A stretch of 64,000 nt of DNA from NCBI GenBank assembly GCA_965219095.1, contig OZ244719.1, positions 128,001-192,000 of the forward strand. Reading direction: 5' to 3'. Numbering within the stretch: position 1 is the stretch's first letter; each line of letters begins with the position of its first letter. Position numbers and translations under genes: made by a program. The stretch comes from Bdellovibrionales bacterium (GTDB lineage: Bacteria; Bdellovibrionota; Bdellovibrionia; Bdellovibrionales; UBA1609). The notes under the pieces were generated by a model that had not been told where the DNA came from, did no database searches, and was given only the letters and a program-made list of their open reading frames with translations. Shown here in pieces: positions 1 to 64,000 of this stretch.

Positions 1-728
1 GCCTAGAGTTGTGAGGCAAAGACAATTTTTATCCACTTATATTTTTGGAGCAGTTTGTCCGGATAGAGATAAAGGCTGTGCTTGGATCTTACCGGAATGT
101 AATTCAGGGATGATGCAAATTCACTTAGATGAGATATCTAAAAATATTCAAGAAAACTATCATGGAATTGTTTTAATGGACAGAGCCAGTTGGCATACCA
201 CAGAGACTTTGATAGTTCCTAAGAATTTATCCCTGATGCCTTTACCTCCTTATAGTCCAGAATTAAATCCCATGGAACAAGTCTGGCAACAATTACGAAG
301 GATCAAATTATCGAATGCATGTTTTAAAAACTATGACCATATACTGAATACTTGTTGTGAGGCCTGGAATACTTTTTGCGATCAGGAGGGCAGGATTAAA
401 AAATTATGCACTCGATCTTGGGCAAAACAACAAGATGAATCAAGCTTGTAAATTAATTTGAACCTATAAATTAATTTGAACCTATAAATTAAATTGCGTA
501 ACTGATTTTTTTCATTTTACATCTTAACCTCACTTTTTTACACTTATTTTAACCCATCAATCGATTCACACAACAATAGATATACATAAAATAAACATAT
601 CTTATGAAAACTCAACCTCCCTTCAAAAAAAACTTTTTTAAAGCCTCCTAATTGAAACTTTTCCTTAAGTCAATTTTAAAATTTTAAATTTGAACATAAA
701 AATGTCGAATTAATTTCTGTAATTGGTA
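1..728 (+). mobile_element. IS630-family element, 3' part (transposase C-terminus 11..451), running off the left edge
   Basis: DDE motifs VLMDRASWH and LPPYSPELNPMEQVW. The terminal sequence GTCGAATTAATTTCTGTAATTGGTA(T) recurs at ~36478 and ~45258, and inverted at ~3843. Confidence 0.85.
449..492. repeat. 18-bp tandem repeat (TAAATTAATTTGAACCTA, ~2.4 copies)
   Basis: Read directly at the transposase stop codon. Confidence 0.8.
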
Positions 729-962
729 TTATCTCAGCTGAAAATGTTTTTTCAGCCTTACAAATAGTCAATAAAAAATTACCTAAAATAACGCAGTGCT
801 AAAGAAAAGAACTCCTCTCAAACATTATAAAAAAGGTCACAGTCTATAAAGATAAAATAGCTGTTCAGTACTTTGGATGTACCGAATCTTCCATTAAGTA
901 ATAACGAAAACCAAGCTCATAATGACATGATCATAAGTTCGTATAATGTTCGTATTGGTTGC
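729..962 (+). pseudogene. 3' remnant of a second large serine recombinase; direct repeat of 24379-24611
   Basis: Matches 24379-24611 except for 6 substitutions and a 1-nt insertion. CAA>TAA at 800-802, extra A at ~886, truncated on the left by the IS630 end. Confidence 0.92.
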
Positions 963-1439
963 AAAAGCAAACACTTAAACAAAAATTCTCATTTTATTGA
1001 CTTTATTAGTTTTTTTTCTATACCCTCTAAAATAGATAATGAACTTTTTTGCAGTTTGTACAAAAAGCACCAACTCTCAGCAAGGCAAATAGCAGAGAAA
1101 ATAGGGGTCTGCAAGGCAACTGTTTTAAAGAGATTAAAAGAGAGCAATGTTTCATGTAGAAAAAAAGGGGCATCAAGCAACCTCCAAAATTATCTTTGTT
1201 CTAACCCTCCTTTTGGGTTCAAAGTTGTTGATGGAAGGCTTACTAAAAACCCATTAGAGGTTCGTATTTGTCGAAAAATTGTAGATATGAAAAACAAAGG
1301 ATATTCTTTTATTGCCATAGGTCAAACTCTTGAAAAAGAGGGCTTTAAAAACCGCAGAGGTTCTATTTCTTGGCATAACACTTTTGTTGGAAAAGTTTAC
1401 AATAGATGGTATAAAAAAGTACAACCGAAAGGAGTTTAA
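963..1439 (+). CDS. HTH + recombinase-domain module without a convincing start codon (track ORF 873..1439); in-frame C-terminal extension of the LSR across the att junction
   Basis: HTH-like LSARQIAEKIGVCKATVLKRL. Recombinase-domain-like PPFGFKVVDGRL..NPLE..IVDM..GYSF.AIG..LEKEGFKNRRG..W resembles the ALGYD..LIVNEEE..LNKNGYKT..RW region of the LSR itself. Confidence 0.75.
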   Translation, partial: KSKHLNKNSHFIDFISFFSIPSKIDNELFCSLYKKHQLSARQIAEKIGVCKATVLKRLKESNVSCRKKGASSNLQNYLCSNPPFGFKVVDGRLTKNPLEVRICRKIVDMKNKGYSFIAIGQTLEKEGFKNRRGSISWHNTFVGKVYNRWYKKVQPKGV

Positions 1440-1441
1440 AT

Positions 1442-1648
1442 ATGTTTTCAATTTTCAATATAGCTAAAGCCTTAGTAGCTATTTTGGCAGTTTTCATTAT
1501 AGCAACTAAACCTGAAATTCCTTATAAGTTGATTATAATGTTGCATGCTAAAACTGTAGAGCTTTCAAAGTTTGACTGGGGATGTCCATCTCCATTTAAT
1601 AAAAATGCTTGTAAAGAGTATGATCCTGATTTTTATAAAAGGTACTAA
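1442..1648 (+). CDS. Small hypothetical membrane/secreted protein (68 aa)
   Basis: AAGGAG RBS, hydrophobic N-terminus, two Cys near the C-terminus. Confidence 0.6.
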   Translation: MFSIFNIAKALVAILAVFIIATKPEIPYKLIIMLHAKTVELSKFDWGCPSPFNKNACKEYDPDFYKRY

Positions 1649-1680
1649 AGATATCATCAAAACCTGCAGAGCTTTAAAAT

Positions 1681-2506
1681 ATGGCGAATTTAGATAAATT
1701 AGATAAAAAAGAAGTTATAAAAAAAATTGTTAAAGACTCTGTAGCTTCTTTTGCTTCAAGGTTTCAAGCAAGACATGAAGGGGAGTTTGAAAACCCTAAT
1801 GGCACTATAAATATGAAAATTCATAATGTTTTCATTAGTACTCTTGACCCTAATCTTCAATACTACTCTGCTTTAGTTCGCTCTTTTGATAGTTCAATTG
1901 GTAATATGCTTGAAGATTTAGCAATTAAGATTGCAAAGCTTTCATATACAGTGAAAAGAGAAGTTAAAGGGTCTCTTTCATTAAAGCAAACTTCACAAAT
2001 CGCAGAATTATTAGAAAAGTACAAGAGCCGGGAGATAAGTCCACCAAAGATTTGCCATTACCAATTTTTGCGTACTAAGCAGCCTATGGATAATAACTCA
2101 AGTACTAAACGGCATAAAAGTGATTATTATCTTAATAGATAAAAAAACCGATGATCATTTCTTAATAGAATTAAAAATTGGTGGTGATTTAGACAACAAG
2201 AAATCAAGAGCTGAAAAAGAAGCCGTTTTAGAACAATTTGCTATTCTTTCAAATTCTTTACCAAAAGAAAAGGCCATTAAAATATTTTTTGCAACAGCCT
2301 ATAATAGGTATGGAGAAAATAAAAACTGGACTCAAGAAAGAGTAAGGCAATTCTTCGCAGAAGAAGAATTGCTAATAGGAAAAGAATTTTGGAATTTCAT
2401 ATGCAAATCTGAAGATGGTTATTCTCTTATTTTAGAAACTTATAAAGAAAATGCTAGTCTAATTAAAAGTGCTTTGGAGTCTATTAAAGAAACTTATTTA
2501 GGATAA
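1681..2506 (+). pseudogene. TdeIII-like type II restriction endonuclease, frameshifted near 2133
   Basis: Two ORFs join as KSDYYL/IDKK..FLIELKIGGDLDNKKSRAEKE (PD-(D/E)xK-type). Followed directly by methyltransferase genes. Confidence 0.7.
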
Positions 2507-2508
2507 TT

Positions 2509-3630
2509 ATGCAAACACTTATAAAATGGCCGGGCGGTAAAACAACAGAGTTTTCATATATAAAGGATAAAATACCTCCATTTGAGCGCTATATTGAACC
2601 TTTTTTTGGTGGTGGAGCTGTTTTTTTTAAACTTCAACCAAAAAGAGCTATAGTAAATGATACATGCACAGAATTAACAAGCTTTTACTCTTTATTAAAA
2701 GAAGATAAGCATAGAAGTAAGTTTAAAAAAGAGCTTTACGAATATGTAACGAACTGGAATAAAATTCCTAACTATGTAAAACTTTTTGAAAAAGAAACTG
2801 AAAGGTTATATCAAAAATACAAACATAATAAACTTTCTAACTTAGAACTATCCAAGCAGGTTAATTTAATTTTAGGAAAAGAAGAAGAGCGTTTTAATGG
2901 ACTATTTATTAAGGAGTTTTGCTTAGATGAAAGAAATTTATTCAATCAGGTTTCCTCTAATTTAACCTCAAAAATTATAAGAACAAAAGAAGTAGAAAAA
3001 AAACGAGGTAAACTTCCTGATGGGGATCTTCGTAAAAACATAGAGACTGCCTTTAGAAGTGGTTTTTATATGCATTTTCGCGATATAATGAACTTTTCTG
3101 ACCAGAAATATAAAGTAAATATGTATAAAAAAATTGCTAATTATTACTTTATTAGAGAATTTTGTTATGGTGCCATGTTTAGATTCAATAAAAATGGGCA
3201 TTTTAATATCCCCTATGGAGGAATAGCTTATAACACTAAAGATTTTAGCAACAAAGTAGATTATGTTTTTAGTAAAAGCGTGAAAGAAATCTTTAAAAAT
3301 ACATCTATTAAAAATTATGATTTTGAAAAAATCTTTGATAATTATAAGCTCATAAAAAAAGACTTTATTTTTTTAGATCCTCCTTACGATACAGATTTCA
3401 GTAGTTATGAGAAAAGATCTTTTGATCGTAAGGATCAAGAAAGACTAGCAAAATGTCTTTACACTACAAAAGCTAAATTTCTTCTTATAATCAAAAAAAC
3501 TCCCTTTATTTACAACTTATACAATAAGAAAAGAGGTTTAAAAATAGATAAATTTGACAAAACTTATCTGTATAATGTGAAGGGCAGAAATGATAGAGAT
3601 GTAAAGCATCTAGTTATTTATAATTACTAA
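2509..3630 (+). CDS. Dam/D12-class N6-adenine DNA methyltransferase
   Basis: WPGGK, YIEPFFGGGAVF, FRFNKNGHFNIPYG and FIFLDPPY motifs. Confidence 0.9.
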   Translation: MQTLIKWPGGKTTEFSYIKDKIPPFERYIEPFFGGGAVFFKLQPKRAIVNDTCTELTSFYSLLKEDKHRSKFKKELYEYVTNWNKIPNYVKLFEKETERLYQKYKHNKLSNLELSKQVNLILGKEEERFNGLFIKEFCLDERNLFNQVSSNLTSKIIRTKEVEKKRGKLPDGDLRKNIETAFRSGFYMHFRDIMNFSDQKYKVNMYKKIANYYFIREFCYGAMFRFNKNGHFNIPYGGIAYNTKDFSNKVDYVFSKSVKEIFKNTSIKNYDFEKIFDNYKLIKKDFIFLDPPYDTDFSSYEKRSFDRKDQERLAKCLYTTKAKFLLIIKKTPFIYNLYNKKRGLKIDKFDKTYLYNVKGRNDRDVKHLVIYNY

Positions 3631-3636
3631 AAATTT

Positions 3637-3726
3637 ATGGAAAAATTTATAAATAAAATTTGACATGGTAATTGTATTTTAGAAATGGGTAAAATATCAA
3701 AAGATTCTGTGGATTTAATTTTTGCA
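3637..3726 (+). pseudogene. N-terminal stub of a beta-class N4/N6 DNA methyltransferase
   Basis: Translates MEKFINKI*HGNCILEMGKISKDSVDLIFA and is cut just before the expected DPPY. In-frame TGA at 3661. Confidence 0.7.
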
Positions 3727-4143
3727 CCTAACTTGATACAACGCATGTTATAAAAACTTTTTTTTGAGTTTCATTTAGTCATAGTTTTTATTTGAGGACG
3801 AACAAGGGGGTTTTTGTCGATTTCTGTGACCCCAACCCCTTTATACCAATTCCTATAAATCGACCAAAAGTAATCTGCTAAATTGCTGGAATCAGTAAAA
3901 AATAGATAAATATAAATAACTTATCCATTTCTGAAGCACCTAGATTTTCCTGAAACTTCTCGGTAGTACCCACATTTTAATTATTGATCACCTACAGATC
4001 ACAGATAAAATTAAAAAAATAGTTTTGTGAAATAAGTTCAAAAAAAGGACTGGCTCATCAATAAAAACTCTGTAAAAATCACTTTAAATGTTACAATAAG
4101 TTAGAGGGAGATATCGTATTTTTTCTTCAAACCAGAAAACAAT

Positions 4144-4905
4144 CTATTTTATTTCATAAGGAACTGGATGTGTTGTTTTGCTTTTTTCGAAAGAGAGATA
4201 CTTATTATTTTTTGACTTTCCACTTTTGTTGTCATAGCAATTATCTTGAGTAAGAAATAAAACGACATTAAACTGATCGGTTTTTTTTATTTTGCTACTT
4301 GGATATAGAATCCCTTTAAAACTTTTTGTTTTTATGTATTCAGCTAAAATTTGTGTGGGGACATAGTCAGTATGTTCGCATCCATCTTTTTCTATTGGTT
4401 TAGAAATTGATTCTGATAGCTCTGCAAGAAAAATAAGTTCATTTCTTCTCTCTTTAGTGTTTTTATCAGGATCAAAAAAGCTAGGTAATTCCCTATTTCT
4501 ACACTTTATTAAGTCAATAACCTTTACCCCCTTTATTAATTGAAATTTTCCAACATATGCGATTCCTTCTTTTCCTGTTTGAGAGATTTCAGCTAAGGCT
4601 AATTTCTCATCAGAAGAAGCATAAAAAACAGGATATCCAGGCGGACTCATTCTACTAGATATGTTTTTAATGTCTTGAGGTTTTGGCGGCCCCATTCTCC
4701 TAAGATCATTCAAGATACGATTCCCTTCAGTAAAGGCTCTGGCTCTATAGAAAGTACGGTTATTATCCATAGGACGTTTTAAATTATGACGTTGAATAAT
4801 CTTCATAATATCTTCTAAAACTTTTTTATTTTTTTGTCCGTTAGAAGATATAAATTTCTTTAACCCAGGTTCATGCTCTAGACATTTTTCACATACAATT
4901 TTCAT
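4144..4905 (-). CDS. RES-domain protein (putative NAD+-degrading toxin/defence effector)
   Basis: FYRAR, SRMSPPGYPVFYAS, ALAEI, YVPTQILAEY and GILYPSS motifs. Confidence 0.85.
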   Translation of the reverse strand: MKIVCEKCLEHEPGLKKFISSNGQKNKKVLEDIMKIIQRHNLKRPMDNNRTFYRARAFTEGNRILNDLRRMGPPKPQDIKNISSRMSPPGYPVFYASSDEKLALAEISQTGKEGIAYVGKFQLIKGVKVIDLIKCRNRELPSFFDPDKNTKERRNELIFLAELSESISKPIEKDGCEHTDYVPTQILAEYIKTKSFKGILYPSSKIKKTDQFNVVLFLTQDNCYDNKSGKSKNNKYLSFEKSKTTHPVPYEIK

Positions 4906-4953
4906 TTACTTTGTTTTTTATACTGAGTTTTATTTAACTCTTGTTTATTTAGC

Positions 4954-5184
4954 TTAATTTTCAGTATCATGCGGTGGATTAGGATCGTTCCCATAAGAAT
5001 CTTTTGATCTGATCCTTCCGTCTTTTTCATGTATAACAACTTCTGTTTTACCTCTTTTTGCTCTTACAACGGCACTTTTTGTAGCAGTTTTTTGAGTTTT
5101 GTGTATAGAAAGTACGCTACCTGATTTTTTCACAGACCAACTATTTCCTATTTTTACAACATGATAGCCTTTTTTGCCCACCAT
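4954..5184 (-). CDS. DUF2188-family protein
   Basis: YHVV..WSVKK..HKTQ..EVVIHEKDGRIRSKDSYGNDP pattern; GGAG RBS. Confidence 0.85.
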   Translation of the reverse strand: MVGKKGYHVVKIGNSWSVKKSGSVLSIHKTQKTATKSAVVRAKRGKTEVVIHEKDGRIRSKDSYGNDPNPPHDTEN

Positions 5185-5472
5185 ACTCCTCCTAATAAGT
5201 TGTCACACAAAGCCCCATATTTTGAGAATAAGCCATACTTACCTATTTATCAAGGTATTGCAATAAAATGATTCAAGAAGAAACAGGACTCCTTATACTG
5301 CAAAAATTAATTCGATATTCTATGCTACCGTTTACTACAAAATATAGTTTTTGTTTTTGGCGTGATAGAGCAGTTTAGAGCGGTCTGTCGAGGTCTCATG
5401 CAGTCAGGGTATGTTGTTGCTATTAAATTTTTTACTGATTCCAAAAACTTAGAAAATGGACTCGTCTGCCCC

Positions 5473-5808
5473 TTAACCCCCACCAGCTCCATCTCCACCT
5501 CTCGTAGGAGAATCAAAGCTTAATAAAAAGTCCTCTCTGAGTTTTTCATTTTGTAAATTAAAAATCAAGTTTTCAATGTCTGGGTCAGATACAAAAACAA
5601 AGTCTCCATTAGCTAGTTCTACTTGATAGATGAGGTTTTCTGTAAGCTCAAAAATATCTATAGGTTTTATAGATACTATATTTCTGTAGTCAAAAATATA
5701 GACATCTTCTTTATGAATCTGTTTAGAGTCGTTAATATCGTTTATGAAAGCCTTTGATTCAAAAGAAAAAAAGCTTGCTATTAAGACAAGATAGATTGAT
5801 TTTTTCAT
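5473..5808 (-). CDS. Small secreted protein with Gly-rich C-terminal tail (TRGGDGAGGG)
   Basis: Signal peptide MKKSIYLVLIASFFSFESKA, GGAGG RBS, ATGA overlap with the upstream gene. Confidence 0.75.
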   Translation of the reverse strand: MKKSIYLVLIASFFSFESKAFINDINDSKQIHKEDVYIFDYRNIVSIKPIDIFELTENLIYQVELANGDFVFVSDPDIENLIFNLQNEKLREDFLLSFDSPTRGGDGAGGG

Positions 5809-6593
5809 ACTGTATTTCCTCCTTTTTTAATTGACTGAAAAAGATCACAAAAACTCACTGAAAAAGCATGAAACTTTCCTTGGTAGGAGGGATTGTTCAT
5901 AATACCTTGTATTTTTTGATGAAGCTGTTTATGAGCTTCCTGCAAAGCTTTTACACCTTCCTTATTTAAGCCTTCAGTTAAAGCATGAGCATAGTTTAAG
6001 CCTTCTCCTACATGGGAAGGCTTATAATAGTCAGAGTATGTTTTAAGGTGATATTTTAAGCTATCAAAAGACCTTAAAAGTTTGATTTTTTCTATAGCAT
6101 GATATTCACTGCAAACTTTTTTAATCAAACCTCTTTTCATTAAAATAGAGGCCACTTCTTTTGTTTTTGAACCTAAAATTGATTCAAGTGCTACTTCATC
6201 AATACCATTTTGGCTAAGTGATAAAATATAAGCTACAAAAACATCTCTATCCTCGAGCATGATCTCAAGTTCTCTATTAACAAAACATTTTTCCTTTTCT
6301 TTCAAACTTACTTCCATATAAGGTTTTAAAGCCTCGAAGAAGTCTCTAGATAAAGACGATAAACCTTGCTCTAAAAGATCAGTATTATCTGATGAAGTAA
6401 CAATTTTCGTAAAATTTATAACGTCTGGTTTTTGATGATTAGAGTTGTACATACGGTTAAGGGTTGCTCTTGGAACGTTTGTTTTGGATGCAAGCTGTAC
6501 TTCACTTAAGTTAGGATTTTTTGTTTTTAAATCCTTAAGTGATTTTTGCAAAATACCTTGCCAGTCCATTTTCACACTCGTAGATTTCAACAC
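5805..6593 (-). CDS. HTH transcriptional regulator, TIGR02147/DUF4423-like architecture
   Basis: N-terminal XRE-like HTH (KNPNLSEVQLASKTNVPRATLNRM), a central winged-helix-like segment, and a C-terminal alpha/beta domain ending FSVSFCDLF. Confidence 0.6.
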   Translation of the reverse strand: MLKSTSVKMDWQGILQKSLKDLKTKNPNLSEVQLASKTNVPRATLNRMYNSNHQKPDVINFTKIVTSSDNTDLLEQGLSSLSRDFFEALKPYMEVSLKEKEKCFVNRELEIMLEDRDVFVAYILSLSQNGIDEVALESILGSKTKEVASILMKRGLIKKVCSEYHAIEKIKLLRSFDSLKYHLKTYSDYYKPSHVGEGLNYAHALTEGLNKEGVKALQEAHKQLHQKIQGIMNNPSYQGKFHAFSVSFCDLFQSIKKGGNTV

Positions 6594-6675
6594 AAGATAA
6601 GGTGTATAATATCTATTTATCTTTGTAAACCCCTAAAACCTCATTTTGTAAAATTTTTATACTTTTTCAAGAAAA

Positions 6676-6720
6676 CTACTCACGATGAGCAGTTTTCTAT
6701 GAACTGCTCATTGTGAGTAG
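6676..6720. promoter_or_regulatory. Double palindromic operator-like site between divergent regulators
   Basis: CTACTCACGATGAGCAGTT-N7-AACTGCTCATTGTGAGTAG, an 18/19 inverted repeat. Each arm contains CTCA-N3-TGAG. Confidence 0.6.
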
Positions 6721-6858
6721 CCTACCATAAACAGAATCTATGTCTTTGTTGATTTAAAACGATTTGACTTTTTTCCTGCTTCCCATGGGAAGAAATTTTT
6801 TTCTAGAGTCTTTAAAAGAGAAAATTTTTATGAAAAATACTAACAAAGGAGGTATTAT

Positions 6859-7371
6859 ATGAAAAGCAAAACATCAGAAATCAAAAGAATAAAAAAAGAA
6901 TCCCAAACTTGGACAAAAGAAAAATGGGAAGATTACCTTTCAAGTCTTGAGGTAGAACGCACAGAGAGCCTTATAGACCCTTTCAAGCTTGAAGAGTTTA
7001 AAGAAGAAGACTCTCTTTTTCATTTTGAAAAAGATGAGGGAGACCATCTAGAAGACGTCGTTTCTCTTAAAAGAGCCTTAAAATCTCTTACTTTCAAGCA
7101 AAAGAGTGTGATTCAAATGGTCTTCTATGAAGGCTTGACAGAACGGGAGATTTCTAAAAAATTAAACATTTCCAGTTCTGCAGTGAATAAGAGAAAAAGG
7201 AAAGCAATTCAATCACTTAGAAGGAATTTAACCCCCATGGGGGTTAGCGCCTCCCCTATAGTGAGGGGGAAATTTTCCATGTCCGATCAAGATCAGCTCT
7301 ATTTGTTCGAAGAAATAAGGAAAAAGAACACCCATGCCAAACCCCTTAAAGTTAAAAAAACCGCTTCATAA
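6859..7371 (+). CDS. Sigma-70 region-4 HTH protein (ECF-like activator)
   Basis: LKRALKSLTFKQKSVIQMVFYEGLTEREISKKLNISSSAV..RKRKAIQSLR; AAGGAGG RBS. Confidence 0.85.
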   Translation: MKSKTSEIKRIKKESQTWTKEKWEDYLSSLEVERTESLIDPFKLEEFKEEDSLFHFEKDEGDHLEDVVSLKRALKSLTFKQKSVIQMVFYEGLTEREISKKLNISSSAVNKRKRKAIQSLRRNLTPMGVSASPIVRGKFSMSDQDQLYLFEEIRKKNTHAKPLKVKKTAS

Positions 7372-7387
7372 AAGAAAGGGAGGCTAT

Positions 7388-8959
7388 ATGACAGAAAATG
7401 TTATATCTTTAAAAGATAAAAAAGAGCTTTTACAGGGCTCAAAAACCTTTGAAATTTTCAAAGGTGAAAAAGACGAATACGGAAAGGTAAAGAAGACAAG
7501 GGCTTTAGGTCAAGCTCGTATTTATAAGGGTTCTGATACATACCATGTTTTCATAAAAACCCTACTTAATATAAAATTTTTTCTTTTGCCAGAAAAAAAG
7601 AATCCTCAAAAATATGAGTACGTCATTTTGACAAGAGAAATTTCACATTATTTCGATCGCAAGTATTACTGGAATGTAGTGGGGGAAGGCAGAATCCTTA
7701 TGGGTCAAAATGAAGGTCTTATGGAGTTAAGTTGGTATTTTTTTGGAAATAAGGACGTTTATAGTGCTTCCGCTTAGGTTTTCCGTTTTTTTTTGAGTTG
7801 AGGTCTAGTTTTTATTCTAAGGCCTTGATAAAAAGTCATTTATTTTTAAAAATAGTTTCATATGTCAGGGTTTCTATCAAAAAAAGAGCGAAAAGATTTA
7901 CTCTATGAACTATCTCTAGAGAAAAATCTTAAATACGTAAAAAGGATTATGACAATTCTCCATTTAGATAAAGGTGAGTTGTGTAAAGATATTTCCCGTT
8001 TTCTTTTCATTGATGAGGGCACGATAAGAGCCTGTAGAGATCGTTATAACAAAGGTGGGATAGAGTGCTTAATCAACGACAATTACAACCCTAAAAGGTC
8101 CTTTTTAACTAAGAAAGAGGAGAAAATGCTTTTAAAGGAGTTAGAAAAAAGAATTTTTCCGTCATCACAATCTGTTATCCAGTTCATTGAGGAGAATTTT
8201 GGTGTTACGTACTTTAACAAGTGGTGTAATTGATCTTCTCCATCGCCTTGGTTTTTCTTATAAAAAAGCCACAGCGATACCGGGTAAGGCAAAGAGAGAA
8301 GAGCAGAAAAAGTTTGTGCGTAAATACAAGAGAATTAAGAAGAAAGACGGTCCTGTTTACTTTGCTGATTCCACACATCCTGAGTGGGGCCCTACGATTT
8401 CATATGGTTGGATAAGAGAGGGTAAGAAGTTTGAAGTGAAGACCAATTCAGGCTGGAGAAAAAGAGTGAATGTTTGTGGAGCTATTGAGATCAATAGTTT
8501 GAAGACGGTAGTCAGGAGTTATAAGACAGTTAACCATGTTTCCATATGTGATATGCTCCATCATATTCGCAAGAAGCATCCCGATGAAAAAGAGATTCAT
8601 CTTATCTTAGATGGGGCCGGATACAATAGATCGAAGTCTGTCAAGAAGTTAGCGAAAGAGTTGAATATAGAACTTGTTTATCTTCCTCCGTACTCACCGA
8701 ATTTAAATCCTATAGAAAGGCTTTGGAAGTTTATGAAAAAAGAGGTCACGGCGAATCGATATTATGAAAACTATGACGATTTCAAGGGAAGTTTAAGTCA
8801 ATTTTTTAGAGGAATACGAAAACACAGATCTAAATTAGAAACTTTGATAACTGATAACTTCTCTATCTTAGGAAACTGAAAACCTAAACGGAAGCACTAT
8901 ATATGAGGCTTGATCCCTATCCTTGTGAAGAAATGTCTTTAAAAGCGACTGCAAGTTAG
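7388..8959 (+). pseudogene. Hypothetical gene interrupted near its 3' end by IS630
   Basis: Removing 7762-8901 restores ...GNKDVYMRLDPYPCEEMSLKATAS* in frame. GGGAGG RBS before ATG 7388. Confidence 0.8.
7762..8899 (+). mobile_element. IS630-family element (transposase split 7862..8233 / 8187..8879)
   Basis: 22-bp TIRs TAGTGCTTCCG(C/T)TTAGGTTTTC, TA duplication, ILDGAGYN and LPPYSPNLNPIERLW motifs. Confidence 0.95.
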
Positions 8960-8966
8960 AGGTTTT

Positions 8967-9254
8967 ATGAAAGTCAGAATTTTTCTATCATTTTTTCTTT
9001 TAGCAATCTTTTTTTTAATTTTACAAGAGCAGGTTATTTTTGCAGACTTTGAATCTTCTCTTTTGAACATAAAGTATAAGTTAACAAAAGTTATATTGCC
9101 TTTAATTTCTGTTATTGGATTAATTTTAGCCACATTTAGTTTTATTACAGGAAATCCCAGTGCGAAACAACACATTGTCTATGCGATCGTAGGATCGGCT
9201 ATTGGGTTTGGAGCACAAAGTATAATTGATTTTATAAGTTTCACTGTTTACTAA
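8967..9254 (+). CDS. TrbC/VirB2-like pilin
   Basis: Leader plus two hydrophobic helices; first gene of the T4SS cluster. Confidence 0.7.
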   Translation: MKVRIFLSFFLLAIFFLILQEQVIFADFESSLLNIKYKLTKVILPLISVIGLILATFSFITGNPSAKQHIVYAIVGSAIGFGAQSIIDFISFTVY

Positions 9255-9268
9255 GAAAGGAAAGTATT

Positions 9269-9577
9269 TTGCTTGAATCTAAGATGCCAAGAAATTTAGA
9301 TCATAAAATAAAGCTTTTAGGCTTTGAACTTATGGACTTACTTTTGATCTTTCTTTACTTGTCTATAAGCAATTTGATTTTTGGCCAAACAGCTTTAAAA
9401 TTTCTCTTAGTATGGATAGGTACAATTTTGCTTACTGTAACACTTTATTTTTTTAAAAAAGGGAAGCCAGAAAATTATATTTCTGATTTTTTGTCAAGTT
9501 ATTTAAATTCTAGTGTTTTCTCAGCCAATCTTTCAGATACAAAGCACAAGCCATATTTTAAAGGGAGGGGGAAATGA
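9269..9577 (+). CDS. VirB3-like membrane protein
   Basis: ~100 aa, two TM segments (LLGFELMDLL..), KKGKPENY; lies between the pilin and VirB4. Confidence 0.6.
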   Translation: MLESKMPRNLDHKIKLLGFELMDLLLIFLYLSISNLIFGQTALKFLLVWIGTILLTVTLYFFKKGKPENYISDFLSSYLNSSVFSANLSDTKHKPYFKGRGK

Positions 9578-12010
9578 AGTTGCAAATAACACCTCTTAAA
9601 AATTTTACAGAATTTCAAGAAGAACATTCACTTGCAGAACAACTGCCCTTTTGGGATTTTTTCCAAAACTATGTAGCTTTAAGTGACGGTACACTGATCT
9701 ATGGGTTAAAGTTAAAAGGACTTTACATTGAAACTTCAAACGAAAATAAAATAAATTCTTTAACATTAAAACTTCGCTCCTTTTTGAATGGGCTTGAAGA
9801 TGGTACAGAAATAGGTTTCATAGTGAACAGCCACTCTTGTTTTTCCAAAATTTTAGAAGATCATAGAAAATTAGAATCTAAAAAGAAAGTCCTCAACAAA
9901 GTTTCACAAGATAGGTTAGAGTTTCTTAAGGAGGAAATAAAGAACCAGCGTATTTTAAAAAAAGACATTTATCTTTTAATCTATAAACGACATGGGGAGG
10001 GTTTTAAAAAGCTCAATTTATTCAGAAGCTTTTTCAAAGCTCCTCAAAGTTTTAAGTCTATAACCACATCTCAACATAAAAAAAGAGAGAAAGAGGTAAT
10101 GCAATTAACTTCTTCTTTATCAACAACTTTAAAGAACATGGGTATTAAAAACAAGGTTCTTGAAAGAGATGAAATAAAGGGGTTTATTTATGAGTTTTTT
10201 AACCCTGAACGTTCTCAGACAGAGCCTCTTCCTTGTGACAAGAGATCAGGTTTTTTCCACAAAAGAACGTGAGGTGTTACAAGAGTTATCTCTAAGTTCT
10301 CCTAGAGAGCAACTCGTTTTCTCAGATCTTATTTGTGGCAATAAAGATATTTTCTATGACAACTACTATCACAGAATTTTAACTTTAAAAACTCTACCTG
10401 AACACACAAGCTCAGCTTTTGTTGAAAAACTTATAGACCTTCCTTTTTCTTTTTATTCTTATGTTCATATTAGAGTTCCAGAGCAATCAAAGGAATTGAG
10501 TCTTATTGAGATGAAAAGACGTATGTCACACTCTATGAGTTTATCTCAAGATGGTAGAGTTAAGGATCTAGAAAGTGAGTCACAGTTTCAAGACACAGAA
10601 GATCTTTTAAGAGAGATCATAGAAACAGGTCAAAAGATTTTCTTTTTTCAAATGGCTTTTAAAATAAAATCCAAAACTCAAGAGGAAATTAACTTTAAGT
10701 CAAAATTCCTTTTAAACGCTTTTAGGTCATTAAATGGTTCTGAAGCTTTAGAAGAAAACGTTAGTGCTTTTAAAGTTTTTAAAACCATTATACCTTTTGG
10801 AAACTTAGTTTTTGCAAGACAGAAGAGGATTAAAGCAGATAATTTAGCAGATTTTTTACCCATTTATTCAAACTATGAGGGTCAAGATCAAAAATCCATT
10901 TGTTTGTTCAGAAATAGACAAAACGGGCTTGTTTCTTACGATCCTTTTCATTCTAAACTACCTAACTACAATACACTTGTGACAGGCAGTAGTGGTTCAG
11001 GAAAAAGTTTTTTAAACAATCTCATACTTTTACAATCTATGAGAGAGAACCCTATAACCTACATTATAGACATAGGGGGAAGTTATAGAAAGCTTTGTGA
11101 TTTTTTAGGCGGTCAATATATTGACATCTTTCCTCCTGAAACTTACAAGCCTCGAAGTATTACGATCAACCCTTTTTCTCTTAAAAATGAACAGACAAGT
11201 CTAAGCCCTAGAAAGATCAAGTTTTTGCTTGCTTTTTTAGAAAGTATACTTGTTGATCATGAGGATGAAAAGCTATCAAAATTTGATAAATCTCTTTTAG
11301 AAGAAGCTATTGACATTCTTTATAAAAAAGTAAAAAGACCAACTCTTTCAGATCTTTCTTTTATTTTTCAAAATTCAGAGCATAGATCATTAAAGAAGTT
11401 CTCAAAAATGCTTTATTCATGGACTGGTGATAGGCCTTATGGAAGGCTTTTAGACAAAGAAGATAACATCAATTTAAAAAATGAGTTTATAGTCTTTGAT
11501 CTTAAAGGCCTTTCTCATTACCCTGATCTGCAACAAGTGATGATTCTCATCATAACTGATTTTGTTTTAGATAGAATTGAGTCAAAAGATAAGGGTTTTA
11601 GGGGAGAGAAAAAAAGAATTTTAATTGACGAGTGCTGGGAGTTATTAAAGGGGAAATCCAGTTCTCATTTTATGGAGCATTGTGTTCGTACGTTGAGAAA
11701 ATCAGGGGCAGGCATTACTTTCATAACTCAGGGAATAGAAGAAATAGCAAGACATCCTATAGGTTTTGCCATTATAAACAATACAGCTACGAAATTTATT
11801 CTTTCACAAAAGGGAAACCTTGAATCTTTGCAGAAGAATTTAAAGCTTGACGAAAAAGAGATCTCTTTGATTTCTTCTTTGAAAAGCAAAAAAAGAGAGT
11901 ATTCAGAGGCTTTTATGATCTCTCATAACAATAAGGCTATTATTAGAATTTACCCATCTAAAGAAGAGTACAAGATAGCTACGACTGATTATGAAGACAA
12001 AATCAAGTAA
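9574..12010 (+). pseudogene. VirB4/TraC conjugative ATPase, frameshifted near 10230
   Basis: Walker A VTGSSGSGKS, IIDIGGSY, ILIDECW, RKSGAGITFITQ. The N-terminal 232-aa ORF is in another frame. Confidence 0.88.
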
Positions 12011-12061
12011 AGCTCTCAATGAGAATGTTTATCTAACTTATTTAAAAAGAAAGGGGTTTTT

Positions 12062-12733
12062 ATGAAAAAATGTATTTTTATTTTTTGTATTTTTTCTTTT
12101 ACAAAGGGTTTTTGCTTTTGGGGAGGTGATCTTATCTATCTTTCAAAGATTTTAGAGCAATCCATTTATCAACTAGAGCAGTTAAGAAGCATGACAGAAC
12201 TCCATAAGGATCAATTAAGATTATTAAAAGAAGTAAATAGGGGTTTCAATGATGTTATGTTTTTAAGGGATACTGCTAATCAAACCCTCAAAGCAGGTAC
12301 TTTTTCCGATATTAGAAATGTTAATGAAGCTATCAGCGTTGTAAGACGTCTTTATGGCCGTATACCTAAAACATGGGAAGCTCCTTTGCAGAAGAAAACA
12401 GACTTAACAGTTGCTGAAAGTTTATACTTTCAAAAGGAAGCCTTTAAATATGCCACAAAGATTGATAAAGAAGCTACAAAGATAAAAAATTACGCAAACA
12501 AAGTTTCCCCAACTGGAGCGAGCAAAACATTAGTACAAAGTCAAGCGATCATGCTTCACACACTCAATCAAATTTTAAGGACAACTGCTTCACTTCTTAA
12601 GATTCATTCTCAAGGGCTAGCACTTAAAAACAAAAAGGAAAAGATACGATCAAGGCATTTTCAGATTCAGTATAATGAACTCTCAAAGGCTTTTTACAAT
12701 TTAAAACCAAATTATACATTGTCGTCATTATGA
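12062..12733 (+). CDS. TrbJ/VirB5-like secreted T4SS component
   Basis: Signal peptide, helical Q/L-rich body, position between VirB4 and VirB6. Confidence 0.55.
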   Translation: MKKCIFIFCIFSFTKGFCFWGGDLIYLSKILEQSIYQLEQLRSMTELHKDQLRLLKEVNRGFNDVMFLRDTANQTLKAGTFSDIRNVNEAISVVRRLYGRIPKTWEAPLQKKTDLTVAESLYFQKEAFKYATKIDKEATKIKNYANKVSPTGASKTLVQSQAIMLHTLNQILRTTASLLKIHSQGLALKNKKEKIRSRHFQIQYNELSKAFYNLKPNYTLSSL

Positions 12734-15062
12734 TTGATATTCATTTTTTAAGTTCTCTTACAAAAGAGCTTTATTTAGAATTAAAGGACGTATACTTTTT
12801 ACTTCTACCCTTATTTTTTCTTATATCTATTCTCATTACATGGTTTAAAGGGAGTTATGATTTTATAGATAAAATAAAAAAAGTTTTCATATCAACGATA
12901 CTTGTTGTTATCTTTCCTGAAATAACTGACATCATTTTATTTATAGCAAATGGTCTTTCAGATAAGATTGGCAGTATGAACACACTTGAAAACATCATGC
13001 ACATGGCAGGTGAAAAGATGAAAGAGTACTCTAAGCCTTCATTAAAATCTTTTTTATCATTCCCCAATCTTCTTTTAGCAAGTCTGTGTTATATTTCTTT
13101 TTTTGTTGTATATTGTGCAAAATTCATCATGTTGGCAGTTTACCATTTTAGTTGGTCGTTTTTATTGATTCTATCCCCTCTTATTTTGCTCTTTCATGTT
13201 TTTTCACAAAAGATAACTTTAAGTCTCTTTCGATCCATGATTGAAATTGCTAGCTGGAAGGTAGTTTGGGTCATTCTTTCAGTGATGTTAAACTCTCTAC
13301 CTTTTTCAAATCCATCAGAAATTGAGGGGCATTATATTACTTTGATCATTATGAATTTTGTGATCGCTCTTTGTATGTTGGGAACGCCTTTTTTAATTAA
13401 AAGTCTCATAGGTTCAGGGTTTTCAACTTTTGCAGGTTCTATCAATGCTATTACAGGTACAACCATGATGGCAACCTATTCTAGAGCTGTAAAAATAGGT
13501 CGAATGAGTAAAAAACGCCTCCTCAAAAGAATCTGTGGGTTCCCGGAGGTTCTGGCAGTTTTCCAAGGTTATGATATAAGGCGATTTTTATAGCTTTAGA
13601 GGTTCTAAAGCCGTAAGATTTTCTCATAGTGAGTTTTACTTTGTTGTTTAAACCCTCTACAATCCCTGAGGAGAAGGCTTTTTTAGCCTTGAAGTAATTA
13701 AGAATAAGTAGCTTATGTCTTCGTATGGTTTTTGCTTCTCTTTTCATAGGTTCAATTTTTGAAAGCATGACTCGTTTCGTCCAACTGTCTATAAATTTAC
13801 CAGCCCAAGTTGGTGAAACATAGGTCCATAACTGTCGGAAGTCTTCTTTTAAAAAATAACAGCGGATACTTTTTAAATTGTACTGTATTAAATGCCTTAA
13901 TTTTACTTTTTCATAAGATTTTAAATTTTCTGCATTTTTTAACAAGGGCCATCTAGCTTTTGTTAAAAGGGGTTCATACCCGTCTTCTTTCATTTTTTTG
14001 TGTTCTGAAGCTCTCACTTCGTCTAAAGCCTTATTGAGTCTTGCTACGATATGAAACCGATCTAATATATTCAAAGCTTGACTTGCCCTTTCCTTTATTA
14101 CTTTTAAATAGGGCTTCCACATATCAGAACACACAAACTGTATATCTTTTGACTTCTCTCCTAGTAAATCAAAAAACTTGTTGAAACTCTCCTCTGTTCT
14201 TTTTTCTCCTATCCATAGCAAACGAACACTTTCTTTGCTTATTTCATAGACTAAGGTGAGATACTGATGGTTCTTTTTCCATTGTATTTCATCTACACCT
14301 ATAGCTTGTATTCCCTTTAAAACCCTTTGTTTTAAACCATATTCTACGACCCATTCTACCGAAGCATAGACCTGATTCCAACTGACATGAAACTTACAAG
14401 AAACCTCTTTCCAAGACAGGTGACGACACCAGTCAGCTAAGTACTTCATGTAAAAAATTGTTAGGTTTTTCTTCCCATCGGCCCAAGGTAAATACTCAAC
14501 TTTTACCCCACAGCAAGGACAATTAACTCTTCTTACAAAATAAACAAAAAACACCCTGTAACTTAAAATAGGAAGGGATTCAAAGTCCCGTGATGATTTA
14601 CTTCTGTCATACACTGAACAGGGCTTCTTACAAACACTACAAAAAGCTTGGCCATTTTTACGAGCCTTAATAGGAACATTAATTGACTTTCTATCTTTTG
14701 AAAAATAAATGTCTCCGTATACAAAAGACTTCCATCTTAAACAATCATTTAGTATAGTCTTCAAAAGCATCTCTTCCCTCCTTTTTTTTTTTTTTTGAAT
14801 AACATTTTAAGGCATCTGGGAAGTAGGTGCTTCTTTTTTAAAATTTTAATGTAACACAGCAAATAAAAGCAAATAAAATGAATGTTTTTGAGTTCAATCA
14901 CCGGAGGTGATAGAGGCCAGTAAGGGCCTCAAAGAACTCAAAAATACAAGATAGGATGTCTTACTCTTACTTTGATTAATATGAGCCTTTTTGGGGGATT
15001 TCTACTACTTTTCACCCACAGATTCCCGGGAGGAGCCTAAAAAACTAATAAGAAAAAAATAA
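12730..15062 (+). CDS. VirB6/TrbL-like polytopic membrane protein; last ~5 codons split off by ISL3
   Basis: Multiple TM segments. Removing the ISL3 restores ...GRMSKKLIRKK* (stop 15060-15062). Confidence 0.65.
13517..15037 (-). mobile_element. ISL3-family element, apparently intact (transposase 13523..14770)
   Basis: TIRs GGCTCCTCCCGGGAATCTGTGGG / GCCTCCTCAAAAGAATCTGTGGG and 8-bp TSD TAAAAAAC. Zn finger, IGVDE, CSDMW, DRFHI and VEGLNNKVK..R.SYGFR motifs. Confidence 0.95.
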
Positions 15063-15079
15063 CAGAAAGGAGTTTTTAT

Positions 15080-15682
15080 ATGAAAAACATACACCGTAAG
15101 TATTTTGAGATGTGGGGAGATGAACAGTCTCAAAATTTCTTTTTAAAGGGTCTCCTCGTAGTCATGCTCATAACAAGTCTCTTTTTAACAATTTCTTTAG
15201 CTATTATAAGCAGTAAAAAACCTTTTGTTATCTCAATAGACAAAGCTTCATCTAAAATCATAAAACTTTCAAAAAGCAAAACAAAAGAGCAAAATCTTGT
15301 TGAGATAAAGAGGTCTGTAGAGAAATTTATAAAATACCGACATAATTGGACTAGTGAAAAAATCAAGGAAAGATTAGAAAAGTCTTCAAAATTTATAGCT
15401 CCAAGCTTTAGAAAACGCTTTTTAGCATCAAATAGAAAACAGCTTAAAGAAGCGAGCAAAAAGAAAATAGCTCAACGTTTTTACATTTCAAAGGCTATGA
15501 ACATTGATATAGACAAAAACAAAGTAGAGGTGACAGGTGACAGAATTTTAATTGTTGATGGCTTAAGAGCAACTCAGCCTATGACGTTTCGTCTTAGTTA
15601 TATTTTTAAAAAAAGAACTTTAGACAATCCAGAAGGTGTTTATATCACTAGTGAGAATCTCATCTCTTCATTAGAGCATTAA
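15080..15682 (+). CDS. VirB8/TrbF(TraK)-like protein
   Basis: Single N-terminal TM; C-terminal RTLDNPEGVYIT motif typical of the VirB8 fold. Confidence 0.75.
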   Translation: MKNIHRKYFEMWGDEQSQNFFLKGLLVVMLITSLFLTISLAIISSKKPFVISIDKASSKIIKLSKSKTKEQNLVEIKRSVEKFIKYRHNWTSEKIKERLEKSSKFIAPSFRKRFLASNRKQLKEASKKKIAQRFYISKAMNIDIDKNKVEVTGDRILIVDGLRATQPMTFRLSYIFKKRTLDNPEGVYITSENLISSLEH

Positions 15683-15688
15683 AAAAAG

Positions 15689-16384
15689 GTGGTTAAAATG
15701 GATAGATTTTTTATTTTTATTTTTTTAATTAGTTTTCATGTAAAAGCAAAACAAGTCGAGACTGTTCATCTTACACAAAAAGACATTCATCAAGTTTATC
15801 TTAAACTTCATGAAACTACAGTCTTAAAGTTCGATTCTAAACCTAAACCTGCTATTATTGGAAAACAAGATGCCTATTTAGTGGAAACCTTTAAAAATGT
15901 AGTTGCTATAAAACCCATCAGAAAAGTAAGTACAAACTTTTTTGTTTTCACAAAGGAGGGTCATTTCAATTTTAAACTTATACCCAGTCCAACAAAATAC
16001 AAAACTTTAATCCATGTCAAAAGAAAACTCTCCTTTTTTGTTGAAAAAGTTTCAATAGGAACACCTTTTAAACTTTCAATGAGGGATGGTTTTTTATTCA
16101 GTTCAAAAAATAAGATTGCTATACTCTTTTCTTTAAGCTTACTTGGAAAAAATTCTAAAAAATATAAGTTTAAAAACTTTAAAATAAAAGCCTATCAGAA
16201 AGGAAAAAAAGTATCACTTGATTCTAAATTTACAGATAGGAGAGAGCTAGATTCTAAAACAAGGAAATTATCAGGGGTTTTCATTTTTAACAAGGATAAT
16301 CTAAGGCTAAAGGAGTTATTAACTTTCAAAATTTTTCATAAAGAGTTAAACAAGCCACTAAAAATTGAAATCAATTATCCTTGA
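15689..16384 (+). CDS. VirB9/TrbG-like secreted protein
   Basis: Signal peptide; TTVLKF..AIIG..NVVAIKP..TNFFVFT beta-rich N-domain. Confidence 0.6.
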   Translation: MVKMDRFFIFIFLISFHVKAKQVETVHLTQKDIHQVYLKLHETTVLKFDSKPKPAIIGKQDAYLVETFKNVVAIKPIRKVSTNFFVFTKEGHFNFKLIPSPTKYKTLIHVKRKLSFFVEKVSIGTPFKLSMRDGFLFSSKNKIAILFSLSLLGKNSKKYKFKNFKIKAYQKGKKVSLDSKFTDRRELDSKTRKLSGVFIFNKDNLRLKELLTFKIFHKELNKPLKIEINYP

Positions 16385-16393
16385 GGAGGATTT

Positions 16394-17236
16394 ATGTCAT
16401 TTAGAGAAAAAATAGAAGATCTTTTTTTAAGCGAAAGAAATAGTTTTACTAAAAAAAGGCTTTTAAAGACAAAAAATATCTTGATTTTTACTTTTTTTAT
16501 TTTATTTCTTGTTCTTATGTTTGGCGATTCTATTGAGAGGAAAAAGAAACAGGAGAAAGAAAATACAGAAAATTTTAAAGTTAAAATCACAAGACCTTTG
16601 TTAGAATATAAAACCTATGAATATGATGACATAGGGGTTTATAAAGAGACTGTTAAAGCAAAGAAAAGAATCGTCTCACAAATTATTGCACACAAGTCTG
16701 ACTCTTTAGGGCTAAAAGTTATGGTCGAACTTGTGGACAAAGTAGAAGCTATATCCTATAACTCTATCCCTATTATAGCGAAGGCTTTAGAGGGGGTTTT
16801 AAGTTTTATTGAAGAAGGAGATCTTTTTTTAGGGGAGGGATTTTTAGATTCTGAAAGTGAAAGGCTAAAGATTAACTTTCACACTCATATTTTAAACTCT
16901 GGAGAGAGAAAATCAATCTCAGCACAAGCTCTTAGTTCAAACGGCACTCTTGGTTTAAAAGGAGAGTTTAACTCACAATTTATCAAAAAATACGGCTCCC
17001 GTATGACAGCAAACTTTGTTGGAGGTATGGCAAAGGGACTTCAAAAAAAAGAAGTCACAGATCAGGGCTTTATTTTCAGTTCTAATGGATTCCAAAGTGC
17101 TTTTTTAAACGGACTTTCTCTTGTAGCTTTAGATTATGCCAGAAACAAATCGAAAAAAAACGAAAGAATAAAAGCTAAAATGACCTTAAAAAAAGGAATT
17201 CAATTTTTAATTTATTTTAATAGGGGGTCAAAATAA
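16394..17236 (+). CDS. VirB10/TrbI-like protein
   Basis: One TM; GDLFLG..ERLKINF..ALSSNGTLGLKG followed by a Gly-rich antenna helix. Confidence 0.7.
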   Translation: MSFREKIEDLFLSERNSFTKKRLLKTKNILIFTFFILFLVLMFGDSIERKKKQEKENTENFKVKITRPLLEYKTYEYDDIGVYKETVKAKKRIVSQIIAHKSDSLGLKVMVELVDKVEAISYNSIPIIAKALEGVLSFIEEGDLFLGEGFLDSESERLKINFHTHILNSGERKSISAQALSSNGTLGLKGEFNSQFIKKYGSRMTANFVGGMAKGLQKKEVTDQGFIFSSNGFQSAFLNGLSLVALDYARNKSKKNERIKAKMTLKKGIQFLIYFNRGSK

Positions 17237-18663
17237 AGCTTCAGAAAGAAAGCCTTTTAGATTCTTTTTTTAAAGCCCTATTTCAAGGACTTCTTAAGTT
17301 TTTCAAAAATGACTTTACCACAAACTTATTAGTTCTTGTTATCGTTTATTGCCTTTTTTGGTTCGTTGTAAAGTTTGATGTTCATCTTTTTATTTTAAAT
17401 CGGTTTCTAAGCTTATCCTATCCATCAAGATTTTCTGATTTTATTTATAAAATCTCAGACTTTCAATGGCTTTTATTTTTTCACTCTTTTTTTCTTTTTA
17501 TTTTCCTTTTATTTTTAGGAAAAAAAGGCTCATACTTTGAGCATACCTTCCAAAAGATTGGATTAAAAAACAGTTTAGGAAAAACCCCTGAGCTTATGAA
17601 AAAAGTAAACATCAATTCCTACCGCACTTTTTATGTTTTTGATTCGAAGGGTTTAGCTCTTGATGATTTTAAAGTTAAAGAGAAAAAAATAGCTTCTTGT
17701 CTTGACGGCTTTGTAGAAAGCCTCAAGCAAGGAAAAAGTCCTAAGTGGGTCACTCTTACAGTCAGTAAAAGGCCTTTTCCAAAAAAGGTCTGTTATAAAG
17801 ACATTTCAAAGAAAAAAAATCTTGCAGAAGGAAGTTTCTTTCTTGGTCACTCTGGGGAGGGTGTGGTTTTTGCAAAGATTTCAGAATTGCCCCATGTGTT
17901 GATCGCAGGAGCAACAGGAACTGGAAAGTCTGTTTTTTTCAAACAAGCTCTTTTGGGACTTTTAGAATCCACCCTTCATCTTCAAATGTACCTTATTGAC
18001 TTAAAAGGTGGACTTGAAATGATAGATTTTGTTCAAGCTCCTAATGTTCAAGTGATTAAAGACACCTCTCATGCTCTTTATACCCTTGAGAGGGTTCAAA
18101 AGGAAATGAAAGCTCGTTTTAGCTATTTAGAAGGAAAGGGATTAAAGCAAATTATTCCCCTAAGGGATAAAAAAGAAAGGATTCTTGTGGCCATTGATGA
18201 GGCTTCAGTGCTTTATATGACAAGGCCAAAGTTCGATCCCCATCATGAGGCTACGATCAAAGCAAGAGGTCTTGCGGACTCAATCTCGAAGCTCTCAAGA
18301 GCTGGAGCCATTCATCTTATGCTAGCAACACAGAAGTTGGAAAAGAGTGTGATTCCCAGCTCCGTTTCTGAAAACATATCAGGACGGATGATCTTTAGAA
18401 CCAACTCACTTCAAGGAAGCCTTATGATGTTAGGAACAAAAGAGGCTATGAATCTTCCAGAAGTAAAAGGTCGTGGGATATGGCAGTTTGGCTCTCAAAA
18501 AAAGACACTTCAAGTTCCTTACATTGATCCTAAAGACATTCAAAAAAGATGCCAAGTCATAGCAAAAGAGTTTCAAACAGGCAAAAGAAAACTGTTTAAT
18601 CCTATGATAAACATGAGGCCTAACAAAGGCATAGATCAAGTGACAGGTGAAATTTTAAATTGA
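17233..18663 (+). CDS. FtsK/SpoIIIE (TcpA-like) ATPase with N-terminal TM segments; start codon appears to be ATA
   Basis: HVLIAGATGTGKS, LIDLKGGLE, VAIDE and RAGAIHLMLATQK motifs. The frame is open from 17224, with an AGGGGG RBS and ATA overlapping the VirB10 TAA. Confidence 0.85.
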   Translation: MKLQKESLLDSFFKALFQGLLKFFKNDFTTNLLVLVIVYCLFWFVVKFDVHLFILNRFLSLSYPSRFSDFIYKISDFQWLLFFHSFFLFIFLLFLGKKGSYFEHTFQKIGLKNSLGKTPELMKKVNINSYRTFYVFDSKGLALDDFKVKEKKIASCLDGFVESLKQGKSPKWVTLTVSKRPFPKKVCYKDISKKKNLAEGSFFLGHSGEGVVFAKISELPHVLIAGATGTGKSVFFKQALLGLLESTLHLQMYLIDLKGGLEMIDFVQAPNVQVIKDTSHALYTLERVQKEMKARFSYLEGKGLKQIIPLRDKKERILVAIDEASVLYMTRPKFDPHHEATIKARGLADSISKLSRAGAIHLMLATQKLEKSVIPSSVSENISGRMIFRTNSLQGSLMMLGTKEAMNLPEVKGRGIWQFGSQKKTLQVPYIDPKDIQKRCQVIAKEFQTGKRKLFNPMINMRPNKGIDQVTGEILN

Positions 18664-19442
18664 CAAAAAAGGAGGTCAAAATGAATTGTAATGTTTCAGT
18701 TCAAGATATCAAGCTTTTTTATTATTTACATGCGGTAAAAATAGCTTTAATCGAACAAATAAAAAGAGATGTTTATGCCCATCTAAGAAAAAAAACCCTT
18801 TATACAAAGTTAAGACGTTTAGAAAAAAGAGGCTTTCTTAAAAGTACGACAGTGACAGAAAAAAGAAAAAAAGTCTACTTTTTAAGTAAAGAGGGGTTTT
18901 CTCAAATAGAAGAAAAAGAGAGCCAAAAGCGTAAGGAGCTTAAAAGCGATTCTATAGCTCATGATCTAGGACTTGTTGATATAAGGCATGCTTTTAAAAG
19001 TTGTCCTAGAGTTTTAAAGTACCTTACTGAAAATGAAGCACAAACTTGGAAGCAAGACTCTCTTATGAGCCCTTTTTTAGAAGTCCATTCAGACGCTGTT
19101 ATTAAAGTCTCTTTTCCTAAGGGAAATTTTTATTTAGGTATAGAGTACGAGTGTAGCTACAGGTCAAAAAATCGTCTTCAAAGAGCTTTAAAAAGATACT
19201 ATTCAAAGCCTGAAATCCTAGCTGTTTTGTACATTTTGCTTTCAAAAAGAAGAAGAAATAGCTTAATGGGTGAAGAAAAAAGGCTTTTTTCTGATAGCCC
19301 TTCTAAGATTTTTTATAGTCTGCTTGAGGATTTAATGGCTAAAAATTTAATAAGCTTGGTTAATTCTAGAGGAGAGAAATTGCAGTTTGAAAAAGCAAAA
19401 AACTCTCTTTTAAAAAACAAAAAAGGGAGTAAAAACAAGTGA
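18660..19442 (+). CDS. Replication-relaxation (Replic_Relax, PD-(D/E)xK) family relaxase-like protein
   Basis: N-terminal wHTH (LRRLEKRGFL..VYFLSKEG), IAHDL, HSDAVI, LGIEYECS..SKNR....KRY. Confidence 0.75.
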   Translation: MTKKEVKMNCNVSVQDIKLFYYLHAVKIALIEQIKRDVYAHLRKKTLYTKLRRLEKRGFLKSTTVTEKRKKVYFLSKEGFSQIEEKESQKRKELKSDSIAHDLGLVDIRHAFKSCPRVLKYLTENEAQTWKQDSLMSPFLEVHSDAVIKVSFPKGNFYLGIEYECSYRSKNRLQRALKRYYSKPEILAVLYILLSKRRRNSLMGEEKRLFSDSPSKIFYSLLEDLMAKNLISLVNSRGEKLQFEKAKNSLLKNKKGSKNK

Positions 19443-19654
19443 TGAATTGATGATGAGGATTCCACAGTAAAAAATTATTTTTAGGCTTTATAACCTATTG
19501 AAATTATTTATTTTTCAGCTATCTTTTGCAAATTTAAAAAACCTGCCTGAGTCCCATTTCAACTTTTTAAAAACTCTTAAGCTAAAGTTGGCAAAAAAAT
19601 AAAAAACTATCACTTAAGTTAGAAATTAAAAGAATAAAAAAGAAAGGTTTATTT

Positions 19655-19999
19655 ATGGAAAGAAATAAAGAAAATAAAGACACAAAAAAAGAAGGGATAA
19701 AAGTTAAGAAGAAAGTAGCACGTCTTATTCTTGAAAAACGTACTTTTTTTAAAATAAAAGAGCTTTTAAAAAAAGCTAATAAAAACCCTTATGGTAAGAA
19801 AGTAAAACCAAAAGACCTTGTTCAAAAATCCATCTCTCTTATCACTGATGAACACCTTTTTGAACTAAAAAGTGCAACACTTTCAAATCAAGATCATATA
19901 GATATGAAATTTAAACAGTACCAAAAGCAAAATCCTAAAATTTCAAAAGATGAATTTCTAGGGAAGCTTCTTTGTGGAAAGCTAGGAGCAGAGGATTAA
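19655..19999 (+). CDS. Basic hypothetical protein, possible DNA-binding relaxosome accessory factor
   Basis: 114 aa, Lys-rich, directly after the relaxase and an AT-rich gap. Confidence 0.55.
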   Translation: MERNKENKDTKKEGIKVKKKVARLILEKRTFFKIKELLKKANKNPYGKKVKPKDLVQKSISLITDEHLFELKSATLSNQDHIDMKFKQYQKQNPKISKDEFLGKLLCGKLGAED

Positions 20000-21321
20000 G
20001 AAGAATGGATTCCATTTCTGATCTTAAACAAACATTTTTGAGGTGTAAGATGAACCACAATAATTATAAAATTTTTCTAGGAGATAGTCTCCAAGTCTTA
20101 AAAACTCTTCCTGATCATTTTATTGATTCTATGGTGATAGACCCCCCTTCTGGGATTGGTTTTTTAAGATTGAAATGGGATAAAAACAGAGGAAGCAAAT
20201 ATAACTGGGTTAAATGGCTTAAAAACCTTATGATAGAGGCTCATAGAGTTTTAAAGCATGGAGCTTACGGGTTTGTGTGGGCTCTACCTAGAACCTCTCA
20301 CTTGACAGCTTGGGCTTTAGAGGAAGCGGGTTTTGAAATAAAAGACATTGTAAGCCATGTCTTTTTTTCTGGCTTTCCTAAAAGTTTAAACCTAGAAATT
20401 GCTATAGATAAGGCTAAATATCTTCATAAAAAAGATATGTATCGTGTAACAGGCTGGATAAGAAAGAGAACAGAGGAGTTGGGTTTAAAACAAAAAGACC
20501 TTAATAAAGTGGCTGGGGTTAAAAACCTTGCCTCTCACTGGATGGCTGATTCATCAAATTCACAGCCTCATATCCCGACCCTAGAAATGTGGAAAAAGCT
20601 AGAAACTGTTTTAGGGAAATGTCCTGAATGGATGGAGTGTTTGATTAAACCCTGTCGTGAAAAAGGTAAATTTTGGAAACAAAGAAAACTCATAGGCCAG
20701 CATAAACACTCAGCTTGGACATTAGGAGAACAAAAATACCTTCCTAAAGAACTAACACGTTCCACTAATCCACAGGCTCTTCAATGGCAAGGTTGGGGGA
20801 CAGCTCTAAAGCCTGCTAATGAACATTGGATTTTAATTCAAAAACCCATCTCTGAACACAACATTGCTTCAAATGTTCTTAAACATAAGACAGGAGGGCT
20901 TAATATAGAGGTTTCAAAGTTTGGTGAAAAAAAGAAGTATCCTTCTAACTTTATTTTAACAAAAGCAGATGAACTAAAGGGAGCTTTTAAGCAAAAAAAA
21001 GACCTTGATAGGTATGTAAAAACTTTTAAGCCCGAAATCCCCTTTTATTACTGTAAAAGAGCCTCTAAGAAAGAAAAAAAAGAGTTTAACACGCATCCCA
21101 CAGCTAAGCCCTTAAACCTTATGAGCTACCTTTGCAAAATGATCACTCCTAAAAACGGAGTCATTCTTGATCCTTTCATGGGAAGTGGTACAACAGGGGT
21201 TTCTTCCCTTAAAGAGGGTTTTCAATTCATAGGCATAGAACAAGACAAGAGCTATTTTGAGATTGCACAAAAGAGGCTGGAAGGCCATAAAAACAGCCTT
21301 CCACTAGATAAGGCTTGTTAA
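19972..21321 (+). CDS. Beta-class N4/N6 DNA methyltransferase with internal XRE-like HTH (true start probably ATG 20005 or 20050)
   Basis: GDSL..VIDPPSGIGF, HPTAKP, ILDPFMGSGTTG and FIGIE motifs. Insert WIRKRTEELGLKQKDLNKVAG..ASHW..P. Confidence 0.88.
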   Translation: MWKARSRGLRRMDSISDLKQTFLRCKMNHNNYKIFLGDSLQVLKTLPDHFIDSMVIDPPSGIGFLRLKWDKNRGSKYNWVKWLKNLMIEAHRVLKHGAYGFVWALPRTSHLTAWALEEAGFEIKDIVSHVFFSGFPKSLNLEIAIDKAKYLHKKDMYRVTGWIRKRTEELGLKQKDLNKVAGVKNLASHWMADSSNSQPHIPTLEMWKKLETVLGKCPEWMECLIKPCREKGKFWKQRKLIGQHKHSAWTLGEQKYLPKELTRSTNPQALQWQGWGTALKPANEHWILIQKPISEHNIASNVLKHKTGGLNIEVSKFGEKKKYPSNFILTKADELKGAFKQKKDLDRYVKTFKPEIPFYYCKRASKKEKKEFNTHPTAKPLNLMSYLCKMITPKNGVILDPFMGSGTTGVSSLKEGFQFIGIEQDKSYFEIAQKRLEGHKNSLPLDKAC

Positions 21322-21597
21322 GGACTAATGGACTGATGAGTCAAAAAGTTCAAAAAAGGAGTGGACTTTCATGATAAACAGAGCTTCTATAGACTTGAAG
21401 TATAAAAAAGCAAGGATAAGAAAGCATAGCACACTTTCCTACCCTCTAAACATACCATACCTAACGCAGGAGGTACAGCATGTCTAATCCTACCTAATAT
21501 CATAGCCTTAAAACTTTTGATAGCCATTAGGCTTCAAAATAAAGCCCTATATTTTATACAACAAGTCCAAATTTTAACCAGAAAGGAGAAATAAATT

Positions 21598-21936
21598 ATG
21601 ATGATTTACAATTTTGAAATCAATAAAGCCTTAAAGAAGGGCTTAGAATCTTTAGAGGGTCTTTGTCCAAAGGTGTGTGAGCTCATACTAGCTCTGAAAG
21701 AGGACTGCACAAATTCCAAAAAAGAAGAAGTACCTCTTTTTGATCTTTTAATTCATTTGATCTTTCTTTCAGAAAGAGAAATGACTTCAAGGTCTTTTAA
21801 GAACTTAGAAACCAAAACAGACCATGATTTAGAAAATTTAGTAAAGTTTTATTCAGATCATTTTTTAATGGATTCTTTTGTCAAAGAAAATTTGATTAGG
21901 GATTTAAAAAAAAGAAAGAAAGAAGAAAGGGAGTAA
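21598..21936 (+). CDS. Hypothetical protein, paralog 1 of 3
   Basis: AAGGAG RBS; shared motif EEVPLFDLLIHLIFLSERE. Confidence 0.7.
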   Translation: MMIYNFEINKALKKGLESLEGLCPKVCELILALKEDCTNSKKEEVPLFDLLIHLIFLSEREMTSRSFKNLETKTDHDLENLVKFYSDHFLMDSFVKENLIRDLKKRKKEERE

Positions 21937-21940
21937 AATC

Positions 21941-22363
21941 ATGTTAATTACTTTAGAAGAATTAAAACAAGATTTAAATGAGTATCAAAAAAAACACCAA
22001 TTTAACCTCCCTGTAAGAGTTCAGGATATGTTAGACACTCTTAAACTTTATATAGAAGAACAGGAAATAGAAGATGTTTCGCTTTCACAGCTTCTTGTGA
22101 TTTTTATTTTTTTAGCAGACGATAAGCCATGTCAGCTTATCTCTGAACTCTTACCATGCCTTGATTCAGATTGTATTTATGGCTTAAATGATGAGTTGTT
22201 CAATTGCTTTTCTTTATTACGAGATTTTCTTAAAAAGGAGGAAACCTTATTGATGTTGCAGAAAGAAGAGGAAGAAGAGGAAGAAGAAGGGGAAGAGGAA
22301 GAGGAAGAGGAAGAAAATGAAGAAAATGAAGAAAATGAAGAAAATGAAGAAAATGAGAAATAA
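21941..22363 (+). CDS. Hypothetical protein, paralog 2 of 3, with poly-Glu/(EEN)n tail
   Basis: Motif EDVSLSQLLVIFIFLADDK; 9-bp GAAGAAAAT repeats at the 3' end. Confidence 0.7.
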   Translation: MLITLEELKQDLNEYQKKHQFNLPVRVQDMLDTLKLYIEEQEIEDVSLSQLLVIFIFLADDKPCQLISELLPCLDSDCIYGLNDELFNCFSLLRDFLKKEETLLMLQKEEEEEEEEGEEEEEEEENEENEENEENEENEK

Positions 22364-22369
22364 CTGGAG

Positions 22370-22729
22370 ATGTTTATGAATTTATCAGTCTATAAAGTTA
22401 TAAAATGCCTTTCAAAAGGTCAGAAAATGCTTGACGGCAAAAGTGTAAGGACTTATTTTTTAATGGATGCTTTAAAAAACGAGTATTTAAGAAATTTAAA
22501 AAGCGAAGAAGTAGAACTTTTTGACTTGTTAGTCCATTTAGTTTTCTTTGCAAATAGAGAGCCTGAAAGAATCATTTTAAATTTACTAAAGGTTATAAAT
22601 AGTGAAATGGTTTTTGATTTAGAACCTACAACAATAAGTGAGTCTGCTTATTTTTTGGATGAAGGGTTTAGAAAGGATATGGTTCTCAGTCATTTAAGAA
22701 GGGCGAAGAAAGAAAATATAAAAAAATGA
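22370..22729 (+). CDS. Hypothetical protein, paralog 3 of 3
   Basis: Motif EEVELFDLLVHLVFFANRE. Confidence 0.7.
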   Translation: MFMNLSVYKVIKCLSKGQKMLDGKSVRTYFLMDALKNEYLRNLKSEEVELFDLLVHLVFFANREPERIILNLLKVINSEMVFDLEPTTISESAYFLDEGFRKDMVLSHLRRAKKENIKK

Positions 22730-22771
22730 AAAAACTAAAATACTTTAAAAAAATCATCAAAAGGAGTTTGT

Positions 22772-22981
22772 ATGGAAAAAGCCAAAAAGACTTGTTCCAG
22801 GAAATATCCTATGCTAAACAATATAAAATGGATTGTTTATCCCTTATCGGAGGAAGAAGAAAATGAAAGAATCAAAAAACTCGCAAAACTGTTCTACAGG
22901 TATATGGCGCAAAATAGCCAGAGGAGAAAAGCTAAAAACACCTTTAAACAAACAGAGTTCAAAAAAACTATCGGACTGTAA
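22772..22981 (+). CDS. Small basic protein overlapping the LSR 5' region
   Basis: AAGGAG RBS with correct spacing; 69 aa. Confidence 0.55.
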   Translation: MEKAKKTCSRKYPMLNNIKWIVYPLSEEEENERIKKLAKLFYRYMAQNSQRRKAKNTFKQTEFKKTIGL

Positions 22982-24604
22982 GTATAAGATCGCTGTTTAC
23001 ATTAGGCTTTCTCCCAGCGATGAGATTAGAGAGGAAGGTTCTCTAGTCTCGCACCCTCAAAGGATTAGAAACTTTATTGAAATGAAAAATAGGTCTGATC
23101 CTACTTGGGGGGAGATCATAGAAACTTATATTGATAAAGACCTTTCAGGAAAGAACATGAATAGGCCTGCTTTTCAAAAAATGTGTAAAGACATAGTTTC
23201 AAGAAAAGTCAATGCTGTTATTGTCACAGAGCTTTCAAGGCTTAGTCGAAGTGTGAAGGACTTTTGCCATTTTTGGGATTTTTTAAAAGAGCATAATGTG
23301 AAGTTTTTTAGTTTGAAAGAAAACTTTGATACTTCAACAGCTATGGGGGAGCTTATGGTCATTCAAGCCATTAGTTTTGCTCAGTTTGAAAGACAGACCA
23401 TTGTGGAAAGAACAAAAAACGGCATACAGGCAAGAGCTGAAAGAGGGCTTTCTAATGGTGGTCAAAGAGCTTTAGGCTATGACTCTCACCCTACAAAAAA
23501 ATGTCATCTTATAGTAAATGAAGAAGAAAAAATCATTGTAAATTTTATTTTTAATAAATTCCTAGAGCTTGGATCTTTATCTAAAACATTAAATTTTTTA
23601 AATAAAAATGGCTACAAAACAAAGTCTTCTGTAAATAAAGGAGGGAAGCAAAGAGGCGGAAGTCGCTGGACACTAACAACCTTGTACACCCTGCTTACAA
23701 ACCTTGTTTATATTGGAAAAAGAGAGTTTAACAAAAGAAATAGAAACAAAAATCAATTAGAGCTAAGCCTTTCTGAAAGATATAAGGTCTATGATAGCCA
23801 ATGGCCTGCTATTGTATCTCAAGAACTATTTAATGAAGTTCAAGAACGTTTAGAAAAGAATAAAAAAGAATTAAGAAAAAGCCATCATTGTTACATTCTT
23901 TCAGGCTTAGCTTATTGTGGGCTTTGTGGTCAAAAACTTTCAGGAGTAGGAGCTAATGGCAACAATAGAAAGTACTTCTATTACTCCCACAAAAGAAAAA
24001 TGTTAACACAGGGAGACAGGCACTTAAAAAAATGTGAATTAGAGAACATCCCCGTTCATAGTCTAGAAGAAGCTGTAAATTTTAGAATTAAAAATCTTGT
24101 GAAAAATAAAGCCTTTCTTTTAGAGCTAGTCAAAAATAACAACATGCAGAATCAGGAGAGACTGAAGAATAACCAAAGTTTAATGAACTCCCATAGAGAA
24201 AGCCTAAAGAAAGTCAATAACGACACACAGGGGCTTACACAGGCCTTAGCAAGAGCTACCAGCAATAAGGCAAGAGATTTTTTGCTCGAACAAATTAACT
24301 CTTTAAATGACAAATCTAGTGAAATTAAACAAGAAGTAGAAAGACTTAAAAACGAAAGAACTTCCTTTAAAGAAACCGTTATCTCAGCTGAAAATGTTTT
24401 TTCAGCCTTACAAATAGTCAATAAAAAATTATCTAAAATAACGCAGTGCCAAAGAAAAGAACTCCTCTCAAACATTATAAAAAAAGTCACAGTCTATAAA
24501 GATAAAATAGCTGTTCAGTACTTTGGATGTACCGATCTTCCATTAAGTAATAACGAACACCAAGCTCATAATGACATGGTCATAGGTTCGTATAATGTTC
24601 GTAT

Positions 24605-24626
<22 letters not shown>
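22833..24626 (+). CDS. Large serine recombinase (resolvase, recombinase, Zn-ribbon and coiled-coil domains); exact start uncertain
   Basis: AVYIRLS catalytic Ser, SGKNMNRP, LSRLSRS, AQFERQTIVER and LSGLAYCGLCG..YFYY..C motifs. Confidence 0.95.
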
Positions 24627-24681
<55 letters not shown>

Positions 24682-24735
24682 TTCAAATGTTACTTAAAAC
24701 TTTTCACATGGTCAAGAAGAAACTATAATATTTCA

Positions 24736-25698
24736 ATGGATCCTCTTTCTCAAGGACTTTTAGGTGCAAGCTTTACTCAATCGGCAACAGCAAGTGTGTC
24801 TGTGAAAAAGAAAAAGAAATTCTTGCAAATTACCCTTATAGGGACTCTTTCCGGTATGGCACCTGATTTAGATGTCCTTATCTTTTCTCTTGAAGATCCT
24901 CTTTTTTCTCTTATCTACCATAGACATTTTACACATTCTTTGTTTTTTGCTCCTATAGGGGCTTTCTTTTTGTGCTTTCTTTTTTCAAAATTTTTCAAAT
25001 CCTTTAGCTTTAAAGAAATCTACTACTATAGCTTTTTAGGAATCATAACCCATGGCTTTCTTGATTCTTGCACAAGTTATGGTACATTACTTTTTTGGCC
25101 TTTTTCAGAACAAAGAATCTCATGGAACGTTATTCCTATTGTTGATCTTCTTTTCACTCTACCTCTTCTTTTTTTTGTTGTGCTAAGTGTAAGGAAAAAT
25201 AATCCCTTCATAGCTAGAATAGGTTTTATAGTAAGTTTACTGGTCCTTTTTTTTGGATGGACTCAAAAGCTTAGGGTGGAAAAAGCACTTTTAGAAGAAG
25301 TTTACACAAGAGCTCATAGCCCTCCCTATATTTATGCTAAACCTTTCTTTTTTCATCTTTTTAAATGGCGGACCATTTATGAACATAGAGGGCATTTCTT
25401 TGTTCAAGGAGTCAAGGTGATACCTTATAAAAAACCTTTTTTTTATAAACTTAAACTCATAAAAAAATTTAATATTTCACAACATCTCAAAGAGTTAAAA
25501 CCTTCTGACAAGCAGCATAAAGATGTGCAAAAATATCTCTGGTTTACTCAAAATTTTATTGGCTATGACCCTAAAAACCCTCATGTTTTAGGTGATTTAC
25601 GGTATAGTCCTTTTCCTTCAGGTACAAAAAGTTTATGGGGGATTAAAGTCGATCCTACTCGTCCTCAATCGCATATAAAACGTATTTCTCTACGTTAG
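24736..25698 (+). CDS. Metal-dependent hydrolase, YdjM-like inner membrane protein
   Basis: MDPLSQ, APDLD, HRHFTHS and THGFLDSCTSYG motifs. Confidence 0.85.
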   Translation: MDPLSQGLLGASFTQSATASVSVKKKKKFLQITLIGTLSGMAPDLDVLIFSLEDPLFSLIYHRHFTHSLFFAPIGAFFLCFLFSKFFKSFSFKEIYYYSFLGIITHGFLDSCTSYGTLLFWPFSEQRISWNVIPIVDLLFTLPLLFFVVLSVRKNNPFIARIGFIVSLLVLFFGWTQKLRVEKALLEEVYTRAHSPPYIYAKPFFFHLFKWRTIYEHRGHFFVQGVKVIPYKKPFFYKLKLIKKFNISQHLKELKPSDKQHKDVQKYLWFTQNFIGYDPKNPHVLGDLRYSPFPSGTKSLWGIKVDPTRPQSHIKRISLR

Positions 25699-25803
25699 TT
25701 AGGGGCTAGACTTTTTAAAAACTTCCCTATATAATTTAATCTAAAGTAATTAAAGAATCTAAAAGAATCTAATAGAATAGAAATAAAAGAAAGGAGTTTT
25801 AAA

Positions 25804-26388
25804 ATGGTTCTAACAGGAAAACAAGCCCCCGATTTTAAAGCAATGACAGCTTTCAAAGGTGATTGCAGGGAAATTTCACTTTCAGATTATAGAGGAAAGA
25901 ATTATGTGATTCTTTTTTTCTACCCTCTTGATTTTACCTTTGTTTGCCCTACAGAGTTACATGCTTTCCAAGAAAAACTCAGTGAGTTTAAAAACCGCTC
26001 AACAGAAGTTTTTTCTTGTTCTGTAGACAGCCACTTTTCACATTTAGCGTGGTTGAACACACCTAAAAACAAAGGTGGAATTGAAGGCATTGAATATGGT
26101 CTTATCTCTGACATAGGAGGTTCCATTGCTGAAGCCTATGATGTGCTTAGCCCTGAGAAAGTAAGTTATAGAGGTCTTTTTCTTATCGACAAAGAGGGTG
26201 TTGTAAGACATCAAGTGGTTAATGATCTCCCTTTAGGCCGTAGCGTTGATGAAGCCCTTAGAATGGTAGATGCTCTTCAACACTATGAAGAAAACGGAGA
26301 AGTCTGCCCTGCGAACTGGCGTAAAGGAGAAGAAGCTATTGAAACAACTCATCAAAGCGTAGGACGTTATTTAGAAAACAAAAAGTGA
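25804..26388 (+). CDS. ahpC: 2-Cys peroxiredoxin (AhpC/TSA)
   Basis: FYPLDFTFVCPTE and GEVCPANW. Confidence 0.95.
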   Translation: MVLTGKQAPDFKAMTAFKGDCREISLSDYRGKNYVILFFYPLDFTFVCPTELHAFQEKLSEFKNRSTEVFSCSVDSHFSHLAWLNTPKNKGGIEGIEYGLISDIGGSIAEAYDVLSPEKVSYRGLFLIDKEGVVRHQVVNDLPLGRSVDEALRMVDALQHYEENGEVCPANWRKGEEAIETTHQSVGRYLENKK

Positions 26389-26413
26389 GTAAAATAAAAG
26401 TTTTTTCAAACTC

Positions 26414-26442
26414 AAAAACCACCTCCTTTGAGGTGGTTTTTT
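26414..26442 (+). terminator. Rho-independent terminator
   Basis: AAAAACCACCTC-CTTT-GAGGTGGTTTTTT after ahpC. Confidence 0.85.
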
Positions 26443-26609
26443 ATTGTAAAAATTGTAAAATTAAAAAAGATCGCCTCCTCAAAAGAATCTGTGGGTTCCC
26501 GGAGGTTCTGGCAGTTTTCCAAGGTTATGATATAAGGCGATTTTTATAGCTTTAGAGGTTCTAAAGCCGTAAGATTTTCTCATAGTGAGTTTTACTTTGT
26601 TGTTTAAAC

Positions 26610-26730
26610 GTAACTCGGTTTTTAAACCTCTCCTAACTTATACTGACTACACTTCTTTCAAAAAAACCCTTTTAAAATCTAAGAAACATCCTCCCCACAG
26701 AAGTCAAGGGCTGTTAAGAAACCGACTTAC
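26610..26730. mobile_element. 121-bp IS66-type MITE
   Basis: GTAACTCGGTT...AACCGACTTAC ends and 8-bp TSD GTTTAAAC. The empty site is present in ISL3 copy 1. Confidence 0.88.
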
Positions 26731-26817
26731 GTTTAAACCCTCTACAATCCCTGAGGAGAAGGTTTTTTTAGCCTTGAAGTAATTAAGAATAAGTAGCTTA
26801 TGTCTTCGTATGGTTTT

Positions 26818-27211
26818 CCCGACTTCAGCGTTTTCTTTTCAAGAATCTAATGATTTCAAGTAGTTACGCAAAACCGTGATCACTACATTTTAAACGGTGC
26901 CTTATAGGATTTTTATATGATTTTAGGGGTTAAAACTGTATATTGCCCCAAATGTTGAATGGTTTTTTGGATGACTTTATTCTGCACTCTCTTGTTCTCT
27001 ACAATCTGAACTGAAATAGAACTATTCTTTCTTGGAATCTTTTTTACAAACATATTTAAATGTTAAAAGAAATTTCCAGCCTTGAAAAGACCTCAAAAAA
27101 AGATTTCTGACACTACAAATGCACTGTCTGGAAAAATACCCCCCAACTCTGTTCTAAACATAGCTCGCACACTTTTATGAAGTTTTAGTAGTGGAAAACG
27201 CTGAAGTCGGG
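26818..27211 (-). mobile_element. 394-bp IS1634-type internally deleted element
   Basis: Perfect 18-bp TIR CCCGACTTCAGCGTTTTC and 15-bp TSD TCTTCGTATGGTTTT. Retains an MFVKKI..VQIVENKRVQNKVIQKTIQHLG stub. Confidence 0.85.
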
Positions 27212-28524
27212 TCTTCGTATGGTTTTTGCTTCTCTTTTCATAGGTTCAATTTTTGAAAGCATGACTCGTCTCGTCCAACTGTCTATAAATTTACCAGCCC
27301 AAGTTGGTGAAACATAGGTCCATAACTGTCGGAAGTCTTCTTTTAAAAGATAACAGCGGATACTTTTTAAATTGTACTGTATTAAATGCCTTAATTTTAC
27401 TTTTTCATAAGATTTTAAATTTTCTGCATTTTTTAACAAGGGCCATCTAGCTTTTGTTAAAAGGGGTTCATACCCATCTTCTTTCATTTTTTTGTGTTCT
27501 GAAGCTCTCACTTCGTCTAAAGCCTTATTGAGTCTTGCTACGATATGAAACCGATCTAATATATTCAAAGCTTGACTTGCCCTCTCCTTTATTACTTTTA
27601 AATAGGGCTTCCACATATCAGAACACACAACTGTATATCTTTTGACTTCTCTCCTAGTAAATCAAAGAATTTTCTAAAACTCTTTTCTGTTCTTTTTTCT
27701 CCTATCCATAGCAAACGAACACTTTCTTTGCTTATTTCATAGACTAAGGTGAGATACTGATGGTTCTTTTTCCATTGTATTTCATCTACACCTATAGCTT
27801 GTATTCCCTTTAAAACCCTTTGTTTTAAACCATATTCTACGACCCATTCTACCGAAGCATAGACCTGATTCCAACTGACATGAAACTTACAAGAAACCTC
27901 TTTCCAAGACAGGTGACGACACCAGTCAGCTAAGTACTTCATGTAAAAAATTGTTAGGTTTTTCTTCCCATCTGCCCAAGGTAAATACTCAACTTTTACT
28001 CCACAGCAAGGACAATTAACTCTTCTTACAAAATAAACAAAAAACACTCTGTAACTTAAAATAGGAAGGGATTCAAAGTCCCGTGATGATTTACTGCTGT
28101 CATACACTGAACAGGGCTTCTTACAAACACTACAAAAAGCTTGGCCATTTTTACGAGCCTTAATAGGAACATTAATTGACTTTCTATCTTTTGAAAAATA
28201 AATGTCTCCGTATACAAAAGACTTCCATTTTAAACAATCATTTAGTATAGTCTTCAAAAGCATCTCTTCCCTCCTTTTTTTTTTTTTTGAATAACATTTT
28301 AAGGCATCTGGGAAGTAGGTGCTTCTTTTTTAAAATTTTAATGTAATACAGCAAATAAAAGAATGTTTTTGAGTTCAATCACCGGAGGTGATAGAGGCCA
28401 GTAAAGGCCTCAAAGAACTCAAAAATACAAGATAGGATGTCTTACTCTTACTTTGATTAATATGAGCTCTTTTGGGGGATTTCTACTACTTTTTACCCAC
28501 AGATTCCCGGGAGGAGCCAAAAAA

Positions 28525-29847
28525 TCAAAAATCAATAACAACCTTTAAAGATGTAGTTTCTTTATCATCCACAACTTCATTGTTAACTTTGTCGTACTCA
28601 TCTTCATGAACAAGTTTTAAAGATATATTTTTTGTGATTTTCTTAGAAGCACCGATTTCATATTTTCTGTTTTCCTTTGTATTAGAAAGAAAGCTCCTTT
28701 TCCTTTTAGCAAATAAATCAACTTTCCATGTTTTTAGAGGATATTCAAACTCTAAAGTAGCAATCATTTGTAAAGCTCTTTTATTTTTTTTGCCTATATT
28801 ATAACTAGGCCCTAGACTTCCTAGAGTGTAGAGATCCTCAATGCCGAAAGTATTTTCAATAAGAGTTTGTACAGCACTAGATAACTCTATAGAGTTTCCA
28901 TTACGACCAGTGTTATCCTTATACTTCACCCCTGTGACTAAAGTTAAATTGTCTTTAATAAAACGAGGTCTACTTATAATAACATCAAGAGTTTCTTTGC
29001 TATACTTATCCTTCTCTTCTCTATCTAATTGAAAGTAGCTACCGCGAAGAGTGACTGCATAGTTATCAAAGAAAAGATGAATTTTGCCTTTAAAATCAAT
29101 ATTTGTTTGTTCATAAGTTAAGTTATCTAAAATCTTAACTCCTAAATCAAGAGTTAATTTGTATTTCTTTAAAATATCATCTATCGATAGGTTTTCAAAT
29201 TTATGCCTTAACAAGCTTTTTTGACTTTTAGTAAGAAGAGCTTTTTTCTCTTCCATTGTTCTTTTTGTATTTTTGTTCTCAGTAGGGTTTTTATTTGAAA
29301 ACCCTTGAGCCTCAGAATGAGAGCTTTTAGGTTTAATGCTCAAAGCCCAGTTTTCTCTTTGAATTTGTAAATAAGGGTTATCAAAAGTTTTTTGCAAAAG
29401 AAGCTCTGCTAAATCGATTTTAATGTTCTTTTTTAACCCCTCCTCTAGATTGGCTTTTGTCAATAGATCATGTAAATTTTTTTTTATGTTTGTTTTTACT
29501 TCTCCTACAAGGACACTTATAAAAGTTTCACAATTTTTCCTTTTGTTAGGCTCTCTCATATAGGTTTCAATAGCATAAGAAAGAGCACTTTTTTGTGATT
29601 TATCTAATAAATCAACAGCTCTTTTTTTATTTTTTCTAAGCCGTCTTAAGAATTCATAGCCTTCGGTTTCTGAAAGTCCGTATTTCTTAAAATCATTTTT
29701 AAGAAATACAAGATTACAAGTTTGAGAGTATTTTACAAAATAGGAGTTGTTAAAAAGCTTTTGAGCTAAAATTTTTTTGTTGTGAGTTAATTTTGCTTCC
29801 GAAAAGTTAAACAAAAACAAAAAATAAAAGTATAAAAAGTACTTCAT
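28525..29847 (-). CDS. Exported protein with probable C-terminal outer-membrane beta-barrel (DUF481-like)
   Basis: Signal peptide, amphipathic strands in the last ~210 aa, terminal Phe (LKVVIDF). Confidence 0.55.
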   Translation of the reverse strand: MKYFLYFYFLFLFNFSEAKLTHNKKILAQKLFNNSYFVKYSQTCNLVFLKNDFKKYGLSETEGYEFLRRLRKNKKRAVDLLDKSQKSALSYAIETYMREPNKRKNCETFISVLVGEVKTNIKKNLHDLLTKANLEEGLKKNIKIDLAELLLQKTFDNPYLQIQRENWALSIKPKSSHSEAQGFSNKNPTENKNTKRTMEEKKALLTKSQKSLLRHKFENLSIDDILKKYKLTLDLGVKILDNLTYEQTNIDFKGKIHLFFDNYAVTLRGSYFQLDREEKDKYSKETLDVIISRPRFIKDNLTLVTGVKYKDNTGRNGNSIELSSAVQTLIENTFGIEDLYTLGSLGPSYNIGKKNKRALQMIATLEFEYPLKTWKVDLFAKRKRSFLSNTKENRKYEIGASKKITKNISLKLVHEDEYDKVNNEVVDDKETTSLKVVIDF

Positions 29848-30102
29848 GGCTCTTCTGCTCCTTCTACTACTTTACTTCTTTTTTAAGAAGATAGTTTTAC
29901 AATCACTTAAGATATTATAACTTTTCTAATGCAATAAGTCAAAGAAGTTTCGAAGCTTTCTCTCAAATTCACAATTTGCGACTTACCTTGCTAAGAAAGC
30001 TATCGAATTCTTTCGTTTTTTATATGGAATGGTCGGAAACCTTAAGACAAGATCATTATGTAATAATTTCATACCTCCCTCACCTTATTTTTTGTAAAAG
30101 AA

Positions 30103-30143
30103 AATATGGATGACCAGCCTTTTTGAAAGGCTGGTCATCCATA
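30103..30143. repeat. Long hairpin related to an IS110-family leader
   Basis: ATATGGATGACCAGCCTTT-TTG-AAAGGCTGGTCATCCATAT; the same sequence occurs at 57611-57649. Confidence 0.7.
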
Positions 30144-30355
30144 TGAGTATGTCACCTTGAGGGTCTTTTTAGTCTTTAAGGTATTTCTTAGGAGGGCTTT
30201 TAGTAAAGCACAAAGGGTTCCCCTTTTCTTTTCCATGAAAGAGTCTCCTTCTAAGGGTGAGAGGCTCCTTCAGGGGAAAGATATATTATTGTAGATAGGA
30301 GAGAAACTTCTAAAGCTAAGAAAGATTCTAAAAGAATGTTTACAGGATCACTTGT

Positions 30356-31243
30356 TTAAAAAGAATTACAAGGGTCCTTTTGTTCCTTAAAATCAAAGAA
30401 AACCACATAGTCAAATCCCCCTTCTTCTTCTTTATCCCAATAAGGCTGACCTTCTTTAGTCAAAAAGTCCAACTTCACGCTCACAATCTTCTTATAACCT
30501 CTTTGATGGAAATACCAAGGCATACCGTAGTCTTTTCGAACATGGTTGTTGCCTGCCATAACAAAGACAAGTTTCTCTTCTTTTAGATAGGAAAGTGTTT
30601 GCTCTGTCATGAAAGCGTCTCTTGCTCTTTGTGCGAAGTAAAAAGACTTCACTTGAGAAGGTGTCAGCTTGTGACAGTGTCCTCGTTCAATGTCTTTTTT
30701 TAAACGTAAGCCATATTCCTTAGGAAGCTCTTTATCAAGGCCTGTTTTTTTGATAAAGTCTAATTCCAGAGCTTCTTTTCCTTTCCTTACAATCTGTTTC
30801 ATTTTTTCAGAAGACAAGTTCAAACCAAAAACTTCAGCTTGTGATTTATATGTTTTTTCAAATAGCAACCGAAAGATAAGCCAATTGCCCCATGACTGCT
30901 CCCACTTTAATTTTTCTGCTAATTCATCCACATACAGGTAGGCTTCTTTCATTCTTTTTTCCTTAAACTCCTCTAAAATCTTTTGATCTTTTTGTTGAAT
31001 GTGTTCAAACCCAACAGCCTTTTTTTCACCCTCTAACTTTTCTACAAGAAAACCTCTAAAATCATGGTGAGATTTTTGGTTATGGTACTCTCCTAAGAGA
31101 ATTACATCATATTGTGATAAACTTTTTAAAAACTCAAAAGACTCCACTTTCTGTCTGGTGTCTGTGTGAAATATTTCATAGCTTTCAGAAAATTCAGTTA
31201 AAAAAAATAAAGTAACTAAAACAATAAAGAAAATTCTTGTCAC
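30356..31243 (-). CDS. ChaN-family (Tiki superfamily) haem-uptake-like protein
   Basis: VILLGEYH...HH, GFEH, AQRARD..M and AGNNHV..DYGMP motifs. Confidence 0.8.
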   Translation of the reverse strand: MTRIFFIVLVTLFFLTEFSESYEIFHTDTRQKVESFEFLKSLSQYDVILLGEYHNQKSHHDFRGFLVEKLEGEKKAVGFEHIQQKDQKILEEFKEKRMKEAYLYVDELAEKLKWEQSWGNWLIFRLLFEKTYKSQAEVFGLNLSSEKMKQIVRKGKEALELDFIKKTGLDKELPKEYGLRLKKDIERGHCHKLTPSQVKSFYFAQRARDAFMTEQTLSYLKEEKLVFVMAGNNHVRKDYGMPWYFHQRGYKKIVSVKLDFLTKEGQPYWDKEEEGGFDYVVFFDFKEQKDPCNSF

Positions 31244-31553
31244 AACTTTTCTCCTATATTAAATTAAAAAGAAAACTATAACTGATAAATTTCAAAAATA
31301 CAACAAAAATCTGAAAGACCCCTTTATGTGAATGCAGAGTGTATTGTTTGTATCATCACAGCTTTTAAGCATTTTATCTTTACTAAAGATGAGAGTCAGC
31401 TTATGTAAAAAACAGCCTGAAACCGATCAAGAAAGAACACTCTGTGAGGAAGCTCTTGAACTTGTCCTGTCGAAGCGATTAGAAATGATGGTTAGAGGAA
31501 GTAACTGTAACTCAAATTAAGGGATGTCGTCAATTGATTTAATACTTAAGCTC

Positions 31554-32321
31554 CTAGTTTAAACTCTCTCCCATTTTCACTTCCCCTAAAGTTTGCTGAA
31601 ACTCCCTATAAGGGTACATCACAACAACAGTACTTCCCATACGAAACACACCTAACTCATCTCCTTTTTGGATCTTTTGCTCTTCAAAAACCTCTAAACT
31701 TAAACTCCCTACATTCAAAGCTCCTACCATCACCACAATAACTGTTTTTTTTGTTTCAAACTCTTCAATAAAAAAGACAAGCCTTTTATTTCGAATGAGA
31801 AGATCGGATAAATTTTGCATAAAACAAGGTCTTACAGGCCAAAGAGAACCCGATATAGTTTTTATTTTTTTAATTCTGCCTTTCACAGGGCTATGGACGC
31901 GGTGATAATGACAAGGAGCTAAATAATAACTTACATAGAAACCACCTTGAAGTTCTATGGGAAGAACTTCTTTTATAAAGGATTCACATGAATAAACCAT
32001 CCCTTTAGCTTGTATAAGGAAACCCTCTTTAATAAGCCCCATAGAAAAAATTTTTCCATCTACAGGATGCAAGGGAGCTTCTTCTAAAGGCCTTAGATTA
32101 GGCTTGAGCTTTCTTGAAAAAAATTCACCTATTGACCTGTACTCAGAAATATCCTTTTCAGCTTCAGAGACATCAATGTTATAGATATAACAAAAGACTT
32201 TTATCAAAAGAGTTGAGAGTCTCTTAGATACTCTGATATGAGCTAAAAAACCAAGTAAAAAGCTAAACCATCTTAAAAGCATTAAAGGCATTATAAAGGC
32301 TTTTTTCAAAAAAATGAACAT
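31554..32321 (-). CDS. psd: Phosphatidylserine decarboxylase proenzyme
   Basis: FFSRKLK, PVDG, YLAPCHYHRVHSP, VGALNVGS and FRMGSTVV cleavage motif. Confidence 0.92.
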   Translation of the reverse strand: MFIFLKKAFIMPLMLLRWFSFLLGFLAHIRVSKRLSTLLIKVFCYIYNIDVSEAEKDISEYRSIGEFFSRKLKPNLRPLEEAPLHPVDGKIFSMGLIKEGFLIQAKGMVYSCESFIKEVLPIELQGGFYVSYYLAPCHYHRVHSPVKGRIKKIKTISGSLWPVRPCFMQNLSDLLIRNKRLVFFIEEFETKKTVIVVMVGALNVGSLSLEVFEEQKIQKGDELGVFRMGSTVVVMYPYREFQQTLGEVKMGESLN

Positions 32322-32484
32322 GATGACTTATATTTTTAATAAATAGAAAAATAACTTATGGAAGAAGGCTTAAGCTACTGTTTTTTCCTAACTGTCTGAC
32401 ATTTTTTGACATTGATCAAAATCTACACGCTCTACTAGCTTTAAAATAAGTCTTTTATGGCATCAAATTTGCATTATAAAAGGT

Positions 32485-33198
32485 ATGGGAAATTTTTTCA
32501 AAAGTACAGATTTAAAAAAACTAAGCTCTCTCATTTATATTATATCTATAGTTCTTTTCACCAGCTTTGCTTTTCACTTGTATTTTCAAAATTTCATCTT
32601 TTTTTCTAAAAACACAAATCCTAACTTAGACAAAGCTTATAAAGAAATCCATCACCCTCAAACGGAGAAAACTCAAAAACAAGCTCTTGATTTTATTGCT
32701 GAAGTAGCTTCTCAACCTAAAGACTACACAGAAGATGAAAGCTTCAAAGCTCTTAATCTTTTAAGTGGTGTTGTGTTTCACTTTGGAATAAAGTCTGAAG
32801 GAATGGATGCTTTGAAAAAAATTTATGAGAACATTTTTATAACGAAAAACCAGAAAATTAGAATAAGAAGTATTCTTTATCTAGAGTGGATTTCTTTGCA
32901 ATGGACTCCTCAAAAGAAAAGCTATAAAAAGAAAGCTTCTCTTTCTTTAGATTTAAATTATGATTTAAACTCAGAAGAAGAAGAAATTAAAACAAACAAC
33001 CTAGCTTTAAGAGCTACAGAGTATCTTTTGAGTTTGATCTTTCTTAATAAACCCTTTATCATTTCAAACAAAGAAAGAGCGATTGTTTTAAGAAGTCTGT
33101 ACACTATATCAAAGCAATCAGAAAATCCTGAAGCACGAGTTTTTTCCATGAATCAACTTTTTAATATAGCTTTTTTAAGAAGCCGGGGAAGTTTTTAA
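32485..33198 (+). CDS. Hypothetical helical protein with N-terminal TM anchor
   Basis: 237-aa ORF with one hydrophobic segment. Confidence 0.55.
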   Translation: MGNFFKSTDLKKLSSLIYIISIVLFTSFAFHLYFQNFIFFSKNTNPNLDKAYKEIHHPQTEKTQKQALDFIAEVASQPKDYTEDESFKALNLLSGVVFHFGIKSEGMDALKKIYENIFITKNQKIRIRSILYLEWISLQWTPQKKSYKKKASLSLDLNYDLNSEEEEIKTNNLALRATEYLLSLIFLNKPFIISNKERAIVLRSLYTISKQSENPEARVFSMNQLFNIAFLRSRGSF

Positions 33199-33232
33199 AG
33201 ACCTATTAGAACATTTCATTTATACAGTTATA

Positions 33233-33302
33233 TAGTGCTTCCGTTTATATTTTCAGGTTTTTTCTCTAGAGAATCGACCAGAAAATCTAAACAGAAGCAC
33301 TA
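33233..33302. mobile_element. 70-bp IS630-derived MITE
   Basis: TAGTGCTTCCGTTTA...TAAACAGAAGCACTA, TA on both sides; sister copy at 35132-35201. Confidence 0.85.
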
Positions 33303-34983
33303 TAGATATTCATAAAAGTTTCTCTACAAATGACCTAGAAAAATACCTTTATTAGCTCATGAGAGGTGGAAGATAGAACGTAACTCGGTTATCTGACCGC
33401 CCTATCCAAGATTAAATTTCTCTTATAAGTTTTTCTTAAGAGGAGGGATTTTATGGAAGAAGGGATTAATGTAACTGCTCACCTACATTGTTCAGTTATC
33501 CCTAACTTTAGACCTGTTTTAAGGTAACTGTTCACTTAAATTCTAGTAATTTTAATGTTTAGAGAGGTATTCAGTAGCCATGTCAACGAAGGATAGATTC
33601 TGTTTTTTGGCCGTTCGAGCGACACTCATCATAACCTCTTGGTTATGTGCTCCCTGTTCTGAGCGATTGCAATAAGAGATTTTTCTCATAAGTACAGCAG
33701 GCCTAATTTCCCTCTCTCCATAATTGTTAGTGGGGTCTACTCCAGTCTTAATGAAAGTATAAATTTCATCTCGATATTTGACCAAACGTTTACAAAGCCT
33801 TTGTAAGTCATGGCTTCTGTATTTTTTTGATACCCATTTTCCTGTATCATGCATAAGCAGTTTGTATTTTCGATCGATATTCTCTTTACTTTCATATTCA
33901 TTTTGCAACCTTTTTCCCCTATTGAAAAAAAGTTTGGCTCTCTTAGAAAACTGAGCAATTTCTTTGCTTTTAGGATGTTTTTCTTTTAGCCCATGAAGCT
34001 CCCTTAAAAGATGGGGCCAACATTTTTGCTTTTGACAGTCAATCTTGTTATAGGCAGCATAAAAATCTGAAACTAAAACTCCACGAAAAACTTCTCCAAG
34101 AACATTTTTAACTACATCTTGCGAACGAGTTTGATCAATCTTATAAAATGACACATCATCATTTGAAAAACTCCAGAGCCAATGACTGTTCCCATTCACT
34201 CTCCATCCTGTCTCATCAGCATGCAAATGCCCCTGCTCCGATAACACGGACTTGATATCCTCGTAAGCCCCCTCAAACTTCCTTGCCGTACGACTTATAA
34301 TCTCTGACAAAACACCACGACTGATTTCCATACCATATTGATCAGACAAAAGATTTGTTATTTTACCAAAACTTAAACCCAACTCATATTTCCAATAACA
34401 CACTTGAGCATGAAACTTAGAACCATAAAGACTCGCTCCCAACTTATCACTGACAGAAACCTCCTTGTTACAACAACTGCACCAACTCCAGCCTACAATG
34501 TGTTTCGTGGTGATGACTTGACTTACAGGTGGTAAATCCACCTGATAGTGAACATCCCACTTATGAGAGGGAGGAAGATCAGAGTCACATTTACTACAAA
34601 CCAGTGAAGTCCAAGTGGTCTCCTGATCCGCTTCCTCAGGCCTTTTTCTTCGATGAACTTTATGACCCTTTTTAGGACCCTTCTTTTTTCCTTTTTTAAG
34701 GCTTCCATCTGGATTTTTATTCTTGTTCTTTTTAGCCCACTTAGGAGGCTTGCGTATTGATTGAAGCTCCTCTTTTAGTTTCTTATTTTCTTTTTTAAAA
34801 TGTTCATTATCTTTTTTTAAACGCTCACACCCTTCTTCTAAACGCTCACGCTCTTCTTCTAAACGCTTGCGCTCTTCTTCTAAATGCTTGTAATCTTCTT
34901 CTAAATGCTCATGCTCTTCTTCTAAATGCTTGTAATCTTCTTCTAAACATTTTATTTCTTTTTGTGCTTTCTTAAGCACTATA

Positions 34984-35129
34984 TAGTCCTTTCCGTTTAA
35001 GTTTTTAGAATCTAAAGGAAGAATTATCATATGAAACTATTTTTTAAAACAAATGACGATTTATCAATACTTTTGAATAAAAACTAGACCCTAACTCAAA
35101 AAATCTGAAAATCTAAACGAAAAACATCA
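34984..35129 (-). mobile_element. 146-bp IS630-derived MITE supplying the ATG of the IS66 transposase ORF
   Basis: Aligns to the IS630 left end (7762-7864) fused to its right end (~8851-8899); TA on both flanks. Confidence 0.75.
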
Positions 35130-35131
35130 TA

Positions 35132-35201
35132 TAGTGCTTCCGTTTAGGTTTTCATGTTTTTTCTCTAAAGAATCGACCGGAAAATCTAAGCGTATTCACT
35201 A
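35132..35201. mobile_element. 70-bp IS630-derived MITE (second copy)
   Basis: TA duplication; the empty site is visible in the sister IS66 end at ~50425-50440. Confidence 0.88.
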
Positions 35202-35322
35202 TATAACATTATAGGCATAGGAGCTTTTAGTGAAATTTCAACAATTTACTAGAATTTTTCTGAACAGTTACGTTTTAAGATAAAAGTCTTGCTCTTACAG
35301 ATTTTCTTTTAAATACTTTTTC

Positions 35323-35397
35323 CATTCTTTCTTTTACCTCCATTTTATGGAGACTTTAAGAGAAAATTGACTGTCCGCAGAAACAGGGGAAGTTCAA
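35323..35397 (-). mobile_element. IS3 left-end remnant
   Basis: Identical to ~46834-46908. Confidence 0.85.
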
Positions 35398-36200
35398 ACA
35401 GCAAAGAAAGCTTCATACTTATCTAGGTCGTGTGATAAGAGATGTTACAAGAAAAGGAGGTTCTAAGCTCTTGGAAGAGAATTCACCTTTAAAAAGATGT
35501 TTATCTTTATGTGTAAGAATTTATAACCAAAAAAGAGGAGATAAGAACAAGGTGTATAGTGTTCATGCTCCTGAGGTTTATTGCATAGGGAAGGGCAAAG
35601 CCCATAAAAAATATGAATTTGGCAATAAGGTGAGTGTGACAACTTCATCAAAAAACTGCTTGGTTTTAGGGGTAAAGTCATTTGAAAAAAATGTATCAGA
35701 TGTTCACAGTTTAAAGCCAGCCTTATCTCAAGTTGAATCCTTAACAAAGGTTAAGGCAAAAAATTTGTATGTAGATAAAGGTTATCGTGGCAAAGAGCAT
35801 CATCCTTCGGGAGTTAATGTTCATATTGGGGGAATGAGTAAAACATTAAGTCCCTACAAAAGAAAACTTCACAGAAGAAGAAGTTCAGTTGAGGCAATCA
35901 TTGGTCATATGAAAATAGATTCTCGTAGGGGAAGGAACTTTCTATTAGGATCACAAGGGGATGCTATTAATTGTCTTTTATCAGGAGCTTCTCAAAATTT
36001 TAGAAAGTTAATGCTAGAAGTTGCGTCTTTTTTCGTTTTTTTCACTGAAATGGCTTAAAAGGCCTGTACGCCTTCTTGAAAACTACTGTTTTGTTTAAGT
36101 TATGAAAAAATATTTAACCCTCTATAGTAGAAAGTAACAGGGATAAAGATCATAATGGCATAAAAATCCTAGGCTTTTGTCAATTTTTCACGTTCGACTA
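35398..36200 (+). pseudogene. IS5-family transposase 3' remnant with right end
   Basis: YLGRVIRD, KGKAHKKYEFGNKVS, YVDKGYRG and RRSSVEAIIGHMK motifs; end TTTTTCACGTTCGACTA. Confidence 0.85.
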
Positions 36201-36594
36201 TATAGTGATCATACATTTTATTTTCCTCCTTTGTTGGTTTGTTTATAAATAAAGTCTTGAAATCCTATTTTACATCTTTTTTTTGCTTTTTCCTTTTTTT
36301 CGAGTAAGCCTTCACAAAAATACAGGCTTAATCGAAAAAAAGGGAAAACACCCTTTGAGGCCTTAAAAACCAGGTCAGCTAAAGGGTTTAGAATTTGTCT
36401 CGAAAATCACCTCCTTCTGCAAGTACTTTAGGGTCACTACCATGGCTTAAACCAGTGACCTGTCTTTTTGATTTACCGTCGAATTAATTTCTGTAATTGG
36501 TATAACTCTTTACTTTCTTGCTTTTTTGTCCTTTTTGGGGGATTTCTAACTACTTTTTACCCACAGATTCCCGGGAGGAGCTTAAATTAATGAA

Positions 36595-37890
36595 TTAGGG
36601 AATATAATCTCCTGATAATAAGTACCCTTTGGGAACTGTCAATACAAGTGCTGTTGAAAATCTGTCATCTACATGGACGATCTGGACTTTTCCTATAACT
36701 CTTCTTTGATTTCTATAACGAGATTCTGTTTTTCTAAGTTCTTCATTTTCTTTAACCTTCAAGACATCTCCTTTTTTAAGTCCATCTAAATAACCTGCAT
36801 TGATGTAAACAAAAGAGTTTACTTCATGAAAACGCTTGTTAAGAGTAGGAGCTCCTCCAATGATCTGTGATTTATATTTTTTGGTTACAGCAGGGGCTAC
36901 TTGATCTAGGTTTTTAGGAATTTTTATTTTTTCTATACTGTCCGTGACAACAATGTCGGTAAACTCTATAGGTTGGAAACTTTGTACTACCTCAGCTTCA
37001 TAAATATCATAAAAACTGCCTTTTTGTATTTTTTCTAGAATTTTTAGCGTTCCTGATAGAGTAATGCTATAGGGTCTTGAAGAGAAGATGAATTTATTAA
37101 TTTTAGATAAAGGACCTTGATTTTTTAAAATTAAGAGAATTTTTCCTGATTCATATTCATTTTTATTTTTTAATCTCACAAGCACTTTGTTTTGTGGAGA
37201 ACTAAGTTTCATACTGTTTTCATTTTCTATTAATCGGCCAATTCCTTTGGGAGGATAGTTGAGTACATAATAGGATAGAATTTTATAGTTATCACGTTTG
37301 AGAGATTCAGAGTAATAGCCCTTCAGCTCTAGATCTTCTTCTTGAGGTTCTTTGATGATTTGCAAATCAGCTAAACTAGGGGGAAGTTTTGTTAACAAAG
37401 GCTTATAAGGATAAAGAGGATCAGGTATGACGTCTTCAATTTTTTCACTAAAAGGAGGTAAGGCTCTTTTTTTAATCTCTGTAGGTTCTTCTATAACGCT
37501 ACTAGTGCTATCTTTGTTTTGTGAGGGTGTATCTTTTGAAACTTTCACTTCAACTTTTGGTGTTGTGGTTAAGGATCCAAAAGAGAAAATTAATTTCTTT
37601 CCAGGAAAGATCTGGTGAGGATTCGTAATACGAGCATTGAAAGACCAAATTTTAGGCCAATAAAAGCCTGTCCCAAAAAGCACACGGCTAATATCCCACA
37701 AAGTATCGTTTTTTTGAATGATGTACTCTTCGCTAGCTTGTGCTTGATTAAGGAGAGTGTCCCATTCTTTTTCGGACAAGAGAGGATACTTATAAGTATA
37801 GATATAATTGAGTTTTTTCTCATAAGCTTTGTCTGCTAGAGAAGAGTTTGTATAGAAATAAAAAACTAAAGGCAAAAAGAAGAGTTTCAT
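36595..37890 (-). CDS. LysM peptidoglycan-binding domain protein
   Basis: YIIQKNDTLWDIS..G.GFYWPKIWSFN..ITNPHQIFPG; signal peptide. Confidence 0.85.
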   Translation of the reverse strand: MKLFFLPLVFYFYTNSSLADKAYEKKLNYIYTYKYPLLSEKEWDTLLNQAQASEEYIIQKNDTLWDISRVLFGTGFYWPKIWSFNARITNPHQIFPGKKLIFSFGSLTTTPKVEVKVSKDTPSQNKDSTSSVIEEPTEIKKRALPPFSEKIEDVIPDPLYPYKPLLTKLPPSLADLQIIKEPQEEDLELKGYYSESLKRDNYKILSYYVLNYPPKGIGRLIENENSMKLSSPQNKVLVRLKNKNEYESGKILLILKNQGPLSKINKFIFSSRPYSITLSGTLKILEKIQKGSFYDIYEAEVVQSFQPIEFTDIVVTDSIEKIKIPKNLDQVAPAVTKKYKSQIIGGAPTLNKRFHEVNSFVYINAGYLDGLKKGDVLKVKENEELRKTESRYRNQRRVIGKVQIVHVDDRFSTALVLTVPKGYLLSGDYIP

Positions 37891-37896
37891 CTTCTT

Positions 37897-38376
37897 TTAT
37901 TTTACCTCATTTATCTCCCTTTTAAAAATTTCTTTTTCAAGTTCAACCCTTTGGGCTTCTAGACTTCCAGGGTAAAGTTTTGGTATTTGGTCTAGGGTTT
38001 TTTTTGCTAAATCATAAATTCCCATTCTTTGATAGAGGATGGCTTTCGCAAAGAGAGCTGCCTTTAATTTGTTTCCTTTTGGGAAATCTTTCAGTATTTT
38101 TTGGAAAGTTTTTAAAGCTTCGTGGTATTGTTTTTGATTCAGATGAAGCCTCCCTAGAAGATAAAGAGCATTGTCAAGGTAAAGACTTTTAGGAAACTGT
38201 GCTTCAAAAGTGGCTAGGATTCTCTTTAAAGTCTCTATGTGATTTTTTTGGTAAGCTGTGATAATACGAGTGTAAAACAGATCTTCTGTAAAAATCTGAA
38301 GAGGTTTTTGAGGTTTAAGACTGGCTTGGCTAGTAGAGTTAAAAAGAAGAAAATAGGCTAAAATAAAAAACTTCAT
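37897..38376 (-). CDS. TPR protein, CpoB/YbgF-like
   Basis: FPKSLYLDNALYLLG, FPKGNKLKAAL and YPGSLEA TPR pattern. Confidence 0.75.
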   Translation of the reverse strand: MKFFILAYFLLFNSTSQASLKPQKPLQIFTEDLFYTRIITAYQKNHIETLKRILATFEAQFPKSLYLDNALYLLGRLHLNQKQYHEALKTFQKILKDFPKGNKLKAALFAKAILYQRMGIYDLAKKTLDQIPKLYPGSLEAQRVELEKEIFKREINEVK

Positions 38377-39021
38377 ATCTCTTAATTTAAAGAATGGGAT
38401 TTAAAATGACAAGAGGATGAAATAAGATTTTTATCCACGAAGTTTGTGAATAAAGAGGAAAACTGGACTTTGGTTTTAAGAACAGACCTTAATTTTAGCC
38501 CTTTGATCTGTTTTGGAAAGCTTTAATTATTTGATATCATTGGATTTTTTTATAATTCAAGGACTTTAAGTCTCAGAAAATTTCATTTTCTTAAAAGCTT
38601 TGTTTTTGAACAAGATTGAACTCAAATTAAATTTTATTTGAGCTGAGTTTGGGATATTTTATGCCATCTATTTTATGATGACTTTAGAATTTCTTCCTGT
38701 TTTTATTGTGTATTTTTTGTAACTTACACGTGTTTGTTCTATTTTTTAGCAAATACTTCTCCTATTGCTCATTCTTGGTGCCTTAATAGAGAGGTGTACA
38801 GAAATGTCACTGATTTTATCTTTTCAGTATTGTTTGTACTCAAACCCTAGCTCAAAAAAATCCAGACAAATTGTAGCTTCTTCAAAAATTAGGCTTAGTG
38901 TGTCTTTTTGTGATTTCAGGCTTTATGTATTTTTTTAGACAGTGTGTTAAAGAAGTTTCCTTATTTTATTGCAAAGCTTCTTTCTTCGTAACTGCTTACC
39001 CACATTGTTCAGTTATCCCTA

Positions 39022-39065
39022 TGATCTTCCCCCAAAAAAGTGGACAGTTTTTTGGGGGAAGATCA
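39022..39065. repeat. 44-bp fused IS3 right-end/right-end unit
   Basis: TGATCTTCCCCCAAAAAAGTGGACAGTTTTTTGGGGGAAGATCA; similar unit at 57330-57373. Confidence 0.8.
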
Positions 39066-39530
39066 CAACCTCTCAAAACTCCATCGCATGTCTATCTTTT
39101 GAGAGCAGACAAAAATACGGTAGCCTTCCGATAAAAAAATCATAAACTCCTCACTAATTCTAAAACTTCTTCCCAATCTAGACCCTTTAAGACTAAGACC
39201 TTCTTATCCTCACATGACTTTTCCTTTTTCAAAGAAACGGTCTTAAAAAGGGACTGGGATACTGTTGAAACATAAGACTTCTTCCAGTTATTGATTGTAG
39301 AGGGGCTGACTTTTGCTTCTTTACAAAATTTAGAAATCTTCTCTTCTTTCAAAAAATCTAGAATCTCTCTGTGCTTCTGAGTAGCGGATAAGCTTCTTGT
39401 TGGAATTCTTCTCTTGACAAAGCTGTATCTTCTTTTTTAAATTAATCTCTTCTTCCATAAAATTCTCACTCTTAAGAAAAACTTATAAGAGAGATTTAAA
39501 CTTGGATAGGGCGGTCAGACAACCGAGTAC
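39066..39530 (-). pseudogene. IS66 left end with decayed tnpA and truncated tnpB
   Basis: TnpA-like FCKEAKVSPSTINNWKK; TnpB-like start RIFVCSQKIDMRWSFERL. Confidence 0.75.
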
Positions 39531-39624
39531 CTAAAACTGATAAAATTGATGCTGAAAAACTTGTTTTATTGTTACGCTCTGGCCTTTTGAAACCAGTTTT
39601 TCACTCAGGTGATGAATTCATTTA

Positions 39625-42457
39625 CCTAAATTCGGTGTTAAAAATATACACTACAGTTGTCATTTTACAAGGTGTTTATCCACGGCTTTGAGTATTTTTT
39701 CTTGAGATTTACTCAATGTGACTATTTTAGAGAACATATGGCGTTTTTTCTTGTCCTCCATATAAACTTTGTACACACTTCCCAATTCTTTTAGTGCTTC
39801 TTCAGGAGATATCTTAAGATTGTTTAAACTTAACTTTAGAACGGACAGCAAAAGATAGGATAAATAACATATAAAAACATGAGCGATAACTCGGTTATAC
39901 AACCAATGTCGAATCGGACGCAGATGAGTGATTCCTTTTAAAGTCTTAAATGCTTTTTCTATAATATCTTTGTCAAAATATAATTTTAACATGTCTCTGT
40001 CAGGGATATTTTTTGTAGAAAATAAACAAAAATAGCCGTCAAATTCTTCTGCCTTTTCTAATTCTTGTTTTCTAATTCTCCCTTGAGACGTCAAGTATTT
40101 TTCTAAGCCCGTCTTTATAGGCTTTCCTTGAAGAATTTGGTTTTGAGCATGTTCTATCTCATGGTGACGGGATTCTTTTATCTCTACTTTTCTGCGCTCA
40201 TTGAAACAAATAGCCAACTTCCCTTTTATCTTACCTAGCTTATAAGGAAAGCTCTTGATATAAAAAGTGTTTTTACCAAGCCTTGCCATGTTAGAAACAT
40301 GACTTATAGGTTTTGTCTTTAGGGCTTTTCTAAGCACTTTTTTTTCTCGATCTTTTAAAGGAAGACCACATAAGCTATTCCACCCCAAGCCTTTTATCCC
40401 CTCTATAGTGCTTCCGCTTAGGTTTTCAGTTTCCTAAGATAGAGAAGTTATCAGTTATCAAAGTTTCTAATTTAGATCTGTGTTTTCGTATTCCTCTAAA
40501 AAATTGACTTAAACTTCCCTTGAAATCGTCATAGTTTTCATAATATCGATTCGCCGTGACCTCTTTTTTCATAAACTTCCAAAGTCTTTCTATAGGATTT
40601 AAATTCGGTGAGTACGGAGGAAGATAAACAAGTTTTATATTCAACTCTTTCGCTAACTTCTTGACAGACTTCGATCTATTGTATCCGGCCCCATCTAAGA
40701 TAAGATGAATCTCTTTTTCATCGGGATACTTCTTAATGAATATGATAGAGCATATCACATAGAAAAACTTCGTTAACTGTCTTATAACTCCTGACTACCG
40801 TCTTCAAACTATTGATCTCAATAGCTCCACAAACATTCACTCTTTTTCTCCAGCCTGAATTGGTCTTCACTTCAAACTTCTTACCCTCTCTTATCCAACC
40901 ATATGAAATCGTAGGGCCCCACTCAGGATGTGTGGAATCAGCAAAGTAAACAGGACCGTCTTTCTTCTTAATTCTCTTGTATTTACGCACAAACTTTTTC
41001 TGCTCTTCTCTCTTTGCCTTACCCGGTATCGCTGTGGCTTTTTTATAAGAAAAACCAAGGCGATGGAGAAGATCAATTACACCACTTGTTAAAGTACGTA
41101 ACACCAAAATTCTCCTCAATGAACTGGATAACAGATTGTGATGATGGAAAAATTCTTTTCTCTAATTCCTTTAAAAGCATTTTCTCCTCTTTCTTAGTTA
41201 AAAAGGACCTTTTAGGGTTGTAATTGTCGTTGATTAAGCACTCTATCCCGCCTTTGTTATAACGATCTCTACAGGCTCTTATCGTGCCCTCATCAATGAA
41301 AAGAAAACGGGAAATATCTTTACACAACTCACCTTTATCTAAATGGAGAATTGTCATAATCCTTTTTACGTATTTAAGATTTTTCTCTAGAGATAGTTCA
41401 TAGAGTAAATCTTTTCGCTCTTTTTTTGATAGAAACCCTGACATATGAAACTATTTTTAAAAATAAATGACTTTTTATCAAGGCCTTAGAATAAAAACTA
41501 GACCTCAACTCAAAAAAAAACGGAAAACCTAAGCGGAAGCACTATATATTCTGTCGAGATGTTACCCCTCTGTCTGATACAAAAACACCTGAGCGAAGAT
41601 TATAGCTAGAAAAACTTTTAATAAGAGAAAATAGAGCCTTACTGTCATGTATGTTTCCATTGAAGGTTTTATGAAAAACGGGGATGCCTTCCTTTTGAGT
41701 TGTTGCAAGGCCTATTTGAATAAGAGGCTTTGATTTCCCATCCTTGCTTTTTCCAAGCTTAGCAAGCTGGCATTTTGTCCCATACAAATAAGTATTGGTC
41801 ACATCATAAACGATTCCCTTTGTGGACAGATCATATATATTTTTTACGATATTAAAAATATCTCTTTGATGTCGCTCTATTCTTTCTTCAGTTAAAGAGT
41901 CTAAAGCTGACAATAGACGTTCTTCTGTTAAACCTTCTAAATCCAAAATAGTATTTAAGTCCGTTCTGGAAAACCAGTCTGGCATATTATTAACACTTTT
42001 GTAATTTAAGCAATGTGCATAAACCATGCTTAATATCTCATTTGAATAATTTTCCAATATGTCCGGGAGTTTGATTTTTTTTGATATTTTGTCTAGGACG
42101 ATAAGGGGGCCATGAATTTTAACTTCAGAGATTTGAATGTCCTCTGAGCTTAGTGAAATCACTTTTTTACCGCTCACTTCTTTTCCAATATAGCGAATAT
42201 GCTTTTGCACAACCTTGCCCTTAATTCTTTTACTTTCTACCTCAGCCAGATAAGTTTTATTGCCTTTTTTTATTTTTCTTATGAAGCTCATATCCCCTCC
42301 TATAGTGTATAATATATACACTACTACAGATAGTAGTCAATGGCAAACCCCTTTCTTTTTCAAGAAATCTTGTCTTTTCTCAGAGGCAAAAAGACCGTTT
42401 TAAGATGTTTTAAATGTTAGGATGTTTGTAGTGGATATTTTTTGCCCCGAATTTAGG
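39625..42457 (-). mobile_element. IS1634-family element A, transposase split by IS630
   Basis: TIR CCTAAATTCGG and 7-bp TSD TCATTTA. YDVTNTY, DRG and IEKAFKTLK..LRPIRHW motifs. Removing the IS630 restores the frame (RQNI/EGIKGLGW). Confidence 0.92.
40406..41544 (-). mobile_element. IS630 second copy (extra frameshift ~40760)
   Basis: Near-identical to 7762-8899; TA duplication. Confidence 0.95.
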
Positions 42458-43111
42458 TCATTTACCTTCGTAAGATTGTCAGTGGGTATGAAGATGTGGT
42501 TAAAAGAGGAGTTCGTGTTAAAAACCAAAGATCAGCTCTGTTTCGAGCTTCCCATCTTGATGCTAAGAAGCAGACTCAATTAAAACGGGCAGAAGAGATA
42601 TATTTGTTCTAGAAGGCTTAGATAAAGCTATCAGTTCTTATGGGGAGGAGAAAGCACGTTATGAAGCAGAGTTTAAGAGGCTAAGTAAAAAACACAAAGA
42701 TATTAGAAATCTTAGTAGCATTCCAGGAATTGGTTCTATCAAGGCTATCAAGATTGTAGCCAGGGTTGTAGTGCCTCACCAATTTAAACGTAATTCCTGG
42801 TGGAGTGGACTGCGGACTTGTAAAGCTACATAAAATGAGCAGTGGAAGGTCTTATGGAACTAAGAAGTCTAGGTTTTGCCCACAAATGAAAAGTGTTTTT
42901 AAGATAGCTGCACTCTCAGTTATAGGAAATAACAATGAATTTAATGATTTTTATGAAGAATTGATCAAAAAAAATTTACCACCACACACTGCTAGAAATG
43001 CTACCAACTAGAAGAATTGCAGCTTTAACTTTAGGTGTTTTCAAGTCTGGGAAAAAATATAAACCTTATGGAGAACGTAAAAATGTAAATAATAATAAAA
43101 CAACCTTATAA

Positions 43112-45111
43112 AATCATCTGTTTAAAGTTTCTTGCATAGTAAGTAACAATACAAATAATGACTTTATGAGGTGAGGATAGATAGCTTAATTACCTAAATT
43201 CGTGACCAAAAATGTACACTACAAAGCTATAATTTCCCATTTTCCATAAAAATCTCAGTTTTCATAGGGGAATTTTCAATTTTTAGATAAAATCACAAAA
43301 AATAACTTGCCTTGCATTTTCCTTTGTAGTGTAATATATTACACTATATGAGGGAGAAATATGAGCTTTATCAGAAGAATAAAAAGAGGAAAGGTAACAT
43401 ATCTTGCAGAAGTAGAGAACAAAAGGGTTGATGGAAAAGTTATCCAAAAGCATATTCGGTACATCGGGAAGGAAGAGAATGGTGAAACTGTAATTTCAAT
43501 GAGCTCATCTGATCTTGAAATAGAAAAGGTCAAGGTTTATGGTCCTTTGCTTGTTTTAGATAAAATAGCTAGGGAAATAGATTTGCAAAAATCTCTTGGC
43601 CAATACTCCAATGAAATATTAAGCATGGTCTATGCTCACTGTTTAGATTACAAAAGCCTTAGAAAAATGCCAAAATGGTATGAGAGAACAGATTTAAACA
43701 CTTTGCTAAATTTAGAGGATCTAACCGAAAGTCGTTTGCTTTCTGCTCTAGATTCTTTAGAGAGTGATCCAGAAAATTTACAGAAGAAAATATTTCAAGG
43801 TGTTCAGAAAAGGTACAATCTTGAGCTAAAAGGGTTGGTGTACGATGTTACCAATACATACCTTTATGGTAGCAAATGTCAGCTTGGAAAATTAGGAAAG
43901 AGTAAGGATGGGAAACGTGGAAATCCTTTGATTCAAATTGGTTTGGTGACAACTCAAAAAGAAGGAATACCAGTGTTTCATAAAACTTTTAGTGGAAACA
44001 TACACGATAGCAGGACTCTACTAAGTTTATCCGATGGATTTGCAAACTATGGACTAAGTGGAGGAATGTTTGTTTACGACAGAGGCATTTTCTCAGAGAG
44101 AAACCTCAATGAAATCAATGAATTGGGCTGGAATACGCTTTGTGGGATTGCTCTCAGAAAAAAAGAGAAGGATGTGATTAGAAAAATGATAAGGCTAGAC
44201 TCTATTGTTGATGTATCCCATCGCATCAGGTTATCAAGTGGTACCTTGTATGCTCAGAGCATTAATCACAATGTTGGAAAAATCAAAGGACGTTTAGTTG
44301 TTTGTTACAATCAAAGGAGAGCTTTAGATATAAGAGAATCTCGTTTGGACGAAATTGCAAACGCACAAATTCTTTTGTCTAAAAATATAAAACCAGGTTT
44401 GGAAAAATACCTTACTCCAACAGGAAGATTAAGGAGAGATCGGTTGAATTTAGAATCTGAGTTTGATGGTTACTCTTGTATATTTTCTACAAAAAAGATC
44501 TCTGCAAAAGATATTGTTAATTTGTACTATAAGAAAGAGGTAATCGAAAAATTTTTTAGGACCTTAAAGGGAATAACAAATTTGAGACCAATTCGTCATT
44601 GGCTTTACAACAGAGTTCAATCACATGTCTTTATATGCTATTTATCTTGTCTGATACTTTCAATTCTAAAAATGAAGCTTGAAAAGATGCAGATGTCTCC
44701 AGAGGAAGCTCTTGAAGAACTCGGTAGCATGTATAATGTCTATCTTTATGACCGAAAAAATAAAACTAGACTTATCAAAACAGTAGCTTTGAATAAAGTT
44801 CAAGAAAAAATACTAAGATCTATTGGAAAAAGTCTTGTCAAAAAAACGTCCGTCTGTAGTGTACATTTTTGAGCACGAACTTAGGTTAATTAGAGTGATA
44901 TTTATAAAAAATTCATTTCGACGAATAGCACATCCTCTATTCCTGAAATTTACTATAATCTAAGGTTTTAAATCTTCGGAATAAATTCATGATTTAAAAC
45001 TAAAAAAGGTTCAGATAGACGCATAATAGGAATATGTTTGTTTTACAATGTGTAAAGGAAGAGTCATTAAAAAATGGAAAGGAAATGCAGGAAGTTTTCT
45101 CTTAGATGATT
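43112..45111 (+). ncRNA. Putative bridge/seekRNA-like structured RNA in the 3' non-coding end of the IS110-family remnant (43112-43192 + 44893-45111)
   Basis: Nested stems and two hairpins with large internal loops once the IS1634 insertion is removed; TTGACA at 45178 near the element end. Confidence 0.6.
43193..44885 (+). mobile_element. IS1634-family element B, apparently intact (transposase 43361..44872)
   Basis: TIRs CCTAA(A/G)TTCGTG..CAAAAATGTACACTAC, 7-bp TSD TTAATTA, DDE motifs as in element A. Confidence 0.93.
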
Positions 45112-45284
45112 AGAATATTCGTGACCGTATGCAAAAAAAATTTTTTATATTTTTTGTAAATGGAGAAGTGTTTTTTCTTGACATACTTTTTGATAGACAC
45201 TCTAAAAATTTAACAGAGTTTGATTAAAAAGCAAGGAGGCTATGCGTTAAAAGAATGTCGAATTAATTTTTGGAAATGGTATTA

Positions 45285-45590
45285 TAACTACAAACTGGAA
45301 ATAAAGGGGAAGAGCTACTGGACTCAAATGCATACGAGATGGCTTCAAAAGATGGTTTCAGATGAAAAAAAAAATTCTTTTTTAGAAAAGTTTTAGAGAA
45401 TTATTTGTTTCTTTTAGAAAGTTTTTCTACATCTATAGAGAATTTAGAAACAGAGATTCATAAATTCATTTAGACAGAAAAATATAAAAAAAAGGTATTT
45501 TCATTAACTTGTATGAGGGGTGTAGGAGAGATATCGGCTATGACTCTCATAATAGAGATTGGAGACATAAAAAGATTTCCTCGTCCTAAG
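45285..45590 (+). pseudogene. Internal fragment of another IS110-family transposase
   Basis: SYWTQMHTRWL ... LTCMRGVGEISAMTLIIEIGDIKRFPRPK. Confidence 0.7.
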
Positions 45591-45657
45591 TAATTTAAAC
45601 AAAGGAGGGCTTTAAGAACATAAAAACTGTCCACTTTTTTTTTTGGGGGGGGGAAGA

Positions 45658-46908
45658 TGATCTTCCCCCAAAAAAGTGGACAGTTTTTATGTTCTTAAAG
45701 CCCTCCTTTGTTTAAATTCTTTTGGGCTCATGTATTTCAAGGAAGAATGCATTCTTACCTTGTTATACCAATCCATGTAAATTGCAATTTTTTTCTCCAA
45801 CTCTTCCTTTGTTGTACAGTCTTTGTATTCCAGTTCATCCTTCAACGTATGGAAAAAGCTCTCCACAAACGCATTATCATAACAATTTCCTTTCCTAGAC
45901 ATAGATTGCTTGAGGCCAAAGAATTTCAATTCTTTTCTAAACCCTTCACAACAATATTGAACCCCTTGATCCGAGTGGATTATCAAGCCCTCTAAGTTCC
46001 CAGAAACAGATTGGACTGCGGCTCTCAGAGCCTGTTTTGAATGAACCCCGTCCAAGCTCTCACAGAGCTTCCAAGACTTAATCTCTCGATTATAGACATC
46101 TAAAAATACAACCAAATACAGAAATTTATCTCTAAAAGGAATATAGGTTAAATCCGAACACCATACCTGGTTTTCTTTTCCTGCTTGGCTCTGTCCTGTC
46201 TTAAACAACCGAGGAGACTTAATCATGAGAGGGTTATTCTTTGTTGTTCTAGGAACATAGGGTTTTTTCTGACGGGCACTGAGATTCTTTAGTTTCATAA
46301 TTCGAGCTACTTTGTTTTCTCCAGCACTCACTCCGCAACGCTTTAATTCCCTATACACCCTGGGGGAACCATAACAGCCTTTATTTTTTTTAAAAATAGA
46401 TTCTATGTTTTTCTCCAGATTTTTATCCTTTTCAAGCTTTCCCCTGGTTTTTAAAAAACTATAAAAACCAGAACGAGATCCTCTTAATAATTCGCAAATG
46501 CGAAGCACTGGATGCCCTTTCTCTTTTACATAAAACATAGCCTTAAATCTCATTTCAGGATTTCCTTTGAAAAAAAAGCCGCTGCCTCTTTCAATATACC
46601 TACACTCCGCCTCTCATAGACCAGCTCCTTTTTTAACCTCTTTATTTCCTCCAATGCCGAAGCCAAGTCATGGGAAGCTTGTCTTTCTACTTCAGGCTTT
46701 AGAAAACGCTTCCAAGAGCTTATCACTTGGAAATTTCTCAGTCCTAGCTTCTCTGAGGCTTCCTTTGCACCTATTTCCTCTGCCAATTCAATGGCTTGCT
46801 TTTTAAACTCTTCCGAGTACTGTTTTACTTTTTCCATTCTTTCTTTTACCTCCATTTTATGGAGACTTTAAGAGAAAATTGACTGTCCGCAGAAACAGGG
46901 GAAGTTCA
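45658..46908 (-). mobile_element. IS3-family element (orfA 46550..46855, orfB 45687..46553)
   Basis: TG...CA TIRs. YGSPR, WCSDLTYI, HSDQGVQY, GNCYDNAFVESFF and YNKVRMHSSL motifs; ATGA coupling. Confidence 0.93.
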
Positions 46909-47060
46909 GGCTTTCCGCAGAGTCTTTTTATTTCCTCTTGGAAAAGGTCATGGACTAATTTAGTGCTGCTCCTTCAAGCTGCATAGCAATAAGCTGGCGA
47001 ATCTTCTCATGTTTATTTTTTACCATTTGTAACTGAGATTGATATTGTGTATCTTTCATT
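46909..47060 (-). pseudogene. IS256-like transposase N-terminal stub
   Basis: ..LVHDLFQEEIKRLCGK, preceded by a hairpin leader. A related internal fragment lies at ~57130-57329. Confidence 0.5.
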
Positions 47061-47224
47061 TGGGGTTCCCCTCTGGTCTGTTTATAATACCCTGAGTTTA
47101 GCTCAGGGGGAGTCCTTTCTTCAAACCCTAACGGACTTTACGGACAATTTCAAGATTCATTACAGATCATTTAGGATAGATAACAAGTAGGCCTTGAAAC
47201 AATAAATTAGATAGTGTAAATATT

Positions 47225-48775
47225 TTGCTAGGAATTAAACGTAAATACACTTCAAAGAATATGGTAAAAAAAAATAAAATAGAAGAGTTAGAAAAAAAAC
47301 TTTGGGAAGCAGCTTATAGTTTAAGGAAAAATATTGATGCTACTGAGTACAAACATATTGTTTTAGGCTTAATTTTTCTAAAGTATATTTCTGATTCTTT
47401 TGAACAGCACTATAAACAATTAAAAGAAACTCCTCATGCAGACTCAGAGGATCGTGAGGAATATGAAGCAGAAAATGTTTTCTTCGTTCCACCATCAGCA
47501 AGGTGGTCTTATCTTCAATCTCGTACAAAACTTCCCGAAATTGGTAGAGACATTGATTCTGCAATGGATGCTATTGAAGAAGACAATAAATCTCTTAAGG
47601 GAGTTTTACCTAAAGTTTATGCTAAAGGGAATATCGATCCTATCAACTTAGGAAAACTTTTAGACGAGTTCAGTAACATTGACATGAATAAGGCTAAAAA
47701 TAGAAGTACGGATATTCTAGGCTATGTGTTTGAGTATTTCTTAGGGCAATTTGGAATTGCTGAAGGAAAAAAAGGAGGACAGTTTTACACTCCTTGCTCT
47801 ATAGTGAAACTTCTTGTTGAAATGCTTGAACCCTATAAAGGAAAGATTTTTGATCCTTGCTGTGGAACGGGTGGAATGTTTGTCCAATCAGGAGAATTTC
47901 TCAAAGGGCATCAAGGAAAAATAGATGATATTTCAATTTATGGACAAGAAAGCAATCAAACCACTTGGAGGCTAGCTAAAATGAACTTAGCTATTCGTGG
48001 AATAGAAAGCACTCAAATAAAGTGGAATAATGAAGGGTCTTTTTTAAACAATGAACATTTAGATTTAAAAGCCGACTATATTATTGCCAACCCTCCACTT
48101 AATGATTCTGAGTGGAGTGGGAATTTACTTCAAGAAGATAAGCGTTGGAAGTATGGAACTCCTCCAGAGGGAAACGCTAACTACGCTTGGATTCAGCATT
48201 TTATTTACCATTTAAAGCCCAGAGGTGGCCATGCTGGCTTTGTTATGGCTAAAGGATCTCTAACATCAAAGGTTTCAGGTGAAGGAGAAATTAGAAAAAA
48301 TTTAATTGAAGCCGACTTAATAGATTGTATTGTTAACTTGCCCTCAAAGCTCTTTTTAAATACTCAAATATCTGCTTCTTTATGGTTTGTAAGAAGAGGA
48401 AAGGCTTATAGAAAAAAAGAAGTTCTTTTTATTGAAGCTAAAGATTTAGGAAAACTTATAAACCGAAGAAATCGTGAGCTTTTAGATTCTGATATTAAAA
48501 AAATTGTAGACACCTATCATGAATGGAAAAAAGAAAAGGGAAAGTATAGAGATATTAAAGGGTTTTGTGCTTCAACTTCTGTTGAAAAAATTAAAAAACT
48601 TGATTATATTTTAAGTCCCGGCCAATACGTAGAGACTAAAGAAACTCAAGATGACTTTGATTTCTCTCAAAGATTTAAAGAATTAAAAAATGAATTTGAA
48701 AAACAGGTAAAAGAAGAGGCTGTACTTAACAAAAGAATTTTTGATAACTTATCAAAAATAAAGTACGAGGAGTAA
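47225..48775 (+). CDS. hsdM: Type I R-M methyltransferase subunit (likely ATG 47261)
   Basis: LWEAA..LR, LGLIFLKYIS, GKKGGQFYTP, DPCCGTGG, YGQE and NPPL motifs. Confidence 0.93.
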   Translation: MLGIKRKYTSKNMVKKNKIEELEKKLWEAAYSLRKNIDATEYKHIVLGLIFLKYISDSFEQHYKQLKETPHADSEDREEYEAENVFFVPPSARWSYLQSRTKLPEIGRDIDSAMDAIEEDNKSLKGVLPKVYAKGNIDPINLGKLLDEFSNIDMNKAKNRSTDILGYVFEYFLGQFGIAEGKKGGQFYTPCSIVKLLVEMLEPYKGKIFDPCCGTGGMFVQSGEFLKGHQGKIDDISIYGQESNQTTWRLAKMNLAIRGIESTQIKWNNEGSFLNNEHLDLKADYIIANPPLNDSEWSGNLLQEDKRWKYGTPPEGNANYAWIQHFIYHLKPRGGHAGFVMAKGSLTSKVSGEGEIRKNLIEADLIDCIVNLPSKLFLNTQISASLWFVRRGKAYRKKEVLFIEAKDLGKLINRRNRELLDSDIKKIVDTYHEWKKEKGKYRDIKGFCASTSVEKIKKLDYILSPGQYVETKETQDDFDFSQRFKELKNEFEKQVKEEAVLNKRIFDNLSKIKYEE

Positions 48776-48782
48776 TAAGACT

Positions 48783-49184
48783 ATGAATAATGAAGTTAGG
48801 TGGAAACAGCGGTTTCAAAACTTTGAAAAATCTTTTAATCTTTTTCAAAGGAGAATAGACGAATTAGAGAAAAATCAAAAAAGCGAAGCTCATCAGATGG
48901 CACTCGTTCAATCTTTTGAGATATTGTTTGAGTTAGCTAAACTTACTATAAAAGATTATATGGATAATCAGGGGCTAGATGCTGGAACTTTTCCTAAAAA
49001 TATAATAAGAGAAGCTTTTAAAGCAGAGATCATTGCTGATGCTGAAGTTTGGATGAGAGCAATAGATATTAAGACAACTCATGTATATCACGAAAATATT
49101 TTAGAGGAAGTTATAAGTTTTATTCAAGAAAGTTTTTATTCTAAAGTTCGAGATTTTTATCATAGCCTTAAAAAAGAATTATGA
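48783..49184 (+). CDS. HI0074-like HEPN protein (HepT toxin), lacking the catalytic Arg
   Basis: RWKQRFQNF, LVQSFEILFELA, PKNIIREAF and AIDIKTTHVY motifs. Confidence 0.85.
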   Translation: MNNEVRWKQRFQNFEKSFNLFQRRIDELEKNQKSEAHQMALVQSFEILFELAKLTIKDYMDNQGLDAGTFPKNIIREAFKAEIIADAEVWMRAIDIKTTHVYHENILEEVISFIQESFYSKVRDFYHSLKKEL

Positions 49185-50272
49185 AATATGGTCTATCTGA
49201 AGAACAACTTAAAGTTATTGAAGAAGCGTTGAAATCTTTTTCAGAAATAGAACAAGTTATTTTGTTTGGTTCTCGTTCCATAGATACTTTTAGGGAGGCA
49301 TCTGATGTAGATATTGCTATTAAAGGAAAAAAGGCTGATTTTAACTTAGCTTCAGAACTAAAAACTTATTTTGAGGAAAAGACGAACCTTCCCTTTTTCT
49401 TTGATATTATTTCTTACTCGACTATTGAGTCTAAGGAGTTAAAGAAGCATATAAGGCAGAAAGGAAAGGTTATTTATACTAAGGGTTGGAGAGAAGTTAA
49501 GTTGGGATATGTAGCTGATATTCAAAATGGATATGCATTTAAGTCAACAGATTTTTCCAAAGATGATGGGACTATTGTTATTAAAATAAAAAATATTTCT
49601 TCTGGAGGATTAAACTTAGACAGCAAAGCACTTTATTCAAAAAACATAGATCACCTTGAATCTTATAAAGTTCAAGAGGGTGATACTTTAATCGCAATGA
49701 CTGGTTCTCACGTAACTCAACCATCTTCTATGCTAGGGAGATCTATTATATACCAGCTTAAAAATAGAGCATTGTTTAACCAAAGGATTGGTAAAATTTA
49801 TGTGACAAAAGAAAATAAATTGTTAAAGTTTTTTTTAAGCTACTTTTTAAAGCAAGAAAATATTGTTTTTGAATTAGCTTCAAATGCAAGTGGTAGTGCT
49901 AACCAGGCAAATATTTCATCATCCTCAATAAAGTCATTAACTATTTCTCTCCCTCCACTCCCAGAACAAAAAGCCATCGCCGAAATCTTATCTAGCCTTG
50001 ATGATAAAATCGAACTTCTCCACTGTCAGAATAAAACTTTAGAGAATATGGAACAAATTTTGTGTCAAAAGTGGTGGTTTATAGATGATCTTTCAGACTC
50101 ATCAGTTTTAGTTCAAAAAAGAGATTTAGATTTAATGAGTATGAATAAAAAAATAGAACCAATATTTGAAAAGATAATTTTAAATTTCAAGAAAATCCTT
50201 GCTTTAGAGAACCTACGAGACATCCTTTTGCCAAAATTAATGAACGGTTCAATTAGGATAAGAGATTTATGA
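49181..50272 (+). CDS. Fusion of minimal nucleotidyltransferase (MntA-like) and single-TRD HsdS
   Basis: LFGS-X10-DVD, then GWREVKLG..GYAFKS, NQRIG, GSANQANIS, LPPLPEQKAIAEILSSLDDKIE and LRDILLPKLMNG. Confidence 0.88.
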   Translation: MKYGLSEEQLKVIEEALKSFSEIEQVILFGSRSIDTFREASDVDIAIKGKKADFNLASELKTYFEEKTNLPFFFDIISYSTIESKELKKHIRQKGKVIYTKGWREVKLGYVADIQNGYAFKSTDFSKDDGTIVIKIKNISSGGLNLDSKALYSKNIDHLESYKVQEGDTLIAMTGSHVTQPSSMLGRSIIYQLKNRALFNQRIGKIYVTKENKLLKFFLSYFLKQENIVFELASNASGSANQANISSSSIKSLTISLPPLPEQKAIAEILSSLDDKIELLHCQNKTLENMEQILCQKWWFIDDLSDSSVLVQKRDLDLMSMNKKIEPIFEKIILNFKKILALENLRDILLPKLMNGSIRIRDL

Positions 50273-50363
50273 AGAAAGAAAAATTAATTAAAGTTAAAGT
50301 GTAATCAGTTATATTAACATCAACCTCAATATTAGAAAAAACATTCATGTATGTAATGAATTT

Positions 50364-50930
50364 GTAACTGTTCAGAAAAATTCTAGTAAATTGTTGAAAT
50401 TTCACTAAAAGCTCCTAAGCCTATAATGTTATATGATGTTTTTCGTTTAGATTTTCAGATTTTTTGAGTTAGGGTCTAGTTTTTATTCAAAAGTATTGAT
50501 AAATTGTAACAGCTCACCTACATTGTTCAGTTATCCCTAACTTTAGACCTGTTTTAAGATAAAAGTCTTGCTCTTACAGATTTTCTTTTAAATACTTTTT
50601 TCAAATGACAATAAATAAGACCTCCATCAGAAATGAGATTGAAAATATAAGAAGTGACTTTGATAAGCTTGCAAAGAAAGGTTCTGTGCCTACTGAGATT
50701 TCTGTGATTGTTGAATCTCTCTTTAAGGTTGTGAACATTCTGATTGTTGTGTTTTTAGAAAAACAGGTTCGAAAAAATTCCAGCAACAGCGGTCTTCCTC
50801 CTTCGCAAGATTTTAGTCGTCAAGGGAATCGTAATAAGAAAGCTAGTGGGAGTCAGAAAAAGGGTAACTCGGTTTCTTAATAGCCCTTGACCCTACGGAG
50901 GAGGATGTTTCTTAGATTTTCAAGGGGAAG
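50364..50930 (+). mobile_element. Three stacked IS66 fragments (50364-50505; 50506-50863 with transposase stub 50605..; 50864 onward)
   Basis: GTAAC starts at 50364, 50506 and 50864; KNSSNSGLPPSQD motif. Confidence 0.8.
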
Positions 50931-51005
50931 TTTTTATTGATCTTATTATAAAACGTTTTCCTAAGGCTTTCTCTGAAGGATTAAATTTTAATGGTAGCAT
51001 TTTTG

Positions 51006-51043
51006 GGCTCCTCCCGGGAACCCACAGATTCTTTTGAGGAGGC
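51006..51043. repeat. 38-bp fused ISL3 left and right ends
   Basis: GGCTCCTCCCGGGAA joined to CCCACAGATTCTTTTGAGGAGGC. Confidence 0.8.
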
Positions 51044-51269
51044 AAAAAAAATTAAATAAAGTGACCTGGATTAAAGGCTTGAAAATTGTGAAAAAAATTA
51101 CTAGTCAGAACACTAGTATGTCTAAAATCTGGAAGCAATCCAGAAAAATCTAATATATTCAAATACTTATGAATTTTATCGTTTGTTAAAGGGTGAACTC
51201 AGGAAGACCACCTTTCTTCATGAGTTTATGAATATCTATATCTTTTCATAGAAGCTTACAGGCTCCGGC

Positions 51270-51920
51270 TTATAGGCTCTTTAGGTCTGCATGAATTTGC
51301 AAATCACCTTGTGTAGCTTTTTTTATATCTTCTATACTTAGGTCACTTGCTATTTCTTTAAGAACAAATTTGTTGTTAGAAATTTCAAAAACACCATAAT
51401 CAGTAACAACTTTATCAATGCATCTTAAACCTGTTAAAGGAAGTGTGCATTTCTTTAAGAGTTTAGAACTTCCCTTACGATCAGTATGAGTCATAGCTAC
51501 AATAACTTTTTTTGCTCCTGCCACTAAATCCATAGCCCCCCCCATGCCTTTGATCATTTTATTAGGAATCATCCAATTAGCAATACTACCTTCTTGATCC
51601 ACTTCCATAGCTCCTAAAACGGTCAAATCAATATGGCTTCCTCGAATCATACCAAAACTTTCTGCTGAAGAAAAAAAGCTAGCTCCTTTTATAGCGGTTA
51701 CAGTTTGTTTTCCTGCATTTATGAGATCTGGGTCTACTTCTTCTTCTGTAGGAAAGCCTCCCATGCCTAAAAGGCCGTTTTCGCTTTGTAACATAATGTG
51801 TAAGTTTTTAGGTATATAATTGGCAACCAATGTAGGAATACCAATTCCTAAATTCACAGTGAATCCATCTTCAATATCCTGAGCGATTCTTTTAGCAATG
51901 TCTTCTCTTGAAAGAGGCAT
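51270..51920 (-). CDS. scoB: 3-oxoacid CoA-transferase subunit B
   Basis: VNLGIGIPT, LQSENG and KGMGGAMDL motifs. Confidence 0.93.
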   Translation of the reverse strand: MPLSREDIAKRIAQDIEDGFTVNLGIGIPTLVANYIPKNLHIMLQSENGLLGMGGFPTEEEVDPDLINAGKQTVTAIKGASFFSSAESFGMIRGSHIDLTVLGAMEVDQEGSIANWMIPNKMIKGMGGAMDLVAGAKKVIVAMTHTDRKGSSKLLKKCTLPLTGLRCIDKVVTDYGVFEISNNKFVLKEIASDLSIEDIKKATQGDLQIHADLKSL

Positions 51921-51936
51921 ACATAAACTCCTTTCT

Positions 51937-52626
51937 TTATGTTTTTACTATTCTTTGTTCAATTCTCTTTTCAGGTTTTGTGACAACAATTCTTTGAACA
52001 AAAACTCCTGGAGTATGAATTTGGTCAGGGTCAAGTTCTCCTAAAGGAACAATTTCTTCTACTTCTGCAATGGTGAGATGAGAAGCTTGGGCCATAATAG
52101 GATTAAAGTTTCTTGCTGTTTTCGAGTAAATTAAATTCCCATAGGGATCAGCTTTATAGGCTTTGATTAAAGAGGCGTCTGCTTTAATAGCTTTTTCTAG
52201 AACATAAGTTCTTTTGTCAAATTCTTTTATTTCCTTTCCCTCAGCCACTTTTGTTCCTACTCCTGTAGGTGTGTAGAAAGCAGGAATTCCTGCTCCTGCA
52301 GCACGAATTCTTTCAGCCAAAGTTCCTTGAGGACAAAATTCTACTTTTAACTCACCTTCCATGAATTGTTTTGCAAAAAGATCATTTTCTCCCACATAGC
52401 TTGAAATCATTTTTTTCACTTGTTTTGTTTGAAGCAAAAGCCCTAAGCCAAAATCAGTAACTCCTGCATTGTTAGAGACACAGGTTAAGTTTTTGACATT
52501 TTTTTCTTTTAAAGTCTCAATGAGTTTTTCAGGAATACCACAAAGACCAAAGCCTCCCACTAGTAAGGTCATATTATCATAAATATCATGGAGGGCTTCT
52601 AAAGGCGTTTCGTAGATTTTGTTCAT
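51937..52626 (-). CDS. scoA: 3-oxoacid CoA-transferase subunit A
   Basis: GGFGLCGIPE, PQGTLAERIRA and TARNFNP motifs. Confidence 0.93.
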   Translation of the reverse strand: MNKIYETPLEALHDIYDNMTLLVGGFGLCGIPEKLIETLKEKNVKNLTCVSNNAGVTDFGLGLLLQTKQVKKMISSYVGENDLFAKQFMEGELKVEFCPQGTLAERIRAAGAGIPAFYTPTGVGTKVAEGKEIKEFDKRTYVLEKAIKADASLIKAYKADPYGNLIYSKTARNFNPIMAQASHLTIAEVEEIVPLGELDPDQIHTPGVFVQRIVVTKPEKRIEQRIVKT

Positions 52627-52630
52627 TACT

Positions 52631-53797
52631 TTACTCCGTTCTTTCTACTAAGAGAGCTAGCCCTTCTCCACCTCCTAGACATATGGCTACAATGCCAAGA
52701 GGTTTTTGATATGTGTGAAGTACATGAACTAGCGTTGTAAGAATACGTGCTCCACTAGCTCCAATAGGATGACCTAAAGCCACAGCTCCCCCATGAATAT
52801 TCACTTTGCTTCTATCAAGATTCAATTTCTTTATGGTAGCTAAAGCCACACAACTGAAAGCTTCGTTGATCTCCCAAAAATCAATATCAGAGATTTTTAA
52901 ACTTTCCTGAGCTAAGAGCTTCTCAATAGCGAAAATAGGAGCTGTTGTAAACCAATGAGGATCTTGAGCGTAAGTGGCATGGGCTTTTATTTTTGCTAAA
53001 GCTTTGTTTGGATTTGTGGATAAAATAAGAGCAGAAGCTCCGTCATTGATTTTGCTTGCATTAGCTACTGTAATAGTTCCGTCCCTATTAAAAGCAGGTT
53101 TGAGTTTTGATATTTTTTCAAAATCCACTTGAAAGGGCAGTTCATCTTGTTCTACTAAAAAAGTTTTTTTTCTAGTTTTAACTTCAATAGGTGTAATTTC
53201 ATCTTTAAAAAACCCTTTTTTATGGGCTTGTTGAGCATATTTATAGCTTTCTTTAGCAAAACGATCTTGATCATCACGTGTTAGTTGAAACTCTTTTGCA
53301 CATTTTTCAGCAATTTCTCCCATATGGCTTTCTGTAGCAGGATCCAAAAGACCATCTTTTAAAATTCCATCCTCAACACTTTTATGTCCTAAACGAAAAC
53401 CCAAACGTGCTTCTGTAAGAAAATAAGGACTTTGACTCATGGACTCCTGTCCTCCTACAGCAACAGTTTCGTTATAACCTAAAAGAAGGGAATCATAACC
53501 TAGCATCACAGCTTTTAATCCTGAACCACAAACTTTATTGATAGTAAGGCAAGGGGTTTTAGAAGGGATCTGAGCTTGTAGAGCCGCTTGTCTAGCAGGA
53601 GCTTGACCTGAACCAGCTGTTAAAACTTGCCCCATAATGCATTCATCGATTGTTTCAGGATCTATACAAGCCTTTTTTAAACTTGATTTTAAGACAAAAG
53701 CCCCTAACTCAGGAGCTTTAAAGCTACTTAAGAGCCCTTGGAAACTACCTATAGGAGTTCTTTGGGCTGATGAAATAAATACTTCTTTTCTTAACAT
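52631..53797 (-). CDS. atoB: Acetyl-CoA C-acetyltransferase (thiolase)
   Basis: INKVCGSG, EINEAF, GHPIGASG and CLGGGEG motifs. Confidence 0.92.
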   Translation of the reverse strand: MLRKEVFISSAQRTPIGSFQGLLSSFKAPELGAFVLKSSLKKACIDPETIDECIMGQVLTAGSGQAPARQAALQAQIPSKTPCLTINKVCGSGLKAVMLGYDSLLLGYNETVAVGGQESMSQSPYFLTEARLGFRLGHKSVEDGILKDGLLDPATESHMGEIAEKCAKEFQLTRDDQDRFAKESYKYAQQAHKKGFFKDEITPIEVKTRKKTFLVEQDELPFQVDFEKISKLKPAFNRDGTITVANASKINDGASALILSTNPNKALAKIKAHATYAQDPHWFTTAPIFAIEKLLAQESLKISDIDFWEINEAFSCVALATIKKLNLDRSKVNIHGGAVALGHPIGASGARILTTLVHVLHTYQKPLGIVAICLGGGEGLALLVERTE

Positions 53798-54035
53798 ATT
53801 TTCCTCCTTTTAAGTCAATTATGTCTTAAGGTTAAAAGTTTGTAAAGAATATAGTTGCACTCAATATCTTAGCAACTTTAAAAGCCTTTAGTTAAGATGT
53901 TCTGCACAAAGTTTTTTCGAGAAAGTACGAAAGTGAAGGCCTAAACTTAAGCTCTAAGGGGCTGAAACGTTCAAATCATAGATGTGTGAATTTTGAATTG
54001 TGGTTAGTATATGAACCAAATTTGATCTCCCATTT

Positions 54036-54929
54036 ATGTCTCATAGAGTTATTTTTGTGACAAGTTGTTTTAAAAGCTCATCAAGTGTAGCCTTTTATAA
54101 AAAAGGGGAGGATATGAAAAAGCATTATTTGCAACAATTTCTTTTAGTAAACCTAATAGGTTTTAGCTCCAGTTCTTTAACTGCTCAAATTGAATTAGAA
54201 AAGCTCTATGATGTGTCTCAAAAAGATTCTCTTGTTGAATTTGGAAAGAGCCATAAATCTTATTTTTTACCCGATGACATTCAAATCTTAGTTTGGAATA
54301 TTTACAAACAAAAAAAAACTTCCTTTTTTCACGATTATCGTAATTTACCCCACCCCTTTGATCTCGTTCTCATTCAAGAAGTTTATATGACTAATCATTT
54401 TTATGATTTTTTACTTTCTTTTCATGGTACGTCTTATGCACATGCCATTAGTTTTTTTACAAAAAAACATATTTCAACAGGAGTTATGACAGGAAGTCCA
54501 GTGAAATCTTTTAAAACTATTGTTCAGAGAACGAAAAAAAAGGAACCTATAGTAAGAACGCCTAAAACCCAAATTTTGACTTACTACGAATTAGCTCCTT
54601 TCTACGAACCTTTGCTTGTCATTAACATTCATGCTCTCAACTTTCGCACCTTTAGATCCACAAAAAAACAACTTAAAATGACAAGTAATTATTTAAAAGA
54701 TCACAAAGGGCCTATAATTTTTGCAGGTGATTTCAATAACTGGACTCAATCTCGTCAAAAAGTAGTGACAAAGTTTTTTTCTAAAAGGAAATTTCAAAAA
54801 GTAAAGTTTTCAAAAAAATTGATAACAGATCATGTTTATATAAGAGGACTTAAAGTCAATAGTAGCAAGTTTTTTAATTTAAAAGGATCCGATCACCCTG
54901 CTCTTGTAGTAAATTTATCTGTAAAATAA
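54036..54929 (+). CDS. Endonuclease/exonuclease/phosphatase family protein (YafD-like; likely start 54113)
   Basis: VWNIYK, LIQE, NIHALNF, AGDFN and SDH motifs. Confidence 0.85.
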   Translation: MSHRVIFVTSCFKSSSSVAFYKKGEDMKKHYLQQFLLVNLIGFSSSSLTAQIELEKLYDVSQKDSLVEFGKSHKSYFLPDDIQILVWNIYKQKKTSFFHDYRNLPHPFDLVLIQEVYMTNHFYDFLLSFHGTSYAHAISFFTKKHISTGVMTGSPVKSFKTIVQRTKKKEPIVRTPKTQILTYYELAPFYEPLLVINIHALNFRTFRSTKKQLKMTSNYLKDHKGPIIFAGDFNNWTQSRQKVVTKFFSKRKFQKVKFSKKLITDHVYIRGLKVNSSKFFNLKGSDHPALVVNLSVK

Positions 54930-55135
54930 AAAAAGTTGCAGGTTTATTTTGAAATGAGGTTATTTTTCCAGAGAAAATAAAACCTAAGAGGTTACTCGAT
55001 TGAGAATTTTTCGAAACTAAAAATCTTTTCAAACAAAGAGAGATGTTAATAAAAAATCGAATTGTGTGATCCTGTAATTAAATTTTATGTACGCAGTAGG
55101 TCTTGAAAATAGCAACTTCAAAAACTAAGAAAAAA

Positions 55136-55325
55136 GCCTCCTCAAAAGAACCTCCGGTAACCCACAGATTCTTTTGAGGAGGCTTTCTTTTTGATAGACG
55201 CTTTCAGCGATTGAACTCAAAAATACAAGACAGGATGTCTTCCTCTTTACTTTCTTGCTTTCTTTGATATGACCTTTTTGGGGGATTTCTAGCTACTTTT
55301 TACCCACAGATTTTCGGGAGGAGCC
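55136..55325. mobile_element. ISL3-derived remnant: fused right ends (55136-55183) plus left end
   Basis: GCCTCCTCAAAAGAA...GATTCTTTTGAGGAGGC followed by ..CCCACAGATTTTCGGGAGGAGCC. Confidence 0.75.
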
Positions 55326-55562
55326 AGAAATTTTACAAGATTTTCGGTAAATAGAAAGAGCAAGTCACTGGTTTAAGCCATGATGGTGACCTTAAAATAC
55401 TTGTAAAAGGAGGTTGACTAAAGTTAAAAAGAAAGTGTCAGGTTGTTTCAGAACAGAAAAAGTGGCAAAATATTTTTGTCGTATTACCAGCTATGTTAAA
55501 ACCATGAGAAATAAAGGATATTCTTCTTTAGAGGCAATCACTATAGCTCTTAACAGAAAAAC

Positions 55563-56762
55563 TCACAGTAAAGAGTGAGTAGTTACACAAGTTTTTTTAT
55601 TAATTTTTCTTTTTTCAAGTTCATCTGCAAAAGAGGAATCTTCTAAAAGAACAGTTCTCAAAACAGCTAAATAACAGACTGTTTCACCGTTTTTATCTTT
55701 AAGGCTAAGATCAACATCTTTATGATCAAGCAAAAGTTTAAACCATGACAAATTGTTTTTGTGGATAGCTTTCATAATGGGCGTTATCATGGTTTGAGAT
55801 TGAGAATCATTCACATTTACTCTCACTGTTTCTATAAGCCATCTTACATGTTGATCTTTATTTTTTTCCATAGCTAGTAACAAGGCTGTGTCCCCTGAAG
55901 TATTTTTTACTTCTTTATCAGCTCCTTTTGCTAAAAGCTTCTTAGCATAGTATAGATCGTCTGTTAACATAGAGATTAAAAAAGCTGTATAGCCTTGTTT
56001 TTGTGGATCTTGTGTTGAAAGTTCTAAATCTAGATTTTTGGCCTTTGCCATTAAAAGATCAAAGGCATCTTTGTATTCAAAATGAATAGACGTCATAAGA
56101 GCGGACCAACCGTAATGGTTGGTATGATTGAAATTTATTGCATGATTTATCAAATGGTCTATAGGTTGTTTGTTCATAATAGCTGAGAGTAAGACGTTAA
56201 ATCCTTCATGATCTGTTGCCTCTAAATTAGCACCTTTTGAAATTAAAAACACAGCCGACTTTACACTTCCTTGAAAACCTGCATAGGTGAGGGCTGTGTC
56301 TCCATTAATATCTTTTTTTTCTAATTCAATTTGTCCGGGATAAGAGTTCCATAAAAATTCCAGTACGTGTTGGTTGTCTTTATTTATGGCAGAGAAAGTG
56401 ACATCTTTTAAAGATTGATTGACTTGAAAGGGTTTTTTTATAAAGGGAGCTAAAAATTCAAGCCCTTTTATGCTTCCATGGTAAGCCATGGCCATAAAAA
56501 GAGTATTGCCTGATTTTTTACTTTGAGTGCTGGAGAGTTCGGGGCAAAATTTAATAAGTTTTTTAAACTGTTTCCACATTTCAGGACTGCGGTAATGAGG
56601 GCTGAAAGTACTATGATAAGATCTTATATACTTAAATCCTTGAGATAAGGCATCTTGTGTATTGCAAGGTGAAGCATATGTGAGGGATGATAGACTTAAG
56701 CTAAAAAGAACCCATGTTATAACTCTTAAAATATACGAGAGAAAAGCTTTCATAACAACCAT
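55563..56762 (-). CDS. Secreted ankyrin-repeat protein
   Basis: Repeated G.TAL..A motifs (GDTALTYA, GWSALMTS, GYTAFLIS, GDTALLLA, ITPIMKA); signal peptide. Confidence 0.88.
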   Translation of the reverse strand: MVVMKAFLSYILRVITWVLFSLSLSSLTYASPCNTQDALSQGFKYIRSYHSTFSPHYRSPEMWKQFKKLIKFCPELSSTQSKKSGNTLFMAMAYHGSIKGLEFLAPFIKKPFQVNQSLKDVTFSAINKDNQHVLEFLWNSYPGQIELEKKDINGDTALTYAGFQGSVKSAVFLISKGANLEATDHEGFNVLLSAIMNKQPIDHLINHAINFNHTNHYGWSALMTSIHFEYKDAFDLLMAKAKNLDLELSTQDPQKQGYTAFLISMLTDDLYYAKKLLAKGADKEVKNTSGDTALLLAMEKNKDQHVRWLIETVRVNVNDSQSQTMITPIMKAIHKNNLSWFKLLLDHKDVDLSLKDKNGETVCYLAVLRTVLLEDSSFADELEKRKINKKTCVTTHSLL

Positions 56763-57373
56763 GAGTTATATAATAGAATTCAATCTACAAAACAACTAAA
56801 AAGGCTATAAAACTCAAAAAAGCTTTTTGAGTTTTATGATGCACAGCTTGAAATATCAGCAATGTCTTGATATTAAAGGATGTTTTATCCTGAATTTATC
56901 GGTTCGGAGCACAGTGCGTAGCTTCTAATTACCTAATATTACAAGGTTTTCAATTTTCAGGACACGCAACATTTTTCGTTATAGGTCAAGGGTTTAGGTG
57001 TTTTCTAGTCGATACGCAAGCTCCTGTCTTTGAATATCAAAAGCTTGGTAAATTTTCTTAGCCTCTTTTCGACAGTTCTTTTAGATATCATATATTTTTG
57101 TTTTGTTTTTGAATTCTTTAGAATCCACTTTTCCACCCCACATAATTGATCTTCCCAAAGAAAAGCATTTAGAGTTCAAAAGACGTTGGAAAAAACTTCA
57201 TAGATTGGAAGATTATGAAAGTGCTAAAAAAGAACATAATAGTCTTCTGAAGTGGCTTAAAAAAATAAGTTCTGAAGCTTCAGAAAGTCTTAAAGAGGCC
57301 CATTTAGAAACATTGACAGTCCTTCGTTTTGATCTTTCCCCAAAAAAGTGGACAGTTTTTTGGGGAAAGTTCA

Positions 57374-57649
57374 ACCTCTCTATCTTTTTTTGAAAGGCTT
57401 TAAAGTTTGGGCGGCTCTTTATACTTATGATCTCATCGTTTAAGCCCCCTCTTTGACTAAGCTAGCTGTGAAACTTTTATCATCGACATCTAGGCCGATA
57501 TACATTATATTTTTCATTGGATGACCTCCTTTTTGTTGTTAATAGTAAGCTCCTTTTTATGAACTTACTTCTTAGATGAGTCTAACTCTTCTAATCAGGG
57601 TTTTTAAGTCCCAGCCTTTTTGAAAAGCTGGTCATCCATATTTTCTTTT
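57374..57649 (-). pseudogene. IS110-family 5' end: structured leader plus N-terminal stub
   Basis: MKNIMYIGLDVDDKSF from ATG 57517; a GGATGACC/GGTCATCC stem encloses the RBS. Confidence 0.75.
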
Positions 57650-57659
57650 TCTATTTACC

Positions 57660-57942
57660 GAAAGACTTCCATTTTAAACAATCATTTAGTATAGTCTTAA
57701 AAAACATCTCTTCCTTGCTTTGTTTTTTTCTATTTTAAGGCATTTTAAAGATTTTAATGTACACAGCAAATAAAATGAATATTTTTGAGTTCAATCGCCG
57801 GAGGCGATAAAGACCAATAAGGTCTCAAAGAACTCAAAAATACAAGACAGGATATCTTAACTCTTTTCTCTCTTCTTTTGCCTGATATGACCCTTTTGGG
57901 GGATTTCTAGCTACTTTTCACCCACAGATTCTTTTGAGGAGG
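57660..57942 (-). mobile_element. Diverged ISL3 5'-end remnant
   Basis: Aligns with ~14723-15037 but ends in a right-end-type TIR. Confidence 0.75.
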
Positions 57943-58148
57943 CAGAAGATCTAAAAGCTAAGCATGTGAAAAGGTTTTACTGTAATAAAATTAAACTCTA
58001 AATCCTTTAGAGGCATGTTGTTTTCAATTCTAATCATTAGATCAAAAAAAGTTGTCTGAATTTTCTACAAATTGAAGACTCTTCAAAGAACTGAAATTAG
58101 AGTTAGAAAGGTTCATTTCTGACAGCCCTCACATAAAGATATAATCCT

Positions 58149-59051
58149 TTAAGATGAAGATTTTTTATTCTGTAGCATTTTTTTGATTTTTTTAGCAATA
58201 CTTTCCAAATGAAAAAATTCATCTGTTTTTCTTATTTTAAAATCTTCTGTATTTTCATTTTCTTCTAGTTTATCGATAAACTTTTCAAAGGCATAGAGGG
58301 GACCTGCCATTCTGTGAGAAAGAATGCGAGATATAAACCAAAGAGTTAAGCAGAATTGAAAGGTAATAATAGTATAAGCTATAAAAAAAGGAGAAAAGAT
58401 GGAAAACCCAAGATCATTTTGCAAATGCTTTTCCAACATAACTTGAAAGTACGTATAAAAGAAAACCCCTGATATCACCGCAAAACTTGTACTAAAAAAA
58501 AGAGATGTCATCATGTACCGTATTTGAAAAGAAGAATTCACCCACTGATAACTACGACTCTCCTTTGATGGCCAAAATATTTTATAGTATTTCGCAATCC
58601 CTATGATAATAAAAAAACAACCTATCCATTGCATCAAGTCTGCTAAGTTAAAAATTCCTGTTTTGAAAAGCCTAAAATCAATCCAAACAAAATCCACAAT
58701 AGTTTCATAAAGAAGACGATCGGTTACATTGCCTATGATTCCTGAACCTAAAAAAGAAAGCCCCAGTCTTAAGTTAAAGGAGTGGATATGCAAAAAACTC
58801 TGAAGGGAGATGTAGATGAAGAGCAAAAAAAATCCTAAAGTGGTAAGGCAGACTTGTAAGAGGAAGTGAGGCATATTTTGAAATAGCCCTAGAATAACAC
58901 CTTTGTTAAAAACAACTTTAAAATGAATAGGCCCGTAACTATGAAGTTGCTCAAAGTATACAAGAGCTAATTTCTTTAAAGAGTAATCAAGAATCCAAGG
59001 AATAAAAAAAGCTATGAGTATAACAAACCAGTCTGTGTTTTTTAATTTCAT
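58149..59051 (-). CDS. lspA: Signal peptidase II with C-terminal 2-TM/HAMP-like extension
   Basis: LD..LK, N.G..G, GIIGNVTDRL..IVDF and FNLAD motifs; tail SHRMAGPL..KIRKTDEF. Confidence 0.8.
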   Translation of the reverse strand: MKLKNTDWFVILIAFFIPWILDYSLKKLALVYFEQLHSYGPIHFKVVFNKGVILGLFQNMPHFLLQVCLTTLGFFLLFIYISLQSFLHIHSFNLRLGLSFLGSGIIGNVTDRLLYETIVDFVWIDFRLFKTGIFNLADLMQWIGCFFIIIGIAKYYKIFWPSKESRSYQWVNSSFQIRYMMTSLFFSTSFAVISGVFFYTYFQVMLEKHLQNDLGFSIFSPFFIAYTIITFQFCLTLWFISRILSHRMAGPLYAFEKFIDKLEENENTEDFKIRKTDEFFHLESIAKKIKKMLQNKKSSS

Positions 59052-59056
59052 AAGCT

Positions 59057-60601
59057 TCAGTAATTATTTTTTCCTTCTTTATAAGCCTTAATAAACGGCT
59101 CAAAACCTCCATCTGGGTGAGGCTTATAGTTCTTTACCTTCTTACTTACAACAGCTATAAATTTCTTATGCCACAAAGGTAATATGGGGATGTCATGTCC
59201 ATGAATTTTTTTCTGAATTTGACTATAGACTTTAAATCTCTCCTTGTAAGATATCTTTGAGTTTCCCTCTTCAATAAGACGGTCAACTTGAGAGTTGATA
59301 TAAAAACCTCTGTTTCTGCCTTTAGGTGGAATTTGTTGGCTATGAAGTGAGATTCTATAAATATCTGGATCTAAAATACCTACGAAAGAAGAAAAGGCTA
59401 AGTCAAATCGACCTTTTTTTAAATCACTATAATAAGTACCCCACTCAAAACTTTGAAGCTTCACAGGAATCCCGGCCTTTCTCATCTGTTCTATGAGTAC
59501 TTTTGCATTTCTCACAGTGGTAGAGTTATTTGAAGTTTTTAAAACAAGCGGCTTTAAGTTTAACTTTTCTAAGAGTTTTTTAGATTTTTCTAAGGAGTAA
59601 AAGATTTTTTTGATATCCTTTTCAAAAAAAGGATTTTTAGGGGGCAGAAGAGACGAAGCTTTTATAGCAAGCCCTTCTAAATTGTACTGAATGAGATCAT
59701 CCAGCCTTAAGCTATGTGCAATAGCTTGTCTTACTCTCCTTTGTTTTAAATCTTTATTCTTTAAATTAAACAGTAAATAAGTTGTACTTTGGCTTGGAGT
59801 TTTATAGATATTAAAATTTAAAGAAGATTTTGATTTTTCCAAGTTTTTTAACTTTGAAAGAGGTACATCTTCTTGAATGATATCTAAGTCTCCTTTTATA
59901 AGCTTTTGGTAACGTGTAAGATCATCTTTTATGAATTTAAAAATAAGTTTTTTGATTTTAGGAGGTTTATGGGGATGATCCGCTCTCCCCTTCAAAACGA
60001 GCTGCTGTTCATTTTGAGAGCCAAAAACAAAGCTACCACTTCCTACGATTGATTTATAGAAGTCCTTTCCATGCCTTACAACCTCTTTTTTAGGCAAAAT
60101 GCGGATTACAGGAAGGTCAGCTAAGAGAAACTTTGCAGAATACCGCTTTACATGAAGTCGTATAACAAAAAGTTTCTTTTCATTCCTTATAACTTCTACT
60201 TTTTTTATATCTTCAAAGGCTGAGTGAAAAATACTTTCAGGGTTTAAAAATTCGTTAAAGCTAAATAAGAGGTCCTCTTTTGTAAGCGGTTGTGAGTTAG
60301 AAAAGGAAATGTTAGGCTTTAAAACAAACTCCCATAGGTTTTCATTTTTCTTGTAAGCCCAAGACTGAGCTAAATCACCTTCTGGCTTTAAATCATCCCC
60401 TACTCTCACAAGTGAACTGAAAAGAAGGTTAGCTAAACGCCAACCTAAGGCATCTGTAGCAAACCGAGGATCTACTGTTTTAGGAGCTTTGCTCACCCCC
60501 ACCACAAGACTGCTATCTCGGTTATAAGATGACAAATTGCATGAAAGAAAAGTTAACGTAAATAGAAAGTAAAGGAAGTAAAGTATTTTTTTGCTTTGCA
60601 T
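59057..60601 (-). CDS. ABC transporter substrate-binding lipoprotein (family 5)
   Basis: Lipobox FLSC; DPRFA, LF.SLV, GDLAQSW, GSGSF and VRQAI motifs. Confidence 0.88.
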   Translation of the reverse strand: MQSKKILYFLYFLFTLTFLSCNLSSYNRDSSLVVGVSKAPKTVDPRFATDALGWRLANLLFSSLVRVGDDLKPEGDLAQSWAYKKNENLWEFVLKPNISFSNSQPLTKEDLLFSFNEFLNPESIFHSAFEDIKKVEVIRNEKKLFVIRLHVKRYSAKFLLADLPVIRILPKKEVVRHGKDFYKSIVGSGSFVFGSQNEQQLVLKGRADHPHKPPKIKKLIFKFIKDDLTRYQKLIKGDLDIIQEDVPLSKLKNLEKSKSSLNFNIYKTPSQSTTYLLFNLKNKDLKQRRVRQAIAHSLRLDDLIQYNLEGLAIKASSLLPPKNPFFEKDIKKIFYSLEKSKKLLEKLNLKPLVLKTSNNSTTVRNAKVLIEQMRKAGIPVKLQSFEWGTYYSDLKKGRFDLAFSSFVGILDPDIYRISLHSQQIPPKGRNRGFYINSQVDRLIEEGNSKISYKERFKVYSQIQKKIHGHDIPILPLWHKKFIAVVSKKVKNYKPHPDGGFEPFIKAYKEGKNNY

Positions 60602-60651
60602 AATATCTCCTATTTTAAACTTCTTTCCCTTAGAATGGCTCTAAAACTTGC

Positions 60652-62145
60652 ATGATGTCAACAGTTCGTAACCTTTCTTTTATCTTTATGATTAGTTTTC
60701 TTCTTTATGTAGGAGAGGGCTTATCTTCGTCTTCTGATCCTTGTTGGATGTGTAGCCCTTCGATTAATAAACTTGCTTTAAGTCTTCAAAAGAAAGTTAA
60801 AGGAAGTAGTCTGAACTTAAAAAATCTGTCTTTTATGGTCACAGTGGTTGATGGATCGAGAAGCAAGACTTTCTTTTCTATCAATTCAGAGATCAAAAGA
60901 AATCCAGCCTCTTTATCTAAAATCCTAACAGCCACTGCGAGCCTTCGTTATTGGGGAGGTCGCAAAAAAGAAGCTCCTTTTGAAACCAGTCTTTGGACAA
61001 CAGGGCCTATTGAAAATGGTAAATTAAAGGGAGATCTTTATTTAAAGGGAGGGGGGGACCCTTCTTTTACACAAGAATCACTATGGAAGCTTATCGGTCA
61101 GTTAAAGTACTATAATATCCACATCCTAGAAGGTCATATTGCTATTGACGACTTTCTTTTTGACAGGAAATACTTCGAAAGAAGTCGTTTTCCCAAACGT
61201 TCCTCTCGTGCTTATGATGCTCCTACAAATGCTGCATCATTGTCTTGGAATACTTTTACCGTTCTTGTCGAACCGGCAGAAAAAGTCAATCAGCCTTGCA
61301 AAGTGTTCAAAGAATTTGACACTCCTTTTTTAAGAATTGTGAACAAAACCAAAACTGAAGTTAAAAAAACAAAGAACTCTAAAAAACTTCTTGTCATAAG
61401 ACGTCCTTTAAACCCCTATGGACATAAAGTTATCGTTGAAGGTTCATGTTATTTAGGAAAAAAAAGAACATCCTTTTACAGATCAGTTACAGATCCTGTG
61501 TCTTGGATGGGTTCTTTTGTAAAACAGTTTTTAACAGAAAAAAACATCAGATTTTTAAAGAATAAAATTTTACATAAAAAAACTCCTTCTCAAGCTCGTT
61601 TTCTTACTTCTGAAAAATCAAAACCCATCACCTTTCTTATTGATGACTTAATGAAGTACTCTAATAACAATATAGCAGAGAGCTTAGCTAAATCATTGTC
61701 CCTAGGTAACTCTTTAGAAGGAAATCTAAAAGAAGGAGTGAAAAAGATTCAAAAAATTCTCAAAGACACTATAGATCCAAAAACTTATGTTTTAAAGAAC
61801 CCCTCAGGTTACACTTATAAAAATCGCATCAGCGTTCAAACAATACAGTCTCTTGTTTTGAAACTCTATAAACAATCTCCCTATTCTATTGAATATTTAT
61901 TTTCACTCCCTGTAAGTGGCAGAAACGGAACTCTAAAGAAACGTCTAGAAAAGCTTCCGGGGCAAATTAGAGCAAAGACAGGTTTACTTAGGGGTGTTAC
62001 AGGTTTGTCTGGAATTCTTTCTCCTAAAAATCAAAACATTCATTTTATTTTTACTTTCATTTACAATGGTGTAAATAAGAAAGTTATAGATGCTAATCAA
62101 CTTTTTGATGAACTTCTTGTGCATCTCAGTCATGCCAAATTATAA
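60652..62145 (+). CDS. dacB: D-Ala-D-Ala carboxypeptidase/endopeptidase (PBP4, S13)
   Basis: PASLSK, GGGDP, SNN and AKTG motifs. Confidence 0.9.
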   Translation: MMSTVRNLSFIFMISFLLYVGEGLSSSSDPCWMCSPSINKLALSLQKKVKGSSLNLKNLSFMVTVVDGSRSKTFFSINSEIKRNPASLSKILTATASLRYWGGRKKEAPFETSLWTTGPIENGKLKGDLYLKGGGDPSFTQESLWKLIGQLKYYNIHILEGHIAIDDFLFDRKYFERSRFPKRSSRAYDAPTNAASLSWNTFTVLVEPAEKVNQPCKVFKEFDTPFLRIVNKTKTEVKKTKNSKKLLVIRRPLNPYGHKVIVEGSCYLGKKRTSFYRSVTDPVSWMGSFVKQFLTEKNIRFLKNKILHKKTPSQARFLTSEKSKPITFLIDDLMKYSNNNIAESLAKSLSLGNSLEGNLKEGVKKIQKILKDTIDPKTYVLKNPSGYTYKNRISVQTIQSLVLKLYKQSPYSIEYLFSLPVSGRNGTLKKRLEKLPGQIRAKTGLLRGVTGLSGILSPKNQNIHFIFTFIYNGVNKKVIDANQLFDELLVHLSHAKL

Positions 62146-63571
62146 ATTCTTTGCTATTTTCCTTGTTTTTATTTCTTTATCTTTCTTAGCCAAAGCAAGT
62201 GATAAAACACCTGTCCTGTTCCAGCCAACAAGCTATAATGTTCCAAAACATGTAAAAACACGCCCATGGAAGGAACCTGATTATTCCAAACAAATATCCC
62301 GTTTAGGTTACAGTAAGGACATCTTTAAAGCTCAAACTCCTTTAATTCAAGCATCAGTCAACTTTTGGTTTGATGTTTATTCAAAATACAACACCGATCA
62401 GGGGATTCTACATGACAGCCTCCATGAATCTTTAATCTACGAAATTGTAAATTTTAAGGATATTATGGGAAATCCTAACTCAAGCTTACAAGAGAAAGAA
62501 GAATTAAGATTGAGAAGAGTCAATAAAATAAAAAAAGAAATTCGAGAAATACTCCTTAAACTTTCGAAAGTAAAAAACCCCTCAAAGCTTAAAAAGAAAG
62601 AGAAAAGGTATTGGAATCTTTTTAAAAACATTAAAGAGAAAAATAAGTTCCTTTTTGCGAGAACAAAAAATAGGTTAAGATTTCAGTTAGGTCAAAGAGA
62701 TCTTGTTTTAAAAGGTATTTTCAACTCAGGAGCTTACATCCAAGCTATGGAAGATATTTTTAAAAGGTATAATCTACCTATTGAACTCACTCGCCTTGTT
62801 TTTGTAGAAAGTTCTTTTAATTTATCGGCATATTCAAAAGCAAATGCTAAAGGTATTTGGCAGTTTCTTTTGCAAACAGCAAAGCCTTTTCTAAGAATTA
62901 ATGCCTCTGTGGATGAAAGACTTGATCCTTTGAGAGCCACAGAAGCAGCTGCACAGCTTTTGAAAAAAAACTACCAACATTTAAACTCATGGCCTTTAGC
63001 CATAACAGCTTACAATCGAGGACTTTCTGGAGTAAAGAGAATTCTTAAAAAAACAAAATCTAAAAATCCTGAAAGGCTTTTGAACATAAGAAAAGGATAT
63101 TTCCGCTTTGCCTCAGCAAATTTTTATACAAGTTTTTTAGCTATGATAAAAGCAGAAAAACAGTTAGGTAAAAAAGCAGTTTGGAGACATCCTCTTGAAT
63201 TTAAAAGAGTGAAACTAAGAAAAACTATTTCCTCAAAAGCCCTTATTTCATGGTTTCATGGAAATAAGAATAAAGCTCAAGAGTACAACCGTCATATTCG
63301 AAATTATGTTTGGAGGGATCTGGTAAGGATAGGAAAAGGTAATTTTATTTATATCCCTAAGTATAGAGTGACATTAGTGAGAAAAGAGTTAAAACAGCTT
63401 AAGTCATTAAGCCTCTATAGGGGACGACTTTACAAAATTAAAAAACATGACACTCTATCTTCTATTTCTAGAAAGTTCAAAGTATCTACAAAAAAAATAA
63501 AGAAAGCAAACCCTGAACTCAAAGAACGTTTTTTGAAAAGAAATTATATGATCCTTATTCCTAAAAAGTAG
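62090..63571 (+). CDS. Lytic transglycosylase (SLT + LysM, MltD-like; likely start 62132)
   Basis: VESSF, A.GIWQF, VDERLDP and AITAYN motifs; C-terminal LysM. Confidence 0.88.
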   Translation: MLINFLMNFLCISVMPNYKFFAIFLVFISLSFLAKASDKTPVLFQPTSYNVPKHVKTRPWKEPDYSKQISRLGYSKDIFKAQTPLIQASVNFWFDVYSKYNTDQGILHDSLHESLIYEIVNFKDIMGNPNSSLQEKEELRLRRVNKIKKEIREILLKLSKVKNPSKLKKKEKRYWNLFKNIKEKNKFLFARTKNRLRFQLGQRDLVLKGIFNSGAYIQAMEDIFKRYNLPIELTRLVFVESSFNLSAYSKANAKGIWQFLLQTAKPFLRINASVDERLDPLRATEAAAQLLKKNYQHLNSWPLAITAYNRGLSGVKRILKKTKSKNPERLLNIRKGYFRFASANFYTSFLAMIKAEKQLGKKAVWRHPLEFKRVKLRKTISSKALISWFHGNKNKAQEYNRHIRNYVWRDLVRIGKGNFIYIPKYRVTLVRKELKQLKSLSLYRGRLYKIKKHDTLSSISRKFKVSTKKIKKANPELKERFLKRNYMILIPKK

Positions 63572-63629
63572 TGCTTGAGCCTGTAATTTAAATTATGTAG
63601 CTTATGGCCTATAAAAATTTCAAATCATT

Positions 63630-64000
63630 ATAAAAATCGCCTTATATCATAACCTTGGAAAACTGCCAGAACCTCCGGGAACCCATAGATTCTTTTGAGG
63701 AGGCTATATTTCTTTTGTAGCAAAGAATGAACCCTTGTGCAAGTCCATAAATCTATTTCAAAACCAAACTTTGAAGCAGGCTTCTGTAGGTCTTTTTCAA
63801 TTCTTTTAACAGTCTTATCTCTGATTTTTGGAGGACGTTCAGATCGTTTCTTTTCTTTCAAATCTTCAAATGAATTGTTTCGCTCATAAATTTCAATCCA
63901 CTTGTATATGGTAACACGATGACGACCAATATTTTTTGCTATTGTGGGAGCTGTCTTGCCATTCAAATAATTTTGAACTACTCTTTTCTTTTCTTCGTAG
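63630..64000 (-). mobile_element. IS630-like transposase N-terminal fragment cut by an ISL3 right end (63630-63703)
   Basis: HTH (IAKNIGRHRVTIYKW..RPPK..WT) abutting GCCTCCTCAAAAGAATCTATGGG. Confidence 0.75.

Follow-up and report, generated by a model that had tools for sequence, protein, structure and literature searches.

Does the recombination state of a mobile element decide which form of its own integrase is made? This question is raised by a locus in a 64,000-nt stretch of a Bdellovibrionales genome (contig OZ244719.1, positions 128,001 to 192,000; hereafter the window), where the gene of a large serine recombinase (LSR) runs into a tRNA gene and its last codons reappear at the other end of the element, in front of another open frame. 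Serine integrases are valued because integration takes only the enzyme and two short sites, the direction being set by a separate factor. The short form of the LSR, that of the integrated state, is encoded on the forward strand at 22833..24626 (597 aa) and has the C-terminal end ..SYNVRIGCGNRI*. Its final five sense codons and its stop come from the antisense strand of the target gene, a tRNA-Met(CAT) located on the minus strand at 24605..24681, whose CCA end (24607-24605) is the crossover region. Because of this arrangement the stop codon (24624-24626) falls inside the antisense T-loop, and the ending in an antisense tRNA that the initial annotation had described was confirmed. The Pfam matches of the LSR were all over the cut-offs (PF00239, Resolvase, 1.1e-33; PF07508, Recombinase, 5e-20; PF13408, Zn_ribbon_recom, 4.1e-08), and the order of the domains, with an N-terminal Resolvase catalytic domain followed by the Recombinase domain (DBD1) and the zinc ribbon, is that of a large serine recombinase. 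In the segment ..YIRLSPSDEIREEGS.., S60, R58 and R66 were invariant or nearly so among 42 aligned LSR homologs, and S60 is presumably the catalytic nucleophile.

At the right end of the element, a reading of the sequence places attR at 24586..24635 (forward strand), with GTTCGT at 24586-24591 and 24597-24602 as the P arm, the core TTGGT at 24604-24608 and the tRNA body as the B' arm. The repeat shared with the left end finishes at 24611. Its left copy is a relic of the LSR 3' end, on the P-arm side (729..962, forward strand), of 234 nt and approximately 97% identical to 24379-24611 (233 nt); the repeat had previously been taken as 12 nt only, which is wrong. Within the relic, a TAA occupies 800-802 and one nucleotide is inserted near 885; the relic is interrupted by an IS630-type insertion sequence, the right part of which occupies 2..728 on the forward strand (DDE_3 transposase ORF at 2..451; Pfam DDE_3, E 2.3e-18). 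To the left of this insertion, outside the window, the LSR homology restarts (G000:C1:127025-127306, 283 nt at 96%), and with this piece the repeat amounts to ~511 nt. Another multi-copy element also bounds the left repeat. By comparison with the conserved arms of relatives, an attP-type site was read at 937..985 (forward strand), composed of GTTCGT at 937-942 and 948-953, the core TTGGT at 955-959 and a degenerate P' arm extending to ~985. Since the repeat has 234 nt (~511 nt), the left junction is of attP type behind a truncated LSR relic and is not an attL. It is read as the inner junction of a tandem array, in which IS activity trimmed a tandem or older copy to the ~511-nt relic, and no attL remains in the window. 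The segment 913-1600 is covered without any difference by one contig of run X1, this run being possibly the window's own source and not independent of it. When contigs of runs X1 and X2, both possibly the source of the window, were aligned to 400-1600, no joints were found. Another contig of these runs carries the variants of the right copy and then runs into a different antisense tRNA.

The ORF at the left junction (873..1439) reads ..SYNVRIGC and then KSKHLNKNSHF... The last LSR codons recur at 951-962, as had been noticed, and continue in the same frame into an HTH and recombinase-type segment, here called the module (963..1439, forward strand, 158 codons plus stop). A codon starts at 963 and another at 24612, so that with 24611 linked to 963 the frame has 593 + 158 = 751 codons, in agreement with the single ORF of ~751 aa that the initial annotation had proposed. 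Past 963, an in-frame TTG does not occur before 1056 and the earliest ATG lies within ..KIVDMKNK.., and no GGAG, GAGG or AGGA motif was found upstream of the in-frame start candidates of the window module. The claimed lack of an early ATG and of a ribosome-binding site is therefore correct downstream of 963, but 5' of this position, inside the relic, both an ATG (927) and a TTG (873) are in frame. The description of a fusion produced by excision applies to the family treated below and not to the copy in the window, in which the left junction is of attP type with an IS-truncated LSR relic and a fused but truncated version is already chromosomal.

Behind the module there is a cargo block (1681..3630, forward strand) containing a TdeIII-type restriction enzyme split into two ORFs (1681-2142 and 2120-2506) and a D12 adenine methyltransferase (2509-3630). 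The body of the integrative conjugative element (ICE; 4144..22729) carries T4SS genes (TrbC/VirB2, TraL, TraC in two ORFs, a TraG-type P-loop protein, TraE/VirB8, a CagX-like protein and TrbI) as well as a RES-domain protein, a sigma-70 r4 regulator, an FtsK-type ATPase, a Replic_Relax protein and an N6/N4 methylase; inserted in it are an IS630-type element (7862-8879) and an ISL3-type one (13523-14770). An ICE would have T4SS genes, a coupling ATPase and a relaxase together with an integrase, all between att sites. T4SS genes, an FtsK-type ATPase and a Replic_Relax protein are present here, but TraC is divided between two ORFs, there are two IS insertions and no attL, so we consider the element a decayed ICE, which is probably unable to excise by means of its own LSR.

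An attP located inside a single LSR-plus-module frame is a trait of a whole family of elements in Bdellovibrionota. In these elements the frame encodes the LSR (catalytic domain, DBD1 and zinc ribbon with coiled coil), passes through an unconserved tail in which the P arm lies, then over the crossover at the antisense CCA (TGG) and the P' arm, and ends with the module of ~145 aa. The target genes are those of tRNAs or tmRNA, with the crossover at their CCA end. Three elements of the same genome have this same layout, with direct repeats of 234 to ~511, 346 and 782 nt ending 6-7 nt inside the tRNA. The 782-nt repeats, those of element E3, are 100% identical to each other, and elements of the G164 or G235 type possess a true attL. 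The crossover point is fixed by an attB/attL/attR triple, in which the empty tRNA-Pro site of genome G331 and the attL of genome G394 share the B arm and the common core is only TGGTCG. The arms are imperfectly inverted, with the P arm GTTCGT 12 nt before TTGGT and the P' arm ACGAAC ~19 nt after it. Short sites, imperfectly inverted arms, a small core and hybrid attL and attR are the features of serine-integrase att sites, and all of them were found here.

Among the checks proposed in the initial annotation were conservation of the frame across the junction and purifying selection on the module. Concerning the former, which supported the proposal, 35 module loci were examined for a downstream LSR and 14 of them, from 12 genomes, could be paired with the LSR of their own element. 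The register of the TGG core was identical at both ends in 14/14 pairs (NTG|G in five and xxT|GG in nine, the element of the window being of register 2), the frames being extrapolated from HMM matches and subject to error where a match starts late, as in G009. By random pairing, the probability that all match is 1 in 2002, or ~1 in 800 when close kin are merged, as the 14 pairs contain the kin E1/E2 and G208/G375. Two elements (G276 and G349) with near-identical P and P' DNA have different registers, and in each of them both sides are alike. In addition, the LSR tails (652 codons) contain no stop in the LSR frame versus 32 and 46 in the other two frames, and the linker (132 codons) none in frame versus 5 and 5. 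None of the 14 paired LSRs has its own stop before the core, the tail extending from 13 to ~196 codons beyond the last detectable LSR homology. In the window and in 14/14 relatives, then, the integrase frame crosses the crossover, so the C-termini encoded in the integrated and free states differ. Intact fused frames of 753 aa (G219), 702 aa (P0113) and 739 aa (P0235) were identified. As a point against the fused reading, open frames of at least 290 aa were 7/150 among the module matches listed, and the long form was 1/120 among the LSR homologs listed, so that array junctions are almost the only places where this form occurs. The search of viral contigs with the module protein as query gave no relative. 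The tRNA genes downstream of G158, G160 and G385 were rejected as attR because no frame reads into them, and G328, with a P-arm-like site and a 108-codon in-register open frame at a tRNA-Arg, was not counted as a pair, no LSR being detectable there.

In the module, a linker of 9 codons precedes a conserved N-terminal segment, to which a three-helix HTH and then a half domain of recombinase type (DBD1-like) are joined. The Pfam matches of the window module were under the curated cut-offs (HTH_50, 26.1 bits; Recombinase, 17.4 bits); among family members, 22/26 matched Recombinase and 19/26 HTH_23, and no NCBIfam family was above the cut-off for the module. Its structure model (pLDDT 82.7) has serine-integrase chains as best fold matches, for instance 4kis_A (66 columns, rmsd 2.2 Å). 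With this model, no pdb entry was matched by Foldseek at E <= 0.001, the best rows being serine integrases (E 4.5e-3 to 0.18). The dN/dS of the module was 0.05-0.22 in 11 distinct pairs, which evidenced the purifying selection. The predicted complex of LSR residues 225-575 with the module had a score of 0.47, versus 0.00 for the best control, in a range (passes at or below 0.60) that is more often wrong than right. In the docking calibration, the 0.47 mark was reached by 116/157 solved complexes and 2/215 mismatched pairs. The contact agreement of the docking runs was at least 71% and the partner pLDDT at least 67, and the prediction returned no interface.

The reading that we regard as rather likely is that the window holds a decayed ICE from a family whose frame spans attP and whose LSR is long or short depending on the state of the element, with the module most likely altering the recombinase in the circle. 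Judged from the sequence, integration cuts the frame, and the LSR then stops a few codons into the antisense tRNA. In the integrated state the module is stranded at the opposite end of the element, where it has no Shine-Dalgarno motif and, in register 2, often no start codon. The long frame (751 codons here) is restored in the circle, or where two copies of a tandem array meet. The circular element, which has to integrate after transfer, would accordingly make the long LSR and the integrated element the short one. The extra DNA-binding module would most likely change the action of the recombinase in the circular state, either through contacts with att or target DNA or by docking onto the DNA-binding/coiled-coil part of the LSR and changing its response to a directionality factor. 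The two LSR forms could provide the directionality or autoregulation switch suggested initially. More tentatively, DNA topology might itself set the direction in a phylum-wide family of tRNA-targeting elements: a module present only in the circle would make the enzyme competent for integration, or no longer sensitive to the excision factor; integration would clip the module off to leave an excision enzyme, and the CCA would give both the crossover and, in one register, the start of the orphaned module.

Other explanations of the continuous frame were considered. It seems unlikely to us that the module is an ordinary separate gene, placed first behind attL and encoding a small HTH regulator or an accessory recombination protein from a CCA-derived NTG or a non-canonical start, with the continuity of the frame as a by-product of att spacing. 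This would agree with the public gene calls, in which the module family consists mostly of stand-alone proteins of ~155 aa, and with the 150 best module representatives, mostly stand-alone as well (~113-215 aa) and with N-termini mapping to the core. It would also agree with the ATG or TTG that the antisense CCA forms in frame at the module start in 26/52 unique loci. Furthermore, no LSR was in reach in 21/35 module loci examined. Nine of these 21 are small LSR-less islands that adjoin an antisense tRNA and have cargo only, and their modules, intact and with a dN/dS of 0.05-0.17 between islands, are hard to square with a function restricted to the fusion, unless the loss of the LSR is recent. 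However, only 2/26 unique register-1 loci have an SD-like motif in front of the core start, 11/20 unique register-2 loci have no in-frame ATG, GTG or TTG upstream of the conserved segment, and no internal start codon of the module is conserved, the best start column downstream of the core being present in 9/52 loci. Neither the stop-free tails of such variable length nor the register match in every pair is explained by att spacing. The silence of the module claimed in the initial annotation is valid for roughly half of the loci, such as those register-2 ones, but not where the CCA supplies a start, and strict silence does not agree with the selected modules of the LSR-less islands. An origin of the left N-terminus by read-through of a sense-strand tRNA was also rejected, given that the loci show antisense CCA cores (P0009 alone looks like such a case).

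Recombination directionality factors (RDFs) bind the integrase at the zinc-ribbon/coiled-coil junction and enable attL x attR recombination. That the long form is a natural integrase-RDF fusion, in which the module would be the directionality factor and the fusion would drive excision, is improbable. In one study, engineered C-terminal fusions were active on attL x attR and blocked the attP x attB reaction (PMC12286644), and the docking of the module on the LSR, weakly predicted, points in the same direction. However, excision or an array junction is required before this fusion could be encoded at all, a state that needs integration and not excision; besides, the module resembles a DNA-binding HTH plus a DBD1-like domain, and no family that Pfam or NCBIfam annotates as excisionase or RDF was matched. 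We give hardly any credit to a decay accident, in which the left ORF would be a pseudogene junction, produced by duplication in tandem and by deletion through an IS, with an open frame of no significance. The stop and frameshift of the left repeat, its interruption by an IS, the other multi-copy element at its boundary and the split ICE genes would all fit. Nevertheless, elements with an LSR identity of only 24-68% share the same continuous frame, at many tRNAs and in 12 genomes, and the module is conserved in 186/401 genomes searched. Decay is thus contradicted for the family and stands only for the relic at 729-962 itself.

A state-dependent LSR would not be without antecedents, since integrase genes spanning attP are known in Mx8 and SSV1 (tyrosine family) and in the streptococcal rumA ICEs (serine family). 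In the integration-dependent immunity of mycobacteriophage BPs, attP reportedly lies in a gene and the protein C-terminus differs between integrated and free states; that gene is said to be the repressor, with an integrase of the tyrosine family and a degradation tag as the difference. The Myxococcus phage Mx8 is said to integrate at the 3' end of a tRNA gene, and to our knowledge its exchanged tail is not a conserved extra DNA-binding module. Its integrase IntP, unlike the LSR of the window, is a tyrosine recombinase with a different mechanism. According to two papers, attP is within the IntP coding sequence and integration gives a new 3' end and altered enzyme properties (PMC6070905, PMC4383910). 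The latter source describes the SSV1-type archaeal integrase gene as crossing attP and being split on integration (PMC4383910); there the catalytic gene of a tyrosine integrase is itself broken, whereas in the Bdellovibrionota family the catalytic LSR stays whole. A likeness also exists with the rumA ICEs, which have a single serine integrase with the direct repeat inside its own gene, and where integration swaps the 3' parts of rumA and the integrase and changes the C-terminus (PMC4701971). The claim that nothing of this kind was described for serine integrases was therefore too strong. In contrast to our family, the rumA target is protein-coding and the swap shifts the frame of both proteins, and neither a conserved HTH plus recombinase-domain module nor in-frame conservation is reported in that text (PMC4701971). 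It is also documented that a C-terminal addition to an LSR alters directionality, and the authors suggest that the RDF site may be blocked by the C-terminal extensions of natural LSRs (PMC12286644); these engineered fusions and long extensions are man-made or independent of the recombination state, unlike those of the window family. Our literature search, which covered largely freely accessible articles, yielded these antecedents but no design with a conserved in-frame DNA-binding module and no tRNA targeting by an LSR.

In a 2014 database paper, tRNA/tmRNA targeting is given as unknown for the serine family (PMC4383910), and the present elements document it for serine integrases, at the CCA end of many such genes. 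If the recombination state decides the integrase isoform, this would be a new and compact control of direction and a ready design for genetic latches. For annotators, it gives a reason why the widespread 'hypothetical HTH protein' of ~155 aa is so often without a start codon, and for the family itself the design explains the tandem arrays and the LSR-less islands found at tRNA and tmRNA sites.

The gene for the large serine recombinase (LSR; 22833..24626, plus strand, 597 aa) encodes the three Pfam domains typical of this family. The only tRNA gene that ARAGORN found in the window, tRNA-Met(CAT), is located on the minus strand at 24605-24681, so the LSR frame crosses its CCA end (antisense TGG, 24605-24607) and terminates within the antisense T-loop (..RIGCGNRI*). 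At the left, an ORF at 873..1439 (plus strand) reads ..SYNVRIGC and then KSKHLNKNSHFIDF.. over 158 codons, which constitute the module, an HTH followed by a recombinase-type half domain. Since 963 and 24612 are both codon boundaries, their join gives 593 + 158 = 751 codons, and the in-frame continuation proposed in the initial annotation was thus reproduced. A public-run contig covers 913-1600 with 0 differences, although the window may itself derive from this run. The LSR tail (24570-24611) further contains GTTCGT twice and another core resembling antisense CCA, ATGGTCA (24576-24582), possibly stacked alternative att sites.

The codons shared by both ends were present as initially described, but the repeat containing them is far longer. 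Positions 729-962 and 24379-24611 (234 vs 233 nt) are ~97% identical, and 283 nt more of LSR 3' sequence (96%) are found directly left of the window (G000:C1:127025-127306, G000 being the whole genome). An IS630-type element with its transposase ORF at 2..451 lies between the two relic pieces, and an IS present in 25 copies was found upstream of the LSR relic. The left copy carries a TAA at 800-802 and one additional base near 885. Few shared bases suffice for a serine recombinase, whereas this repeat of ~511 nt ends exactly at the crossover, and for this reason the left junction is not attL but of attP type, its P arm coming from a former LSR copy and its P' arm from the element now present. 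It is an inner junction in a tandem array, the left member of which has since been shortened, and the predicted fused state is already fossilised in the chromosome, joined to a broken LSR.

The same layout was found elsewhere in G000 (3.1 Mb, two contigs), which contains 22 LSR matches, including 5 full-length ones. Nine of its 34 tRNA genes (three for Met, two for Leu and one each for Ile, Pro, Val and Ser) have an LSR gene or fragment next to them in antisense orientation. Copies of the window LSR tail with at least 96% DNA identity adjoin tRNA-Met, tRNA-Ile and a second tRNA-Met, the copies or relics at the last two (G000:C2:189849-193329 and C2:1881380-1881818) being ~97% identical, and an 84-nt piece (88%; C1:386053-386136) adjoins tRNA-Val. 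One integrase type therefore uses several different tRNA genes, and its specificity beyond the CCA end is loose. Each of the two module paralogs (51 and 38% identity) shares its open frame with an upstream piece of an LSR C-terminus and has a full LSR, beside an antisense tRNA, ~30 kb downstream. Their elements are flanked by repeats of 346 nt (97.7%) and 782 nt (100%), both ending 6 nt inside the tRNA. The genome is very repeat-rich, with a ~90-nt and a ~60-nt unit occurring about a hundred times each and several IS families at 25-90 copies, and such sequences bound the LSR relics.

Conservation of the reading frame across attP was studied in the module family. The 61 rows comprised 52 unique loci, 9 being listed twice, and showed that one P' DNA is read in different registers in different elements: register 1 (NTG GTG.., giving (M/L)VDQPEYGTN) in 26, register 2 (xxT GGT.., giving xGGPTRI..), to which the window belongs, in 20, and the rare register 3, with TGG as a codon, in 2, while the core was not recognisable in 4; frame extrapolation from HMM matches can fail when the match starts late, as in G009 and G088, which are 95% identical but were given different registers. 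A downstream LSR was searched for at 35 module loci (the three G000 elements E1-E3, 30 stretches of 40 kb and two elements of the G219 array), and for 14 of them the LSR of the same element was identified at attR. Every one of these 14 LSRs crosses TGG in the register of its module (five in register 1, nine in register 2) and has no stop of its own ahead of the core, a conservation in homologs that supports the fusion first proposed. Genomes G276 and G349 have nearly equal P and P' DNA, yet both arms are read in different registers, which shows paired, compensating indels. Between the last detectable LSR homology and the core, the LSR frame contained 0 stops, vs 32 and 46 in the other frames (12 elements, 652 codons), and between the core and the conserved module segment 0 vs 5 and 5 (132 codons). 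A tandem array of three LSR elements ending at tRNA-Pro (G219:C2:5500-50400; L042, L043, L108) was also found. Its first junction reads as a complete LSR-module frame of 753 aa, and at the second LSR_b (register 2) is out of frame with the next element's module (register 1). As each element has its own pair in frame, this junction is an internal control. The frame comparison demonstrated an ORF that is continuous in attP, is cut by integration and has been kept so by selection.

The possibility that the module is translated alone was considered. In register 1 the antisense CCA forms an ATG or TTG at the module start, preceded by an SD-like motif in just 2 of the 26 unique loci. In 11/20 unique register-2 loci the stretch from the upstream stop to the conserved segment contains no in-frame ATG, GTG or TTG, and no start column downstream of the core was conserved (maximum 9/52 loci). 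Strong AAAGGAG sites precede other genes of the window element (families D2 and D8), but none precedes the module. The initial view of a silent module consequently holds for those 11 loci, but not for register 1 with its NTG start. From this survey, LSR read-through in the attP state is the only translation route common to all elements. The module is under purifying selection (dN/dS 0.05-0.22, 11 distinct pairs).

On the other side, no LSR was in reach at 21 of the 35 loci, 9 of which are small islands (1.3-14 kb) bounded by module and antisense tRNA. Their right ends keep the P arm and lack the LSR frame, and the seven islands scanned carry cargo only (SIR2 with HerA, DUF4917, luciferase-like oxidoreductase, transporters and regulators). 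The island modules are intact, with dN/dS of 0.05-0.17 between islands, in the same range as elsewhere. Either LSRs have been lost often and not long ago, or the module can act and be expressed independently of its own LSR. Four small islands of this kind, L057 (G394), L059 (G256), L065 (G009) and L069 (G088), each between an intact module and an antisense tRNA-Pro, are candidates for mobilisation in trans; their cargo includes oxidoreductases, metal transporters or the probable defence genes SIR2 with HerA and DUF4917.

The family comprises 508 representatives at E ≤ 1e-3. Most are 113-215 aa in length and a few are long, among them P0113 (702 aa, LSR plus module). It is present in 186 of the 401 genomes of the phylum that were searched (119/204 genera). 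The two named relatives are Bacteriovoracaceae and Bacteriovoracia MAGs, and the phylum was therefore taken as Bdellovibrionota. Open frames of at least 290 aa were found in 7 of the 150 listed module matches, the G219 frame among them. Nearly every module locus starts with the P' arm (A/T)TGGTGGACCAACCCGAATACGGTACGAAC, and in the P arm GTTCGT lies 12 nt ahead of TTGGT. An empty tRNA-Pro site in G331 and the attL of G394 have an identical B arm, and TGGTCG is all that attB, attL and attR have in common. Targets include tRNA-Met, Asn, Asp, Ala, Pro and Leu as well as tmRNA-like 3' ends. The latter (TGGTGGAGG..GAACCC), into which family LSRs read in G029, G208 and G375 (L090/L091, L100/L101, L102/L103), were identified by reading the sequence, ARAGORN having been run there without tmRNA search.

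The module model (pLDDT 82.7) consists of a three-helix HTH, a linker, a beta-hairpin and three helices. Its best Foldseek rows were the serine-integrase chains 9y66, 9dxh, 9dxd and 4kis (E 4.5e-3 to 0.18), 4kis_A matching over 66 columns with an rmsd of 2.2 Å, and among 26 members Pfam Recombinase was matched by 22 and HTH_23 by 19. The module thus appears to be a unit for DNA binding that is akin to the first DNA-binding domain of the integrase itself. When the module was modelled in complex with LSR 225-575, support for binding was weak, with a score of 0.47 (best control 0.00), a level at which passes are rated more often wrong than right; the mark is reached by 116/157 solved complexes and 2/215 mismatched pairs. 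The runs agreed in at least 71% of contacts, with partner pLDDT of at least 67.

The window element seems to be an integrative conjugative element (ICE) in decay. Its T4SS-type Pfam matches are TrbC/VirB2, TraL, TraC (two ORFs), a TraG-type P-loop, TraE/VirB8, a CagX-like protein and TrbI, accompanied by an FtsK-type ATPase, a Replic_Relax protein, two DNA methylases, a split TdeIII restriction enzyme and a RES-domain protein, and two IS elements are inserted within it. The TdeIII-type enzyme and the TraC/VirB4-type ATPase (1681-2506 and 9574-12010) are each two overlapping ORFs, probably through frameshifts, and the D12 methyltransferase beside the former is whole. The RES-domain gene (4144-4905, minus strand; E 9e-15) has two unassigned ORFs directly upstream on the same strand (5473-6593), with which it may form a stabilisation module of toxin-antitoxin type in the ICE.

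Once transferred by conjugation, the element would be present as a circle only, and the enzyme that integrates it would be LSR-long, the LSR plus module read across attP, and in the chromosome only the short form could be made. The module may help the long form to find or hold its sites, may cover the directionality-factor surface so that new enzyme integrates even with the excision factor still around, or may be a regulator whose synthesis is merely coupled to the circular state. As to the second role, the authors of PMC12286644 suggested that natural C-terminal extensions may block the RDF site. A natural integrase-RDF fusion serving excision is unlikely because attL and attR DNA cannot encode it. 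Tandem arrays and left junctions of attP type (E1-E3, G219, G264) suggest that a site can be targeted again after it has been occupied (attR, P-B'), which would fit an enzyme reading mainly the tRNA half.

Integrases of Mx8 and SSV, as described in PMC4383910 and PMC6070905, extend across attP as the LSR does here. The design was initially considered undescribed for serine integrases, but streptococcal ICEs at rumA are a precedent: according to PMC4701971, a direct repeat lies within the serine integrase gene, whose 3' end is swapped on integration. In 2014, serine integrases were stated not to be known to target tRNA genes (PMC4383910). The frame junction itself was confirmed at sequence level and its interpretation partly supported, the switch function being putative. 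New here are the conserved in-frame, predicted DNA-binding module, the co-varying registers and the CCA-end target.
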